DNA of 64,000 nt from an uncultured Verrucomicrobiae bacterium (GTDB lineage Bacteria; Verrucomicrobiota; Verrucomicrobiia; Chthoniobacterales; UBA10450). Made by a program: the position numbers and the translations under genes. This document shows positions 1-64,000 of the stretch, piece after piece. Location: assembly GCA_963726745.1 (NCBI GenBank), contig CAVSDR010000003.1, forward strand, positions 320,001 to 384,000, given 5' to 3'. The notes beneath the pieces are model-generated. The model ran no database searches, was not told where the DNA came from, and saw only the letters and a program-made list of their open reading frames with translations. Positions within the stretch are counted from its first letter, which is position 1. Every line of letters begins with the position of its first letter.

Positions 1-2
1 AA

Positions 3-743
3 ACAGCCGACCACCTCATCCGTGCGGAGGCGCAGCAGCGGATGGCCCGGCGGGGTCAGCTCCCACCTTTGCCGCTCACACCGCAGGCGGAGGCCACGCT
101 GGCGCGCTTCGAGCGCGGCGTCTTCCAGCGTAAAGCTTCGCTCTTCGCGCCGCGCTCGCGCGGACCTGCGCCGGCCGTCTGGAGCTTGATCGCGCTCAAC
201 CTCCTGATGTTCGCGATCGAGAGCCTGCTCGGCGGGTCGACCAATCTGCTCACCCTCCACCGCCTGGGCGCGCTCGAGCCGATCGCGGTCTACGTCGGCG
301 GGCAATATTGGCGGCTGCTCGCGGCGCTCTTCCTGCACTACGGGCCGCTCCACTTGTTCGTGAACGTCTATGCGCTCTACGTCCTCGGGCCACGGCTGGA
401 GCGGACCATCGGCTCGCTGCGATTTGCGCTCGCTTACCTCGTCGCCGGGCTCGGCTCGAGCGCGGGCGTGCTCTTGCTCTGGCGGCTGCGATTAATCGAA
501 ACCGATCTGCTGGTCGGCGCGTCGGGCGCGGTTATGGGCATCGTCGGGCTTTGGGCCGGCATCCTCGTGGGGCATCGGCACGTGCCGGTGGCGCGGCGGC
601 AACTGCTAAACATTGGCATCATTGTGGTCATCCAGACCGGGTTCGATTTCCTTTTCCCGCAGGTGAGCATGGGCGCGCACCTGAGCGGACTGGTGAGCGG
701 CTTTCTCCTCGGCCTTTTCGTCCCGCCGAAGGAGCCGTCATGA
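3..743 (+). CDS. Rhomboid-family intramembrane serine protease (probably 5'-partial)
   Basis: WRLLAALFLH..PLHL..N, GASGAV (catalytic Ser) and AHLSG (His) motifs with multiple TM segments; the frame is open back to the window edge. Confidence 0.9.
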   Translation, partial: TADHLIRAEAQQRMARRGQLPPLPLTPQAEATLARFERGVFQRKASLFAPRSRGPAPAVWSLIALNLLMFAIESLLGGSTNLLTLHRLGALEPIAVYVGGQYWRLLAALFLHYGPLHLFVNVYALYVLGPRLERTIGSLRFALAYLVAGLGSSAGVLLLWRLRLIETDLLVGASGAVMGIVGLWAGILVGHRHVPVARRQLLNIGIIVVIQTGFDFLFPQVSMGAHLSGLVSGFLLGLFVPPKEPS

Positions 744-746
744 CGC

Positions 747-774
747 TTGCCGCTCCGGATTTTCCTGACATGCT
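747..774 (+). promoter_or_regulatory. Putative sigma70-type promoter for glgP (TTGCCG-N16-CATGCT)
   Basis: Elements read in the rhomboid-glgP intergenic region; inference only. Confidence 0.35.
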
Positions 775-801
775 TCGCGCCTTAACCCCAAGACCGCCGA
801 C

Positions 802-3363
802 ATGCCGAAGTTCCTAACCTATAACGTCGTCCCGAATCTCCCCGCCGCGCTCGAGCCTCTGCGCGAAATGGTCTTCAACGTCTGGTGGACTTGGGAGCCC
901 TCGGCGCGCGCGCTTTTCCGCCATCTCGACCCCGAGCTCTGGGAGCGAACGAATCACAACCCGGTGCGCATGCTCCAGCTCTCACGTCAGGCGCGCCTGA
1001 CCGAGGTGGCGCAGGACGACGATTTCCTGCGCGAACTGAAGGCAGTCCACACCGCGTTCAAGAAATATCTCGCGCGCAAGGACACCTACGGAAAGACCGG
1101 CGCGGGCAAGGTGCTGAAGAAGCCGGTGGCTTATTTCTCGGCCGAGTTCGGCTTCCACGAATCGATCCCAAACTACTCGGGTGGCCTTGGGATTCTCTCG
1201 GGCGATCATTGCAAATCAGCCAGCGATTTGGACCTGAACTTTGTCGCCATCGGCCTGCTCTATCGGCACGGTTATTTTAAGCAGCAGATTGATCGCGACG
1301 GCGTGCAGCACGCGGAAAGTCTCAATCAGAACTTCCACCATCTCCCGATCCGGGAAGTGCGGAAGGACAATGCCCGTGTGCTCGTCTCGGTGCGCATTCT
1401 CGAACGCGAAGTGCTGGCTAAAATCTGGGAACTGCGCGTCGGCCGGATCACGCTTTATCTGCTCGATACCGACGTGGCCGAGAACTCGCCGGAAGATCGC
1501 CTGATCACCGCGGAGCTCTACGGCGGCGACCTCGAGATGCGCATCCGCCAGGAGATGATCCTCGGCATCGGCGGCGCGCGCGCTCTCGGGGCGCTCGGGA
1601 TCGACGCGCAGGTTTACCACATGAACGAAGGCCACTCGGCCTTCCTCGCGCTCGAGCGCATCCGGCAACTTCACACCGAGAAAGGGCTCGATTTTTACGC
1701 CGCCCTCCAGCTCGTCGCAGCTTCGAATGTTTTCACCACGCACACCCCGGTGCCCGCGGGCAACGACGCTTTCCCGCGCGAGCTCATGCGAAAATACTTT
1801 GGCGATTTCGCCAAGGAAATGGGCATCCCCTTTGACGAACTTTTCACCTTCGGACAGACGCGGGTGAACCCGAGCGATCCCTTCAGCATGACCATCCTCG
1901 CCCTGCGCGCGAGCCGGCACGCGAATGGCGTGAGCGCGCTCCATGGCGACGTCAGCCGCGGCCTTTGGAAAGATGTCTGGACCGGCGTGCCAGTGGGGGA
2001 AGTGCCGATCACCAGCATCACCAACGGCATCCACACCAAGACCTGGATGGCGCCGGAATTCTCTGCGCTCTACACGAAGTATCTCGGCGATTGGGAGGAG
2101 AACCTTACCGACGCCGATTTCTGGCGCGGGGTGATCGACATCCCGGACGCGGAGCTTTGGGAAACGCACCAAAAGCTCAAGCTGCGGCTGGTGAATTTCG
2201 TCCGGGCACGCGTGCGCGCACGCCGGGTGCGCATCGGCGATTCGCCGGAAGCGATTCGGCGCGCAAACAGCATTCTCGATCCGGAGATTCTCACGATCGG
2301 TTTCGCCCGGCGCTTTGCGACCTACAAGCGCGGCGCGCTCCTTTTCAGCAACCGCGAACGCCTCGCGAAGCTCTTGCATGACAGCACGCGACCGGTGCAA
2401 TTCATCTTTGCCGGCAAGTCGCATCCGCGCGACGAAGGCGGCAAGGCGCTCATCCAGGAAGTCTACAAATTCTCGCGCGAAGAAGGCTTCGAGAACCGGA
2501 TCGTTTTCGTGGAGGACTACGACACCTACATCGCGCGCCGGCTCGTCCAGGGCGTGGATCTTTGGCTGAACAATCCGCTCCGCCCGCTCGAGGCCAGCGG
2601 CACCAGCGGGATGAAGTTGCCGCCTAATGGCGGGCTCAACCTCAGCGTGCTCGATGGCTGGTGGTGCGAGAGCTACAACGGCAAAAACGGCTGGGCCATC
2701 GGCGAGGAAATCCTCGACGGCTCGGTGGAATTCCAGAGCGAAGTCGACTCCACCAGCCTCTACCAATTGCTCGAGAACCAGATCATTCCGCTCTACTACG
2801 CGAAGCCCGACGGCAAGCTCCCGCTCGCCTGGCTTCAGCTCATGCGCGAGTCCATCCGCAGCGTCACCCCGGTCTTCAACACCCACCGGATGGTCTCGGA
2901 ATACACCGAGCGCCTCTACGCGCCCGCGCTCAAGGCGCACCAGGAATTCGCCGAAGGCAATGGCCGCGCAGCCACGGAGTTGAGCCAATGGAAGGCGCGC
3001 ATCCGGCAGGATTGGCCGCAGGTGCGGATCTACGACGTGCAGGTGGGGAACGAAAACCGCCACAACATCCTCGTGGGCGACGCGCTCAAAGTGTCGGCTA
3101 AAATTCATCTCGGCGCGGTCGACCCGCAGCACGTGCGCGTGGAGGCCTACTACGGCGAGCCGGGGAAAGACGACGTCGCGAACGTCTCGCGGCCCGCGAT
3201 CGCCGTGCTCCAGCAGAATGCCCACCAGGCGAACGGCCACTACTTTTACGAAGGTGAAGTCCCGGCCAGCGAAAGCGGGACCTACGCCTTCAGCGTGCGC
3301 GTGGTCCCGACACATCCACATCTCATGCAAGGCCACGAGCTGCGGTTGATCACCTGGTCCTAA
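802..3363 (+). CDS. glgP: Alpha-glucan (glycogen) phosphorylase, DUF3417-type N-terminus
   Basis: YFSAEFG, YSGGLGILSGDH, HMNEGH, FTTHTPVPAG, GFARRFATYKR and the PLP motif EASGTSGMK; 853 aa. Confidence 0.96.
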   Translation: MPKFLTYNVVPNLPAALEPLREMVFNVWWTWEPSARALFRHLDPELWERTNHNPVRMLQLSRQARLTEVAQDDDFLRELKAVHTAFKKYLARKDTYGKTGAGKVLKKPVAYFSAEFGFHESIPNYSGGLGILSGDHCKSASDLDLNFVAIGLLYRHGYFKQQIDRDGVQHAESLNQNFHHLPIREVRKDNARVLVSVRILEREVLAKIWELRVGRITLYLLDTDVAENSPEDRLITAELYGGDLEMRIRQEMILGIGGARALGALGIDAQVYHMNEGHSAFLALERIRQLHTEKGLDFYAALQLVAASNVFTTHTPVPAGNDAFPRELMRKYFGDFAKEMGIPFDELFTFGQTRVNPSDPFSMTILALRASRHANGVSALHGDVSRGLWKDVWTGVPVGEVPITSITNGIHTKTWMAPEFSALYTKYLGDWEENLTDADFWRGVIDIPDAELWETHQKLKLRLVNFVRARVRARRVRIGDSPEAIRRANSILDPEILTIGFARRFATYKRGALLFSNRERLAKLLHDSTRPVQFIFAGKSHPRDEGGKALIQEVYKFSREEGFENRIVFVEDYDTYIARRLVQGVDLWLNNPLRPLEASGTSGMKLPPNGGLNLSVLDGWWCESYNGKNGWAIGEEILDGSVEFQSEVDSTSLYQLLENQIIPLYYAKPDGKLPLAWLQLMRESIRSVTPVFNTHRMVSEYTERLYAPALKAHQEFAEGNGRAATELSQWKARIRQDWPQVRIYDVQVGNENRHNILVGDALKVSAKIHLGAVDPQHVRVEAYYGEPGKDDVANVSRPAIAVLQQNAHQANGHYFYEGEVPASESGTYAFSVRVVPTHPHLMQGHELRLITWS

Positions 3364-3378
3364 CGAGTCATTTCTCCC

Positions 3379-4527
3379 ATGCCTGACCTCCCCCCAGAGG
3401 AACAAAACCCGGCAGCCCCCCGGCGCCGGACACTCACGCCGGAGCAGCGCAGCTTCCTGGGCACGCCGCGCAAAAGCTCCGAGCCGGCGCGCGAGTCGCC
3501 GACACCGGCGCCGGAGCGGCCCGCGAGTTCTCCGAAGGAAGCAACGCCTTCGCATCCGGCCGAGCGCCGGTCTCACTCCTCGCCGGGCGGCCGCGTCCCG
3601 CCGCAGCCGCAGGCCCAGGCGCGCACGGAGCAATCGCGCGTGGTCGAATTGCAAACCGCGATCTACGTCCTGGGCGGCCTCCTGGCTCTCGGAATGATCT
3701 TCTACGCGGGCTTGAAATTCGACGCGGTGAAGTATCACCTGCTCACCCGCATCCGCGGGAGCGAGCAACTCGAACGCGGACCGGATAAATATCCCGGGCT
3801 CTCGAGCGACGAGTTGCTCGAGACCGCGCTCGCCGCGGAAAAGCGCGGCGACTGGAAGGAAGCCACCGACCGCATGATCGCGGCCAAGCAAAAGGATCAC
3901 GCTTTAGCCGGCGTGCTCTTCCGCGTGGGCAAGGGCAGCTATGAGCGCGGCGATTTCGAGGGTGCCGCGGTCGCGCTCGAGCATGCGATTCGCTTGGGCG
4001 AAAACCTGGCCGCGGCGAACTATTATCGCGGGTTGATCGCGGCCAAGCGCAAAGACCTGGCCGCGGCCGCGGGCTACTTCGAGGCGGCCACCAAAGCCGA
4101 CCCGTTCGTCGCCGACTACTTCTATTTTTGGGGCGAAGCCTTGCGGCTGGATCAACGTCCGCGCGAAGCCATCCGGCGCTACCAGCAGGCGCTCGAACGC
4201 ACTCCCGGCAGCGCCGATGCCGAGCTGTGCCAGTTCAAGATTCGGCTGGCGCGCATCGAAGCGGCCGAGGTGCCGCAAGTCGCGGCCGACGTGGCCGCGG
4301 CGCGCGCGGCGGGGCCGCTTTCCACTTCCTGGCTGCTGACAGATGCGGCACTGCAACTGCACGCGGGCCGGATAGCCGAGGCCCGCCAACTGATCGATGA
4401 CGCCCGCGCTGCCAGCGCCAGCCAGCTTTTCCTCACCTGCGTGAGCGACAACGTCTTCCTGCGGGCCGCCGAGGCTCATCCGGAAATAGCCGCCGCCCTC
4501 CGGCCCGCGCCCGCGCCCGCTCGTTAG
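3379..4527 (+). CDS. Membrane-anchored TPR protein
   Basis: Pro-rich N-terminus, one TM helix, TPR-like helical repeats. Confidence 0.8.
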   Translation: MPDLPPEEQNPAAPRRRTLTPEQRSFLGTPRKSSEPARESPTPAPERPASSPKEATPSHPAERRSHSSPGGRVPPQPQAQARTEQSRVVELQTAIYVLGGLLALGMIFYAGLKFDAVKYHLLTRIRGSEQLERGPDKYPGLSSDELLETALAAEKRGDWKEATDRMIAAKQKDHALAGVLFRVGKGSYERGDFEGAAVALEHAIRLGENLAAANYYRGLIAAKRKDLAAAAGYFEAATKADPFVADYFYFWGEALRLDQRPREAIRRYQQALERTPGSADAELCQFKIRLARIEAAEVPQVAADVAAARAAGPLSTSWLLTDAALQLHAGRIAEARQLIDDARAASASQLFLTCVSDNVFLRAAEAHPEIAAALRPAPAPAR

Positions 4528-4573
4528 GCGCAGGCATGAGAAGATAAGCGAGCCGCAGCCTGATCCAGCCCGA

Positions 4574-6487
4574 TCAGGGAACGAAATTCGCGCGCCGCAG
4601 AAAGTCGGCGTAACGCGGATCAGCGCGCAGAGGATCGAAGAGCGGATTCATTTTCAAGGGGATCGCGCCGCCATTCGTATGCTCTTGGAAGACGCGCTCC
4701 AGGTAGGCGAAAGCCGCCTCTTTCTCCCCCAAGCCGATGGAAACAAGCAGCGGCCATTGCGGCGAAACTGCGACTCTTTGCGCGAGTTCCCTGAGCTGCC
4801 GCAAAACGGCTTCCGCCTCCGCGCGCTGACCGGCCATGCCGTGGATGTAGCCGAGCCAGCCGAGGTGCATCGGGTTGGTTTCGATCTCCTTGATCTGGCG
4901 CATCTCCGTGAGGGCCTCCTCGTGTTTCCCTTGCAGCGAGAAGGTGAGCGCGAGCAGGCCGCGCGCGACCGCGAATTGCGGATCCATCTCCAACGCGCGC
5001 CGGTACTGCGCGACCGCTTCATCGTAGCGCCGCGCGAGCATCAGGACCTTGCCGATGTCGGCGCTGATCACGACGGAGAGCGGGTCCAGTGCTCCCGCCA
5101 GCCGGATCTCCGCGATCCCCTCCTCCACGCGTCCCAGTTGCACGAGGAATTCTCCGTTCCACTGGTGGGCGGTGGCGTAGTTCGGATTCAACTCGAAGGT
5201 GCGCTTGAATTCACGCTCCGCCTTCGGCCAATCCCAATCGAAATTGAACGCCAGGAGCGCGAGCGAGGCGTGCGCTTCCGGCAACGTCTCGTCGAGTTCC
5301 AACGCTTTCTGCAAGGCGGCGCGACCTCGCCCGAGCGCCTCTTTTTGGCCCGCGGCATCGTCGCCTCCGAGGAACAGGTAGGCATCGGCCAGGCCCGCGT
5401 AGGCCTGGGCATAGGCCGGATCGCGGTCGATGGCCTCCGTGAAATGCGTCACGGCCAGGCGATAGCCTTCCACGCTGCGCTTGTTCCAAAAATAGCGGCC
5501 CCGCATGCAGGCTTGATGCGCCGCGACGCTGGCCGTCGGTTTGGCTCGGAGGGCGGTTTGCTCGGAACCAGTCAGCCGAGTGGCGAGCGAAGTGACGATG
5601 CGCTGGGCCACCTCCGTTTCGACCGCGAACATGTCGGTTAATTTTCGGTCGTAGACCTCGGCCCAGAGATGGGTGTCGGTCGGCGCGTGGATTAACTGCA
5701 CCGTTACGCGCACGGTCTCGCCGGATTTTTGCACGCTGCCTTCCAGGAGATGGGTCACTCCGAGTTGCTGCGCGATTTCGCGCACGTTCTGCGGCGAGCT
5801 TTTGAACTGCTCGGTGGAAGTGCGCGAGATGACTTTCAGCGCCGCGATTTTCGAGAGGCGCGCGAGAATTTCGTCCTTCACCCCGTCGGCAAAATAGGCG
5901 TTCTCGGGATCGCCGCTCAGATTGGCGAAAGGCAGGACGGCGATACTCCTCTCCGCGATTGGAACGCCGGGAGACTTTCGCCAGAAGACAGCGGCCACCG
6001 CGGCGAGAACGAGCAGGGCGATGACGCCGCCGAAAAGGGCGATGCGCCGGTACCCGCCCCGACCGCCAGCCGGCGACGTCTCGGCCGCAACTGATGACGG
6101 CTCGCCGCCCGTGGTGCCGCCTCCGGCGCTCGCCTCGCAAGCGTCTCCACCCGCATGTGCAGGTCGCACTTCCGGCACGAACCGGTAGCCGCGTCCCGGC
6201 ACCGTGACGATGTAACGGTGCGCGCCGGGGCTGTCGCCAAAGAGGCGGCGCAACGTGGAGATATTTTGCGCCAGGTTGTTTTCCTCTACGGCGCAATCGG
6301 GCCAGAGGGCGTCCATGAGCACCTCTTTCTCGAGCACCCGTCCGGTGTTTTCGATGAAGTATCGCAGGGTCTCAAAAACCCGCGGGGTTAGCGGGACCCG
6401 AGTGCCATCCTGCCGCCAAACCGCGCGCTCCTCGAGATCGACCCGGAAGTCCCCGAATTCCAACACCTGTTTACCCGGAGCAAGCAT
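4574..6487 (-). CDS. Transmembrane one-component regulator: OmpR/CadC-type wHTH, TM, TolB-like domain and TPRs
   Basis: N-terminal LTPRVFETL...VEENNLAQNISTLRR...IVTVPGRGYRF; SIAVLPFANLS..ENAYFADG; C-terminal TPRs. Confidence 0.92.
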   Translation of the reverse strand: MLAPGKQVLEFGDFRVDLEERAVWRQDGTRVPLTPRVFETLRYFIENTGRVLEKEVLMDALWPDCAVEENNLAQNISTLRRLFGDSPGAHRYIVTVPGRGYRFVPEVRPAHAGGDACEASAGGGTTGGEPSSVAAETSPAGGRGGYRRIALFGGVIALLVLAAVAAVFWRKSPGVPIAERSIAVLPFANLSGDPENAYFADGVKDEILARLSKIAALKVISRTSTEQFKSSPQNVREIAQQLGVTHLLEGSVQKSGETVRVTVQLIHAPTDTHLWAEVYDRKLTDMFAVETEVAQRIVTSLATRLTGSEQTALRAKPTASVAAHQACMRGRYFWNKRSVEGYRLAVTHFTEAIDRDPAYAQAYAGLADAYLFLGGDDAAGQKEALGRGRAALQKALELDETLPEAHASLALLAFNFDWDWPKAEREFKRTFELNPNYATAHQWNGEFLVQLGRVEEGIAEIRLAGALDPLSVVISADIGKVLMLARRYDEAVAQYRRALEMDPQFAVARGLLALTFSLQGKHEEALTEMRQIKEIETNPMHLGWLGYIHGMAGQRAEAEAVLRQLRELAQRVAVSPQWPLLVSIGLGEKEAAFAYLERVFQEHTNGGAIPLKMNPLFDPLRADPRYADFLRRANFVP

Positions 6488-6492
6488 GCCGA

Positions 6493-6537
6493 TTCAGAAG
6501 ATTCATCGAATTTCAGCAGCATCCTAAAGACTTTCAG
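6493..6537. promoter_or_regulatory. Phased TTCA(G/T) direct repeats, putative wHTH operator
   Basis: TTCAG 6493, TTCAT 6502, TTCAG 6512, TTCAG 6533 (about 10-bp spacing) in the divergent intergenic region. Confidence 0.5.
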
Positions 6538-6622
6538 ACGCAAACCGAAGAAAAATGGGTGCGCATCGAACTCGCCGTGCCGGCAGCTGATGCAAGCAGG
6601 AAACCCATCAGGCAGACCGATT

Positions 6623-8434
6623 ATGAAATCTCGCATTCTTCTTCTCCTTTTGACCCTTCTCGCTCTCGGCAGCTTAACGGCGCAAGTGCCACCGCTGATT
6701 AACTATCAGGGCCGCGTCGCGGTGGGTAACGTCAACTTCGACGGCACCGGCCAGTTCAAATTCGCGCTCGTAAACAGTGACGGCAGCCTGACGCTGTGGA
6801 GCAACGACGGCACGAGCACAGCAGGGAGCGAACCGGCCACGGCAGTCGCGCTCCCGGTCAGTCGCGGGCTCTATTCCGTTTTGCTCGGGAACGACACGCT
6901 TCCGAATATGAGCGCGCTCCCCACCAGCGCCTTCGCGAATCCGGACGTGCGTCTGCGGGTCTGGTTCAATGATGGCACCAACGGCTCGCAGCTCCTGACG
7001 CCGGATCAACGCCTCGCGCCTTCCCCCTACCTCGCGGATTCTGCGGTCACCACGGCGAAGATCGCGCCGGGCGCCGTCACCGGCCCGAAGATCGCGCCCT
7101 CCTCGATCAGCGGCGCGAACATCGCCCCGGGCTCGCTCGACTTTGGCCACCTCACCGTTCCCGCTGCGCCGGCCGCCGGCCAGGTGCTGGGGTTTAACGG
7201 CACGACTCTCAACTGGACGGCGCCGGGCGCTGGCGACGGCATCTGGGCCATCAACGGCGCCAACGCCTTTCGCAGCACCGGCAACGTCGGCATCGGCACG
7301 AACGTGCCCACGACCCGCCTGGAGCTGCGCACCGTCTCGGGCAATTACGGATTCCTCCACTCCGACGGCACGATCCAGGTGGGCACCTACGTGGGCAACA
7401 GCGCCTCTGGAGCGATCGGTGGCTGGCTCGGGACGCTCTCGAATCACCCGCTGCATCTTTTCACCAACAACGGCCAGCCTTCCGCGACTCTCAGCACGGG
7501 GGGCAACTTTGGGCTCGGCACGGCTACTCCCGGAGCGAGACTGCATATCTTTAATCCCACGGCCACTGTGGGCGAGGTCATCGAGACCGGCGGCGGCATC
7601 AACTCGCAGTCCGTCCTGGGATTCAAAAACCTGAACGGCCAATGGAACGTCGGCACGTCGCGTGGATTCAACAATGACATGCTCTTCATGGATCGGCTCG
7701 GGACCACGCCGATCGAATTCCAGCTCTCCGCTGCCGGCGCGCTCGGTCTCGGCATCGAACCGCAGGCCAAACTGCACCTCTTCGATCCCACGAACTCCGT
7801 CAGCCACCGCATCCAGAGTAACGGCGGCACGAACACCTGGTCGCGCGTCGAGTTCGCGAATCCGAACGGGCAATGGACCGTCGGCACTTCGCGCGCGTTT
7901 AATGGCGACCAGTTCTACATCTATCGCGAAGGCGCCAGCGGGATCGCCTTCGCGGTGCAGCCGAATGGCGACGCCTCGCTCCTCGGCACGATGTCGGTCA
8001 AGGTGCTCACGATCCGCGGCGGCGCGGACCTCGCGGAGCCGTTCGCGATGAGCCACCGCGGCATCCTGCCAGGGGCAGTCGTGAGCATCGATCCGCAGAA
8101 TCCCGGCAAGCTGCGGCTGAGCGGCCGCGCTTACGACAACAAAGTCGCGGGCATCGTCTCCGGCGCGAACGGGATCAAGCCCGGCATCTCCATGATCGAC
8201 GAAGCGCAGCTCGAACCCGGCGAAAACGTCGCGCTGAGCGGCCGCGTTTACGTGCAAGCGAACAACTCCGCCGGACCGATCGAGCCGGGCGATCTGCTTA
8301 CCAGCTCGGAAGTGCCCGGTGAAGCCATGCGAGCCGCGGATCATCGACGCGCGCAAGGTTCGATCATCGGCAAAGCGATGACGCCGCTCGAGGGTGAATC
8401 CGGCACGGTGCTCGTGCTCGTGACGTTGCAATGA
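6623..8434 (+). CDS. Secreted tail-fibre/tailspike-like protein with a putative C-terminal autocleaving chaperone domain
   Basis: Signal peptide MKSRILLLLL...TAQ, INYQGR N-domain, VTTAKIA repeats, GNVGIGT..P..RLE repeats, C-terminal GGADLAEPF...VALSGRV...IEPGDLLTSS...GKAM. Confidence 0.75.
   Translation: MKSRILLLLLTLLALGSLTAQVPPLINYQGRVAVGNVNFDGTGQFKFALVNSDGSLTLWSNDGTSTAGSEPATAVALPVSRGLYSVLLGNDTLPNMSALPTSAFANPDVRLRVWFNDGTNGSQLLTPDQRLAPSPYLADSAVTTAKIAPGAVTGPKIAPSSISGANIAPGSLDFGHLTVPAAPAAGQVLGFNGTTLNWTAPGAGDGIWAINGANAFRSTGNVGIGTNVPTTRLELRTVSGNYGFLHSDGTIQVGTYVGNSASGAIGGWLGTLSNHPLHLFTNNGQPSATLSTGGNFGLGTATPGARLHIFNPTATVGEVIETGGGINSQSVLGFKNLNGQWNVGTSRGFNNDMLFMDRLGTTPIEFQLSAAGALGLGIEPQAKLHLFDPTNSVSHRIQSNGGTNTWSRVEFANPNGQWTVGTSRAFNGDQFYIYREGASGIAFAVQPNGDASLLGTMSVKVLTIRGGADLAEPFAMSHRGILPGAVVSIDPQNPGKLRLSGRAYDNKVAGIVSGANGIKPGISMIDEAQLEPGENVALSGRVYVQANNSAGPIEPGDLLTSSEVPGEAMRAADHRRAQGSIIGKAMTPLEGESGTVLVLVTLQ
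7500..7975 (+). repeat. Two ~80-aa internal tandem repeats in the tailspike-like protein
   Basis: GLG..P.A.LH.F.PT.....I...GG.N..S...F.N.NGQW.VGTSR.FN.D occurs twice. Confidence 0.8.
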
Positions 8435-9774
8435 GGGCAGTCGGCTGGCTATTTTGCGTGCTCTTCTGCGCTCAGCTCGGGAGCATGCGCGCGACGCAGG
8501 CCATGCATCCCATCGCGCTGGCGACGGAGCCGCTCGCGAACGCCACCGGCGAGACGCGCATGCATGTTGTCGGCGTGGTCGCCATCCCCGGCGCCACGGT
8601 CCTGCGCGTGCCTTTGGCAGAGGCGAACCTCGGCGCAGCAAGCAAGGTGCGTTTCGTTTCGCTGCGCGACGGCCAAAGCCAAACGCTCGACGCCGCGCAC
8701 CTCGCGCTTTGGGCGCAGACCAGTGCGCTGTTTAATGGTGACGCGGTGCGAGTGGAGCTGCTCATCGCGCCGGGAGACAGCGCGGTCTCGCTGCGCGTGC
8801 GGGAAGCCTTCAGCTACACCCTCGCGGTAGAGACGCAGCAGCCCGTGGGGATCGAGACGCTCTGCGGCGCCGATGATCGCGTCGCTTCCAGAGATAATCG
8901 CGTCGGCCGGCTGAATGGGAACTGCACCGGCTGGCTGGTCTCGAACGGCGGCGTCCTCACGGCGGGCCATTGCGCGATCGTGGGCGGGAGCATTTTCGAA
9001 GTGAACGTGCCCGCTTCCCAACCCAACGGCGTCACCGTCGCCGCCGCGGTCGAGGATCAATTCCCCGTCATCGGCACCTCGATCGTGCTTTCAAACGGCG
9101 GCGCCGGCAACGACTGGCAGGTGTTCACCCTCGGGCCGAACAACCTCGACCAGCTCGCGCATGAAACGCACGGATTCTTCCGCATGATCACCGCCGTCCC
9201 ACCGGCCGCCGCCAGCACCCGCGTCACAGGTTTCGGTGTTGATAACACCCCGGCGGGAAGCGATCCCACCACCTGCGGGAATTTAAATGCTGCCGGCAGT
9301 TGCACGCATCCTGCGCCGAATGCGCAAAATCAGACGCTCCAGACCGCCATCGGACCCTTCACCGCACTGAGTGGGAGCACGCTGACCTACGCGGTCGACA
9401 CGGAGCCGGCGAATTCCGGTAGCCCCATCATTTGGGAAGCGAACGGTTTCGCCATCGGCATCCATGCCCAGGCCGGTTGCACCGCGACCGGGGGATCGAA
9501 CAACGGCACCTCCTTCGGCCTCGCCGCGCTCGAGAACGCGATCGCCGCCGTGCCCGGCCCGGAGACGCTGTATCTCGATACCCTCCCATCGCCCGGCGTA
9601 GTGGAAGACGGCACCATTTTCCGCCCGCACGACACCTTGGCCGAGGCAGTCGCGACCGTGCCCGTCAGCGGAAGGATCTCGATCGTGCGCGGCAATTACG
9701 CGGCCGCCGGGACGACGATCAGCAAGGCCATGATCCTGAGCGCGCCTGTGGGCGTGGTGAATTTAGGAAACTGA
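8431..9774 (+). CDS. Secreted trypsin-like (S1) serine protease
   Basis: Signal peptide; LTAGHC (His), NDW (Asp), ANSGSP (Ser); ATGA overlap with the upstream gene. Confidence 0.88.
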   Translation: MRAVGWLFCVLFCAQLGSMRATQAMHPIALATEPLANATGETRMHVVGVVAIPGATVLRVPLAEANLGAASKVRFVSLRDGQSQTLDAAHLALWAQTSALFNGDAVRVELLIAPGDSAVSLRVREAFSYTLAVETQQPVGIETLCGADDRVASRDNRVGRLNGNCTGWLVSNGGVLTAGHCAIVGGSIFEVNVPASQPNGVTVAAAVEDQFPVIGTSIVLSNGGAGNDWQVFTLGPNNLDQLAHETHGFFRMITAVPPAAASTRVTGFGVDNTPAGSDPTTCGNLNAAGSCTHPAPNAQNQTLQTAIGPFTALSGSTLTYAVDTEPANSGSPIIWEANGFAIGIHAQAGCTATGGSNNGTSFGLAALENAIAAVPGPETLYLDTLPSPGVVEDGTIFRPHDTLAEAVATVPVSGRISIVRGNYAAAGTTISKAMILSAPVGVVNLGN

Positions 9775-9781
9775 AATCGGC

Positions 9782-10528
9782 ATGAAGATTCTCCTCATCT
9801 GCGCCTCTCTTCTCCTCGTCGCCGAAGTCGCTCCGGCCTCTTCGCGGCAAAGCGCCAACTACTCCATCCGAGCCGACGCGATCGATGCCGGCGGGGGAAA
9901 TTCCAGCAGCGCCAGCTATCAGCAGACGAACAGCGCGGGCTTGATCAGCGACACATCCAGCGCGGCGCAGGGCGTGGTCCTTCGAAGCGGTTACGTCGCG
10001 CAGCTTTTCACTCCGCTGGAAGTGCTCAGCGCCGTCTCGCGAAAAACGCACGACAGCGCGGGAACGTTCGACATCGCTCTGCCGCTCGCTGGCCCTGCCG
10101 GCATCGAATGCCGCAGCGTCGGCGCCGGCGGAAATCACCAGGTCGTCGTCACTTTTGGCAGCCCAATTACCATGAACGGACTCTCGGTCATGAGCAGAGA
10201 TGGCCAGGCCGGCGGAGCCGCCACCGCGAACGGAAACATCGTGACGGTAAACCTGACCGCGGTCGCCAACGCGCAGACGTTGCTGATCACCTTGCTCGGG
10301 GCAAGCAACGGCTCCACCACCGCCGACCTCGCGATCCCCATGGGCGTGCTCGCGGGCGATACCAACGACGATGGCACGGTGAATTCCGGCGACTCTTTGC
10401 AAACCCGGAGCCGTTCGGGTCAGGCGCTCGGTGCGACGAACTTCCGCTCGGACGTGAACGTCGATGGCGCGGTGAACAGCGGTGACAGCTTGATCGTGCG
10501 CTCTCGCTCCGGGAGCGCGCTGCCATAG
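9782..10528 (+). CDS. Secreted protein with a Gly/Ser-rich N-motif, Ig-like domain and dockerin-like (paired EF-hand) C-terminus
   Basis: Signal peptide; GDTNDDGTVNSGD...SDVNVDGAVNSGD duplicated Ca-binding loops. Confidence 0.85.
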   Translation: MKILLICASLLLVAEVAPASSRQSANYSIRADAIDAGGGNSSSASYQQTNSAGLISDTSSAAQGVVLRSGYVAQLFTPLEVLSAVSRKTHDSAGTFDIALPLAGPAGIECRSVGAGGNHQVVVTFGSPITMNGLSVMSRDGQAGGAATANGNIVTVNLTAVANAQTLLITLLGASNGSTTADLAIPMGVLAGDTNDDGTVNSGDSLQTRSRSGQALGATNFRSDVNVDGAVNSGDSLIVRSRSGSALP

Positions 10529-10532
10529 CCGC

Positions 10533-11840
10533 ATGAGGTCACAGCTTCCAGCCTCGGCCTCTTTCCTCCGGCGCATCTCTGCCGCTGCCGTGCTCCTCGC
10601 CTCAGTCGCATTTGCGACACCGGCAGCCCGCGCCATCGACGAGTGCAATATCGAGTGGCAACGCGTCTCTCCCGCCACGTCGCCCGGTGAAAAGATCGGC
10701 TGGGCTGCGGCTTATGATTCGCGCCGCGGCGTAGCCGTCGTCTTCGGCGGAGGCAACCCGTTCACCGGCTCCACCCGTGGAAGCGATACGACTTGGGAGT
10801 TTGCCAACGGCACCTGGACATTGCGCAACCCGGCGAATCGTCCTCCCATGCGCCAGGACGCGGCCATGGCTTTCGACATTGACCGCGGTGTGATGGTCCT
10901 CTTCGGCGGCGGCGACAACGTTTTTCAAAACGAAATTCCGCAGAACGACACCTGGGAATACGACGGCAACAACTGGACGCTGCGCCAGGCGACCAACTAC
11001 GGCAACGTCGGCCAGCCTCCGCCCTTCGACGCGCCCAGGATGGTTTACGACAGCACGCGCCGGAAATGCGTCCTCATCGCTAGTGGCGACCGTCTGGGTG
11101 GCAACGAAACGCTCAACACCAGGACCTGGGAGTGGGACGGCCTGCAGTGGACGGTCGTGAACACCGCGCCCCCGGCCCGCTACGATCCTGCCGTGGCCTA
11201 TGATGCCGCGCGCCGAGTCACCTTGATGCATGGCGGTCTGGATGCCTTGACCGGGGGCCAGGGCCCATCGGGCGACACCTGGTCGTGGAATGGCGTCGTC
11301 TGGACACAGGTCGCGACCACCGGTGCGACCGCGCGGCGAGAGCACGCCATGGCTTACGACGAACGCCGCCAGGTCGTCACCCTCACCGCCGGGCGTTTCA
11401 ACTCCAGTCTCGAGCCCGAGATGTTTGGCGATACGTGGGAGTGGAACGGCACCGCGTGGACGCTCCGTCCCGACGCCGGCGCCTTCGGCTACAGCCCGCG
11501 CCGTCTCCATCAGATGTGGTATGACCGGGCCGAGCAAAGGTTAATTTCCTTCGGCGGCACCTGGTCCAACGCGCTCCCTGGGGGCGGTTTCCGCCACACC
11601 ATTAGCGACGAAATCTTTGAGGCCCGCCCGCCCGGCCGCTGGATCGATTTTAACTACAGCGGGACCCCGCGAGACGGCCTCTTTTACACCCCGTTCCAAA
11701 CGCTCAGTGCAGGCGCCGCGTCGATCCAGGCCGGTTGCACTTTGAACCTCAAGCCCGGCAGCAGTCCGGAAGCGCTTACCATCACGCGCGCGATGCGGTT
11801 GGAAGCCTATTCCACGTCGGTCAGCATCGGCCTTCCGTAA
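10533..11840 (+). CDS. Secreted kelch-repeat beta-propeller protein
   Basis: Signal peptide; about 6 repeats of AMAYDxxR...LFGG...DTWEWdG..WT. Confidence 0.88.
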   Translation: MRSQLPASASFLRRISAAAVLLASVAFATPAARAIDECNIEWQRVSPATSPGEKIGWAAAYDSRRGVAVVFGGGNPFTGSTRGSDTTWEFANGTWTLRNPANRPPMRQDAAMAFDIDRGVMVLFGGGDNVFQNEIPQNDTWEYDGNNWTLRQATNYGNVGQPPPFDAPRMVYDSTRRKCVLIASGDRLGGNETLNTRTWEWDGLQWTVVNTAPPARYDPAVAYDAARRVTLMHGGLDALTGGQGPSGDTWSWNGVVWTQVATTGATARREHAMAYDERRQVVTLTAGRFNSSLEPEMFGDTWEWNGTAWTLRPDAGAFGYSPRRLHQMWYDRAEQRLISFGGTWSNALPGGGFRHTISDEIFEARPPGRWIDFNYSGTPRDGLFYTPFQTLSAGAASIQAGCTLNLKPGSSPEALTITRAMRLEAYSTSVSIGLP

Positions 11841-11874
11841 TTTCGTCACCCAACCACACCACCCACCTCATCCT

Positions 11875-12486
11875 ATGAAGCTCCAAAAATTCCTTCTCCT
11901 CGCCGCCCTGCTCCTCGTCTTCCAGACTACCGCGCGTGCGGACGTTGCCTTGCAGTTCGGCAACTACTCCCTCCGTGTCGACGGGCAGACGACCTTCGGC
12001 TGGGCGTTTACGATCACGGCCCCGATCTCCATCACTAATCTCGGCTACTTCGATTTCCAAGGGGACGGTCTGACCGATTCGCATCCGATCGCCATTTGGG
12101 CAGGCACGGGTGGCAGTCCCCTCGCGATGGCGACGGTTCCGGCGGGGACCAGCGCCACGCTCCTCGATGGCGTTCGCTATGTCCCGATCACCCCGATCAT
12201 CCTGCCGGCCGGGACCTACGTCATCGGTGGCTTCTCGATGAACCTAACCGACAGCGTCGCGATCGAGAGCGCCATCCTGACCACAGCGCCGGGGATCAGC
12301 TACGCCGGGGCGCGGAGCGCTCAAGGCTCGTCGCTCACGTTTCCTGCGGGGAATACCCAAGGATACTCGAACGGCGACTTCGGGCCGAACTTCCAATTTG
12401 TCGCCGTGCCTGAGCCCTCGATCGCGGCACTCGTCCTGGTCGGCGGCGCGGTTTTCGTCGGCCTGCGCGCTCGGAAAACTCGATGA
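11875..12486 (+). CDS. PEP-CTERM sorting-domain protein (DUF4082-like body)
   Basis: Signal peptide; C-terminal VPEPS, TM helix and basic tail RARKTR. Confidence 0.92.
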   Translation: MKLQKFLLLAALLLVFQTTARADVALQFGNYSLRVDGQTTFGWAFTITAPISITNLGYFDFQGDGLTDSHPIAIWAGTGGSPLAMATVPAGTSATLLDGVRYVPITPIILPAGTYVIGGFSMNLTDSVAIESAILTTAPGISYAGARSAQGSSLTFPAGNTQGYSNGDFGPNFQFVAVPEPSIAALVLVGGAVFVGLRARKTR

Positions 12487-15139
12487 AAACACCACCGTCG
12501 CCGTCGGCATCTCAGCGCTTTGGCCGGCGCCGTGCATTGCGCGTGCTTGTGCCTCAACGCTGCGCGCGCGGCGACCATCCCGGTCTACAATACCAACGAC
12601 GCCTTTGCCGGATCATTGCGGCAGGCAATCAACGACGCAAATCCTGCGGGCGGCGACACGATTGTCTTCCAGATCCCCACTTCCTCCGCAGGCTACAATC
12701 CAAGCTCCGGTGTCTTCACCATCGGCCTCACCAGCGGTGAGCTCTTCGTGAACAAAAGCCTAATCATCGATGGCGAGGGGAAGAAGATTGTCATCCAGCG
12801 AGCGAGCGGATCGTTTCGTATTTTTCAAGTTGCCGCCGGCACGGTCACCCTGGCGAATTTGGCGATCGCGAATGGAGTGGCGAGCAGCGCAGGCGGAATT
12901 TATAACAGCGGCAATCTGACGCTCAGGAACTGTAGTCTCTACAGCAATACCACCGGCACCGACGGCCCTTATGGCGGCGCCATCTTCAGCGGCGCCGGCG
13001 GAAGTCTACGGATCACTCGTTGTACCTTCACCGCAAACCGGGCCAACAACGACGGCAGTGCAATTTACATTGGCTATAGTGACGTCACGATTGAGAACAG
13101 CACGATCTTTTCAAATGGAAGTGCCAGCGCGGTTTTCCATAGCGGCAACGGCACCGTGCGCGTGCGCAACAGCATCATCGCCGGCGGTGGCATCACGGTC
13201 TCGGGCGCATTCGTTTCCGAAGGCTACAATATCATCGGGAGTGCGGCGGGGAGCACCGGCTTTGGGAACATCGGCGACCAGATCGGGGTGAGCGCAGCGC
13301 AGGTAAATCTCGGGCCGCTCCAGGATAACGGCGGCTCCACGAGCACAATGCGGCCGCTACCCGGCAGCCTGGCGATTGATCAGGGAAAACGCGGCCTCGA
13401 TGCGAACGGTGTCGCCCATCAACCTCGATCAGCGCGGCCTGCCGAGCCCGGTCGATCTCCCCGGGGTGAACAATGCCGCCGGCGGAGATGGCAGCGACAT
13501 CGGCGCGGTCGAAGTCGGCCCGCTCCAGACCGGCCCCGCCTTCACCGTCACGAATACCGCCGAACATAACGACGGCAATTGCACGACGGAGGAGTGCACG
13601 TTGGTGGAAGCGTTGAATGCGGCGAACGCGAATCCCGGACGCGAACACGATCAACTTTGCTGCCGGCGTCGGTGGCACAATCACAACCGCGCTGACGCCC
13701 AGCGGGCTCGCGGTCACTAGCCCAGTCACAATTAACGGTCCGGGCGCTCGCAAGCTGACGATCAAACGAATCTTCGGCCGGCCGCGTCTTTTGGGTGGCA
13801 TCACCGGAGTCAGGATCTCCGGGCTGACGGTCGCCAGACGGCATTCCTCTACGGTGAAAACGGAGCGGGTCTTCTCGTCAAGAGCGGTAGCGATCTGACG
13901 CTCACAGACTGCGCATGATACTCAGCCTCGCTTTCGCGGATGGAGCCGTGGCAGGAAGCGGCGCTGGCTTGTACAATGAAAGCGGCGCGACCTCGACTCT
14001 GCTCCGATGCAACCTTTGACGACAATGGCGCGAACCAGTTCGGTGGCGGAGTTTACAGCGATGGCACGCTGACCGCGACAAACTGCACCTTCACCCGCAA
14101 CATCGGCGCTACGCGGCGGCGGGCTGATCTCGCGAGCTGACGGTGGCGCCGCGAAGATGACGCTGCGCAACTGCACGATCACCGGCAACACGGCGAGCGA
14201 CGGCGTAGCCTCGCCGGGTTTCGGCGGTGGCGGCGTCTTCGCGGAAGGAAACAACACCCAGTATTTCGCCGCGAACAATCTCATCGCCGGCAACACCGCC
14301 ACGAACGATCCGGACATCCGCGGCAACTACACCACGCAGGGCAACAACCTGATCGGCAAAATCGGCGACGCGACCGGTTTCACCAACGGGGTGAACGGTG
14401 ACAAAATCGGCACCGTCGTCGACGCCGTTGGACGCACAGTTTGGCTCCTTCGGCGCCAACGGCGGCGCCGACCAACACCTGGAGCCTGCTGGCAAACAGC
14501 CCGGCGATTAACGCCGGGAACGACAGCCTCGCGCCCGCGACCGACCAGCGCGGCTTCGGCCGCAATGGTGCGAGCGACATCGGTGCGTTTGAGTTCAACG
14601 GCGTGCCGCCGGCCATCCCTCTCGTCGGTGCGGTTTCACGCCGGACGCACGCCAGCGCCGGCACCTTTGACATCAACCTCCCACTGACCGGAACACCCGC
14701 GGTCGAGTGCCGCACGGGTGACGCCAATGGCGATCACACCCTGGTTTTCCATTTCGAAAACTCCCTCGCCAGCGTGGGCAGCGTCGCGGTCACCAGTGGC
14801 ACCGGCTTTGTCAGCTCGAGCGCGATCGCGAACGATGCCCGCCAGTTTGTCGTCAACCTGAGCGGGATCGCGAATGAGCAGCGCGTGACCGTGACTGCGT
14901 TTAACGCCACCGACAGCCTCGGCTACACCAGCACGGCCGTCCCGGTCTCGATCCGGTTCCTCGCGGGCGACACCAGTGGCGATGGCTCGGTTAATTCAGG
15001 CGACGCTTTGCAAACTCGCAGCCGGTCCGGGCAGACCACCGATGCCGCCAATTTCCGTTCCGATTTGAACGGCGACGGCACCGTCAACAGTGGCGATACG
15101 CTCCTCGTGCGCGCACGTTCGGGCACATTTGTGCCCTAA
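12483..15139 (+). pseudogene. Large secreted beta-helix (choice-of-anchor-Q/CSLREA-like) protein with C-terminal Ig and dockerin-like module, broken by many frameshifts (assembly error or decay)
   Basis: Fragments across frames: GSLRQAI..AN, GGIYN.G.LTL, LGPLQDNGG...PGSLAIDQG, DQRG...DIGAVE, CTLVEALNAAN, SPAINAG...TDQRGFGR..DIGAFE and the dockerin loops. Removing one A from ATGAAAAC at 12483 restores the signal peptide MKHHRRRRHLSALAG... Confidence 0.8.
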
Positions 15140-15150
15140 GGCAATTTCCT

Positions 15151-16674
15151 TCAGGCAATCGCTTCAAGCACGCGCCAGAATTCTTCCAAGGTTCCCTCTT
15201 CGCGAATGGCGCGATTGAGGGCGTCGATCCGCTGGTCGTCCGCCGCCTCTGGCAGCGGAACACGTCGAGCGCTGCGGCCGTTCCTCCGAAAAACGATCTC
15301 GTCCCACTGGATAGATTCAATTTCACGATTGAACCTGGCCACCGCGCGGCCGCGGAAGAAAGCGCGGGTGGTCTCGGGCGGGGCGAAGATCGCGGCGCGG
15401 ATTTCGTTTTCCTCGACCACGCGGCGCATCGTCCCCTGCCGCTCGAGTTCGTAGAAGAGCCCGGCGTCGGGCTGGATGTTGTGATACTCCAGATCGATCG
15501 CCTGCAGCCACGGATCACTCCAGCTCAGTTTTTCCTCCTCCTGGAAAGAGGTGAGGAGAAACTTCTTCGCCACCCAGTCGACACGATCTCTCGTTAGGCT
15601 AACGTCGCGTTCGAGGTCGTGGAGCACGTTCTCCCACTCGCGTAGCAGCCATGCGGTCTCTTCCTCCGCCGCCCGCTCGCTCTCCTGCGCCGCGCGAAGA
15701 TAAAGGCGCTGCACCTCGATCGCGGAAATCTTCCGCCCGTCGCGCAGCTCGATGATCCAATCATACGTCTGGTCGCGGCTGATCGACTTGAGCGCCTCGA
15801 CCGGCTGGGCGATTTCGATCTCGGGCGCGTTCCCGTTTTCGATCAAGTCAAGCACGAGCGCCGTCGTGCCAATCTTCAGCGCGGTGGCCCATTCGCTCAT
15901 GTTCGCGTCGCCGATGATCACGTGGAAACGGCGATACTTCGCGGCGTCGGCATGCGGCTCGTCGCGCGTGTTCACCAGCGGGCGCTTGTTCATCGTGTCG
16001 ATGCTCACGAGCACGCTGAAGAAATCCGAGCGCTGCGAAATCTGGTAGACGCCCGGCTGGCTGGCGGCGCTCTCGACTTCGATCCCCATCTTGCCGGCTC
16101 CGGCGAAAATTTGCCGCGTGATCAGAAACGGGAGCATCCCCGCGACCACGCGATTCCACGGGACGTCACGGCGCATCAGGTAATTATCGTGGCAGCCGTA
16201 GCTGTGGCCGACGAAGTCGGTGTTGTTCTTGTAAAGCCGCAGTTCCTGCTCGGGCGGCAGCTTCTCGTTCCGCCGCCGGGCGCACTCCGCGAGCACCCGC
16301 TCGCCGGCTTTATCGTGGGCCACGAGCTCGCGCAGGGTGGTGCACTCCGGCGTGGAATATTCCGGATGCGCGTGGTCGTTATAAAAACGGGCGCCATTCG
16401 AGAGCACGAGGTCGCTCTTGATTTCCTGGAAACTGAGCGGGCGGTTCTGGTCGATTTCAAAATAGGCGGACTCGTCCGTGTCCTGGAGCAGCTCCTTCGC
16501 CCGAAAACCGCGCGCGTCGCGGTGCGGATCTTCCAGCGCGTAATCCCACTTCATCAGCGCGCCGTGTTCCGTGTAGGAACGCACCAGCTCGATCGATTCG
16601 GCCACGACATCGAGCGACTCGGCGCCGTTGATCGTGATCCCGTATTCCGTCTCAATCCCAAAGACGCGCTTCAT
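15151..16674 (-). CDS. dop: Dop-like deamidase/depupylase (PafA2 family) of the Pup/UBact system
   Basis: GIETEYG, Dop-loop WDY..EDPHRDARGF, NGARFYNDHAHPEYSTPE, KNNTD..GHSYGCHDNYL, RPLVNTRDEPHA, RRFHVIIGDAN. Confidence 0.92.
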   Translation of the reverse strand: MKRVFGIETEYGITINGAESLDVVAESIELVRSYTEHGALMKWDYALEDPHRDARGFRAKELLQDTDESAYFEIDQNRPLSFQEIKSDLVLSNGARFYNDHAHPEYSTPECTTLRELVAHDKAGERVLAECARRRNEKLPPEQELRLYKNNTDFVGHSYGCHDNYLMRRDVPWNRVVAGMLPFLITRQIFAGAGKMGIEVESAASQPGVYQISQRSDFFSVLVSIDTMNKRPLVNTRDEPHADAAKYRRFHVIIGDANMSEWATALKIGTTALVLDLIENGNAPEIEIAQPVEALKSISRDQTYDWIIELRDGRKISAIEVQRLYLRAAQESERAAEEETAWLLREWENVLHDLERDVSLTRDRVDWVAKKFLLTSFQEEEKLSWSDPWLQAIDLEYHNIQPDAGLFYELERQGTMRRVVEENEIRAAIFAPPETTRAFFRGRAVARFNREIESIQWDEIVFRRNGRSARRVPLPEAADDQRIDALNRAIREEGTLEEFWRVLEAIA

Positions 16675-16692
16675 TATTGGGCGAGCGAATGA

Positions 16693-18396
16693 TCAGATGA
16701 TCCCCGAAGTGCGTCGGGCCATGGCGCTCGCCGCCGCCGCTCGAGCGGGCGCGATTTTGACGACATTTTCCGGGTCGTAATCGATCAGCTTAAACCAATC
16801 CTCGGCCACGTCGGCCGGCGGGAAGATGTCGTTCTCGCTGAACTCGGCCTGGAACGAGAGCTCCAGATCCTGCTGGCTAATGCCAACCGCCGGCGCTTCC
16901 TCCGCGTTGCTCGCGATCGCGCGCTTGATTGCCCGCGCCTTCGCCCGCTCGACCACCGAGGCGATAATCGCGCCGCTCAACAGGTCGCTCCGGTAGACGT
17001 TTTCTTTCCGACCACTCCGCAGCGTGATCTCGAGGAATTTGTTCTCCTCGGTCTTCGCAAACTGCCCCTCGAGCAGGCGCTCGATCAGTTGCTCGACCGC
17101 CGCGTGCGTCTTCTCCGCGCCTTCCAGCACCGCGCGGTCATAGGGCAACTCATCGGTCAGATAAATCCGGTAAATTTCGCGCGCGCCCGCGCGGTTCGGA
17201 CGGCGCACCTTGATTTTCCGGTCGATTCGGCCCGGGCGCAGGATCGCCGGATCGATCAGGTCGGCGCGATTCGAAGCTAGGATAATCACGACGTCATCCA
17301 GCGACTCGATCCCGTCCATCTCCGAGCAAAACATCGGCACAAGCGTGGAGAGAATGTTCGAGTGCCGCGAAGAGCGGCGCGTCCCGAGGATGCTCTCGGC
17401 TTCGTCGATGAACAGAAACGGCATGTAGCCTTCGCGGCGTTTCTCGCGGGCGGTGGCGAAGATTTCCCGCACCATCCGCTCGGATTCGCCCACCCACATG
17501 TTCAGGATCTCCGGGCCCTTCACGTGCATGAAGTATTCCTTCATCTCGACGCCTGTTTTCTCGCGCAAGCGCCGCGTGAGATTGTAGGCCGTGGCCTTGC
17601 CGATGAGCGTTTTCCCACAGCCCGGCGGGCCATAAAGCAGGAAGCCTTTCGGCGTCGCGTGCTGGTATTTTGCGAAGAGCTCGCCATGGATCAGTGGCAA
17701 CTCGATCGCGTCCTTGATCGCCTGCAGCGCCTCGTCCTGACCGCCCACTTTTTCCCACGGCAACTCCGGCACTTCATCGAGGTAATGCTCGCGCGATTCC
17801 GGATGCGGCAGCGCCTCCAGCGCCATGCGGTAACTGGGGTCCACCCGCACTTCGTCGCCGGATTTAAGCGACGACTTCACCAGCGGTGCAGAGCGCTCGA
17901 GGATGGTCGATTGCATCCCGTGCTCGCCGCCCACGCGCAGCCGGTCTTCGCCCAGGACCTCGGTAATTTTCGTCACCGGCCCAGCGTTTTCAAAACCGAG
18001 ATCGCCTACGATGACGTAGGCTTCGTTGACCAGCACGCGCGTGCCCTTCTTCAAATCACGCAGCCGAATCCGCGGATCGACGTTGCAATAATAATCCGAG
18101 CCGCCGACGACAATGTGCGCCGTGTCGCGCGTCGGATTCCCAAGGTAAGTGCCGATGCGATTGGCCGGCGAAGTCACCTTCTTGATCACTTCCTCGAGCT
18201 TCTCGATCATCTGCCGCGCGCTCGCGATCATCTCCTCGTGCTCCGCGATCTCCTCGCGCAACTCCAGGAGGTCGGCCCGCAGTGGCGAGCCCGGCTCCAC
18301 CTGCGCCACCACCAGATCGAACAACTGCAGGAGGCTCAAGGGCTCGCCGCCGCCGCCGCCGTAGTTTTCCATCTCGTCGTTTGTTTTTTCGTCCAT
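16693..18396 (-). CDS. arc: Proteasome-associated AAA+ ATPase (ARC/Mpa family)
   Basis: N-terminal coiled coil, OB domains, GPPGCGKT, KGPEILNMWVGESER, Walker B FIDE, SRH DPAILRPGRIDRKI; directly upstream of dop. Confidence 0.92.
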   Translation of the reverse strand: MDEKTNDEMENYGGGGGEPLSLLQLFDLVVAQVEPGSPLRADLLELREEIAEHEEMIASARQMIEKLEEVIKKVTSPANRIGTYLGNPTRDTAHIVVGGSDYYCNVDPRIRLRDLKKGTRVLVNEAYVIVGDLGFENAGPVTKITEVLGEDRLRVGGEHGMQSTILERSAPLVKSSLKSGDEVRVDPSYRMALEALPHPESREHYLDEVPELPWEKVGGQDEALQAIKDAIELPLIHGELFAKYQHATPKGFLLYGPPGCGKTLIGKATAYNLTRRLREKTGVEMKEYFMHVKGPEILNMWVGESERMVREIFATAREKRREGYMPFLFIDEAESILGTRRSSRHSNILSTLVPMFCSEMDGIESLDDVVIILASNRADLIDPAILRPGRIDRKIKVRRPNRAGAREIYRIYLTDELPYDRAVLEGAEKTHAAVEQLIERLLEGQFAKTEENKFLEITLRSGRKENVYRSDLLSGAIIASVVERAKARAIKRAIASNAEEAPAVGISQQDLELSFQAEFSENDIFPPADVAEDWFKLIDYDPENVVKIAPARAAAASAMARRTSGII

Positions 18397-18499
18397 CGAG
18401 TCGCCGGTTGGGAACGCCTGCAAGAAAGATACGTTCCGCGGATTCGACACGCAATGCGCGCCGCTTGTTCAGTGCCGGCGCGCGCGGGGGAAAAAGTGG

Positions 18500-18528
18500 T
18501 TGAAGCAGGCCAGCGCTCGACCTACTCT
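18500..18528 (+). promoter_or_regulatory. Putative sigma70 promoter of tRNA-Asp (TTGAAG-N17-TACTCT)
   Basis: Canonical spacing, 17 nt upstream of the tRNA. Confidence 0.55.
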
Positions 18529-18545
18529 CCCGCTGCCTTTTTCAA

Positions 18546-18619
18546 GGAGTCTTAGCTCAATTGGTTAGAGCGCCGCCCTGTCACGGCGGAGGTTGCGGGT
18601 TCGAGCCCCGTAGACTCCG
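18546..18619 (+). tRNA. tRNA-Asp (GTC), CCA not encoded
   Basis: Acceptor GGAGTCT/AGACTCC, D-arm TAGCTCAATTGGTTAGAGC, anticodon arm CCGCC-CTGTCAC-GGCGG, T-loop GGTTCGAGCC. Confidence 0.97.
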
Positions 18620-18631
18620 GTTTTTCCCGGC

Positions 18632-19760
18632 TTGCGAGGACGCGGCTCTCACGGTAACAGGCAGCGCATTAGCGCGTCCTCCTTTCATCGCCGAAGGAAT
18701 TTCTTCCGCGTTGCGGCGTTGCTGCTGGCGCTGGTCGCGATTCCGCGCGCGCACGCCCTTCTTCCCCTGGTCGACGGCATGGTCTGGGAGTATCGCGTCG
18801 TCGGGAGCGCGCCCGGCGAAAAAACGCCCGCGCACCTTTCCGTGCGCGTGGCCGGCCAGAGCGAGCGCAACGGCCACGAGCTTACCCGGCTCGAGACCTG
18901 GCACGACGACGTGCTCGCGAAGACCGAGCTGGTAACCGATGACACCCGCGGCCTGCTCCGCTTCGAGAGCGTGGAGGGGGAACGCAAAACCGAGTTCGAC
19001 CCGCCGCAGATTCTCGCGCCGCGGGACCTGCATGTGGGCGCCAGGTGGGAGCTGGAGAATGCCGTCGGCAGCGAAGAGCCGCGCCAGCAGATGACGGTGG
19101 ACGGCGAGGAAAAAATCACCGTGCCCGCCGGGAACTTCCGCGCCTTCCGCATCCGCTACGAGGAACCCTGGCCGCTCACGGTGCAGGTGGAGCGCTGGTT
19201 CGCGCCTGGGGTTGGCTGGATCAAAGATTCCACCATCACCCGCGGGCCCGGCGGACGACTCGTTAGCCGGGTGACCATGGAGCTGACTAAATTCTCCCCC
19301 TCCGCCGCCACGCCGAGCCCCACTCCCTCGCCTGTCCCCTCACCGCTCCCGAGCCCAACGCCGGCGCCTTCCGTCGAAATCTCTCCGGAGGAATCCCCCA
19401 CGCCCTGCCCCTTCGCCAGAAACTCCGGTCGAATTAGCCGTCGAGTTGGCCAAGACCCCCGACGGTCCGGCGGCGACCGAGTTCCCCGCCGATACGCCGA
19501 ATTTCTATGTCCGCTGGCGCGGCGCGAATTTGCCCACTGGATCGGTCGTTCGCTTCACCTGGGTGGCGGAAGACGTGGGCGACATCGTCGATCCGAATTT
19601 CATCGTCGACCAAAAGAATCTCCAGGTGAACACGCCCAACGTGAGCGGGCGGTTCACCCTCTCGCGTCCGCCGGACGGTTGGGCCCCGGGGAAATATCGA
19701 GTGGACCTTTACCTGGACGATAGGCTAACGAGCAGTCTCGCGATCACCATTCAAGAATAG
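18632..19760 (+). CDS. Secreted hypothetical protein (beta-rich N-domain, Pro/Ser/Thr linker, Ig-like C-domain) with one apparent frameshift near 19404
   Basis: ITVPAGNF.A...WFAPGVGWIK motif; deleting one C near 19404 joins the PT linker to the 19446-19760 ORF (…TPAPSPETPVELAVELAKT…); start uncertain. Confidence 0.65.
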
Positions 19761-19765
19761 CCAGC

Positions 19766-20800
19766 ATGATCACCTTCTACGCGCCGGAGCAGCCCGGAGC
19801 CGTCGACCAAAGCGGCGAGCAGTGCGCCGCCCTCACGCCCGGCGCAGTCTGGATCGACCTGCTCGAGCCGAGCCCGGCGGAAGAGCAAGCCCTCGAGCGC
19901 GCCCTCGGGATTAACATTCCCACGCGCGAAGAAATGATGGAGATCGAGCTCTCCAGCCGGCTCTACGAGGAAGGCGACGCGCTCTTCATGACCGCGACCG
20001 TCATGACGCGGAGCGACACGAGCACGCCGCAGAGTTCCGCGGTCACTTTCATCATGACCGCGGGCAAGCTCATCACCTTGCGCTACGCCGATCCCGCGCC
20101 CTTCGCGACCTTCCGGAAAAAGCGCGAAGCCCATCCCGAGCGCTACCAAAATGCCGGCCAATTCCTCGCCGGGATCATCGACGCGATCGTGGAGCGAATA
20201 GCCGACATCCTCGAAGGCGTGGGCGCGAATCTCGACCGCATTTCCCTGCGCGTCTTCGATCCCGGGCAGCCCGCGGAACCGCTCCCGCTGCCCGCGCGCC
20301 TGCACCACAGCGCCCATGGTCGCGCGCGGAAAACGCGCCAGCGCGATTTCGTGGAAACGCTCCGCCGCATCGGCGCCGCGAGCGATCTGGTTTCGCGCGC
20401 GCGCGAGAGCCTGGTCAGCTTCACCCGCTTGCTCGCGTTCTACCGCGAAGTCCACAAGGACGACGGCAACGGCACGCGCGAGGCGCACAAGCATTTGAAG
20501 ACAATCGCGGGCGATCTCACCTCGCTGAGCGACCACGCCAGTTTCCTCGGGAGCAAGGTCAGTTTTCTCCTCGATGCCACCCTCGGGATGATCAACAACG
20601 AGCAGAATGGCATCATCAAAATCCTCTCCGTGGCCGCGCTCGTTTTCCTCCCGCCCACGCTCGTGGCCGGGATCTACGGGATGAACTTCCAGCACATGCC
20701 GGAGCTGAGCTGGGTGCGCGGTTACCCGTGGGCGCTCACGCTCATGGTCTTCTCCGCGGTCGTGCCTTATCTCTTCTTCAAGCGACGCGGCTGGCTTTAG
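19766..20800 (+). CDS. corA: CorA-family Mg2+ transporter
   Basis: WIDL..P, LPPTLVAGIYGMNF..MPEL signature and two C-terminal TMs. Confidence 0.93.
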   Translation: MITFYAPEQPGAVDQSGEQCAALTPGAVWIDLLEPSPAEEQALERALGINIPTREEMMEIELSSRLYEEGDALFMTATVMTRSDTSTPQSSAVTFIMTAGKLITLRYADPAPFATFRKKREAHPERYQNAGQFLAGIIDAIVERIADILEGVGANLDRISLRVFDPGQPAEPLPLPARLHHSAHGRARKTRQRDFVETLRRIGAASDLVSRARESLVSFTRLLAFYREVHKDDGNGTREAHKHLKTIAGDLTSLSDHASFLGSKVSFLLDATLGMINNEQNGIIKILSVAALVFLPPTLVAGIYGMNFQHMPELSWVRGYPWALTLMVFSAVVPYLFFKRRGWL

Positions 20801-20845
20801 CCGGCAGGCTGGTCGCGCCGGGACGTTTTTGTTAAAGCTGCGGCC

Positions 20846-21382
20846 ATGTGGCGTCTCCTGCTCTTCCTGGCGCTCGCCGCCGCGGCCGGCGCGCAGGAAT
20901 TGCCCACCGGGAAGGATGACGAAGCGGGCGATGTCGACCCGCCGATCCTGATCCAGGAGCGCAAGCCGGATGGCTCGTTCGTGCTCAGCGGCGCGGCCCA
21001 AACCGCCCCCGATCTCGATCTGGAAAAACTCGAGCGCGACCTCGCGCGGGCCCGGCGCGGTGCCGCCGGCGCGGAAGGGCTCTACCGCGCGGGCATTATC
21101 TCGAAGGTGGAAGCGGAAGAGCGCGCGCTCCGCGTGGTGCGGCTGGAAGCGAAGCTGGCCACGGCCCGGCTTGAGCTCGCGCGACAAAACGCTGCCGCTG
21201 ACCTGGCGAGCGTGAAAGAGGCGGCCGAGCGCGCCGTGACCGAACGCACGCGCGCCGAGCTGGAAGTGGCCGCGCGCAACGTCGATCGCCAGAAGAAACT
21301 GCTCGCGCTCGGGAGCGGCCGGCGCGGCGATCTCCAGCGCGCGGAACAAAAACTCGCGGAACTGCAGCAGCCGCACGAATGA
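20846..21382 (+). CDS. Secreted alpha-helical hypothetical protein
   Basis: Signal peptide, coiled-coil body. Confidence 0.7.
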   Translation: MWRLLLFLALAAAAGAQELPTGKDDEAGDVDPPILIQERKPDGSFVLSGAAQTAPDLDLEKLERDLARARRGAAGAEGLYRAGIISKVEAEERALRVVRLEAKLATARLELARQNAAADLASVKEAAERAVTERTRAELEVAARNVDRQKKLLALGSGRRGDLQRAEQKLAELQQPHE

Positions 21383-21389
21383 TTCGGCC

Positions 21390-22052
21390 GTGCGCTGGTT
21401 CCATCTCGCTGTCTGTTTTGCCAGCACTCTCTGCGCGCAGGAAGAAGCGCCCTTGAAGACCACGGAGGATCGGCTGGCGGAATTCGGCGACGCGGTCCGT
21501 GCGCGCCTCGAGCCGCAATTCCGCGCGGCCGGGATCGCTTATCCGCCCACGCAAGTGATGCTCATCGGTTTGAAAGCCGAGCGCGTGCTCGAAGTGCACG
21601 CGCGCGACGCGGACAAAGATTTCCGCCTCGTCTGCCGCTACCCGATTCTCGCGGCCAGCGGCGGCCCCGGGCCGAAGCTGCGCGAAGGCGATCTGCAAGT
21701 GCCGGAAGGCTCCTATGCGTTGCGGGAATTGAACCCGAACAGCCGCTTCCACCTCAGCCTTTGGATCGATTATCCCAACGCCGAGGAAAGCGCGCGCGCC
21801 GCCGCCGAAGGGCGCGATCCCGGCGGCGAGATCATGATCCACGGCGGCCACGAGTCGCGCGGCTGCCTCGCGCTGGGCGATCCCGCGGCGGAAGATCTCT
21901 TCGTGCTCGCGGCGCTTACCGGAATCGAAAACGTCCGGGTGCTCCTCGTTCCGCGCGACTTGCGTTCGTTAGGCGGCAAGCTCTCGCCCGCGGAGGAGAT
22001 CCTGCGCGCCGAACTGCAGCGCTTCCCCGCGGCTCAAGTTTCGAGCAAGTGA
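21390..22052 (+). CDS. L,D-transpeptidase (YkuD) family protein
   Basis: GPKLREGDLQVPEG.Y, NPNSRFHLSL.IDYPN, IMIHGG..SRGC catalytic His/Cys. Confidence 0.9.
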   Translation: MRWFHLAVCFASTLCAQEEAPLKTTEDRLAEFGDAVRARLEPQFRAAGIAYPPTQVMLIGLKAERVLEVHARDADKDFRLVCRYPILAASGGPGPKLREGDLQVPEGSYALRELNPNSRFHLSLWIDYPNAEESARAAAEGRDPGGEIMIHGGHESRGCLALGDPAAEDLFVLAALTGIENVRVLLVPRDLRSLGGKLSPAEEILRAELQRFPAAQVSSK

Positions 22053-22645
22053 TCGGGCGTGCGCTCGCCATGCGCCAGGCGGCGCAAGCGCGGCTCGCAC
22101 AGGAGCACCGCGAGGGCGCAGGGGGCGGTTTTCATGAGGCCCATTTGCACCTGCTCGATCGCTTCCGCCACCGGCACGAGCTGCACTTCGATACTCTCAC
22201 TCGCTTCCTTCTCGGTCTCGTGCGCGAGCTCCACGCCTTCAGCCAGGAAGACGTGGCACTTCTCGTCGCAGGTGGAATTGGCCGAGTAAAAATAGTCGAC
22301 GTAATGGAAGGCCGCAGCTGTTCCGCCGACTTCCTCCTTCAGTTCCTTGCGCGCCACTTCCTCGAGCGAAGCGCCATCGCTATCGTGCATCCCGCCGGCC
22401 GGCACCTCCAGGCACCACTCGTCGACGGCGTAACGATATTGCCGCAGCATGACCATGCGCCCGTCCTTCGTCACCGGCACAATCACGACCGCGTCGCCAC
22501 GTTCCAGGTAGGCAAACTGCAGCTTCTTCCCGTCGGCTAATTCGACCGCGTCCTCGCGCACCCGGAAGATGTCGTTTCGAAAACGCTCTTCGCTCGCGAC
22601 CTGGGTCCAGCCCGCTTTCCTTCCGTTCGGCTTGTCGTTTTTCAT
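22034..22645 (-). CDS. NUDIX hydrolase (ADP-ribose pyrophosphatase-like)
   Basis: RQYRYAV...LEVPAGG...ARKELKEEVG Nudix box; ATG overlaps the corrected upstream stop (TAATG). Confidence 0.9.
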   Translation of the reverse strand: MKNDKPNGRKAGWTQVASEERFRNDIFRVREDAVELADGKKLQFAYLERGDAVVIVPVTKDGRMVMLRQYRYAVDEWCLEVPAGGMHDSDGASLEEVARKELKEEVGGTAAAFHYVDYFYSANSTCDEKCHVFLAEGVELAHETEKEASESIEVQLVPVAEAIEQVQMGLMKTAPCALAVLLCEPRLRRLAHGERTPDHLLET

Positions 22646-24193
22646 TAGGTTCCCTTCGCAGTGCGGTAATGATCGGCCAGCGGATAACTCCGCGCCACCA
22701 ACCCGAAAGGCCAGCGCGGCGGCAAAGGCAAAGGCGGCAAAGAAAAACATCTGCGCCGCGGTCACGCCGAAATTAGCCGACCGGATGGAAGCGAGCACGC
22801 CTTCGTTTTGCACCACCGCATTGACCACCAGGACCCAGAGATTGCCGATCGTGACCGAGAGATTCCAGAAGGCCATGATCGCGCTTTTCATCGTCAACGG
22901 CGCCTGGCTGTAGGCAAACTCGAGCCCGGTCGCGGAGACGAGCACTTCGCCAAAAGTGAGGAAAGTATACGGCAACATCTGCCAGAAAATCGAAAGCGTG
23001 CCGGCGCCATCGAGGACGAGTTGCATCAAGCCAATCACGATCCAGGAGAGCCCGGAGAAGGCGATCCCCGCAGTCATGCGCCGGAGCGCAGTCATCTCGT
23101 AGCCAAAACGCCGCAGCGCCGGATAGAGCACGAGGTTGTTGAAGGGGATCAAGACCATCACGAGCAGCGGATTGAGCGCCTGCATTTGCGAAGCCTGGAA
23201 CCAACTGGGCGAGCTCATGGTTTTCCCCTGCAAAACCCAGGTGGAAGCTTTCTGGTCAAAGAGCGACCAGAACGGCGTGACCAGCGCGAAAAGCACGAGC
23301 ACGCGCAGGACCGAGCGCACCCCGGCGATCGCGTCCGGCGGATGCACCTCGCGCACGTCGTCGAGTTGCAGCCAAACCCCGAGCCCGCCGAGCGCGATCA
23401 CCGAGACGAGCGCGAGGCAGGCCGCGATGACAAAGCCGAGCTGCGGCATGAGCACGAAGGCCACGACCGCGCCGGCCACCGCCAGAAAAGCGAAAACGCG
23501 GCCGCGCGTCCCGGCGTTGAGCGCGCTCGCGCTCACGCGCAGAAACGAGTGCGGATTTGGCGGCGCCGGCGGGACCATGACGTATTGCCGGCGGCCCCAC
23601 CAAAGGATCATCGTGGCGATGAACATGAGCGCGCCGGGAATGCCGAAAGCGATCGAGGCGCCGAGATGCCGCAGGAAAATCGGCATCAGGAGCGAAGCGA
23701 AGAAGCTCCCGAAATTAATGATCCAGTAGAAGGAATCGAAGACCACCTTCGCGCGGTGCTTGTTTGTCTGGTCGAATTGATCGCCGACAAACGCGGCCAC
23801 ACAGGGCTTGATCCCGCCGGAGCCGAGCGCGATCAGCCCCAGCCCGGTGTAGAAGCCGTAGCGGTTCGACTCGAAGATCGCCAGGCAGGCGTGGCCCGCG
23901 CAATAGACCAGGCTAAGCCAGAAGATGGTGTTGTACTTCCCGTAGAAGCGGTCGGCCAGCCAGCCGCCGAGCAGCGGAAAAAAGTAAACCCCGATGACGA
24001 AGGTGTGGAAGACATCCTTGGCCGCGAGCGCGCGTTCCCCTTCCGGCAAATAGAGCAGGAGATGCGAGACGAGGAAGATCGTGAGGATGTTCCGCATCCC
24101 ATAAAAGCTGAAGCGCTCGCAGCCTTCATTGCCGATGATGTAGCGGATCTGCCGCGGGATCGGCGCTTGCGGGTCGGGAGTCGTCGCCTGCAC
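22645..24193 (-). CDS. POT/PTR-family proton-dependent oligopeptide transporter (1-nt insertion near 22707)
   Basis: NEGCERFSFYGMR, GGWLADR, GSGGIKP, GEVLVSATGLEFAYSQAP; removing one T gives the C-terminus AFGLVARSYPLADHYRTAKGT*. Confidence 0.9.
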
Positions 24194-24251
24194 GCCTGCG
24201 AGCGTGCGAAGAAGCGCCGGCCGGCGCAACCAGAAAGCGTCGGCTCTTTGC

Positions 24252-24671
24252 CTAACGAGTGCTGCGCCGCCAGGCCAGAAGCGTCCAGGCGAAGGTGACG
24301 ATTTCCTGCACGCTGAAGAGGAACGCAAACGCTCCCGGCAGCAACCCCAGCCACCAGAGCCCGGCCACCAGCGGCGGCACCAGCGGCCGGTCGAGCAGGG
24401 TGGCGAAGACAAAGCCCTCGGCATTCAGCCGTCCGCTCACGGTGTAGAGCATCCCGATGCCGGCAATGAGCAGGCCGGCCAGGCGCAGGAACGCGAGCGC
24501 CTGCGCCGCGGGCGCTTCCAAATGCAGCAACGCCGCGACCCAAACCGGGAATAGAACCAGCACACTGCCCTCAAGCAACAGCACCCAGCCATAGAGCTCG
24601 ACCGTGCGCGCGGCCGCCGTTTGGCCGGGGCGCGCCCAGAGACGCCGGAACATTTCGCGGAGCGGAGGCAT
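24252..24671 (-). CDS. Small integral membrane protein (about 4 TM)
   Basis: Hydrophobic ORF co-directional with its neighbours. Confidence 0.7.
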   Translation of the reverse strand: MPPLREMFRRLWARPGQTAAARTVELYGWVLLLEGSVLVLFPVWVAALLHLEAPAAQALAFLRLAGLLIAGIGMLYTVSGRLNAEGFVFATLLDRPLVPPLVAGLWWLGLLPGAFAFLFSVQEIVTFAWTLLAWRRSTR

Positions 24672-24733
24672 GGACAAAGTGCTGCCTAAACCTTGCCCGC
24701 CGGGGCCGCCCGTCGTCGAACTTTTTTCGCTCG

Positions 24734-27700
24734 TTAGGCCTGCACGGGCAGCGGCGGGGCCACTGGCTTCCCCTGCTCCGCCTCGTGATGCGTGTGGCTG
24801 CTGCGCAGGAAAGGCACGCGGTCGAGCACGCGCTCCTGGAACCATTCCAGCGCGAGGTAAATAACCGGCGTGATGTAGAGCGTGATCAACTGCGAGATGA
24901 TCAAGCCTCCCACAATCACGAGGCCGAGCGGCCGCCGCGACGCCCCGTCCGCGCCGTAGCCGAGCGCGAGCGGCACCGCGCCCATAAGCGCCGCCAGCGT
25001 GGTCATGATGATCGGGCGAAAACGCTCGACGCTGGCTTCGTGAATCGCGCTGCGGCGATCGTAGCCTTCATCGAGTCGATGGAGCGCGAAGTCGACAATC
25101 ATGATGCCGTTCTTCTTCACGATGCCCATGAGCAGGAAAAGACCGATGACCGAGTAGAGCGAGAGCGTCGAATCGAAAAGCCAGAGCGTGAAGAGGCCGC
25201 CCACGACTGCTGGGAAGAGCGTCGAAAGCACGGTCACCGGATGGACGTAGCTCTCGTAAAGAATGCCGAGGATGACATACATCACAAAGACCGCGCCGAG
25301 GATGAGGAACGGGAGCGCATTGAAGAGCTGCCGGAGCACGAGGCCTTCGCCTTGCAACTCGCCTTTGACCGTCGGCGGGATCACTTCCGTGGCCGTCTTT
25401 TCCAGGAAATCAGTCACATCGCCGAGGGCCACATCCGGCTTCACGTCGAAGCCAAAAGTCACGCTGGTGAACTGGTTGATGTGATTGACTGATTGCAGGC
25501 CGAGCTTCGTCTCCGCATTCGTTAGCGTCTGCACCGGGATGAGTTTCCCGGTGGTGTCACTCTTCACGTAAAGGTGGCGCAAATCATCGGGGCCGGAACG
25601 GTCCGCGCCTTCGACTTCCAGGATCACCTGGTATTGATCGTCGGCCGCCTTGATCAAGTAGACGTAGTTTTGCGAATAAGCGGCGCGCAGGAGATTTTGC
25701 AGGCGAGTGGCGGAGACGCCGTAAAGGCTGGAGCGATCGCGATCGATGTTGATGTCGATGTTCGGCATGTTCCGGAAGAGATCGGAACGTGGCGGCGCGA
25801 CGAAGCCCGGGTAGTCCTTGAGCTTCTTCTCGAAAGCATCGGCCGCGGCGTAGACTTCCTGCGGATTGATCCCGCTCAAGACGTAGCTGTAGCGCCCGAA
25901 ACTGCTCCCGCCGCCGCCGATGTCGATGCGTAAAACGGGCTGCGGATTGAGCGTGGGAAAGACGCCGGGAATGCCGCTTAAGGCAGCGCGCAGATCTTTC
26001 GCCACCTGGTCAATTGGCGGCCGCTCGCTCGCGTCTTTCAGGAAGAGAACCGTGAAAATGCCGGCACTTTGCCCACCGCGCCCGGCCACGGTGAAGTATT
26101 TGTCGACCGCGGGATTAGCCTGCAAGACGGGGTCCAGCCGATCCTGCATGGCTCGCTGCTCCGCCGGCGAAGCACCTTCCTGCATGATAAAGAAACCACG
26201 AATGACCCCGCTATCGCCCGTGGGCAGGAGCGTAAAAGGCAGCGCCTTAAAGAAGAAAACGACGCCTAAACCGCAGAGCAAAACAATCGGGGCCGCGAGC
26301 CATCCATGATTCAAAAACCAATCGAGCGACCGGCTGTAAAAGCGCAACGTGGGCTCGAAGATGTGCTCCGTGAAAATCTCCGTGCGCGTCTTCTTGTGCC
26401 CGGGATTGTGCTCCGAGAGCATGCGCGAGCACATCAGCGGCGTGAGGGTTAACGAGACCAAACCGGACGCCAAAATCGCGACAATGATCGTGACCGCGAA
26501 CTCGAAGAAGATGCGGCCGAGTAACCCCGGCATGAAGACCAGCGGAATGAAAACCGCCGCGAGCGAAAGCGTCATCGACAAAATGGTGAACGAGATCTCA
26601 CCCGCGCTATTCATCGTCGCCTGGTAGATCGACTCGCCGGCTTCCGCGCGGCGGACAACGTTTTCCAAAAAGACGATCGCGTCATCGACCAGGAAGCCGA
26701 TTGCCAGCGTCAGCGCCATGAGCGTGAGGTTGTTGATCGAGAACCCAAGCGCGAACATCGCGATGGTGGTGATGAGGAGCGACATCGGCAGCGCGACCAC
26801 CGGAATGAGCGTGTCGGTCACGCGCCCGAGGAAAAAGAAGATCACCAGAACGACGAGGAAAAAGGCGATCAGGAGCGTCTCCTGCACATCGTGGACCGAG
26901 CGCACGATCGTCTGCGAGCGATCGAAGGTGGGAATCAAGTTGATCGAGCCCGGAAGTTCGCGGCGCAGTTCCGGCACGAGATCGGTCACGGCTTTCGCAA
27001 CCTCGACCGCATTCGCCCCAGCCTGCCGCGAAACCGCAAAGACGATCACGGAAGCCGGCGGCTTAAACCCGCGTGCGAAGAAATGTCGCGAGAGCCGCTC
27101 GTCCTGCACGCCCTCGACCACGCGCGCGACATCGCGCAGGTAAACCGGGGTGTTATCCTTCCCGCGGCCGACGATTAAATTCCGGTAGCCTTCGGCGTCA
27201 GCGATCTGCGCATTCGGCCGCAAGACAAAGGTCCTCGTGGCGCCATCAAACTGTCCCGCGCCGGCGTAGCTCGTGCCCGCGCGGATCGCGGCCGAGAGCT
27301 CGTCCAAGGTCATGTTGCGCGCGGTCAACGCGCCGGGGTCGGCCTTGATCCGGATGGCGCGTTTCACTCCGTAGATCTGCACGTCGGAGACACCTGGCAG
27401 GATGCTGATCCGCTGCTGCACCTGCGTGGTCGCGTAGAGATAAAGGTCGCCGTCGGTCAGCGTTTCACTCGTTAGGGCAACGTAGACGACCGGCTGGTCG
27501 TTCGGGTTGCTCTTGGTAAAAGTCGGCGGGCTCGGGAGATCGGAAGGGAGCTGGCCGCTGGCCTGCTGGATCGCCGCCTGCACGTCGGTGGCCGCGCTGT
27601 CGATGCTCTTCGCGAGGTCAAATTGCAGGGTAATGTTCGTGCTGCCCTGCGTGCTCGAACTGGTGATCAGGAAAATCCCGGGAATCTGGGTGAACTGCTT

Positions 27701-27988
27701 CTCCAGCGGCGTGGCGATGGTGTTCGCCATCGTTTCCGGATTCGCGCCCGGATAACTCGCGCGCACGTTGATGATCGGATAATCGACCGCCGGAAGATCG
27801 TTCACCGCCAGCCGATTGTAAGCCAGCACGCCGAAGACGATCATGGATGCCGTCAGCAGCATCGTCATCACTGGCCGCTTGATGAAGGGCCGCGATAAGC
27901 CAGAGGAAAACTGGACCAACGCCGGCTTCGCTTTCGCGGCGAGCGATGGGCCGCTGGTCTCGGTGACGGGATCGCGCGACTCAGCCAT
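24734..27988 (-). CDS. RND efflux permease (MdtB/MdtC-like, HAE1)
   Basis: FIKRPV.T, LP.VDYP.I.V, GFLVDDAIV.LEN, GIVKKNGIMIVDF, RFRPIIMTT; 1084 aa. Confidence 0.96.
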   Translation of the reverse strand: MAESRDPVTETSGPSLAAKAKPALVQFSSGLSRPFIKRPVMTMLLTASMIVFGVLAYNRLAVNDLPAVDYPIINVRASYPGANPETMANTIATPLEKQFTQIPGIFLITSSSTQGSTNITLQFDLAKSIDSAATDVQAAIQQASGQLPSDLPSPPTFTKSNPNDQPVVYVALTSETLTDGDLYLYATTQVQQRISILPGVSDVQIYGVKRAIRIKADPGALTARNMTLDELSAAIRAGTSYAGAGQFDGATRTFVLRPNAQIADAEGYRNLIVGRGKDNTPVYLRDVARVVEGVQDERLSRHFFARGFKPPASVIVFAVSRQAGANAVEVAKAVTDLVPELRRELPGSINLIPTFDRSQTIVRSVHDVQETLLIAFFLVVLVIFFFLGRVTDTLIPVVALPMSLLITTIAMFALGFSINNLTLMALTLAIGFLVDDAIVFLENVVRRAEAGESIYQATMNSAGEISFTILSMTLSLAAVFIPLVFMPGLLGRIFFEFAVTIIVAILASGLVSLTLTPLMCSRMLSEHNPGHKKTRTEIFTEHIFEPTLRFYSRSLDWFLNHGWLAAPIVLLCGLGVVFFFKALPFTLLPTGDSGVIRGFFIMQEGASPAEQRAMQDRLDPVLQANPAVDKYFTVAGRGGQSAGIFTVLFLKDASERPPIDQVAKDLRAALSGIPGVFPTLNPQPVLRIDIGGGGSSFGRYSYVLSGINPQEVYAAADAFEKKLKDYPGFVAPPRSDLFRNMPNIDINIDRDRSSLYGVSATRLQNLLRAAYSQNYVYLIKAADDQYQVILEVEGADRSGPDDLRHLYVKSDTTGKLIPVQTLTNAETKLGLQSVNHINQFTSVTFGFDVKPDVALGDVTDFLEKTATEVIPPTVKGELQGEGLVLRQLFNALPFLILGAVFVMYVILGILYESYVHPVTVLSTLFPAVVGGLFTLWLFDSTLSLYSVIGLFLLMGIVKKNGIMIVDFALHRLDEGYDRRSAIHEASVERFRPIIMTTLAALMGAVPLALGYGADGASRRPLGLVIVGGLIISQLITLYITPVIYLALEWFQERVLDRVPFLRSSHTHHEAEQGKPVAPPLPVQA

Positions 27989-29180
27989 TCCCCTGCACTC
28001 CCGTCTCGGCGCTGCGCTCCCGCGCGGGCGGCACTGGAGATTCCTCCTTGGCCGCGACTTTCGCGCCGGGTGCGAGCTGCAGCTGACCGCTCACCACCAC
28101 GCGTTCGCCCGTCTGGACGCCATCTTGGATGACCGTCTTGTCGCCTTGCACCTGGCCGGGTTTCACCTGGCGGAGGTCGAGCGTGGAATCTTCTTTAACC
28201 ACAAAAACGTAGGGGCCGTTTTGCCCGATCTGGACCGCGCTTGTTGGGACGAGCTTAGCGTCTTTGAGCGTCTCGAGAATCAAACGGACGCGCACGAATT
28301 GTGCAGGCCAAAGCGCGCGGTCGGGATTCGGCGTGATGGCGCGCGCCTTGATCGTGCCGGCTCCCGGTTGCACCGCCTGGTCCACAAAAGTGAGCTTGCC
28401 TTCGCGCGGCGGCACGTTGTCGCCTTCGGCATCAGTCAGCACTTTGAGCGTGTCGCCGTCCAGATAACGCCGGACAAGCGCGAGGTCGGGCTCGGCGATG
28501 GTGAAATCGGTGTAGATCGGATCCAGGCCCTGGATCGTAACCAAGGTCGCGCCATTCGGCGTGACCACGTTGCCGACATCGACATTGCGCAGCCCCGCGC
28601 GGCCATTGATCGGCGAGCGCACTTCGGTGAAGTCGAGATTGACCTGCGCAGACGCCACCGCGGCCTCCGTGCGCATGGCGTTGGCCTTCGCGGTGTCGAG
28701 TTCCTGCGTCGCGGTGACGTTTTTTGATTGGAGATTTTGCTGCCGCGCGAAGTTCGACTGCGCGAGCGCAGCGTCGGCCTTGGCCGCGGCGAGCGTGGCC
28801 GCGTAGGGCCGCGGGTCGATCTTGAAAAGGAGGTCGCCTTTCTTCACGTCGGCGCCGTCCTGGAACTCGCGCGAGACAATCTGCCCGGCGACTTGCGGCT
28901 GCACGTTTACGGTTTCAAACGCGGTCGTGGTCCCGATTTCGTCGAGATACAACGGCACGTCCGCTTGCGTGACCTTTGCGACCGTGACCGGTTTCGGCGG
29001 CGGAGCGGATTGATCCTTCTTCTTCCCGCCGAATCCGCGCCAGGCAAAAAACAAAATAGCCAGCAAGATGAGCGCGCCGATGACGTAGAAGCGCGTCCGC
29101 CCGGAGGCGCGCTCGTGGGCGGCGGCGGCGTGCTCGCGGGTGGCACCGGAAGCTTTGGCGAGGGAGGTCATGCTGCTCAT
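27981..29180 (-). CDS. RND periplasmic adaptor (MFP, MdtA-like)
   Basis: N-terminal TM, V.PQVAGQI...G..VKKGDLLF.IDPRPY, SPI.GRAG. Confidence 0.94.
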   Translation of the reverse strand: MSSMTSLAKASGATREHAAAAHERASGRTRFYVIGALILLAILFFAWRGFGGKKKDQSAPPPKPVTVAKVTQADVPLYLDEIGTTTAFETVNVQPQVAGQIVSREFQDGADVKKGDLLFKIDPRPYAATLAAAKADAALAQSNFARQQNLQSKNVTATQELDTAKANAMRTEAAVASAQVNLDFTEVRSPINGRAGLRNVDVGNVVTPNGATLVTIQGLDPIYTDFTIAEPDLALVRRYLDGDTLKVLTDAEGDNVPPREGKLTFVDQAVQPGAGTIKARAITPNPDRALWPAQFVRVRLILETLKDAKLVPTSAVQIGQNGPYVFVVKEDSTLDLRQVKPGQVQGDKTVIQDGVQTGERVVVSGQLQLAPGAKVAAKEESPVPPARERSAETGVQGNG

Positions 29181-29659
29181 GCTGCTTTCACTGTTACGAG
29201 AGAGGCGCCAGTCCGGGCGCGATCGGTTTCCTCGAGCGCTTTTTCGCGGATCTGCCGCAGAACGCGCGCACAAATCTCGAGATCGCGCCGCGGAATATCT
29301 GCCAGCAACTCGTGCCGCACTTCCTGCGCGGTCTGGAAGATATTTTCAAGGACGACGTTAGCCCGCGGCTGCAGGTGGACGGTCTTGCAACGCCGATCCG
29401 CCGCATGGCCGCGGCGGGTGATCCAGCCATCTTCCTGCAGGCGATGAAGAATGCCCGCGAGCGTCGGCTCCTCGATCCCGACAAGCGCAGCGATTTCCTT
29501 TTGCGTCCGCTTATCGCCGCCGCGCGCGAGGTGCGCCAGCGTGGTCCACTTGCCCATGCTCAAGCCGAGCGGCTTGAGCCGGCGATCGAGGCGATTGCGC
29601 CAGGCGCGGCCGGTCTCGACGATGAGCAGGCCGAGGCGTTCGAGGTCGTTCGGGGGCAT
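29177..29659 (-). CDS. MarR/SlyA-family transcriptional regulator
   Basis: R.WR..LDRRLKPLGLS...W..L, TQKEIA..VGIEEPTL..IL.RL...G.I.R....DRR. Confidence 0.93.
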   Translation of the reverse strand: MPPNDLERLGLLIVETGRAWRNRLDRRLKPLGLSMGKWTTLAHLARGGDKRTQKEIAALVGIEEPTLAGILHRLQEDGWITRRGHAADRRCKTVHLQPRANVVLENIFQTAQEVRHELLADIPRRDLEICARVLRQIREKALEETDRARTGASLVTVKAA

Positions 29660-29662
29660 GCG

Positions 29663-29696
29663 ATCGTTAGCATGCTAACGATTTCTCGCTTGTCAA
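29663..29696 (-). promoter_or_regulatory. Promoter TTGACA-N16-CATGCT overlapped by the perfect 20-bp palindrome ATCGTTAGCATGCTAACGAT (MarR/SlyA-type operator)
   Basis: Palindrome at 29663-29682, directly upstream of the marR ATG; core TTAGCATGCTAA resembles the SlyA box TTAGCAAGCTAA. Confidence 0.8.
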
Positions 29697-31084
29697 CGCG
29701 CAGGCGCGATCTGGAGCAGCGCGATTTCTTTCCCCCGATAATCCCGCACCCGCAGGAGCGTCCGCGCTTCCGGGTGCGCCCGCAGCGTTTGCTTTTCCCC
29801 CGCTGGCTGGACGAACACGAAACGCGCGCCTGGCGGCAGCGCGGAAACTTGGTCGAGATAAACCAGCGGCTCGCGCACGTAGAAGAGCGCTGGCTGATAA
29901 TCGGGGTCGATCGCGTAAAGCGTCTCGTTAGGCGGCAAGACGGCGTTGAGCTGCGCGCCGATGTTCCGGACTTTCTCGCGCTTCCGCAGATGCGGCATGA
30001 GCGCGAAGGCGTAGACGAGCATCCCTACGCAGGCGATGGCGGTCACGATCAACGGCAGGCGCAAGCGCCAGCGATGCGCGCGCAGAAGGCTGGCCGTGAG
30101 CCACGCGGCCGGCGCGAGGAGCGGCATGGTGTAGCGCGCAAGGGAGCCGGGGAGGAGGCTGATCAGGAGAAAGGAGGCCGCGATGCCGAAGGCGAGGCCC
30201 CGGTGAACCTCGAACGTCCCACTCTCCCTCGTTCGACCTTCGACGATTCCCAAAAACAGCAGCACCACCGTCCACGGCAAAAAGTATCCCAGCCCCCGCG
30301 GCACATTCAGAATCCATCCAGAGAACTTGAAATCCTCACCGCTGAGCCGGCCGGAAAATTGCCGCGCCCAAGTGTGCGCCACGGTCTCGCCGCTGCCGGC
30401 CATCGCATGCAGCGCGGGAATCGCCCAAGCGGCGAAAAGAGCCAGCATCATCAAGAGTCCGAGGAGATGCGGAAAGTTGAAGATCGTCCGCAGTTCGCGT
30501 CGGCTAACGAGTGCTCCGAGCACGATCGCGTAAAAGAAGACCAGCAGCACCGGGCCTTTCGCGAGCCAGCCAAGCCCGAGGAAAACGAACGGCACTGTCC
30601 AGGTGAGCCAGGGCGATCGGCGCTCGCTCCACCAACTGAGCCAGCAAACGATCGCCAGCCCCGCGAGCGAAGCATAGAGCGCCTCGAGTTCGATCAAGCG
30701 GCCTTTCTCCAGCATCCCGAAATTAGTCAGCCAGATGAGCGCGCCGCCTAACGAGCCGTAAGCGCCGAGACTCCCGCGCGCGACCGTGGCGAAGGCGAGC
30801 GCCACCAGCAACACGCAGATCGCCGAGGGCAGGCGCGCGGCCCATTCGCTCCGCTCCCCGAAGAGCTTGAAGGAGCCGGCAACCAGCCAATTGATCAGCG
30901 GCGGCTTGCGAAAATAAGGATCGCTCCCGACTTGCGGGACAAGAAAATTGCCCGTCTGCAGCATGGTGATCGCGGGCAGAATGCGGCGGCCTTCCTCGCC
31001 CTTGATCTCGAGCGTGCCTAGACCGGGAAGGTAAAGCAGCGCCCACGCAGCCACGACGAGGAGGATGGAGCGGGCGGCAGTCAT
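29693..31084 (-). CDS. ArnT/PMT-like (GT-C) glycosyltransferase, copy 2
   Basis: G.F.VP.....YFRKPPL.NW, EWAARLPS, LG.LAKGP; multi-TM. Confidence 0.88.
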   Translation of the reverse strand: MTAARSILLVVAAWALLYLPGLGTLEIKGEEGRRILPAITMLQTGNFLVPQVGSDPYFRKPPLINWLVAGSFKLFGERSEWAARLPSAICVLLVALAFATVARGSLGAYGSLGGALIWLTNFGMLEKGRLIELEALYASLAGLAIVCWLSWWSERRSPWLTWTVPFVFLGLGWLAKGPVLLVFFYAIVLGALVSRRELRTIFNFPHLLGLLMMLALFAAWAIPALHAMAGSGETVAHTWARQFSGRLSGEDFKFSGWILNVPRGLGYFLPWTVVLLFLGIVEGRTRESGTFEVHRGLAFGIAASFLLISLLPGSLARYTMPLLAPAAWLTASLLRAHRWRLRLPLIVTAIACVGMLVYAFALMPHLRKREKVRNIGAQLNAVLPPNETLYAIDPDYQPALFYVREPLVYLDQVSALPPGARFVFVQPAGEKQTLRAHPEARTLLRVRDYRGKEIALLQIAPAR

Positions 31085-32463
31085 CGAGATGGCAGCTCGT
31101 ATACGAGCGTGGTGTGGCCGCGCAAACCCGATGGGCTCGCGAGCAGACGCGGCCGCGGCGTGCGCCGCTCGACTTCCGCGCGCGCCGTCGAGTCGACGAT
31201 GACGAAGCGGGCCGCGGGCGGGAGCGCCTCGAGCGTCGGGTAATAATGAATGCGCTCTCCAAGGTAGAAGAAGTACGGCTGGAACCCCGGCCGCACCGCA
31301 TAAAGCGGCACGCCGGCCGGCAGGAGCGCACTAACCGACGCAGCCACCTGCGGAAAACCGGGCCGCGCTTTTTGCACCGTCGCCGAGCGCAACGGGAAAA
31401 TGATCGCCGCGGCGAGGGTGATTGCCGCCATCGTTGCGACGACGATTTTGCGTGGCACCCGCCATTCGAAAGCGCCCGCTTCGCACGCGAGCCCGAGCAG
31501 GCAATAGATCGGAACCAACGTCGGCAGAACATAACGCTGGATCGCGCCCGGCAGCAGCAGCACGCCGACAAAGGGCAACGCCGCACCCCAGAACAATCCC
31601 CGCGTCCAGCGCGGCAATTGCCCGAGCCGAACGAACGGAAGCAACAAGCCACACGGCAAAAAGTAAGCGAGCGCGAGCGGCCAATTGAGCCACCAATCGG
31701 CCAGCGTCCCCTCTGAACCGGTGAAGCGGCCGAGCATTTCGGTCGACCAGGTTTGTGTGGCGGCGCCCGCGTGGACCGCGCGCGTGTACGGCCAGGCCCA
31801 AGCGGCGAAAATAGCCGACAAGATCACCAGCCCGGCCAGGTGAGCGGGCTGCCAAAGTTCCCGCAGCCGCCCTTCCAGATAAAGCACCGCCACCACCACC
31901 GCATAGAAGAAGAGCAGCAACGCCGGCCCTTTCGCGAGCAGGCCGAGCCCGAGAAAGATCCACGGCGCGGTCCAGGTGAGCCAGGGCGAACGACCCGCGC
32001 GAAACCAGACGAGCCACGTGAGCAACGCACAACCGAAGAGCGCGACGTAAAGCGCCTCGATCTCGATCATGCGCCCTTTCTCGAGCAGGCCCAGGCTGGT
32101 GAGCAGCGCGACCGCGCCGAGGAGCGAACCGCGCGCGCCCAGCAGCCCGCGCCCGAGCGTGACAAAAGCCACGGCGAGCGCGAGGACCGCGAGCACGGAG
32201 GGCGCGCGGGCGGTCCATTCATTGCGCGCGCCTAGGACTTTGAACGAGCCGGCAACGAGCCAATTCACCAGCGGCGGCTTCCGCAGATAAGGTTCGCCGC
32301 CGATGTGCGGCACGAGATAGTCTCCGCTCGCCAGCATTTCCACCGCGGGCAAAACGCGGTGACCTTCCTCGCTCCGCAAACCCGAGGTGCCGAGCCACGG
32401 CAGATAGAGCGCCGCCCAGAGCGCCAGGACCAGCAGGAGATTGGCCGTACGCGACACGCGCAT
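31081..32463 (-). CDS. ArnT/PMT-like (GT-C) glycosyltransferase, copy 1
   Basis: GDYLVP...YLRKPPLVNW, NEWTARAPS, LGLLAKGP; paralog of the neighbouring gene. Confidence 0.88.
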   Translation of the reverse strand: MRVSRTANLLLVLALWAALYLPWLGTSGLRSEEGHRVLPAVEMLASGDYLVPHIGGEPYLRKPPLVNWLVAGSFKVLGARNEWTARAPSVLAVLALAVAFVTLGRGLLGARGSLLGAVALLTSLGLLEKGRMIEIEALYVALFGCALLTWLVWFRAGRSPWLTWTAPWIFLGLGLLAKGPALLLFFYAVVVAVLYLEGRLRELWQPAHLAGLVILSAIFAAWAWPYTRAVHAGAATQTWSTEMLGRFTGSEGTLADWWLNWPLALAYFLPCGLLLPFVRLGQLPRWTRGLFWGAALPFVGVLLLPGAIQRYVLPTLVPIYCLLGLACEAGAFEWRVPRKIVVATMAAITLAAAIIFPLRSATVQKARPGFPQVAASVSALLPAGVPLYAVRPGFQPYFFYLGERIHYYPTLEALPPAARFVIVDSTARAEVERRTPRPRLLASPSGLRGHTTLVYELPSR

Positions 32464-32498
32464 GATTCTCAAGCACCACGCTGCGCCCGCAAGCTCAC

Positions 32499-32526
32499 TT
32501 GACGGCACGCCTTAACAAAATACCTT
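32499..32526 (+). promoter_or_regulatory. Putative promoter of the nusA operon (TTGACG-N16-TACCTT)
   Basis: Located upstream of the leader hairpin. Confidence 0.55.
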
Positions 32527-32551
32527 GATGACCTAGTCCGTTGGCGGATTG

Positions 32552-32580
32552 GAGTGGGAGCCAGTGTCCCACTCTTTTTT
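32552..32580 (+). terminator. Leader hairpin/attenuator upstream of nusA
   Basis: GAGTGGGA-gccagtg-TCCCACTC followed by TTTTTT. Confidence 0.75.
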
Positions 32581-32603
32581 GTCGGCGGACACGATGCTTT
32601 TTT

Positions 32604-33854
<1,251 letters not shown>

Positions 33855-33894
33855 CGTGGCTTCCCGGAAGCCATGAAAAGTTTTTACTCACGAC

Positions 33895-36271
33895 ATGCCG
33901 ACCAAGACGACCAGCAGCAAGACCTCCGCCCGCAAGCCCGCCACGACCACGGCGCGCAAGCCCGCGGCGAAGTCTGCCGCGGCTGCGTCCGAGAGCGCCG
34001 CGCCGGAGAAGGCGCCCGCCGCTAAGTCGTCGCGCTCGGCTCCGGGGAAGCATCCCGCCCCGAGCACGATTACCCCGGCTGCGCGTTCCCGCGCCGCCGC
34101 GGAATCTGCCGCGGCCGCCGCGGCTGCTGCGGCCAATGTCGAGCCGCCGAAGAAGCGCGCGGTGGTCGAGTCCGTTTCGTTGATCGACGAAAAGAAGCCG
34201 AAAGCAAAGCGCCCCGAAGGCGAATCACGTGTGCGCAAGTCGATCCTCCCGCCGATCTCGCGCATCATTCCGCCACCGGCTACGCCCGTTCCGCCGAAAG
34301 CGGAAGTGAAACCAGTCGCGCCGCCGCGCCCGCCTCCTCCAGCCGTGGTCGACTTGATCTCGCCGTCTAAACCGGCGCCCGCTGCCGCCATCGCGCCGGC
34401 GGAAGAGAAGCCTGCGGCACCGGCGGAGGAAATTTCCGCAGCGCCTGCGGCCGAGGGCGAGACCGCCGCGCCGACCGAAGGCGGCGAGCCCGAGCAAAAA
34501 ATCATTCACATCAAGCCGCCGATCGTGGTCAAGCACCTCGCGACCGAGCTCGGGGTGAAGCCACACACGCTCATCGCCGAGCTGATGGCGTTTAACATTT
34601 TCGCGAACATCAATCAGACGATCGAGCCGGAAGTCGCGACCAAAATTTGCGAAAGCCACGGCTTCGTCTTCGAGATGGAGCGCCGCGAAAAAGGCGGCGG
34701 CGTGCACAAGGTGGTCGAGACCGTGGTCGCGCCTCCCCCGCCGGTGATCGAGAAGGAAGAGGAACTCAAGATCCGCGGACCGATCATCGCCTTCATGGGC
34801 CATGTCGATCACGGCAAGACCTCGCTCATGGACGCCATCCGCAAGACGCGCGTGGCCGCCGGCGAAGCGGGCGGAATTACCCAGCACATCGGCGCCTACA
34901 CGGTCGAGCATAAGGGCGCGCGCATCACTTTCCTCGATACCCCGGGCCACGCCGCCTTTACCGCGATGCGCGCCCGTGGCGCCCACGTGACCGACATCGT
35001 CGTGCTCGTGGTCGCGGCCGACGACGGTCTCATGCCGCAGACGATCGAGGCGATCAATCACGCCAAGGCGGCCGAGCACGTGAAGATCATCGTCGCGATC
35101 AACAAAATCGATTTGCCGGGCGCGAACCCCGACCGGGTGAAGAAGCAGCTCCAGGAGAAAGGCCTCGCGCCGGAAGATTGGGGCGGCGAAACGATTGTCT
35201 GCGAAGTCTCCGCGACCAAGGGCGTGGGCATCGAGCATCTGCTCGAGATGATGATGCTCCAGGCCGAGGTGATGGAGTTGAAGTCCTCGCCCACTGCGGT
35301 CCCGCGCGGCACCGTGATCGAGGCGCAGGTGGAAGCTGGCCGTGGCCCGACCGCGACCGTGATCGTGCAAATGGGCACGTTGAAAACAGGCGACCCGTTC
35401 ATCTGCGGCGACTTCTGGGGCAAAGTGAAATCGATGCTCGACGACCGCGGCAAGCCGCTGAAAACCGCGGGTCCTTCCACTCCGGTGAAGGTGCTCGGGT
35501 TTACCGGCCTGCCGCAGGCGGGCGATGAATTTCTGGTGATGGACAGCGAGCGCACGCGCCAAGATGCTCAGCGAAGAGCGTCTGCTCGAGCGCCGCGCCG
35601 ACAAGCTGAGCACGCCGCAGCGCGCCACCCTCGAGTCGCTCCTCGAAGCGGCCGACGGCAAGAAGCATCTCCGCATCATCTTGAAGTGCGACGCGCAAGG
35701 TTCGCTCGAAGCTTTGGGCAACGCCCTCGGCCAGATCGAGAGCAAGAAGATCGACCTCGAGATCGTCCACTCCGGCGTCGGCCCGATTTCCGAAAACGAC
35801 ATCTTGCTGGCTAGCGCCTCCAACGCGGTCGTCATCGGCTTCAACATCAAGGTCGAGAGCAACGCGGTGAACGCGGCCAAGCGCGAAGGCGTGCAGGTGA
35901 AGCTCTACTCGATCATTTACGAGTTGATCGACCAGATCAAAGATTCCATGGCCGAGATGCTCGACCCCGAGCATCGCGAGACCGTCATCGGCCACGCCGA
36001 GGTCAAGCAGGTCTTCAAGCTCACCCGCGGGATCGTCGCCGGTTGCCTCGTCACCGATGGCCGCATCGCGCGGACCGCGCGGGCGCGGGTTTTGCGCCGG
36101 CGCCAGCCGGTTTACGATGGCGGGCTCTCGACGCTGCGCCGTTTCCAGGACGACGTGAAGGAAGTGCGCGTGGGCCTCGAGTGCGGCATCAAGCTGGGCG
36201 ACTTCAACGAATACCAGGTCGGCGACATCATCGAGTGCTACAACCTCGAGCAGGTCGCGCAGAAGCTGTAG
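33895..36271 (+). CDS. infB: Translation initiation factor IF-2 (apparent frameshift near 35555)
   Basis: [29 protein letters not shown]-terminal domains ([26 protein letters not shown]) continue in the shifted frame. Confidence 0.96.
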
Positions 36272-36318
36272 TTCGCGCCGCTGCCTGGTCCTGGCAGCCC
36301 GCGGACTAACGAGTCCTC

Positions 36319-36690
36319 ATGAAGCATCGCCTTTTACGCGTCAACGAGCTGCTTAAGCGCGAGCTCAGCACCATCATCACCCGGGATGTGCGGATCGAGA
36401 ACGCCCTGGTCACGGTCAACTCCGTCGATGTCACGCCCGACCTGAAGAGCGCGCACGTTTTTGTCAGCGTTTTGGGCAAGGCAAGCCACAAGGGCGTGGT
36501 CGCGGAGCTGGAGTCGCAGCGCGTCCTCCTGCAGGCGGAGATGGCGAAGCACGTCGTCTTGAAATACACCCCGCATCTCAACTTCCACCTCGATAATTCG
36601 ACCGAGCGCGGCGTCCGTATTATCAAGCTCCTGGAAGAGATCGCGCCTCCGCCCGACGAGCCCGCCGAGGAAGAGCGTGACCACGAATAG
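36319..36690 (+). CDS. rbfA: Ribosome-binding factor A
   Basis: R..RVNELLKRELS, V.VTPDLKSA.VFVS, LKYTP.L.F..D. Confidence 0.95.
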   Translation: MKHRLLRVNELLKRELSTIITRDVRIENALVTVNSVDVTPDLKSAHVFVSVLGKASHKGVVAELESQRVLLQAEMAKHVVLKYTPHLNFHLDNSTERGVRIIKLLEEIAPPPDEPAEEERDHE

Positions 36691-37657
36691 CTCTTTCGCA
36701 GAAATAGCCAGCGCTTTGCGCGCGGCGCAGCGGATCGTCATTCTGAGTCACGTGCGGCCCGATGGCGATGCCTTCGGCAGCCAGCTCGCGCTGGCGCTTT
36801 CCCTGCGCGCGCTCGGCAAGGAGGTCACGGTCTGGAACGAGGACGGCATGCTCGAGAAGTATCGCTTCCTTCCCGGCTCCGAGTTGATCCTCCGCCCGCC
36901 GGCGGAACCAGAGGAGTTCGAGCTCGTGGTCGCGCTCGACACCGCGATCGAGAACCGGCTCGGCACCGCCGGCCTGGCCGTGCGCGCGCCGCAGTGGATC
37001 AATATCGATCATCACCCGACCAATCCGCGCTACGGCGACCTGGTTTACATTGACCCGATCGCGCCGGCGACCGGCCAGATTCTTTTCGAGCTGCTCACGA
37101 GCGAGCGCTTCCCGCTCAACCGCGAAATAGCCGACAACCTTTTCGCCGCGATCTCGACCGACACCGGCTCTTTTCAGTATCCGAGCACGACTGCGCGCAC
37201 CTTCGAGATTGGGGCGGAATTACTTCGCCTGGGCGTCGACGTCGGGCGGATGAATCAGTTGCTCTACGAGAGCTATCCGCGCCGGCGGGTCGAGCTTTTG
37301 CGCGAGCTCCTCGGGACGATGCGCTTCGATGCCGGTGGGAAAATTGCCAGCTTCACTCTCAGCCTCGCGACGACACAGAAACTCGCCGTCGAGCCGGAGG
37401 ATAACGAGGGCTTGATCGATCACTTGCGCGCGATCGAGGGCGTGATCGTGGCCGCGTTTTTCGAAGAACTGCCGGAAGGGAAAGTGCGCGTAAGCATGCG
37501 CTCGAAGGATCCTGCGGCCGATGTCTCGAAGATTTGCCAGATGTTCGGCGGCGGCGGACATAAGCTGGCCTCCGGCGCGCGCGTGCGCGGCCCGCTCGCC
37601 GAAGTGGAAGAACGAGTCTTGAAAGCGACCAGCGATGTCATTAACAGCAACACCTGA
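36677..37657 (+). CDS. nrnA: DHH-family bifunctional oligoribonuclease/PAP phosphatase
   Basis: HVRPDGDAFGS, NIDHH, TDTGSF, SMRS, GGGGH..ASG. Confidence 0.9.
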   Translation: MTTNSSFAEIASALRAAQRIVILSHVRPDGDAFGSQLALALSLRALGKEVTVWNEDGMLEKYRFLPGSELILRPPAEPEEFELVVALDTAIENRLGTAGLAVRAPQWINIDHHPTNPRYGDLVYIDPIAPATGQILFELLTSERFPLNREIADNLFAAISTDTGSFQYPSTTARTFEIGAELLRLGVDVGRMNQLLYESYPRRRVELLRELLGTMRFDAGGKIASFTLSLATTQKLAVEPEDNEGLIDHLRAIEGVIVAAFFEELPEGKVRVSMRSKDPAADVSKICQMFGGGGHKLASGARVRGPLAEVEERVLKATSDVINSNT

Positions 37658-38357
37658 CGGCGTCCTCCTGGTCGACAAAGCGGACGGGATGACCTCGCAC
37701 GACGTGGTCGCGCTCGTCCGGCGGCGGCTGCAAATCAAGAAAGTCGGGCATTGCGGCACGCTCGATCCCATTGCCACGGGATTGCTCCTGCTCACGCTCG
37801 GCCGCGGGACCAAGATCCAGGACTTGCTCATGAGCGAGGACAAGGAATACGCCGGCACGCTCACGCTCGGCGCGGTGACCGATACGCAGGATCGCGCGGG
37901 CCAGATCACCGAGGAGAAGCCGGTCCCGGAATTAGACAGCGAGATGGTGCGCGCGGCCTTCGATAAATTCCGCGGCGATTTCTACCAAATGCCGCCGATG
38001 GTTTCCGCGATCAAGCAGGGCGGCGTGCCGCTCTACAAGCTCGCGCGCCAGGGAAAAGTGGTCGAGCGCGAGCCGCGCCTGGTGCACGTCTACAGCTACC
38101 GGGTCGACCGGATCGAAAGCCCGGAGATCGACTTCACGGTTAATTGCTCGAAGGGCTTCTACGTCCGCACCTACGCGCACGACATCGGCGAGTCGTTAGG
38201 CTGCGGGGCGCATTTGAAAAATCTTCGCCGCACCCGTTCCGGCCGTTTCCTGGTCGAAGGCGCGATCACCGTGCAGGAGATCGAGCAGTCCGATCCGGTG
38301 GACATCCTTTCGCGCATCCTCTCGCTCCCGGAAGTCTCGCGGATGCGCGGCGCCTAA
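37635..38357 (+). CDS. truB: tRNA pseudouridine(55) synthase
   Basis: DK..GMTSHDVV, KVGHCGTLDP.ATG, QMPPMVSAIK..G.PLYKLAR, CSKGFYVR. Confidence 0.97.
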   Translation: MSLTATPDGVLLVDKADGMTSHDVVALVRRRLQIKKVGHCGTLDPIATGLLLLTLGRGTKIQDLLMSEDKEYAGTLTLGAVTDTQDRAGQITEEKPVPELDSEMVRAAFDKFRGDFYQMPPMVSAIKQGGVPLYKLARQGKVVEREPRLVHVYSYRVDRIESPEIDFTVNCSKGFYVRTYAHDIGESLGCGAHLKNLRRTRSGRFLVEGAITVQEIEQSDPVDILSRILSLPEVSRMRGA

Positions 38358-38368
38358 CGAGTGCCGAG

Positions 38369-39289
38369 ATGCACGTGCTGCGCGCCATCCCGGAACTGAG
38401 CGAACTGCGCGGCCCGGTCTTTGCCGCGATCGGCGTCTTCGATGGCGTGCATCTCGGGCACCAGGCGGTCATCTCCACCTCGGCGAAGCACGCCCGCGCC
38501 GCCGGGGGCACGCCGGTGGTGATCACCTTCGACCCGCATCCGGTGAAGGTGCTGCGGCCGGAGAACGCGCCTCACCTGCTCACGGCCACGCAGCACAAGA
38601 TCGCGCTCATTCGCGATCTCGGGGTGGAGCATTTGCTGGTGGTGCACTTCGACAGAAATTTTGCCAGCACGCCGCCGGAAACATTCGTGCGCCAACTGGT
38701 CGAGGCGGCGCAACCGCTCCGGCAAATCTGCGTGGGCCACGAGTGGTCTTTCGGGAAAAATCGCGCCGGCAATCTCGATCTTTTGCAGCGCCTGGGCGCG
38801 GTGCACGCCTTCGAGGTCATCGGCATTCCGCCCGTTTCCGCGAACGGCACCGTCGTCAGCAGCACCGCGATCCGCGCCGCGGTGGAAGCAGGCGACTTCG
38901 CGCGCGCCGCGGAAATGCTCGGCCGCGAATACAGCATTCTCGGGACGGTGAAACGCGGCGCCCAGCTTGGACGACAACTGGGTTTTCCCACGGCGAATCT
39001 AAGCGCGCACAGCGAGCAATTTCCGCCCAACGGCGTTTATGCGGCCGACGCCACTGTGGGTGAGGAAACCTTCCGCGCGGTTGCAAATCTCGGGTATCGC
39101 CCGACGATCGACGCCGCGCAGCCGGAGCGTTTGCTCGAGCTGCATCTTTTCGAACTCGACCGCGAAATCTACGGCGAGGACGTGGAGGTGCGCTTCCGGC
39201 GTTATCTGCGGCCGGAGAAGAAATTCGCCGGCCTCGAGGAATTGAAGGCGCAGATCGCGCGCGACGCTGCCGAGGCGCGCCGCGACTAA
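38369..39289 (+). CDS. ribF: Bifunctional riboflavin kinase/FAD synthetase
   Basis: IGVFDGVHLGHQ, TFDPHP, SSTAIR, GRQLGFPTAN, LRPEKKF. Confidence 0.97.
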   Translation: MHVLRAIPELSELRGPVFAAIGVFDGVHLGHQAVISTSAKHARAAGGTPVVITFDPHPVKVLRPENAPHLLTATQHKIALIRDLGVEHLLVVHFDRNFASTPPETFVRQLVEAAQPLRQICVGHEWSFGKNRAGNLDLLQRLGAVHAFEVIGIPPVSANGTVVSSTAIRAAVEAGDFARAAEMLGREYSILGTVKRGAQLGRQLGFPTANLSAHSEQFPPNGVYAADATVGEETFRAVANLGYRPTIDAAQPERLLELHLFELDREIYGEDVEVRFRRYLRPEKKFAGLEELKAQIARDAAEARRD

Positions 39290-39621
39290 AGCCGATGGCC
39301 GCGCAGGCGCGCGACTGCGACCGTGGTCCCCACAGTCATGACCGCGAGCCCGCAGGCGCCGGCAATCAGGAGATCGGTCGCCAGCGGAACCGCAACCAGG
39401 AAGAGCGCGGCGCTGAGGACGAAGTTGCCGGCTAAAACCAGCGCGATGAGGCAGGCGACGACCGTCGTGCCGAGGAGGATTGCGAGCCGGGCGCGGCTCG
39501 CCTGCGGACGCGCCGCGGGCAGCTGCTGCAGGACGCGCGCGGTAAAGCCGGCGTCGTCGAGATACGGCGCTTCCTCGCGCAGGCGCGCATCCAACCAATC
39601 GTCTTGCAGTTGTTCGTCCAT
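39286..39621 (-). CDS. Putative membrane anti-sigma factor
   Basis: LD..L.....YL.DAGFT.RV then TM helices; immediately downstream of the ECF sigma. Confidence 0.7.
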   Translation of the reverse strand: MDEQLQDDWLDARLREEAPYLDDAGFTARVLQQLPAARPQASRARLAILLGTTVVACLIALVLAGNFVLSAALFLVAVPLATDLLIAGACGLAVMTVGTTVAVARLRGHRL

Positions 39622-40158
39622 TTAATTGTTCGACCAGGCAGCCAGCGTTTTCTTCAATTTCTCCCGTCCGCGGAGCACATTTGTTTTCACCGTGCCGAGC
39701 GGGATTTCAAGCACGCGCGCGGCTTCATCGTGCGACAAACCGTTCTGGCAGCAAAGCAAAACCGCGGTGCGCTCGTGTAACGGAAGCAAGCCGAGGGCCT
39801 GCTGCAAATCCTGGCGCAGGCCCGCATCAACGGTTCCGGGATCTTGCTCCGCCTCGAGCCGGGCATCATCGATGCCGACAAATTCCTTCCGCCGGCGCGC
39901 TTCCTCGCGAAAGCAGTTGTAGGCGATGCGGTAGAGCCAGGTGGAAAATTTCGCCTCGCCCCGAAAGCTCCGGATATTTTTGTAGGCCTTGATGAAAGCT
40001 TCCTGCGCGAGGTCATCGGCCAGCGCGGGATCGGTGCGCGTGAGTTGCCGGAGCAACCCACGCACCGCCGACTGGTGTCGCCGCACGAGCTCGGAGAAGG
40101 CGTGCTGGTCCTCCTCGAGGATGGTCCGTGCGACGAGATCTGCATCGGTAAGCGACAC
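39622..40158 (-). CDS. ECF-family RNA polymerase sigma factor
   Basis: AF.ELVRRH, ADDLAQEAF.KA, FRGEAKFSTWLYRIAYN, GLSH.EAA.VL.IPLGTVK. Confidence 0.95.
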   Translation of the reverse strand: MSLTDADLVARTILEEDQHAFSELVRRHQSAVRGLLRQLTRTDPALADDLAQEAFIKAYKNIRSFRGEAKFSTWLYRIAYNCFREEARRRKEFVGIDDARLEAEQDPGTVDAGLRQDLQQALGLLPLHERTAVLLCCQNGLSHDEAARVLEIPLGTVKTNVLRGREKLKKTLAAWSNN

Positions 40159-40167
40159 GCCCGGAGG

Positions 40168-40884
40168 CTAGGCGACCGGAGGTTGGTTGTCGGTACTCCT
40201 GTGCACCAGCGGCGCTTTCGAGCTCTCGAGTTTCCAGACGAGCAGGTAGCCCAGGCCGATCAGGAAAGGAATGGCGCCGATCGCCCAGGAGCCGCCGCGC
40301 CAGTTGTTATCCGCGCCCAGGAAGACCATCAGGCCGAGGCCAACCATGAGGAGGATGATGCCGCGGCGCATATCCGAGCGGGTGCGCACCGCGGCGGTGG
40401 CGAAGAGCGCTTCCGGCACCGGCTGGCCTTTCTCCACCAGGAGACGCACGGTCCGATGCAGCGAGCGCGCCTTCCAAAAGCTGAAGAGCATGATCAGGCC
40501 GACGATTAAAACCGGCGCGCCGAAGAGCGTGCTGAAAATGATCCCCACGATCGGGATGGCCATGAGCGCGCCGAGATCCTCGCTGTCGCCGCCCTTCCGG
40601 TGGACCACGATCTTGTCGGGCCGCCCGTGCCGCTCGGGGGCGGCATCCACGTCCACCGCCTCCTCTTTTTGCCCGCTGCGCCGGACCTTGCGCTCGATTT
40701 GCGCTTCGAGGGAATTCGGGTTCGTGCTCGCGGCCGGGACGGCCGTGGGAGCGACCGCGGCGGGAGTGGCAGCCACCGTGGGCGCAGGTGGCGCTGTGGC
40801 ATCCGGCGGAGGCGTGGGAATTTGCGCGACGGCCGCGGCCAGGAGGGCGCTGGAGCAGAGAAAGGTGAGGAGCGAGGATTTCAT
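40168..40884 (-). CDS. DUF6249-like membrane protein
   Basis: Signal and Pro/Ala linker, then LH.T.R.LVEKGQPVP..L, D.RRGIIL..VGLG, IPFLIGLGYL. Confidence 0.75.
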   Translation of the reverse strand: MKSSLLTFLCSSALLAAAVAQIPTPPPDATAPPAPTVAATPAAVAPTAVPAASTNPNSLEAQIERKVRRSGQKEEAVDVDAAPERHGRPDKIVVHRKGGDSEDLGALMAIPIVGIIFSTLFGAPVLIVGLIMLFSFWKARSLHRTVRLLVEKGQPVPEALFATAAVRTRSDMRRGIILLMVGLGLMVFLGADNNWRGGSWAIGAIPFLIGLGYLLVWKLESSKAPLVHRSTDNQPPVA

Positions 40885-41050
40885 TCTTAAGGGTGAGATG
40901 CCGCCAGCGCGCGCTTTGGATTCAAATATTTCCCCGGACGCCGCAACCCGGCGAAAACGGCAAATTGCCCTTGCGCGAAGAGGGCGGGTGGACATTATTG
41001 GCCTCCTTCGCCTAGGCCCAGCGGTTTCCCGCGCTGCCTGCGGCTGAAAT

Positions 41051-41125
<75 letters not shown>

Positions 41126-41126
41126 G

Positions 41127-41747
41127 CTACGGCTGGCGAGCCAGCCACTCCTTTACCAGCACGAGGTCGCTCCGCGCGAGCATGTGGCCCGTCGGCTGGA
41201 TTTCGAGACGCACCTGGGCGCCACGCGCTTCGAGGAGGGCGGCAAGTTGCCGGCTATTTTCTGCCGGGACGAGGGCGTCAGTCGCGCCGGCGCTGATCAG
41301 GACGCGGTGGCCGGAGAGATCGGGCTTTGGCGGTTCCGTGAGGGAAACCTGCCCGCGCAGGAGGACAGCTGAGCGCAACACTTCCGGCCGAAGAAGCAGC
41401 ACGGCCGAGGCGATGTTGGCGCCATTGGAATAGCCGACCGCGGTCACGTCGCTGAGCGCAAAGTCATAATTCCCCGCGGCGGCTCCGAGAAAATCCGCCA
41501 ACTCATGCGCGCGACGGACGAGATCTTCCTCGTCGAAGACGCCCTCGGCGATCCGCCGGAAAAAACGGAGCGCGCCGTTCTCATCCACCTTCCCGCGCAG
41601 GCTCAGCTGCGCCGCCTCCGGGTCGAACTCACGGCCGAGAGCCAGCAGGCTGTTCTCATCGCCGCCGGTGCCGTGGAGGAGGAGCAGCACGCGCGAGCTT
41701 CCCTCGGTGCCGGGAATCCACTTGTGAACGAAATCCAAATCGCGCAT
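41127..41747 (-). CDS. Alpha/beta hydrolase (MhqD-like carboxylesterase)
   Basis: LLLHGTGGDE, RFFRR.AEGVFDEEDL, GYSNGANIA, D.LVP, GH. Confidence 0.92.
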   Translation of the reverse strand: MRDLDFVHKWIPGTEGSSRVLLLLHGTGGDENSLLALGREFDPEAAQLSLRGKVDENGALRFFRRIAEGVFDEEDLVRRAHELADFLGAAAGNYDFALSDVTAVGYSNGANIASAVLLLRPEVLRSAVLLRGQVSLTEPPKPDLSGHRVLISAGATDALVPAENSRQLAALLEARGAQVRLEIQPTGHMLARSDLVLVKEWLARQP

Positions 41748-41761
41748 GGCAGAGATTACGC

Positions 41762-42574
41762 ATGGCGAAGCGCGCGCAAATTTTCCTTTGGCAACGAAGC
41801 GCCAGCCCGGCCTGGCTCGCGGCGCATGCGGCCGAGTTGCAAGCCGCGACCGGTGGCGAGCATGCGATCGTGGAACGGCCCGGCCGGGCGCGCGCGCTCA
41901 TCCAGGCGCCGTGCGCCGACGATTCCCTCGTCCGAAAATTTGGCGGCAAGATGGAGAAATTGCCGACGGATTGGCTCCTGCAATTCGCTCCGCAGAACAA
42001 GCCCATCCGCATCGGCACGCGGCTGGTGATCACGAGCGAGGAAAGCGATGAACCGAATGCGCTCCGCATCCCCGCGGGCGCCGCTTTCGGCACCGGCGAG
42101 CATGCGACCACCGCGATGTCGCTTCGCTTGCTCGAGCGCTACACGCGCCGGCTCACGCCCGGCTGGCGAATGCTCGATGCCGGGACCGGCTCGGGCATTC
42201 TCGCACTCGCCGGCCGACGCTTCGGCGCGGGCGAAGTGCTCGCGATCGACCACGACGCGCTGGCTATTTCAACCGCCAAACGCAACGCGCGGGAGAATGG
42301 GATCCGCCGGGTGACTTTCGTCGTTGGCGACGTCCGCGACACCCTCGCGGGGCGCTACGATTTGATCGCGGCCAATCTGTTCTCCGAGTTGCTCTGCGAG
42401 GTGCTGCCTGGGTTTGCCAAAGCGCTGGCTAAAGATGGCCGGTTGATCCTTTCCGGGGTAATGCGCCTGCAGGAAAGCCGGGTTCTCCGGGCCCTGCGCG
42501 CCGCCGGTTTCGGGCCGCGCGAGACGCGCCGGCGCGGGAAATGGATCGCGCTCGTGGCGGAAAAACGCGGTTGA
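41762..42574 (+). CDS. prmA: Ribosomal protein L11 methyltransferase
   Basis: AFGTGEHATT, LDAGTGSGILA, YDLIAANL, LILSG. Confidence 0.9.
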   Translation: MAKRAQIFLWQRSASPAWLAAHAAELQAATGGEHAIVERPGRARALIQAPCADDSLVRKFGGKMEKLPTDWLLQFAPQNKPIRIGTRLVITSEESDEPNALRIPAGAAFGTGEHATTAMSLRLLERYTRRLTPGWRMLDAGTGSGILALAGRRFGAGEVLAIDHDALAISTAKRNARENGIRRVTFVVGDVRDTLAGRYDLIAANLFSELLCEVLPGFAKALAKDGRLILSGVMRLQESRVLRALRAAGFGPRETRRRGKWIALVAEKRG

Positions 42575-42670
42575 CGGCGACGCGCCACGTAAGCACCTTC
42601 CCGCTCCGTTCGCGGTCTCGTTCTCCTGCAACTACGCGGTGATCTGTCAGGCCGCGCCTGGACCTTTTTT

Positions 42671-43747
42671 ATGCCGGCCGAAGAACTCGCTTACGTCATT
42701 GTCACGCCTTACTCGATGCGCAAATCGCGCACGGGCGGCATCATCTCCCGTCTCATTTCCCGCACTGGCCTCGAGCTGGTGGCCGGGCGGATGTTCGCTC
42801 CCAGTCAGGAGCTGGTGCAGCGCTACACGGATACGATCGTGACCGCGACCGACGAGCGGCATCGCGCCACGCAGGAGCTGATTCGCGACTACGTGCAGAA
42901 GAACTTCACCGGCACGGTCCGAGGCCAGCGCCCGCGTTTGCTCCTGCTCGTCTTCCGCGGCGAGGACGCGATCGAGCGCGTGCACCGGGTGGTCGGCCAC
43001 ATCGTGCACGAGCGCACCAGCGGCGAAACCGTGCGCGACACCTACGGCGACTACGTGACCGACGAGTCCGGCAAGGTGACCTACTTTGAACCCGGCGTGC
43101 TCGCGGCCTTCGGGAATGATTCCGTGCGCGACCACTTGAAGCTTTGGGCGGAATTTTCCGACAAGGACGGCGGCATCCTCGAGAACGTGATCAGCTATCC
43201 CGAGGGCACGAAGGTTGAGAAGACGCTGGTTCTAATTAAGCCGGATAACTTTAAGTTCCCGAACCTCCGTCCGGGCGGCGTGATCGAAGTCTTTTCGCGC
43301 ACTGGCCTCTCGATTATCGGCTTCAAGGTCCACCGCATGAGCGTGGCTCAGGCGAAGGATTTCTACGGCCCGGTGCTCCCGGTTTTGGAAGACAAACTCG
43401 GCGGCGAAAAAGGCCGCAATGCCTGGGAAGACATCGTGGAGTTCATGTCCGGTGCGCGCCCCAGCAACACCAGTGACAGTAAGCTCAACGAGCCCGGCTC
43501 CGAGAAGATCGTGGCCCTGGTTTACCAGGGCGAAAACGCGGTTGCGAAGATCCGCGAAGTCCTCGGGCCGACCGATCCGAGCAAGGCGCCTCCGGGATCG
43601 ATCCGGAAGGAATTCGGCCAGTCGATCATGGTCAACGCGGCGCATGCTTCCGACGCGGTCGAGAACGCGCAGCGCGAGATGAAGATCGTCCAAGTGGACG
43701 AGAATAACTTCAAACCTTTGATTGAAAGCTTCTACGAGCGCCAATAG
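42671..43747 (+). CDS. ndk: Nucleoside-diphosphate kinase, two-domain form
   Basis: C-domain TLVLIKPD...LGPTDPSKAPPGSIR.EFG...NAAHASD; N-domain is an NDK-like repeat lacking the His motif. Confidence 0.85.
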   Translation: MPAEELAYVIVTPYSMRKSRTGGIISRLISRTGLELVAGRMFAPSQELVQRYTDTIVTATDERHRATQELIRDYVQKNFTGTVRGQRPRLLLLVFRGEDAIERVHRVVGHIVHERTSGETVRDTYGDYVTDESGKVTYFEPGVLAAFGNDSVRDHLKLWAEFSDKDGGILENVISYPEGTKVEKTLVLIKPDNFKFPNLRPGGVIEVFSRTGLSIIGFKVHRMSVAQAKDFYGPVLPVLEDKLGGEKGRNAWEDIVEFMSGARPSNTSDSKLNEPGSEKIVALVYQGENAVAKIREVLGPTDPSKAPPGSIRKEFGQSIMVNAAHASDAVENAQREMKIVQVDENNFKPLIESFYERQ

Positions 43748-43789
43748 TTTGCGCTCCCCTTTTCCCAACCCAAAACCACCTTGCAAACC

Positions 43790-44953
43790 ATGGAAATTTC
43801 CGAGCGCGCCGCCAAGTTAACTCCCTCCCTTACGCTCTCGATCGACAGCAAGGCCAAGGCGATGAAAGCCGAGGGATTGGACGTCTGCGGATTCGGCGCG
43901 GGCGAGCCCGACTTCGACACGCCGGAGCACATCAAGGATGCCGCGATCGCGGCGCTCCAGACCGGCTTTACCAAGTACACCCCGAGCGCCGGCATTCCCG
44001 AGTTGCGCCAGGCGATTGCCGACAAGCTCAAGGCCGACAACGACCTTTCCTACAAGCCGAGCCAGGTGGTGGTGAGCAACGGCGCGAAGCATTCTTGTTA
44101 CAACGCCATCCTCGCCACCTGTCAGGAAGGCGACGAGGTCATCATCCCCTCGCCCTACTGGGTGAGCTACCCGGACATGGTCCGCCTCGCGGGCGCCGAG
44201 CCGGTGATCGTCCCTACGTCCGAGCGCAATGGCTGGAAGATGCGCGCGGAAGACTTTGAAAACGCGATGACCCCGCGCACGAAAATGGTCATCCTGAACA
44301 GCCCGAACAATCCTTCCGGCGCCGTTTACACTCGCGAGGAACTCGAAGGCATCGTGGCGATCGCCGCCGAGGAAGACATCTACATTCTCTCCGACGAGAT
44401 CTACGAGAAGCTGGTTTACGATGACGTGAAGCACGTCAGCGTCGCTTCGCTTTCAAAGGAAGCCTACGACCTCACGATCACGGTCAACGGTTTCAGCAAG
44501 GCTTACGCGATGACCGGTTGGCGTCTCGGCTACCTGGCGGCGCCGGATGCAATTGCGAAGGCGGTTGATTCCATCCAGAGCCATAGCACTTCGCACGTGA
44601 CCTCTTTCGCTCAATACGGCGCCATCGCTGCGCTCAAGGGCGACCAGCAAGCGCTCTCCGATATGCGCGAGGAGTTCGACATGCGCCGGAACTACGCCTA
44701 CGACCGGATCACCAAGATCCCGAACATCACCGCGGTGAAACCGCAGGGCGCGTTCTACATTTTGATCAACATCAGCCAGCTTGGCCTGAGTTCGCAGAAC
44801 TTTGCCGACCGCCTCTTGAGCAAGGCCAACGTGGCCGTGGTGCCCGGCGCTGCGTTCGGCGACGACCGCACCGTGCGCATGAGCTACGCGACCAGCATCG
44901 ACATCATCAAAAAAGGTCTCGATCGCTTCCAGGACTTCTGCCGCACCCTCTAG
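43790..44953 (+). CDS. aspC: PLP-dependent class I aminotransferase (aspartate aminotransferase-like)
   Basis: GEPDFDTP, NSPNNPSG, SDEIY, GFSKAYAMTGWRLG. Confidence 0.93.
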   Translation: MEISERAAKLTPSLTLSIDSKAKAMKAEGLDVCGFGAGEPDFDTPEHIKDAAIAALQTGFTKYTPSAGIPELRQAIADKLKADNDLSYKPSQVVVSNGAKHSCYNAILATCQEGDEVIIPSPYWVSYPDMVRLAGAEPVIVPTSERNGWKMRAEDFENAMTPRTKMVILNSPNNPSGAVYTREELEGIVAIAAEEDIYILSDEIYEKLVYDDVKHVSVASLSKEAYDLTITVNGFSKAYAMTGWRLGYLAAPDAIAKAVDSIQSHSTSHVTSFAQYGAIAALKGDQQALSDMREEFDMRRNYAYDRITKIPNITAVKPQGAFYILINISQLGLSSQNFADRLLSKANVAVVPGAAFGDDRTVRMSYATSIDIIKKGLDRFQDFCRTL

Positions 44954-44968
44954 TCCGCTGAGGGGTTC

Positions 44969-46537
44969 ATGCCCGGTTCGCTTGCGCTGATCCTGCACGC
45001 GCACCTGCCGTTCATCCGGCACCCGGAGCACGAGGAGTTTCTCGAGGAAGCCTGGCTTTTCGAGGCCATCACCGAGACTTACATCCCGCTCATCCAGATG
45101 ATGGAGCGGCTGATGGCGGACGCGGTCCCCTTTCGGCTCTGCATGAGCCTCACGCCGCCGCTCTGCGCGATGCTCCAGGACGAACTCCTGCGTGAGCGCT
45201 ACGCGCAACATCTCGCGCGCTCGATCGACTTGGCCGAGCGCGAAATTAGCCGGCATTCTCAGCACCCAGAACTGCTCGAGCTGGCGCATTTTTACCACGC
45301 GCTTCTGCGCGAGACGCAGCGGCGTTACGAAGCGTGGAATCGCGACCTTGTCGCCGTCTTCCGCCAACTGCGCGATGCCGGCGTGCTCGAAATCATCGCC
45401 AGTGCGGCGACGCACGGGTTGCTGCCTTTGCTGATGGAAACGCCCGCAACCGTGCGTGCGCAAATCCTCATCGGCTGCGATGCCTACCGCGCCGCGTTTG
45501 GCGCGGAGCCGAGTGGTTTTTGGCTGCCGGAATGCGCTTACGCGCCCGGCCTGGAGAAAATGCTCGCGGAGGCGAACCTGCGCTGGTTCGTGCTCGACGC
45601 GCATGGCCTCATGCTCGCGCAACCACGCCCCGCGGCGGCGATCTTCGCGCCCGCATTCACCGCGGCCGGCCCGGCGGTTTTCGCGCGTGACCCGAATAGC
45701 AGCCGGCAAGTTTGGAGCGCCGAGGCCGGCTATCCGGGACATTCGGCCTACCGGGACTTTTACCGCGACGTCGGCTACGATCTCCCGCCGGAGTATGCCT
45801 TCGCGCACTCAGCGCAAAAACAGCCGCGCTTCACTGGTTTTAAGTATCACCGCATCACCGGCGGCCGCGGGCCGAAGGAATTTTACCAGCGCGCTCAGGC
45901 CGAGGAAATGGCGGCGACGCACGCGAGCCATTTTCTGAAAGCGCGCACGCAGGAGCTGGAAGCTGCGGCCGAGCTGGTGCTCGACCCGATCCTGACAATG
46001 CCGTTCGACGCGGAGCTTTTCGGGCATTGGTGGTTCGAAGGTCCGCTCTTTTTGGAACAGGTCATCCGGCAAAACGCCGCCAGCGGGACGCTCCGCCTAA
46101 CGAGTCCAACGTCCTACCTGGCGACGCATCCGACGCAGGAAGTGGTCGCGCCCGCCGCCTCGAGCTGGGGCGAAGGCGGCTACTGGAGCGTCTGGTTGCA
46201 CGAGAATAATTCGTGGATTTATCCGCCGCTCCATCGCGCCGCGCGCGAAATGCACGCCCTCGCGCAGGCCCACGCGGAAACAGCCGACCATTTGATCGAC
46301 CGCGCGCTCAAGCAGCTCGCGCGCGAACTCCTGCTCGCGCAGTCGAGCGATTGGGCTTTCCTCATGAAAACTGGCACCGCCCGGGAGTACGCCACCAGCC
46401 GCACCGAAACGCACCTCCGCCGTTTCCAAGAGCTCGGGAATCAGCTAAAGGCAGGCAGCCTCGACCCGGTTTTCCTTTCCGAATGCGAAACGTGCGACAA
46501 CCTTTTCCCCCAAATCCAATGGCGCCATTACGCTTAA
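44969..46537 (+). CDS. GH57 1,4-alpha-glucan branching enzyme (DUF1957)
   Basis: LHAHLPF, EEAWLFEAITETYIPL, FWLPECAY, FDAELFGHWWFEG, RELLLAQSSDWAF. Confidence 0.93.
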   Translation: MPGSLALILHAHLPFIRHPEHEEFLEEAWLFEAITETYIPLIQMMERLMADAVPFRLCMSLTPPLCAMLQDELLRERYAQHLARSIDLAEREISRHSQHPELLELAHFYHALLRETQRRYEAWNRDLVAVFRQLRDAGVLEIIASAATHGLLPLLMETPATVRAQILIGCDAYRAAFGAEPSGFWLPECAYAPGLEKMLAEANLRWFVLDAHGLMLAQPRPAAAIFAPAFTAAGPAVFARDPNSSRQVWSAEAGYPGHSAYRDFYRDVGYDLPPEYAFAHSAQKQPRFTGFKYHRITGGRGPKEFYQRAQAEEMAATHASHFLKARTQELEAAAELVLDPILTMPFDAELFGHWWFEGPLFLEQVIRQNAASGTLRLTSPTSYLATHPTQEVVAPAASSWGEGGYWSVWLHENNSWIYPPLHRAAREMHALAQAHAETADHLIDRALKQLARELLLAQSSDWAFLMKTGTAREYATSRTETHLRRFQELGNQLKAGSLDPVFLSECETCDNLFPQIQWRHYA

Positions 46538-47697
46538 TTCTCGTCGGTCTCCTGTTGGCGCTTCCCGTCCGCGCGCAGGAAACGCCCGCGCCTTCCGCGA
46601 GCCCGACGCCGCGCAAGGTGCGCATCAGTTTTCTCCCGCCGCCGGTCGACGGGCTGATCAGCCTCGGGATTTACGACCGCGACGGGAAGCTCGTGCGCGT
46701 GCTTCAGCGCGAGGCGGAACTGGAAGAATTCGAGGCCGGGAACGATGCCTTACAGACGGCTTGGGATGGAAAAAACGACGCGGGCGAGCCGCTGCCTTCG
46801 GGGAAATATTTCGCGCGCGGTTACGCCGTCGATGCGGACGCAGAAGGTGTCGGCTATTTCTTTAACGACTGGGTCGAGGACGAAAACTCCCTGCGGATCG
46901 CGCGGGTGACCGCGGTCGAACTCGCGAATGGCCTCCCGCTCTTGAGCGTGCAGCTGGCCGATGGCCGTGCCCTTTCGATCCTCTGCGATTTAGACGGCAA
47001 CATCATGAATACCGGCGAGGTGCGCACCCGCCAGGAGGATTGCGGCGAGGCGCTTTCCTGCGCTCCCGGCCGCGAGGAAACGCGCTGGGTGATCGAGCAG
47101 GTTTCGCCCGAAGCAACTGAGGTGAAGCAGCTCTCGAAATCCGGCGAGCTCCTCCGCCGCTTGAGCGTGCCCGCGGGCGAACCGCAGCCGCGCCAGCTCG
47201 CGGCCTCGCCGGACAGCGACTCGATTCTTCTCTTGGAAGAGAACTCGCAGGCGCAGCGCGTGCGCTCGTTAGTCCTCGCGGGCAAGAACATCACCGATGG
47301 CCAGGCGACCTCCGATTGGAAAGTGCAATTCGAGAAAACCATTACTGCGCACCATGACTTCACGATGGAAAAGGGCGAGCCGGTGCCCGCGGGCGGGACG
47401 CCTCTGCTCGAGAAAATAGCCGTCAAGCTGCAGCCAAATCCGCTGGCGAAAAACCAACGCACCACCGTCGAGCTTACGGTCGCCTTCGACGCCGACGGCA
47501 GCTTTCTCCGGACCGCCGATGGGCTTCCACTCCTTAGCATCAGCGAAACGAAAAAGCTCCAGCGCATCGGCCTCGCGCCCGCGGGTGAAAACGCCGCCGA
47601 GGTGCTTCAGGACGACGGCGTGGTGGTCGAGCAATTTCACCTGACCGATCTCGCGAAGATGGCGGCCTTCGACGCGGGCGAAATTGAATTGAAATAG
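46519..47697 (+). CDS. Secreted hypothetical protein with a FlgD Ig-like N-domain
   Basis: Signal peptide; LGIYD..GKLVR.L...WDGKNDAGE.LPSGKY. Confidence 0.75.
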   Translation: MAPLRLILVGLLLALPVRAQETPAPSASPTPRKVRISFLPPPVDGLISLGIYDRDGKLVRVLQREAELEEFEAGNDALQTAWDGKNDAGEPLPSGKYFARGYAVDADAEGVGYFFNDWVEDENSLRIARVTAVELANGLPLLSVQLADGRALSILCDLDGNIMNTGEVRTRQEDCGEALSCAPGREETRWVIEQVSPEATEVKQLSKSGELLRRLSVPAGEPQPRQLAASPDSDSILLLEENSQAQRVRSLVLAGKNITDGQATSDWKVQFEKTITAHHDFTMEKGEPVPAGGTPLLEKIAVKLQPNPLAKNQRTTVELTVAFDADGSFLRTADGLPLLSISETKKLQRIGLAPAGENAAEVLQDDGVVVEQFHLTDLAKMAAFDAGEIELK

Positions 47698-47714
47698 CCG
47701 GCGCGGGCTGTTCA

Positions 47715-48290
47715 ATGGGCCCAATGCCGCGCGACATTGTCTACTTCGATCTCGAGACCCAGCGCACGGCGAACGACGCCGGCGGCTGGGATCGGAAGTG
47801 CAACATGCGCATGTCCGTCGGGGTGATCTACAGCACGGCCACGGGCCGGTATCAGGTCTTCCACGAGGACCGCGTCGACGCCTTGATCGAGCGCCTTCGC
47901 CGGGCCGATCTCGTGGTCGGGTTCAACGTGATCAATTTCGATTATCACGTGCTCATGGGTTACACGATTTTGGATTTGATCCACGAACTGCCGACCGCCG
48001 ACCTGATGGTCGACGTGGAGCAAAAACTCGGGCATCGCCTCGCGCTTGACTCGATCGCCACGGCCACGCTCGGCGTGCAAAAAACCGCCGCCGGCCTGGA
48101 CGCGATCAAGTGGTGGCGCGAAGGCCGCGTGCTCGAGATCGCGGAGTATTGCTGCTTCGACGTGAAGGTGACCAAGCTGGTGCACGAGCACGGTTGCCGG
48201 CACAAGGAGCTCTTCTTCCACGACCGCTTCGCGCAACGCCAGCGGGTCGAGATCGACTGGTGCCATCTCGACGAGCTGGCCACGGCTTGA
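47715..48290 (+). CDS. RNase H-like/DEDD 3'-5' exonuclease domain protein (YprB-like)
   Basis: YFDLET, VVGFN...FD, EYC..DV motifs. Confidence 0.85.
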   Translation: MGPMPRDIVYFDLETQRTANDAGGWDRKCNMRMSVGVIYSTATGRYQVFHEDRVDALIERLRRADLVVGFNVINFDYHVLMGYTILDLIHELPTADLMVDVEQKLGHRLALDSIATATLGVQKTAAGLDAIKWWREGRVLEIAEYCCFDVKVTKLVHEHGCRHKELFFHDRFAQRQRVEIDWCHLDELATA

Positions 48291-48354
48291 GCCGGGCAGC
48301 GCACTGCGAAACCCTCGCTAGTCACTCGCGGCTTTTGTTGTTTACTTAGCGCCT

Positions 48355-49680
48355 ATGGCTTCCAGCGCTGAGATGCAGCAAACCGTCGGCAAATCGGCCG
48401 CGCTCTCCGGGACTTCGCTCCACACCGGAGAGAAAGTGACGCTGCGCCTGCAACCCGCGCCCGTGGATCACGGGATTAAATTCAAGCGCAAGGATCTCGC
48501 CGATGAGCCGACGATCGATGCCCGAATCGACCACGTGAAAACGGTCGAGCGCGCGACCACGATCGGCGAAGGCGCGATGCGGGTGCACACGGTGGAGCAC
48601 ATCTTGTCGGCTCTTTCCGCGATGGGGGTGGACAACGCGATCATCGAAATGGACGCCAATGAGCCGCCGATCGGCGACGGCAGCGCGCAGGCCTACGTCG
48701 ACTTGATCAAGAAGGCCGGCGTCGTCCCGCAGGAATCACCGCGGCGCTTCTTCATCGTGCGCGAGCCGATCTCGATCGAGACCAAGGGCGGCTCGTTGCT
48801 GGTCGTGCTCCCAGACGACAAATTTCGCATCAGCTGCACGCAGGTGGGACCGGACGGACGCTTCACCCAGTTCCTCAGCACCGAGATCACGCCGGCTATT
48901 TTTGAGCGGGAAATCGCGCCTGCGCGCACCTTCGTTTTCTACGAGGACGTGCAGCAGCTGATGGAGAAAAACCTGATCAAAGGCGGCAGTCTGGAGAACG
49001 CGATCGTCATCCGCGGCGAGGCCGTCCTGAGCAAGGAACCGCTCCGTTTTGCCGACGAATTCGTCCGCCACAAGATTCTCGATATCATCGGCGACCTCGC
49101 GCTTTCTGGCCTGCGCTTGAGGGGCCACATCATCGCGGTCAAACCGGGCCACGGCCCAAATGCCGAGCTCGCCCGCGCGCTCGTGCGCGAGCACGCGAAG
49201 TCGGTCCCAATGGTGCAGCCGCGCGCGGAGGCGCTGGGCGAAGGCGCGCTCGACATCAACCAGGTGATGGCCATTCTCCCGCATCGTTATCCCTTCCTGA
49301 TGGTCGATCGCATTCTCGGTTTCGAGGGCGACATGAAATGCACCGGGATGAAGACGGTCACGATCAACGAGCCTTATTTCGCCGGGCATTTCCCCGGCCA
49401 CCCGGTGATGCCGGGCGTGCTCCAGGTCGAGGCGATGGCCCAGGTAGCCAGCATTCTCATGATGAAGCTGACCAAGAGCTCCAGCCGGCTCGGTTATTTC
49501 GTGAGCGCGGATGACGTGAAGTTTCGCAAGCCGGTCTTCCCCGGCGACACGCTTGTGATTCACACGGAACTGCTGAAAGCGCGCAGCAATCGCATCGCCA
49601 AGGCGCGTTGCAAATGCACCGTGAACGATGCCGTCGTTTCCGAGGGCGAGCTCATGTTCACCTTTCTCGACACCAAGTGA
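48355..49680 (+). CDS. lpxC: Bifunctional LpxC deacetylase / FabZ dehydratase
   Basis: TVEHILSA, EPPIGDGSA, RHKILDIIGDL, then LPHRYPFLMVD, GHFPG.PVMPGVL.VEAMAQ. Confidence 0.96.
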   Translation: MASSAEMQQTVGKSAALSGTSLHTGEKVTLRLQPAPVDHGIKFKRKDLADEPTIDARIDHVKTVERATTIGEGAMRVHTVEHILSALSAMGVDNAIIEMDANEPPIGDGSAQAYVDLIKKAGVVPQESPRRFFIVREPISIETKGGSLLVVLPDDKFRISCTQVGPDGRFTQFLSTEITPAIFEREIAPARTFVFYEDVQQLMEKNLIKGGSLENAIVIRGEAVLSKEPLRFADEFVRHKILDIIGDLALSGLRLRGHIIAVKPGHGPNAELARALVREHAKSVPMVQPRAEALGEGALDINQVMAILPHRYPFLMVDRILGFEGDMKCTGMKTVTINEPYFAGHFPGHPVMPGVLQVEAMAQVASILMMKLTKSSSRLGYFVSADDVKFRKPVFPGDTLVIHTELLKARSNRIAKARCKCTVNDAVVSEGELMFTFLDTK

Positions 49681-50455
49681 ACGCGCCGCAAATCCATCCG
49701 ACGGCGATCGTCGACCCGGGCGCGGCGCTCGGGGCGGGCACGGTGGTGGGGCCTTACAGCATCGTCGGCCCGCACGTCATCCTCGGCGAAGGTTGCTGGC
49801 TGCAACATCACGTGACCCTGGAGGGCCCGATGATCGCGGGGGCGCATAACAAGTTCTACGCCTACTGCTCCATCGGGCAGCAGACGCAGGATTTGAAATA
49901 CGCCGGGGAACCGACCTATCTCGAGCTCGGCGAGGCGAACGTTTTTCGCGAGTTCTGCACGGTCAACCGGAGCACCAAGGGCGATGGCAAAACCCGCGTC
50001 GGCAGCCGTGGAAATTTTCTCGCCTACAGCCATATCGGGCACGATTGCCTCGTCGGCGACGGCGTCGTTTTCTCGAACAACGGCACCCTCGCCGGCCACG
50101 TCCAGATCGGCGACGGCGCGATCATGGGCGGCCTGACCGCGGTCCATCAATTCTGTCGGATCGGGCGGCTCGCGATCACTGGCGGCTGTTCCAAGATCGT
50201 GCAGGACGTGCCCCCGTTTATGATCGCCGATGGCAACCCGGCGCAGATTCGCGGGGTTAACGTCGTCGGTCTCGAGCGGGCCGGCTTCGCACCTGCCGCG
50301 ATCAAGTGCATCAAGGAAGCTTTCCGCCTGATCTTTCGCTGCAACTACAACACCCGCCAGGCGCTCGAAGCGGTGCGCGCGGAAATGCCGCAGACCGACG
50401 AGATCGCGCAAATCGTGGCCTTCATCGAAGCAGCGAGCGCGGGATCATTCGTTAG
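49677..50455 (+). CDS. lpxA: UDP-N-acetylglucosamine O-acyltransferase (1-nt deletion near 50432)
   Basis: IHPTAIV, QDLKY.GE.T, AYSHIGHDC, LAGHV, VHQFCRIG; restoring one base gives the canonical end SERGIIR*. Confidence 0.95.
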
Positions 50456-50456
50456 G

Positions 50457-52043
50457 CTAACGGGGCGTGGCCGCCGGCGCCGGCGTGGGATTCAAGTCCT
50501 GCTCCACTTTTCGCAGGAGAGCGCTCGCGGGAGCGTTGGGCACGATCCGCAGGACGCTGCGGACCACGTCGAGAGCGCGCTTCGGTTTCTCCTGGCCGAT
50601 CCAGGCCGCGGCTTCCTCCAGGACTACGCGCAGGATGTCGTCGCGCTTCGCATACATCGCGCGCGCTTGTTGGAAGTAACTCGTGGCCGCGGCGAAGTTT
50701 CCCTCACGCGCTTCCATCCCGCCGAGGTCCTCGATCATGGCCGCGTTCCGCCCTTTCGAGGCCGCCGCACGCGCCGCGGCGCGATACTCCGCCGGCGGCA
50801 GGGTGGCATTCTGGACCGCAAAGTTATGATACATTTTCCAATCAGGCAGGTCGCCGGCTTTGGATGTTTCGCGTTTCGGTTCGAGCCTCAACCACGCGGC
50901 ATACGGCCGGTAAAGCGGATCGCCCACCATCACCGTCATCCAGGAAAGCGCGGGCGTGGCCATGTAGGCGCTTTCCGCAAAGGTAAAGCCGTGCAGCAGG
51001 CGGTCGTTGAACAGCTCGAGGTGCGTCGTGAGCTGGAGGAACGGCTCGTAGACGTTGCCTAACGAGACCGCCGCCCCCTTGGTCAGGAGCGGCGCCACCC
51101 AATTCGCGTTTGGGTCCCGCAGGGTGCTGGCACTGAAGGAATGGATGTGCACTGCAACCGCCCCGGGAAGAAAACGAAAATCCGCGTCGCTGAAAGCGCC
51201 GGCTATCCCGGCGGCATACCAGCCGTAATACAAGGCGCAGTCGGTAATCGGGTAGCCGTTCGGGAAGATTGCCGGCGCGTTGTCATAGACCGTCGGAATG
51301 CCCGCGGCCCGCAGCCCGTCGACCACGCTCGCGAGCCAGCGATCGCCAATCTCCAAACCATTGGCATGATTCTGCGCCCCATCGACGAATCCCCGCCCCC
51401 AAAGCCCGTTCTTCTCAGTCTCCATCGCATCAGTGATCATCCGGCGCACCGTCGCCGCGGTAGGCGCGTCCAGCCGGCAAACGAGCAGCAGCGCCGGGTC
51501 CGTCTCTTCGGTCACGCTGCGGTAGCTCTGGAAGTAGGGATTGTTAGCCGCGCCGGAGATCTGGCGCGTGTTCACTCCCAGGATGGCCAACTCGGAATCG
51601 ACCGAGGCATCGTTGCGGCTGCCGATCGGGCCGCCTTGGTTGACGTCGCCTTCGTAGGCCTCGGCCTGCCCGCGAATCTTCAAGGGCATCCCCTTCATCA
51701 GCGCGACGAAGCGGATCGTGCTCGCGTCCACCCGCGGCCGTCCGTCGGGCCCGTCGCGAAAGCTCCACCAACGCCGCTCGCGAAAGAGCCCGCGCAGGGG
51801 CGCGGCCAGGGTGCGGTCGTACTCTTCGCGCGAGATTTCCTCCGCGGTCGAACAGGAAACGCCGACCACATGGTCGCGCGCGATCCCGCGTTTCTGCGCG
51901 TAAAATTTGGCCAGCTCGGCCGATTCCGTGCTCGCCTGATTGTAGATCACAACGGTGGCTGCGGCCAGGTCCTGCGCGCGGAGATTGCTCGTTAGGCCAG
52001 GCGCCGCGAGCAGCGCCACGAGGAAGAACGCCGGGAAGCGCAT
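50457..52043 (-). CDS. TIGR03790-family protein (PEP-CTERM-associated)
   Basis: VVIYN...S.ELA.FYA.KRGI, ASVDSELA, LVCRLDAP, YYGWY, PGAVAVHIHSFSA, GNVYEPFL, VGDPLYRP. Confidence 0.85.
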   Translation of the reverse strand: MRFPAFFLVALLAAPGLTSNLRAQDLAAATVVIYNQASTESAELAKFYAQKRGIARDHVVGVSCSTAEEISREEYDRTLAAPLRGLFRERRWWSFRDGPDGRPRVDASTIRFVALMKGMPLKIRGQAEAYEGDVNQGGPIGSRNDASVDSELAILGVNTRQISGAANNPYFQSYRSVTEETDPALLLVCRLDAPTAATVRRMITDAMETEKNGLWGRGFVDGAQNHANGLEIGDRWLASVVDGLRAAGIPTVYDNAPAIFPNGYPITDCALYYGWYAAGIAGAFSDADFRFLPGAVAVHIHSFSASTLRDPNANWVAPLLTKGAAVSLGNVYEPFLQLTTHLELFNDRLLHGFTFAESAYMATPALSWMTVMVGDPLYRPYAAWLRLEPKRETSKAGDLPDWKMYHNFAVQNATLPPAEYRAAARAAASKGRNAAMIEDLGGMEAREGNFAAATSYFQQARAMYAKRDDILRVVLEEAAAWIGQEKPKRALDVVRSVLRIVPNAPASALLRKVEQDLNPTPAPAATPR

Positions 52044-52047
52044 CAGG

Positions 52048-52848
52048 TCACAACTCTAGCTTCAGGCCGTCGTAGGCAATGAAAGTATTCGGCGGCAGCT
52101 CGGCCTCCGCGCTGTGCGCCAGCTCGTGCGCGATGTGCGTGAAGAAAGTGCGCTCCGGCTGCACGCGGCTGGCGGCTTCGATCGCCTGGTCCACGCTCAG
52201 GTGCGTCGGGTGCGGCTTCGGGCGGAGCGCATCGACAATGAACACTTTCACGCCGCGGATCTTGTCGGCTATTTCGTCCGGGACCGCGCTGCAATCGCTC
52301 AGGTAGGCGACCAGCTTTTCGCCCCCGCGGGAAAAGAGGTAGCCGTAGACTTCGGTGTGCCCGTGCGGCACCGGCAGCGGCGTGAGCGTGGTCGCGCCGA
52401 GCTGGAACGGCCCATCGACGATGTGCGGCTCCGGTTTCAGGTAACCGGGAAACGGATTTGTCGCCTTGAAGGCGAACTCAAAAACGCGGGCCAGATCTTT
52501 CATCGTCGCGGCCGAGGCGTAGACCGGCATGTAGCCCTTGGCCGCGCCAAAGCGGCGGAGGTCGTCGAAGCCCATCACGTGGTCGGTGTGCGAGTGCGTG
52601 AAGACGACCGCATCGAGATGCCGGATCTTTGCCCGCAGCGCCTGCGTGCGGAAATCCGTGCCGGTATCGACCACCAGGGAGCACTCCGGCGTTTCGATGA
52701 AAATCGACGAGCGCAGCCGCTGGTCGCGCGGGTCGGGCGAAGTGCAGACCGCGCAGTCGCAGCCGATCATGGGGACGCCCTGCGAGGTGCCGGTGCCGAG
52801 AAAAGTGAGGGAAAGTTGAGAGTTGATGGCGGAGCGGTGAAAGTTCAG
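52048..52848 (-). CDS. MBL-fold hydrolase (PhnP-like); start codon uncertain
   Basis: LTFLGTGTSQGVPMIGCDC..C, VDTGTDFR.Q, THSHTDH..G.DDLR. Confidence 0.9.
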   Translation of the reverse strand: MNFHRSAINSQLSLTFLGTGTSQGVPMIGCDCAVCTSPDPRDQRLRSSIFIETPECSLVVDTGTDFRTQALRAKIRHLDAVVFTHSHTDHVMGFDDLRRFGAAKGYMPVYASAATMKDLARVFEFAFKATNPFPGYLKPEPHIVDGPFQLGATTLTPLPVPHGHTEVYGYLFSRGGEKLVAYLSDCSAVPDEIADKIRGVKVFIVDALRPKPHPTHLSVDQAIEAASRVQPERTFFTHIAHELAHSAEAELPPNTFIAYDGLKLEL

Positions 52849-52893
52849 AACGCGAAGCGAGCACTCTCACTCCGCAACCTGCAAGACTCAACC

Positions 52894-54549
52894 ATGCCCG
52901 CCGTCCTCCAGCTCCTGCGCATCAAAAACCTCGCGCTGGTCGAAGACCTCCAGTGGCAGCTCGGCCCGGGCTTTACCGCGATCACCGGCGAGACCGGCGC
53001 GGGCAAGTCGATCATCATCGGCGCGCTCCAGCTCTTGTTAGGCGAACGCGCCGACAAAACGCTCATCCGCACCGGCGCGGAGCTCTGCACGGTCGAAGCG
53101 GTCTTCGAGGGCGCGGAGCTGCGGAAATTAAACAGCAAGCTGGAGGAAGCGGGCGTGGAACCGTGCGAAACCGAGCTGATTTTGAAGCGCTCGCTTTCCG
53201 CCAGCGGGACGAACCGCCAGTTCATCAACGGCTCGCCGACCACGCTCGCCGTCTTGAAGTCGTTAGGCGACGAATTGGTCGATCTCCATGGCCCGCACGA
53301 TCACCAGTCGCTCCTCTCGCCGGAGCGGCAGCTCGGGTTGCTCGACGCCTTTGCGCACGCGGAGACGGCGGAGTTCTCCGCGAAGTTCCGCGCGCTTCAG
53401 GCGCTGGTCGCGGAGCGCGAGACCTTGAGCACGGCGGAGTCGGCGCGGGCGCAGGAGCTGGATTTGTTGCGCCACCAGGTCGCGGAAATCTCCAGCGCCA
53501 ACCTCGCCCCGGAGGAGGAAGCGGAGATCGAGGCGCGCTACAAATTAGGCAGCAACTCGAAGCGCCTGATCGAGCTGGCCAGCGCCGTGGCCACGCGTTT
53601 GACCGAGGCAGACGACGCCATCGTCGCGCAACTCGGCGAGACGCAGCGTTTGTTGCGCGAGCTGGAAAAGATCGACCCGGAAATCGCCGACCTCTCCGCG
53701 GCCCACGCCGCGAGCGTGACCGAGCTGGGCGAGATCGCGCGCACCTTGATCCATTATGCCGACAAGCTCGACCTCGACCCGGCGCAGCTGAGCGCGCTCG
53801 AGCAACGCGTCTCGCTTTTCGAGACGCTCAAGCGCAAATACGGCGCGACCTTGCCGGAAGTGATCGCGTTTGGCGACGCCGCCGCGGAGCGGATGCGCAA
53901 GATCGAGGGGCGCGACGAGGAATTGGAACGGCTCGCGGGCGCGATCGCGCAGGCACAATCGGAGGTGAAACGCGCGGGCGAAGCGCTGCATAAGCTGCGG
54001 GCCAAAGCCGCGCCGAAGTTGTCGGCTAAAATTCGCGAGAACCTGCGCGACCTCGGTTTTCGACAATCGGAGTTCGAGGTGAAACTGGAGTCGTTAGGCG
54101 AGCCAAACCTCCGGGGCTACGACGCGGTCGAGCTGCTCTTCTCCCCCAACCCCGGCGAACCGCTCAAGCCGCTGCGCAGCATCGCTTCCAGTGGCGAAAT
54201 CTCGCGCTTGATGCTCGCAATCAAGGGCGCGCTCGCGGCGCAGGATGCGATTCCGCTGCTCGTCTTTGACGAGATCGACGCCAACGTGGGCGGCGAAATC
54301 GCCAACGCCGTGGGCGCGAAGATGCGCGCGCTCGCGGAGGAGCATCAGGTGCTTTGCATCACCCACCTGCCGCAAGTCGCAGCCGCGGCCAGCGCGCATT
54401 TTGTGGTTACCAAGGAAGTCGCCGGTGGCCGCACGTACTCCGAGTTGCGCGAGGTCACGAGCAAAGCCCGCCGCGAAGAAATCGCGCGCATGCTCGGGGG
54501 CGCGAGTGAATCCGCCCTGCGCCACGCGGCCACGCTCCTGAAAGCCTGA
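52894..54549 (+). CDS. recN: DNA repair protein RecN
   Basis: ITGETGAGKS, HGPHDHQ, ASSGEISRLML, FDEIDA, ITHLPQVAA, EEIARML. Confidence 0.97.
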   Translation: MPAVLQLLRIKNLALVEDLQWQLGPGFTAITGETGAGKSIIIGALQLLLGERADKTLIRTGAELCTVEAVFEGAELRKLNSKLEEAGVEPCETELILKRSLSASGTNRQFINGSPTTLAVLKSLGDELVDLHGPHDHQSLLSPERQLGLLDAFAHAETAEFSAKFRALQALVAERETLSTAESARAQELDLLRHQVAEISSANLAPEEEAEIEARYKLGSNSKRLIELASAVATRLTEADDAIVAQLGETQRLLRELEKIDPEIADLSAAHAASVTELGEIARTLIHYADKLDLDPAQLSALEQRVSLFETLKRKYGATLPEVIAFGDAAAERMRKIEGRDEELERLAGAIAQAQSEVKRAGEALHKLRAKAAPKLSAKIRENLRDLGFRQSEFEVKLESLGEPNLRGYDAVELLFSPNPGEPLKPLRSIASSGEISRLMLAIKGALAAQDAIPLLVFDEIDANVGGEIANAVGAKMRALAEEHQVLCITHLPQVAAAASAHFVVTKEVAGGRTYSELREVTSKARREEIARMLGGASESALRHAATLLKA

Positions 54550-54552
54550 CGG

Positions 54553-55836
54553 CTATTTCTTCGGCTGGAGGATGCGATCTCCGGCGCGCGCGGCCGGCTG
54601 GATTTCCCACCCGGGACGGAGCTCGAGCTTCCAACCCGCGCCCTCAGGCGCCGGCACGGTGATGCGGGAGAAGTCGGAACTTAGGAGCGCGCCGCCGCGC
54701 GTGACCGTGAGGATGCCCCATTCGTCGACGATGCGGATCTTCGGGTAAACGGTGCCGGGCGCGCCCAGCGGAACGAGATCGCCGGGATCGAACTGCAGCT
54801 GCATTTTCGCCAACGGGATGATCAAAACGGGACCGTCGACGAGGCGGGCGCGATAGTCGGCCCGGCGCGCGGCGTGTTCCCGCTCGCGACGTTCCTCGGT
54901 TTCCTCCAGTTCCTGCGCGCCATAGCTCGCGGCGCGCTTCGCGGCGAGGGCGGCGAGGTTCGTGGGCAATTCGAACTGAACGGCCCGCGCCAGCAGCGCC
55001 GCCAGGTCGTCGTCTATTTTTAACGCTTTCCGCCAGCCGGGCTGCGCGTCGTCTAAGAGGAGCCCGTAAGCAGGACCGGTGGCGTAGGCAAAAGCGCGGA
55101 CAAAACTCGGCTGCCGCGGCGCCTCGGCCAATTCGTGTTCGACGACAAATCGAGGCCGATCGGCGCGCGCACCCAGCCTGACGCCGGTGTATTCCGCGAG
55201 GCCTTCGTTGATCTCCAGCGCGCGCTCGGCCGCGGCCGCCGTGGGAAAAATTTCCCGCCGGCGCGCCCGGAAAAGAAGCGCATCGCCCGTGGCCGCGGCG
55301 CGCTTCTCGGCAGAAGCCTGCAAAGCCGCCGCGAGCGCGCGCCACTCGAGCTGCAACCAAGAACGACCCTCGCGGGTGTCGAGGTGCTCATTGCCCATCT
55401 CCTCGCTCGCGAAACCGAGATCCGCTTGCACGCGATGCCAGAGCTCATGCGCCAGGAGGACGCGGCGCCGTTCCTCATCCGCCGGCAACGGCAGCCGCAG
55501 CATCGTCCACCGCACCCCGGCCCAGGCGAGCGCGGTATTGGCTACGTTGATCTCGACGGGTAATTCGCCCACGAAGATTTTCCCGCGCGGTTGCAGGCGG
55601 CCTTCGGCATCGGCCTGGTTGGCGAAGACGGCGCGCGTGCCGGGGTCGACCAGGAGGATCGGGCCGCAGAGCGAGCGGCCCCAGAGGGCGCCGCCATCCG
55701 CCGTGCAGAGATTCCGGGCGCTTTCGAACGCGGCCGCGGCTGCGGGTGCACCTGTCTCCCCGTCGCCGGCGCCAGCGCCGCGTCCGCAAATTCCGGTCGC
55801 GAGAAAGATCCAGCCTGCGAGGACGACGGGACGCAT
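54553..55836 (-). CDS. Secreted hypothetical protein, putative zincin metallopeptidase
   Basis: Signal peptide; LAHELWH (HExxH) and downstream NEGLAEY. Confidence 0.6.
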   Translation of the reverse strand: MRPVVLAGWIFLATGICGRGAGAGDGETGAPAAAAAFESARNLCTADGGALWGRSLCGPILLVDPGTRAVFANQADAEGRLQPRGKIFVGELPVEINVANTALAWAGVRWTMLRLPLPADEERRRVLLAHELWHRVQADLGFASEEMGNEHLDTREGRSWLQLEWRALAAALQASAEKRAAATGDALLFRARRREIFPTAAAAERALEINEGLAEYTGVRLGARADRPRFVVEHELAEAPRQPSFVRAFAYATGPAYGLLLDDAQPGWRKALKIDDDLAALLARAVQFELPTNLAALAAKRAASYGAQELEETEERREREHAARRADYRARLVDGPVLIIPLAKMQLQFDPGDLVPLGAPGTVYPKIRIVDEWGILTVTRGGALLSSDFSRITVPAPEGAGWKLELRPGWEIQPAARAGDRILQPKK

Positions 55837-55876
55837 GCACTAGAGAGACGCCGCCAGCGCCGGCTTTTGCCTCCCG

Positions 55877-56731
55877 CTAGAGTTGCTCCACGCGGCAGCC
55901 GCGTTTTCGCAGGAGCGCAAGCAGGCCGTTTGGCCCGCCCATGTGCGCCGCGCCGACGACGATCATGGTGGTGCGCCCGCCGCCCAGATAGCCTTCGATC
56001 TTCGGGAGCCAGCGGAGGTTGCGATCCTCCAGGAGGCGATCGGCCAGCACGGGATAATCGCGATAGCTCGAGCGAGTGGAACGCCAGAGAAAATCGGCGT
56101 CGCCGCGGCGCCAGGCGGCGACCACGTCGCGGCCGCTCGCGCCTTCGGTTTGCGGGACAAACGTGAGCAAAAGCGTGGCCTCCGCCTGCACATCGCTCAT
56201 CCCGACAAAGACGTCGGCATGTTCGCGGGCCGATTCCAGCCCGGCGGTGGCCTTGCCGTTGGTGCGCGCGCGCCGGGTGAGGAACTCCTCCACCCCGAGA
56301 TCGTGGGAAAAGCCGCCGGCGTTCGGATTCTCGAAGTAGAAAGCCAGCAGCCACGGGCGGTAGCGGGCGAACTTTTCCTCTGGCACGCGCAAGAGAGCGA
56401 AGATGCGGCGGAGGTACTCGTAGGTCCGCGGATCGACGTGCCGCTGGAGGCTGTCGCCGCGGGGATACTCGCCCGCTTTCTCCATGCTCTCGGAACTGCG
56501 CTCGAGCGCGCCCGGTTCGACCTCGAAGACGAGCCGCGTAGAGGCCTCGAAGGCGCGGTTGTATTCCGGCGGCAGCGGGTAATCGATCCCGCGGAGCGAG
56601 TGCATCGAGCCAGCGAGATAGATCACCTGGCCCTTGGCATTGGTCGCGCGCCAGACGGCGCTGCCGGCGCGGGCGCTCGCGGGCAGGAGGAGCAAAAGCA
56701 GGAGACCAACGAAGCCGCGCAGCGTGAGCAT
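55877..56731 (-). CDS. TraB/GumN (Tiki-like) family protein
   Basis: IYL.GSMH, LVFE, GLES, DRN..W, VVGAAH. Confidence 0.9.
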   Translation of the reverse strand: MLTLRGFVGLLLLLLLPASARAGSAVWRATNAKGQVIYLAGSMHSLRGIDYPLPPEYNRAFEASTRLVFEVEPGALERSSESMEKAGEYPRGDSLQRHVDPRTYEYLRRIFALLRVPEEKFARYRPWLLAFYFENPNAGGFSHDLGVEEFLTRRARTNGKATAGLESAREHADVFVGMSDVQAEATLLLTFVPQTEGASGRDVVAAWRRGDADFLWRSTRSSYRDYPVLADRLLEDRNLRWLPKIEGYLGGGRTTMIVVGAAHMGGPNGLLALLRKRGCRVEQL

Positions 56732-56811
56732 GTGGCGGCGTTCTAACAAGTCGTCGCGCGGCGGACAAGTTCGCGCTTGGAATGCGCCCGCACGCGACCT
56801 ACAAAACCGGC

Positions 56812-57858
56812 ATGAGCCCGGCGCGGTCCATCTTGCTGGCTGTTTTTCTCCTCGCCGTGGTCCTTTTCGCGACCGCGGCCCGGGCGCAGGACCCGGCGAT
56901 CGAGCGTCTTTTAAAGAAACTCCCGCCACCGGAAAAGCTGGTGAAACCGCCGGTTAAACGCGTGCTCGAGAGCCGCGAGCAGGTGCTGCAGGATCCACTC
57001 GCGCGTCAGGCGGTGGAAAGTTATTTCCGCGGCAACGCCGTCGCGACCACCAACGCCTTGCGCGCGCTGCGCTTAAAATATCCAAACAGCGCCGCGGCCC
57101 AGGAATTATGCGGCATTCTCGCCTGCGCCGCGCGGCAATTTCCGGAAGCGATCGCGGCGCTCCAGCGCGCGCTTGTGCTCGATCCGCGGCGGGCCTCGGC
57201 GCATCTCGGTTTGGCCTTGATCGATTGGGCCCAAGGCCGGCGCGGCGCGGCCTTGCCGCATCTCCGGCGCGTAACCGAGATTGAGCCCGGCTGGGCGGAA
57301 GCCTGGATTTTGTTGAGCGGTTGCGAAGAGGAACTGGGCCATCGCCAGCCGAGCGCGGAGGCCGCGCGCCGCGCGACCACGACCAACCCCGCGCTGCTCG
57401 ATGCCTGGGTGCAACTGGCGCGCGCCGAGAACCGGCTCGGGAACGCGCAGGGCTCGGTGCGCGCGCTGGCCAAGGCGAGCGAACTCGCACCGGATAACGC
57501 CGCCATCCAGGCGACCGCCGGCTTTGGATTTATCAACGTGAACCGTTGCGCGGAGGCGGTGCGCCCGCTCGCGCGCGCGGTGCAACTGGCGCCGAAGGAT
57601 TACCTGGTGCGCGCGCAATTTGGCTTCGCGCTCTTCGCCGCGGGACAAAACCAGGCGGCGATTGAACAGCTGCGCCGCGCGGCGGCGATCAACTCCAGCT
57701 ACGGCCCGGCGTGGGAACATCTTGGCCTCGCTTACCAGCGCGCCGGCTTGCATCGCGAAGCGCTGGAAGCGTTCCAAAAAGCGGCGCGCCTGCTGCCGAA
57801 TGATCCGCATCCGCGGCAACACCTGGCCGAGGAACAGCGCTTCGTCGCGCGGCGCTAA
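56812..57858 (+). CDS. Secreted TPR protein
   Basis: Signal peptide and multiple TPRs. Confidence 0.85.
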   Translation: MSPARSILLAVFLLAVVLFATAARAQDPAIERLLKKLPPPEKLVKPPVKRVLESREQVLQDPLARQAVESYFRGNAVATTNALRALRLKYPNSAAAQELCGILACAARQFPEAIAALQRALVLDPRRASAHLGLALIDWAQGRRGAALPHLRRVTEIEPGWAEAWILLSGCEEELGHRQPSAEAARRATTTNPALLDAWVQLARAENRLGNAQGSVRALAKASELAPDNAAIQATAGFGFINVNRCAEAVRPLARAVQLAPKDYLVRAQFGFALFAAGQNQAAIEQLRRAAAINSSYGPAWEHLGLAYQRAGLHREALEAFQKAARLLPNDPHPRQHLAEEQRFVARR

Positions 57859-59184
57859 ATGCTGAACAAGATCTGGCTCGCGCTCATCCTGCTGGCTGTC
57901 GGGATCGGCGGTTGGATGAACCGCCTGCCGGCGGTGACGGAAGGCGCCTTCGAAGGCGCGAAGACGGCAGTCACGATCGCGCTCGGGTTGATCGGAATCA
58001 TGGCGCTCTGGCTGGGCGTGATGCGCCTGGCGGAACGCGCCGGCCTGGTGCAACGCCTCGCGCGCGGACTGCGGCCGGTGATGAAGCGACTTTTCCCCGG
58101 CGTGCCGGAGGACCATCCGGCGATGGGCTCGATGCTAATGAACATGGCGGCCAACATGCTCGGCCTCGGGAACGCGGCCACGCCGCTCGGCCTCCGGGCG
58201 ATGCGCGACCTGGAGACGATCAACCCGCATCCCGGCACGGCGACGAACGCGATGTGCACCTTTCTCGCGATCAACACCAGCTCGGTCCAGCTCATTCCCA
58301 CGACCGCGATCGCCATTCTCGTGAGCGCCGGTTCGCGCAACCCGACGGCCATCGTCGGCACATCGCTGTTGGCCACGCTCTGCGCGGCGACGGTTGCCAT
58401 CACGATGGTGAAATTGCTCGAGAAGCTGCCGCTCTTCGCGGTCCGGCCGCACGAGTTGCCGCCTAAAACAGCCGACACTTTGGAGCCGCCGGTGGAAAGC
58501 CTTCTGCCGACCGCGCCGCCGCGGGTGCCCGGCTGGGGCGTGGCGCTGCTGACGTTGCTCGGGCTGTTCTTCGTCGCGCTCTTCATCCGGCAGGTTTTCC
58601 CGGAAACACTCGGTCTGCCGCTGGCGGCCACGCCGCTTCCACAGAGCTATTTCGTGCGCAGCGTGAGCGCACTTTCCATGCTGGCGATCCCGCTCCTGCT
58701 CTCGTTCTTCACCCTCTACGCCGCGCTTTGCGGGCTAAAGGTTTACGAGGAATTCGTCGAAGGGGCGAAGGAAGGTTTTGCCGTCATTCTCAAGATCATC
58801 CCTTTCCTCGTGACCATGCTGGTGGCGATCAACATGTTCAAAGGCGCCGGCGGGATCGATCTCCTGGCACAGGCGCTTTCGCCGATCCTAACCCCGCTGC
58901 ATTTCCCGACCGATCTCCTCCCGATCGCGCTCATGCGCCCGCTGAGCGGCGGCGCGACCCTGGCGCTTTTCACCGACGTGGTCCACCGGCTCGGACCGGA
59001 TAATTTAGTCAGCCTGATGGCCGCAACGGTTTACGGAAGCACCGAGACCACCTTCTACGTGGCCGCGGTTTACTTCGGCGCCGTGGGGGTAAAACAGACG
59101 CGGCACGCCATTCCCGCCGGGCTCCTGGCGGATTTCACCGGTGTGGTCGCCTCGGTTTTGATCTGCCGCGCGGTCCTGGCCTAA
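57859..59184 (+). CDS. SpmA/SpmB fusion (nucleoside-recognition gate domain) membrane protein
   Basis: ANMLGLGNAATPLGL.AM, VYEEFVEGAKEGF, MRPLSG, GSTETTFYV.AVYFG. Confidence 0.92.
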   Translation: MLNKIWLALILLAVGIGGWMNRLPAVTEGAFEGAKTAVTIALGLIGIMALWLGVMRLAERAGLVQRLARGLRPVMKRLFPGVPEDHPAMGSMLMNMAANMLGLGNAATPLGLRAMRDLETINPHPGTATNAMCTFLAINTSSVQLIPTTAIAILVSAGSRNPTAIVGTSLLATLCAATVAITMVKLLEKLPLFAVRPHELPPKTADTLEPPVESLLPTAPPRVPGWGVALLTLLGLFFVALFIRQVFPETLGLPLAATPLPQSYFVRSVSALSMLAIPLLLSFFTLYAALCGLKVYEEFVEGAKEGFAVILKIIPFLVTMLVAINMFKGAGGIDLLAQALSPILTPLHFPTDLLPIALMRPLSGGATLALFTDVVHRLGPDNLVSLMAATVYGSTETTFYVAAVYFGAVGVKQTRHAIPAGLLADFTGVVASVLICRAVLA

Positions 59185-59246
59185 CGGAAAGGGGAATTTT
59201 TCCCTCGCTCGCAGCGACGGGCTTTCCTATCGTCTCGGCTCGAAAC

Positions 59247-60428
59247 ATGATCCAGCGCGACTATCTCATCATCGGCGGCGGCATTGCCGGCGGCAGCGTA
59301 TGCGAAAGCATCCGCAAATACGACAAACGCGGATCAGTCACGCTCGTGGGCGCGGAAGCTTTCCCACCTTACAAGCGCTGGATGCTCTCGAAGAGCTTCC
59401 TGCGCGAGAAAGTCCCGCCGACAAAGAAGCTCCCGCACCTCGACGCGCAGTGGTACAACACTCACAAGATCGAGGCCCGCTTCGGCACCGTGGTTACGCA
59501 GTTAAACATCGACCGCCGCCTGGCCGTGCTCGGTAACGGCGAGACGATCGAGTTCAACAAAGCTTGCCTCGCGATGGGCAGCCGCCCGTTGCGTCCACCA
59601 GTGGCCGGCGTCGGTCTCGGCAATGTAATTTACCTGCGGACGACGCGCGACGCCATGGCCCTGCGGGAAATGGCGAGCCTCGAGAAAATGATCGTGGTCG
59701 TGGGCGGCGGATTGCTCGCCTGCGAGGTCGCCTCAAGCCTCAAGCAGCTCAAGTTCAAGGTGAGCATGATGCACCGGAACGCGTTTCTCCTGAATCGCTA
59801 CCTCGACCGCGAGACCGGCGACTGGCTTACCGGCTACTTCACGAAACACGGAGTCAGCCTCTTGTTAGGCGAAAGCCTTAACGGCTTCGAAGGCAAAACC
59901 GTCCTGCGCAACATCCAGACAAAGAGCGGCAACCGCGTGGCCGCCGGCGTGGCCGTAGTTGCATGCGGTTCCGAACCGAACCTCGAGCTCGTGCGGAACA
60001 CGCCGCTTTCCGGCCCGCACGGTTCACCCGTAAGCGAGTATCTCGAAACCGAGGAAAAGGGCATCTATGCCGTGGGCGATCTCGCTTTCTACCCGGACCG
60101 TTTAATGGGCGGCATGCGCCGGCAAACGCATTGGGAAAACGCGCGCGAGCAAGGCTTGGTCGCGGGCGCAAACATGACCGGCAAGAAACGCATCCGCTAC
60201 GAGCAAGTGCCGAACTTCTGGACGGAGATGTTCGATCTGCGACTGGACTTTGTCGGCGACTTCAGCCTTCCCGCGGGACGCCTCGCGACCACCGGGACGC
60301 ACGCGAAAAAGAAGTTCACCACCCGCGGCTACCAGGGCGACAAACTCCGTTCCATCCTCCTGTGCAACGGCACGCCGAAGGAAGTGGAAGCGGCCAAGAC
60401 GGAATTGCGCACTGCGCTCGGGAAGTAA
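59247..60428 (+). CDS. FAD-dependent pyridine nucleotide oxidoreductase (ferredoxin-reductase-like)
   Basis: IIGGGIAG, PY.R..LSK, VVVGGG, IYAVGD, HWENA..QG..AG.NM, VP.FW. Confidence 0.9.
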   Translation: MIQRDYLIIGGGIAGGSVCESIRKYDKRGSVTLVGAEAFPPYKRWMLSKSFLREKVPPTKKLPHLDAQWYNTHKIEARFGTVVTQLNIDRRLAVLGNGETIEFNKACLAMGSRPLRPPVAGVGLGNVIYLRTTRDAMALREMASLEKMIVVVGGGLLACEVASSLKQLKFKVSMMHRNAFLLNRYLDRETGDWLTGYFTKHGVSLLLGESLNGFEGKTVLRNIQTKSGNRVAAGVAVVACGSEPNLELVRNTPLSGPHGSPVSEYLETEEKGIYAVGDLAFYPDRLMGGMRRQTHWENAREQGLVAGANMTGKKRIRYEQVPNFWTEMFDLRLDFVGDFSLPAGRLATTGTHAKKKFTTRGYQGDKLRSILLCNGTPKEVEAAKTELRTALGK

Positions 60429-60452
60429 GCGAAATTTGGGGTATCATCCCCG

Positions 60453-63107
60453 ATGCGTTGCTTCCGTTTAGCCGGCATCTTCTTGCTCTCGTTAGGCCTT
60501 TCGCTCCATGCGGAAGAGCCGTTCGACTTCGCAAAAACCCCCGGCAAGCTCCCGAAAGGGGTCGTGCCGCGGGAATACGCCGTTCGCATCGCGCCCAATC
60601 TCAAGGCGCTCACTTTTCTGGGCGAGGAAACCATCCAGCTCGAAGTTCGCCAGCCGGCACGTGAGTTGATCCTAAACGCGCACGAGATCGAGGTGGCGAG
60701 CGCGGCGGTTGACGGCGAGGCCGTCGCGGCGGACGCGCTCAAGCTCGACCCGCAAGCGCAGACGCTCACGATCTCGCTGCCTCGCGAACTGCCGGCCGGT
60801 GCGCACAAGCTCGCGCTAAAGTTTAGCGGCAAGATCAACGCCAGCGGCCAGGGCCTTTACCATGCGCCCTACACGGAGACCGGCAGCGGCGCGAAGAAGG
60901 ATATGCTCGGGACGCAGTTCGAGGCGACGGACGCACGCCGAATGTTTCCCTGCTGGGACGAGCCGAGCTTTCGCGCGCGCTTCCAGCTGACCGCCGTCAT
61001 CCCGTCGAATTGGAAAGCCTTCTCGAACATGCCCGTGGAGCACGAAGCCACGACCCCGGCGGGCAAGGAGGTCCGCTTCGCCATGACTCCGCCGATGGCC
61101 TCCTACCTGAACGTCCTTTGCGCCGGCGAGCTTGACTCGATCGAGAAGCAGCAAGGTGAGGTCCTGCATCGCGTCGTCGCGACCAAAGGGAAGGCTGCGC
61201 TCGGTCAATATGCGCTCGCGAGCGCGCAACAAATCGTCGGCTATTACAACGACTACTTCGGCGTCCCCTTCCCTTTGCCGAAGCTGGACGAGATCGCGGT
61301 GCCCGGCGGTTTTGGCGGCGCGATGGAAAATTGGGGCGGCATCACCTATTTCGAGAGCGCGCTGCTCTACGATCCCGAAACCTCGTCGAGTGCGACGAAA
61401 AAAGGAATCTACGCGGTCGTGGCCCACGAAATCGCGCACCAGTGGTTTGGCGACCTTGTGACCATGGCTTGGTGGGACAATCTCTGGCTTAACGAAGGCT
61501 TTGCCTCGTGGATGGGGAGCAAGTGCACCGCGAAATTCAATCCCGACTGGGAGGTCTGGCTGGCGAGCGATGCGCCGCGCGACCCGACGCGGCGGCGCGG
61601 CATCCCGAAGGAAACGGCGATGGAAGGCGATGCCCGCTCAACCACTCATCCGATCCAGCAGGAGATCAAGACCGAGGCTGATGCCAGCGGTGCCTTTGAC
61701 GACATCACCTACAAGAAAGGCCAGTCCTTCCTGCGCATGCTCGAGAGTTTCCTCGGCGAAGATGTTTTCCGGGCCGGCATTCGCCAATACATGGCGCAGC
61801 ATCAGTATTCCAACACGACCACGGCGGATCTCTGGCGCGCGCTGGGCGACGCTTCCGGCAAGCCGGTGGTCGAGATCGCGGCCGAGTGGACGCAGCAGCC
61901 CGGCTTTCCGCTGGTAAAAGTCGCGCGCGGAACAGACGGCAAGATCACCCTTACGCAGGAGCGCTTCACGGTGAACTTCGCGAACCCGCCTGCGCTCCAA
62001 TGGAAGATTCCGTTGACCTACAAAGTCGCCGGCACAGACGCGCCGGTGAGCCTCTTGATGAGCGACCAAACCCTCCAGCTCCCCGAGGTGCCGGACGCCC
62101 GCGCGATCAAGTTGAACGTCGAAGGCACCGGCAACTACCGGGTGCAATACGACGACCGCTCCTGGGAACTGTTGCTCGCGCAGTTGCCAAACATGAGCAG
62201 CCCGGACCGGGTGAATTTACTCAGCGACACCTGGGCCCTGGTGCAGGCGGAACGCGCGCCGCTGGCACAGTATTTCGCGCTGATCGAGAAACTGCCGACG
62301 CGGACCGAACTGGCGGAACAGGAGCAGATCATCACCGCTTTTGGTTTCATCGATGGTCTGGTCGCAGGACAGCCGGCGCAGGACCGATTCGAGGAATACG
62401 CCCGCTCCGTCTTGCACCCGGCCTTTGCCCAGCTCGGCTGGGAAGCGCGCCCGGATGAGAGCAGCCGCGCGACGACGCTGCGCGCCAGCTTGGTGAGCGC
62501 GCTGGCTCTTTTTAACGACCCGGAAATCATCGCCGGCTGCAACGAGCGTTTCCGCGCTTTTCTGAAACAACCGAAGTCGCTCTCGCCCGACCTGCGCGGA
62601 CCAGTCTTGAACGTTGTCGGCCGTTATGCCGATGAGAAGACGTGGAACGAACTGCACGCCCGCGGCCTGCGCGCGACCAGCCTGGAGCAGAAGCAGGATT
62701 ATTTCGGCGCGCTCGCCGAGGCCCAGGATCCACAGCTTGCGCAGAAGGCGCTGGCCCTGGCTTTGACCGACGAACTGCCGACGAGCCGCGCGCTTTCGCT
62801 CGTGCCGCGAGTGGCGCGGAGCGGTCATCCCGAGCTTGCGTGGAAGTTTGCCCGCGCGCACATGCCGGAGCTGCTGAAGAAAGCGGATGCGCTGGCGGCA
62901 AACAGTTTTGCGCCCAGCCTCTTCACCTTCTTCTCCGATGAGGCGATGGTCGGGGAACTGAAGAGCTATGCGCAGCAGAAGTTGTCGCCTGATTCCGCCA
63001 AGCCGGTGGAAAAAGCCGTCGACGAAATGACTTTTCGCGCACGTTTCAAGGAACGATTGCTCGCGCAACTCGCCCAGGCGCCGGCCTTGAAAGCGGCCCG
63101 CGACTAG
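60453..63107 (+). CDS. M1-family aminopeptidase (secreted, ERAP1-like C-domain)
   Basis: TQFE..DARR.FPCWDEP, GAMENWG, HEIAHQWFG, WLNEGFA, YKKG. Confidence 0.96.
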   Translation: MRCFRLAGIFLLSLGLSLHAEEPFDFAKTPGKLPKGVVPREYAVRIAPNLKALTFLGEETIQLEVRQPARELILNAHEIEVASAAVDGEAVAADALKLDPQAQTLTISLPRELPAGAHKLALKFSGKINASGQGLYHAPYTETGSGAKKDMLGTQFEATDARRMFPCWDEPSFRARFQLTAVIPSNWKAFSNMPVEHEATTPAGKEVRFAMTPPMASYLNVLCAGELDSIEKQQGEVLHRVVATKGKAALGQYALASAQQIVGYYNDYFGVPFPLPKLDEIAVPGGFGGAMENWGGITYFESALLYDPETSSSATKKGIYAVVAHEIAHQWFGDLVTMAWWDNLWLNEGFASWMGSKCTAKFNPDWEVWLASDAPRDPTRRRGIPKETAMEGDARSTTHPIQQEIKTEADASGAFDDITYKKGQSFLRMLESFLGEDVFRAGIRQYMAQHQYSNTTTADLWRALGDASGKPVVEIAAEWTQQPGFPLVKVARGTDGKITLTQERFTVNFANPPALQWKIPLTYKVAGTDAPVSLLMSDQTLQLPEVPDARAIKLNVEGTGNYRVQYDDRSWELLLAQLPNMSSPDRVNLLSDTWALVQAERAPLAQYFALIEKLPTRTELAEQEQIITAFGFIDGLVAGQPAQDRFEEYARSVLHPAFAQLGWEARPDESSRATTLRASLVSALALFNDPEIIAGCNERFRAFLKQPKSLSPDLRGPVLNVVGRYADEKTWNELHARGLRATSLEQKQDYFGALAEAQDPQLAQKALALALTDELPTSRALSLVPRVARSGHPELAWKFARAHMPELLKKADALAANSFAPSLFTFFSDEAMVGELKSYAQQKLSPDSAKPVEKAVDEMTFRARFKERLLAQLAQAPALKAARD

Positions 63108-63817
63108 AGCACCGGAGGCCGCGGAGCCTCGTCTTCCTGAGCCTGCAAGGCATTGGCATGCCGCCAGCCGGCGACCGCCTGGCTGAGGAGGAAGAACGCG
63201 AGCAGCGCCAGCCAAATCGAGCCGCTGAAAACTCCGTAGGCGGCAAAAAGTCCGCCGCCGATCAAACCAACCACACTGGCGATGCGCAGGCTCTTGATCG
63301 GCCCCAACGGATACCACAGGAGCGAGCGCAGGATTTGCCCGCCATCGAGCGGGTAAACGGGCAGCAGGTTGAAGAACAGGATGACGATGTTGATGTAGCC
63401 GATCATCGTCACCAACCGGAAGAGGTCGGGCGACTGGAACATCATCCCCGAGCGCCAAAGAAAAAGACGCACGAGGTAAAGCACCGGGATGAGGGCGACA
63501 TTTACCAGCGGCCCCGCGGCAATGCTCCAAAGCTGCGCGCCCGGACGCTGTGGCGGATTCACGAACGCGACCCCGCCGAAAGGCCAGAGGAGGATGCGAT
63601 CCGCCGAGCCGCCGACTGAGCGACAGGCGGTCGCGTGGCCGTACTCGTGCAGGAGGACGATGCAGAAAAGGGCGAGGTATTCGTAGACCGGGAAAAGGCG
63701 CGACTGATAGGCATTGGGCCGCGAAGTGAGCTGGTAGATCGCGACCAGGAACCAGCTGAAGTGCAGGTAAACGGTGATGCCCGCGGCGCGGAAGAGACGG
63801 ATGGAACCGGATTGCAT
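63104..63817 (-). CDS. M50 site-2 protease family
   Basis: LLHEYGH, AAGPLVN, FNLLPVYPLDGG. Confidence 0.93.
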   Translation of the reverse strand: MQSGSIRLFRAAGITVYLHFSWFLVAIYQLTSRPNAYQSRLFPVYEYLALFCIVLLHEYGHATACRSVGGSADRILLWPFGGVAFVNPPQRPGAQLWSIAAGPLVNVALIPVLYLVRLFLWRSGMMFQSPDLFRLVTMIGYINIVILFFNLLPVYPLDGGQILRSLLWYPLGPIKSLRIASVVGLIGGGLFAAYGVFSGSIWLALLAFFLLSQAVAGWRHANALQAQEDEAPRPPVL

Positions 63818-63889
63818 GAAAGGGACGGCTAGAGTCTCATCCCGCGCTCAAAAGACAACCGGGCGCGCCCCCGCCGAAAGTCCAAGGCG

Positions 63890-64000
63890 CTAGAGCGTCT
63901 CTTCCTTCGCGTCGTCTCGCGGCAGGAGCAGCCGCATCGGCATCATCGAGCTTTCGCGGAAGCCGTGGCGCTTAAAGAGCGCCTGCGAGCGAAGCTCAGG
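63890..64000 (-). CDS. C-terminal fragment, possibly a GNAT acetyltransferase
   Basis: ...SQALFKRHGFRES...* resembles a GNAT C-terminal motif; runs off the window. Confidence 0.45.
   Translation of the reverse strand, partial: PELRSQALFKRHGFRESSMMPMRLLLPRDDAKEETL

What the first reader, a model, noticed from the sequence alone, without database searches (positions are those of the whole stretch)
3358..60497. Dispersed, frame-independent 10-mer CTCGTTAGGC: candidate DNA-uptake or chromosome-organising signal
Seen (hand count): the exact word CTCGTTAGGC occurs 11 times. It is on + at 4520, 15590, 24730, 29924, 51988 and 60488, and on - at 24250, 30746, 38352, 46095 and 51057. One-mismatch copies are at 3358, 19259, 19723, 21965, 27468, 30502, 33542, 36304, 38192, 47265, 50448, 53259 and 54090, with CTTGTTAGGC at 53034 and 59861. 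The 7-mer TCGTTAG occurs 27 times (17 +, 10 -), and 27 of 31 CGTTAG hexamers carry the preceding T. A zero-order estimate at ~65% GC gives about 4 for the 7-mer and about 0.1-0.2 for the 10-mer. Inside genes it is read in every frame (S-L-G via TCG TTA GGC, L-T-S via CTA ACG AG, L-V-S, P-N-E, R-stop, A-stop) and forces TTA/CTA Leu codons that are otherwise rare here, so protein sequence does not explain it. Established: this behaviour (non-palindromic, about 1 per 1-2.5 kb, both strands, accommodated in coding sequence) characterises Neisseria DUS and Pasteurellaceae USS, whereas Chi and KOPS are strand-polarised. Inference: a lineage-specific uptake sequence or binding site for an abundant DNA-binding or methylating protein. 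I know of no description of it in Verrucomicrobia.
Basis: partly seen in the sequence, partly recalled or inferred. Interest (0 to 1): 0.9.

Follow-up and report, generated by a model that had tools for sequence, protein, structure and literature searches.

The report
Hyper-abundant self word in soil Verrucomicrobia
One ten-letter DNA word is written hundreds of times through the genes of this uncultured soil bacterium and its whole family, against their own codon habits, much like the tags that Neisseria and Haemophilus use to recognise their own DNA during uptake, but what reads it is still unknown.

Summary
Genome-wide it is the commonest 10-mer, with 820 copies in 3.41 Mb; its core TCGTTAG has 2025.

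It is a DNA-level signal, not a protein or repeat-element effect:
- it is read in all four stop-free frames
- it is 70-fold above a synonymous-codon shuffle
- its flanks carry no information
- it shows no strand polarity
- copies avoid each other below 200 bp
- it thins out in low-GC regions

The word is enriched across the bacterium's family (uncultured Chthoniobacterales near Ca. Udaeobacter). It is not enriched in 12 sister families or 199 other Verrucomicrobiota genomes.

New here:
- sister genera carry a second word, TGTCGATCTT, up to one per 0.6 kb
- this species alone carries a third, TTAGCCRRC, with 1139 copies

The words are independent of each other, and two of them form fixed-geometry pairs.

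Best reading (about 0.4): an uptake-sequence-like self tag kept up by molecular drive. Rivals are an intracellular self tag, a nucleoid-protein site, and methylase or repair drive. Chi/KOPS-like polarity is rejected.

This scan found the same word before on other DNA of this family. My literature searches found no description of it.

The parts
4520..4529 (+). exact CTCGTTAGGC (word A)
   Evidence: overlaps the end of the ORF 3379-4527 (TPR protein)
15590..15599 (+). exact word A, antisense to a Pup-ligase gene, read there as L-T-R (CTA ACG AGA)
24250..24259 (-). exact word A, sense strand of a gene, read L-V-R (CTC GTT AGG)
24730..24739 (+). exact word A at a gene boundary by my crude gene calls
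29924..29933 (+). exact word A, antisense to a glycosyltransferase (PMT_2) gene, read P-N-E (CCT AAC GAG)
30746..30755 (-). exact word A, sense strand, read S-L-G (TCG TTA GGC)
38352..38361 (-). exact word A near the start of ribF; present at the orthologous place in G013, 2 mismatches in G002
46095..46104 (-). exact word A, antisense to a gene, read L-T-S (CTA ACG AGT)
51057..51066 (-). exact word A, sense strand, read S-L-G
51988..51997 (+). exact word A, antisense to a gene, read L-T-S
60488..60497 (+). exact word A, sense strand, read S-L-G
3358..3367 (-). one-mismatch copy CTCGTTAGGA (core intact)
19259..19268 (+). one-mismatch copy CTCGTTAGCC (core intact)
19723..19732 (-). one-mismatch copy CTCGTTAGCC
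21965..21974 (+). one-mismatch copy TTCGTTAGGC
27468..27477 (+). one-mismatch copy CTCGTTAGGG
30502..30511 (-). one-mismatch copy CTCGTTAGCC; hybrid with word C (TCGTTAGCCGAC)
33542..33551 (+). one-mismatch copy CTCGTTAGCC, inside nusA
36304..36313 (-). one-mismatch copy CTCGTTAGTC
38192..38201 (+). one-mismatch copy GTCGTTAGGC
47265..47274 (+). one-mismatch copy CTCGTTAGTC
50448..50457 (+). one-mismatch copy TTCGTTAGGC
53034..53043 (+). one-mismatch copy CTTGTTAGGC (C to T at the CpG; by far the commonest core variant genome-wide, 93 copies)
53259..53268 (+). one-mismatch copy GTCGTTAGGC
54090..54099 (+). one-mismatch copy GTCGTTAGGC
59861..59870 (+). one-mismatch copy CTTGTTAGGC
25519..25525 (+). 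further copy of the 7-base core TCGTTAG
29664..29681 (.). two core copies facing each other (TCGTTAG at 29664 +, 29675 -), one of the rare inverted pairs

Best explanation
CTCGTTAGGC is a family-specific 'self word'. Its informative part is TCGTTAGGC and its near-invariant core is TCGTTAG. It works most like the DNA uptake sequences of Neisseriaceae (DUS) and Pasteurellaceae (USS).

Proposed mechanism: a sequence-specific reader on the DNA-uptake route favours fragments that carry the word. Such a reader could be a type IV pilus component or a periplasmic DNA receptor. Homologous recombination of those fragments then spreads word-bearing alleles. The word therefore accumulates by molecular drive at every permissive place: silent sites, tolerant amino-acid positions and spacers. 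A second copy near an existing one adds nothing.

Shown:
- the word is real and hyper-abundant
- it is imposed on DNA rather than on protein
- it is non-polar
- its copies space themselves out
- it is depleted in atypical DNA
- it turns over between species
- it is confined to one family

For: **Abundance.**
- 820 copies make it the top 10-mer of the genome.
- 615 copies lie in coding sequence, against 8.8 under synonymous shuffling.

**It acts on DNA, not on protein.**
- All four stop-free frames are used: S-L-G 326, P-N-E 124, L-T-S/R 102, L-V-R 63.
- 422 of 715 SLG tripeptides are spelt TCGTTAGGC, where codon usage predicts 0.6%.
- 634 of 2782 TTA codons and 298 of 1356 CTA codons lie in the core.
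- The proteome is bent: SLG 715 against 442-467 expected, PNE 230 against 91-94. The reversed controls GLS and ENP sit at expectation.

**It is not a piece of a longer repeat.** The flanks carry at most 0.34 bits per position.

**No polarity.** 418 copies lie on the locally G-rich strand and 402 on the C-rich strand, p = 0.6 (contig tables).

**Spacing of the core**:
- gaps under 25 bp: 9 against 30.1 expected
- 25-50 bp: 11 against 29.6
- 50-100 bp: 24 against 57.9
- 100-200 bp: 64 against 110.8
- 400-800 bp: 460 against 338.9
- neighbours have random relative orientation

**Depletion in atypical DNA.**
- 0-2.4 cores per 10 kb at 56-60% GC against 7.0-7.3 at 64-68%.
- 7 gaps exceed 12.8 kb against 0.9 expected.
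- The window's own 11-kb gap holds accessory-type genes.

**Lineage.**
- All 18 sampled species of the genus lie above the reversed-word control, with 51-1404 copies.
- 44 of 80 family genomes from 36 genera have 100 or more copies; the control never exceeds 57.
- 12 sister families have 0-14 copies.
- In none of 199 other Verrucomicrobiota genomes does CGTTAGGC exceed its reversed control.

**Turnover at orthologous places.** Where one species has the word, others have synonymous or near-synonymous spellings 2-6 bases away, for example CTC GTC CGG against CTC GTT AGG.

**Competence hardware in this genome.**
- ComEC in an 849-aa open frame
- DprA
- 3 secretins
- 10 PilB/PilT-type ATPases
- 16 pilin-like proteins over the cut-off

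**Match to published DUS/USS behaviour.**
- No orientation bias, even spacing and 35-65% of copies in reading frames (passages of PMC1939737).
Against: - No uptake experiment, receptor or transformability is known for this uncultured lineage.
- The competence genes are near-universal. ComEC is present in 78 of 81 family genomes, including those without any word (G053, G036, G069). It appears split in two genomes rich in word B (G035, G073).
- One genome can hold two or three independent hyper-abundant words. A and C coexist here. A and B coexist in G056. They do not avoid each other, which one receptor with one specificity does not predict.
- Two of the words form fixed-geometry pairs: B as same-strand tandems 15-16 bp apart, C as an inverted pair at offset 10. 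This looks more like cooperative protein binding than anything described for DUS/USS.
- One high-GC viral contig carries the shorter core GTTAGGC at one per 0.7 kb. This fits a tag useful inside the cell at least as well as an uptake tag.
- In nusA-infB across 76 species, A sites are conserved less than random 7-mers, for example 58 of 1034 against 28944 of 150112 at 75-80% identity. They are not held long at any one place. That sample is small: 32 occurrences.
- My gene calls are a crude GC3-based ORF filter covering 81% of the genome.
- GC skew is weak here, and genes are not co-oriented with it (51%). The polarity test therefore rests on a modest proxy.
Confidence: 0.4

Rival explanations
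1. An intracellular self tag. A cytoplasmic nuclease, helicase or defence system spares or processes DNA that carries the word. This is the logic of Chi, but without dependence on replication direction. Tagged DNA, the cell's own or incoming, survives and recombines better.
For: - Several independent words coexist in one genome. Each spaces itself out but ignores the others, as expected if several readers each have their own tag.
- Words differ even between species: word C occurs only in this species. This is the pace at which defence specificities change.
- One viral contig carries GTTAGGC 28 times in 20.4 kb.
- The core is 7 bases, the size range of known Chi sites (recalled).
- ComEC is apparently broken in two B-rich genomes.
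Against: - There is no polarity, whereas known Chi sites are strongly skewed (recalled).
- No RecC was found in a genome that is 94.7% complete. AddAB was not tested.
- Known Chi sites use common codons and are only mildly over-represented (recalled). Here the word forces rare TTA and CTA codons.
- 11 of the 12 viral contigs hit by my scan were chance pairs.
Confidence: 0.2
2. A binding site of an abundant sequence-specific nucleoid or architectural protein that organises the chromosome. Each lineage has its own protein-word pair.
For: - Copies exclude their own kind at 25-200 bp but not other words.
- Pair geometries suggest cooperative or dimeric binding. Word B forms tandems at 15-16 bp: 27 of 28 tight pairs in G056 and 21 more in public loci. 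Word C forms the inverted pair GGCTAA-A-TTAGCC, 7 times.
- A nucleoid role was proposed for the hyper-abundant cyanobacterial HIP1 (abstract of PMC5861425).
Against: - Selection on any one of about 2000 sites would be tiny. Yet the word overrides codon usage and changes amino acids.
- Sites turn over quickly between species.
- A family member gets by with no hyper-abundant word: G053, 225 kb sampled.
- Word A itself shows no preferred pair spacing.
Confidence: 0.2
3. A by-product of a DNA methyltransferase with biased repair, as once argued for HIP1. Mismatches in near-cognate sites are corrected towards the recognition sequence.
For: - The only abundant core variant is C to T at the CpG: CTTGTTAGGC has 93 copies, while the opposite-strand product CTCATTAGGC has 0. 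This would fit one-strand cytosine methylation.
- The genome has a solitary C5 methylase next to SAH hydrolase.
- HIP1 is tied to two methylases (abstracts of PMC4390886 and PMC13756078).
Against: - That C5 methylase was found in only 13 of 81 family genomes and does not follow the word.
- The word is not palindromic.
- All ten positions are driven, not one.
- Biased repair acts on each site alone, so it does not predict the deficit of near neighbours.
- Other methylases (N6_N4, fragments of a type I system) were not profiled.
Confidence: 0.1
4. A Chi-, KOPS- or AIMS-like polar signal read by replication-linked repair or by FtsK.
For: - The density of the 10-mer, one per 4.1 kb, resembles that of E. 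coli Chi (recalled).
- Summing the contig counts for the three contigs with uniformly negative skew (C3, C4, C6) gives 288 + against 345 -, a slight excess of 54.5% (my arithmetic).
Against: - Against local GC skew the split is 418:402 for the 10-mer and 1016:1008 for the core.
- Neighbouring copies have random relative orientation.
- No RecC was found.
Confidence: 0.03
5. Chance, codon usage, a conserved peptide, a dispersed repeat element or an assembly artefact.
For: None beyond the mild preference for the S-L-G frame.
Against: - The shuffle nulls.
- Use of all four open frames.
- Flanks without information.
- Presence in over a hundred independently assembled genomes and metagenome contigs.
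Confidence: 0.01

Closest known systems
DNA uptake sequences: DUS of Neisseriaceae (receptor ComP) and USS of Pasteurellaceae
   Same: - A short non-palindromic word with hundreds to thousands of copies on both strands equally and no replication polarity.
- It lies inside genes in several frames as well as in spacers.
- It distorts codon use and the proteome.
- It is spaced more evenly than chance.
- It is scarce in atypical DNA.
- It is restricted to one family, with related or different words in sister lineages.

Published properties were seen in passages of PMC1939737 and PMC2397512 and the abstract of PMC2817400.
   Different: - It occurs in a different phylum of uncultured bacteria, with no evidence of transformation.
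- No receptor is known. ComP homology was not searched.
- Inverted pairs acting as terminators are rare.
- Two or three unrelated words coexist in one genome without avoiding each other.
- Word B reaches one per 0.6 kb. That is denser than the published counts I saw: 1471 and 1965 copies per genome (PMC1939737).
HIP1 (GCGATCGC) of cyanobacteria
   Same: - It is hyper-abundant at 15- to 300-fold, inside and between genes, and phylum- or family-wide with exceptions.
- Its function is long unknown. It has lately been linked to natural transformation and proposed as an uptake recognition sequence.

Seen in the abstracts of PMC5861425 and PMC13756078, and the search listing with abstract start of bioRxiv 2024.09.10.611283.
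   Different: - HIP1 is a palindrome recognised by two methylases, and its sites are conserved between genomes.
- Word A is not a palindrome.
- The one C5 methylase tested does not track word A.
- Sites of word A turn over.
Chi sites and KOPS
   Same: Short over-represented chromosomal words read by DNA-processing machines, at a similar density.
   Different: - Those are strongly strand-polarised with replication (recalled). This word is not.
- No RecC was found.
Integron attC/attI core site GTTRRRY (consensus recalled, not from a call)
   Same: GTTAGGC, the last seven bases of the word, fits that consensus. An earlier scan note (e1-7736891) says the same word ends gene cassettes.
   Different: - No integron integrase is present in this genome. 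The best match to TIGR02249 scores 80 bits against a cut-off of 265 and is Xer-like.
- Copies are single, not paired inverted boxes 50-120 bp apart. Only a handful of such pairs exist.

Membership tests
DNA uptake sequences (DUS/USS) | Short word far more frequent than composition and codon usage allow | tested here: met
   820 copies make it the top 10-mer. 615 copies lie in coding sequence against 8.8 under synonymous shuffling.
DNA uptake sequences (DUS/USS) | [quoted passage not shown] | tested here: met
   375 + and 445 - copies. 418 against 402 relative to local GC skew. GC skew is a weak proxy in this genome.
DNA uptake sequences (DUS/USS) | Accommodated in coding sequence in several frames, with an effect on the proteome | tested here: met
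   Four frames are used. SLG is 1.5-1.6 times and PNE 2.5 times expectation, with reversed controls near 1.
DNA uptake sequences (DUS/USS) | More evenly spaced than random; scarce in recently acquired DNA | tested here: met
   Near neighbours are in deficit, with ratios of 0.30-0.58 below 200 bp. Density rises with GC. 'Acquired' was judged only by GC content and by the gene content of one gap.
DNA uptake sequences (DUS/USS) | Restricted to one lineage, with dialects in relatives | tested here: inconclusive
   - Restriction to the family holds.
- Variants of position 0 differ between genomes: TTCGTTAGGC is common in G056.
- Words B and C are not obvious dialects of A, and they coexist with it.
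DNA uptake sequences (DUS/USS) | Competence machinery encoded | tested here: met
   ComEC, DprA, secretins, PilB/PilT ATPases and pilins are present. These genes are widespread, so they do not discriminate (and the control genomes).
DNA uptake sequences (DUS/USS) | DNA carrying the word is taken up preferentially by competent cells | not testable with these tools
DNA uptake sequences (DUS/USS) | A dedicated receptor (ComP-type minor pilin in Neisseria) | not tested
   18 pilin-like candidates were listed, 16 of them over the cut-off. None was examined for DNA binding or for co-distribution with the word.
HIP1-type iterated palindromes | Palindromic word recognised by cognate methylases | tested here: not met
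   The word is not its own reverse complement (seen in the sequence). The genome's C5 methylase is found in 13 of 81 family genomes and does not follow the word. Other methylases were not profiled.
HIP1-type iterated palindromes | Sites conserved between genomes beyond the background | tested here: not met
   In nusA-infB across 76 sequences, motif sites are shared less often than random 7-mers: 0.019-0.12 against 0.155-0.27. The sample is small: 32 occurrences in 12 site columns.
Chi / KOPS / AIMS | Strong co-orientation with replication | tested here: not met
   51.0% of copies lie on the G-rich strand, p = 0.6. See also the contig tables.
   RecC (PF04257) was not found in a genome that is 94.7% complete. 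AddAB and AdnAB were not searched.
REP / MITE / other dispersed repeat elements | Conserved sequence or structure extending beyond the word | tested here: not met
   Flank positions carry at most 0.34 bits. Only a codon-period ripple is seen.
Integron attC sites | Integron integrase, and paired inverted core sites bounding cassettes | tested here: not met
   No match reaches the TIGR02249 cut-off. Of 2018 neighbour gaps between core copies, 44 are under 100 bp, and about half of those pairs are inverted.

The most novel reading that the evidence does not exclude
An uncultured soil family of Verrucomicrobiota (Chthoniobacterales, near Ca. Udaeobacter) runs a multi-word system of chromosomal self tags.

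- At least three unrelated words exist, each presumably with its own reader: A family-wide, B in other genera at up to one per 0.6 kb, and C in this single species.
- They arise, coexist and are replaced on the time scale of genera and species.
- The core of A may even be shared with another soil phylum and a virus.

This would be either the first sequence-specific DNA uptake outside Proteobacteria and cyanobacteria, with several specificities per cell, or a new kind of self/non-self discrimination written into coding DNA.
Probability: 0.3. Interest if true: 0.9.

Novelty: new variant of a known kind. Interest (0 to 1): 0.8.

Why it matters
Hyper-abundant self words are known from only three lineages: Neisseriaceae, Pasteurellaceae and cyanobacteria. 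In each they have shaped ideas about why bacteria take up DNA, how species boundaries are kept, and how a selfish sequence can rewrite proteins.

A fourth case, in one of the most abundant uncultured soil lineages, would matter in several ways:
- It has three independent words, a word-free relative as a natural control, and densities above any described.
- It gives a marker for telling native from acquired DNA in these genomes.
- It suggests a route to genetic access: DNA carrying the word may transform better, as reported for HIP1.
- It is a caution for annotation and codon-usage models of these genomes. About a quarter of all TTA and CTA codons here belong to the word.

Tried and rejected
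- **Longer repeat element.** Rejected: the flanks carry no information.
- **Peptide motif or codon usage.** Rejected.
- **Replichore polarity.** Rejected.
- **Dialect in the low-count congener G002.** A k-mer scan of 360 kb found no replacement word. TCGTTAGG is still the top over-represented 8-mer there, but weakly: 22 against 3 expected.
- **C5 methylase as the driver.** Its distribution is patchy, 13 of 81, so it was not pursued.
- **Type I methylase locus.** It looks broken and carries a DarT fragment. It was not pursued.
Not present above the cut-off.
- **RecBCD.** RecC was not found.
- **ComEC presence against word density.** No contrast: 78 of 81 genomes have it.
- **Close strains of this species for counting gains and losses.** None found. 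The best NusA identities were 93% in genome records and 91% in metagenome contigs.
- **Viral contigs.** A scan for two 9-mers 400-430 bp apart gave 12 contigs. 11 were chance pairs and one is truly dense in GTTAGGC.
- **Literature.** Full-text searches for the 10-mer and its reverse complement (21 and 17 papers), and for word B (127 papers), returned what look by title like primer hits. I did not open them. 'DNA uptake sequence' with 'Verrucomicrobia' gave 3 unrelated papers. A search with Udaeobacter and competence terms listed nothing on Udaeobacter in its top 15.
- **Gemmatimonadaceae.** Earlier scan notes say the core also abounds there. I could not test this because I had no handle for that lineage.


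Full report
**1. The observation**

Every number in the finding is reproduced.
- CTCGTTAGGC occurs 11 times in the window at the stated places and strands, against 0.08 expected from dinucleotide shuffles.
- With one mismatch there are 26 copies against 3.25 expected. These include all 15 listed variants.
- TCGTTAG occurs 27 times against 2.7 expected.
- CGTTAG occurs 31 times against 13.1 expected. 27 of those carry the preceding T.

The window is G000:C3:320001-384000 of a 3.41-Mb, 64% GC genome in 7 contigs.

**2. Genome-wide anatomy**

The word occurs 820 times (375 +, 445 -). It is the commonest of all 10-mers; the runner-up has 519 copies.

Flanking positions carry almost no information: at most 0.34 bits, with a weak A at -1 and A/T at -4. 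It is therefore not part of a longer element. The flanks show only a three-base ripple, which reflects coding sequence.

Single-base variants define the anatomy:
- Positions 1-7 (TCGTTAG) are nearly invariant. Most core variants have 0-12 copies.
- The exceptions are C to T at the CpG (93 copies), A to C at position 6 (28) and T to C at position 1 (18).
- Position 0 is loose: C 820, G 237, T 226, A 29.
- Positions 8-9 are intermediate.

The core TCGTTAG has 2025 copies, one per 1.7 kb. TCGTTAGGC has 1312.

**3. It is a DNA signal, not a protein signal**

I made rough gene calls: ORFs of at least 80 codons with GC3 highest, covering 81% of the genome.

By these calls, 615 copies lie inside genes, 58 straddle a boundary and 147 are intergenic. 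All four frames without a stop are used: S-L-G 326, P-N-E 124, L-T-S/R 102 and L-V-R 63.

Evidence that the word overrides coding habits:
- Shuffling synonymous codons within each gene leaves 8.8 copies on average (20 shuffles, range 4-15) against 615 observed.
- 422 of 715 SLG tripeptides are spelt TCGTTAGGC. Codon usage predicts 0.6%.
- 634 of 2782 TTA codons and 298 of 1356 CTA codons sit in the core.
- The proteome itself is bent. SLG is 715 against 442-467 expected and PNE is 230 against 91-94. The reversed tripeptides GLS and ENP are at expectation.

**4. Distribution along the chromosome**

*Polarity.* There is none. Against the sign of local GC skew the 10-mer splits 418:402 (p = 0.6) and the core 1016:1008. 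Long contigs with uniform skew show at most 58:42. One caveat applies: the skew is weak, and genes are not co-oriented with it (51%).

*Spacing.* Copies avoid each other at short range:

| Gap between core copies | Observed | Expected (Poisson) |
|---|---|---|
| under 25 bp | 9 | 30.1 |
| 25-50 bp | 11 | 29.6 |
| 50-100 bp | 24 | 57.9 |
| 100-200 bp | 64 | 110.8 |
| 400-800 bp | 460 | 338.9 |

Neighbours have random relative orientation. Inverted pairs are rare.

*Depletion in atypical DNA.*
- Seven gaps exceed 12.8 kb against 0.9 expected.
- The longest gaps include the low-GC stretches.
- Density rises from 0-2.4 per 10 kb at 56-60% GC to 7.0-7.3 at 64-68%, although the word itself is AT-rich for this genome.
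- In the window, the 11-kb stretch without a core (4530-15590) holds accessory-looking genes: a TPR regulator, a trypsin-like protease, and Kelch and beta-helix proteins.
- Copies do lie in housekeeping genes such as the Pup ligase gene and the nusA-infB-ribF block.

**5. Relatives**

Related public records are all uncultured MAGs. They are titled Chthoniobacterales, Spartobacteria or Verrucomicrobiota; one is titled Candidatus Udaeobacter.

- *Genus.* All 18 sampled species lie above the reversed-word control, with 51 to 1404 copies. The count for G001 is also high, but that genome is unpublished and nothing here depends on it.
- *Family.* Among 80 further genomes from 36 genera, 44 have 100 or more copies, up to 1549. 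The control never exceeds 57. A few genera show no enrichment.
- *Order.* 12 sister families have 0-14 copies.
- *Phylum.* In none of 199 other Verrucomicrobiota genomes (56 other families) does CGTTAGGC exceed its reversed control. It is usually far below it.
- *Orthologous places.* Sites turn over. Where one species has the word, others have synonymous or near-synonymous spellings 2-6 bases away.
- *nusA-infB across 76 sequences.* There are 12 site columns with 32 occurrences. Each site is shared by at most 6 species, less often than random 7-mers are.

**6. Other words in the same family (new here)**

*Word B.* A k-mer scan of 328 kb of G063, a family member without word A, turned up TGTCGATCTT: 77 copies against 2.8 expected.
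- Across the family, 27 of 80 genomes have 300 or more copies, up to 4653 in 2.9 Mb (G056). The reversed control is 0-4.
- This genome has 22 copies.
- Many genomes carry both A and B. In a 313-kb sample of G056, the A core has 318 copies and B has 538.
- In that sample each word avoids its own kind below 200 bp. A does not avoid B: a B lies within 50 bp of 19.4% of A sites, against 13.3% of random points.
- B is read in all six frames.
- Its tight pairs have a fixed geometry. 27 of 28 are same-strand tandems 15-16 bp apart. 21 more pairs, 15-17 bp apart, occur in public loci.

*Word C.* This genome alone carries a third word, WWW-TTAGCC-RRC-NNN-TT.
- TTAGCCRRC has 1139 copies (575/564), about three quarters of them in genes, in all six frames.
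- The 14-position pattern occurs 463 times here. It occurs 0-42 times in the 80 family genomes and 1-29 times in the other 33 species of the genus.
- It occurs twice in 2.07 Mb of 160 related loci.
- The highest outside count (42) is in G036, which is unpublished.
- C is spaced nearly at random and does not avoid A.
- It forms the inverted pair GGCTAA-A-TTAGCC seven times.
- A and C share TTAG but are distinct words. Hybrids occur at about 0.25-0.3 of the independence expectation.

*A word-free relative.* A 225-kb stretch of G053 shows no hyper-abundant word at all. This is a natural control.

**7. Candidate readers**

Competence hardware in this genome:
- ComEC, DprA and a weak ComEA-like HHH protein
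- three secretins
- ten PilB/PilT-type ATPases
- 16 pilin-like proteins over the cut-off

These genes are common in bacteria. ComEC is present in 78 of 81 family genomes whatever their words, and it looks split in two B-rich genomes.

Other candidates:
- The single C5 methylase lies next to SAH hydrolase. It was found in 13 of 81 family genomes and does not follow the word.
- No integron integrase is present. The best match scores 80 bits against a cut-off of 265.
- No RecC was found.

**8. Viruses, and earlier notes of this scan**

Earlier notes of this scan describe the same word (as GCCTAACGA, TCGTTAGGC or CGTTAGGC) in other genomes of this lineage, and reach the same uptake-like reading. 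They also claim it occurs in Gemmatimonadaceae, in viruses and at integron cassette ends. I consulted these notes only after my own analysis.

What I could and could not test:
- I could not test the Gemmatimonadaceae claim.
- A scan of IMG/VR for two 9-mers 400-430 bp apart gave 12 contigs, and 11 were chance pairs.
- One contig (67% GC) has GTTAGGC 28 times in 20.4 kb, 23 on one strand, without the TC prefix.
- GTTAGGC fits the integron core-site consensus GTTRRRY as I recall it. This genome lacks the integrase.

**9. Interpretation**

The measurable behaviour matches what is published for DUS and USS:
- no orientation bias, even spacing, and many copies in reading frames (passages of PMC1939737)
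- enrichment in the core genome and absence from acquired genes
- new copies too diverged from their homologues to be single point mutations (abstract of PMC2397512)

HIP1 of cyanobacteria is the third known case. It is now argued to be an uptake recognition sequence (abstracts).

Uptake bias followed by recombination is the one established mechanism that drives all positions of a word at once. It also makes a second nearby copy worthless, which fits the deficit of near neighbours. I therefore rank an uptake-type self tag first, at 0.4.

The coexistence of independent words, their fixed pair geometries and the dense viral contig keep two other reader models alive at 0.2 each: an intracellular self tag and a nucleoid protein site. 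Methylase or repair drive gets 0.1. Polar signals get 0.03.

**10. Novelty**

None of my full-text searches found the words described as bacterial signals. Those hits were judged by title only. It is a new variant of a known kind: uptake-sequence-like behaviour in a new phylum, with several coexisting words.

Claims that touch unpublished genomes (G001, G008, G032, G036, G043, G113) are limited to their rows in the count tables. No conclusion depends on them.

Noticed in passing
window 1413, 3093, 3904, 16872, 20797, 22532, 22773, 30499, 32777, 39427, 42424, 45246, 54021, 60468 (14 copies): A second hyper-abundant word, WWW-TTAGCC-RRC-NNN-TT, with 1139 copies genome-wide. Among 114 genomes of the family it was found enriched only in this species. 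It sometimes occurs as the inverted pair GGCTAA-A-TTAGCC.
   Followed up: partly
G056:C1 and C2 (L184-L199); G063 (L077-L096); family table: Word B, TGTCGATCTT, reaches 4653 copies in a 2.9-Mb genome of a sister genus. It forms same-strand tandem pairs exactly 15-16 bp apart.
   Followed up: partly
L228 (IMG/VR contig, 20.4 kb held of 46 kb): A 67% GC viral contig carries GTTAGGC 28 times, 23 on one strand, without the TC prefix used by this family. Its host and gene content were not examined.
   Followed up: partly
G000:C4:371200-373000 (L177): A type I methylase gene (HsdM) appears split into two frames. It is followed by a 120-aa fragment matching DarT, the ssDNA thymidine ADP-ribosyltransferase toxin.
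   Followed up: no
G000:C5:211000-214100 (L183): The SAH hydrolase gene appears split into two overlapping frames (28-489 and 434-1357 of the locus), directly upstream of a solitary 540-aa C5 DNA methylase. This could be a frameshift or an assembly error.
   Followed up: no
G002 sample (L028-L046): The low-word congener G002 has a mildly recurrent 12-mer, GCGGAATGCGGA: 12 copies in 360 kb against 2 in all of G000. It also has short tandem arrays of units such as CTTCCTACTTCC.
   Followed up: no
G000 genome-wide: The tandem-like word GTTGGCGTTG has 178 copies against 6.7 expected. TTAGACAGC has 122 against 2.6. Both are over-represented and were not examined.
   Followed up: no
G022 (sister family), contigs C7, C13 and C21: The few copies of word A in this outgroup genome cluster at about 400-900 bp intervals on three contigs, all on one strand. 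This looks like a local repeat rather than a dispersed word.
   Followed up: no
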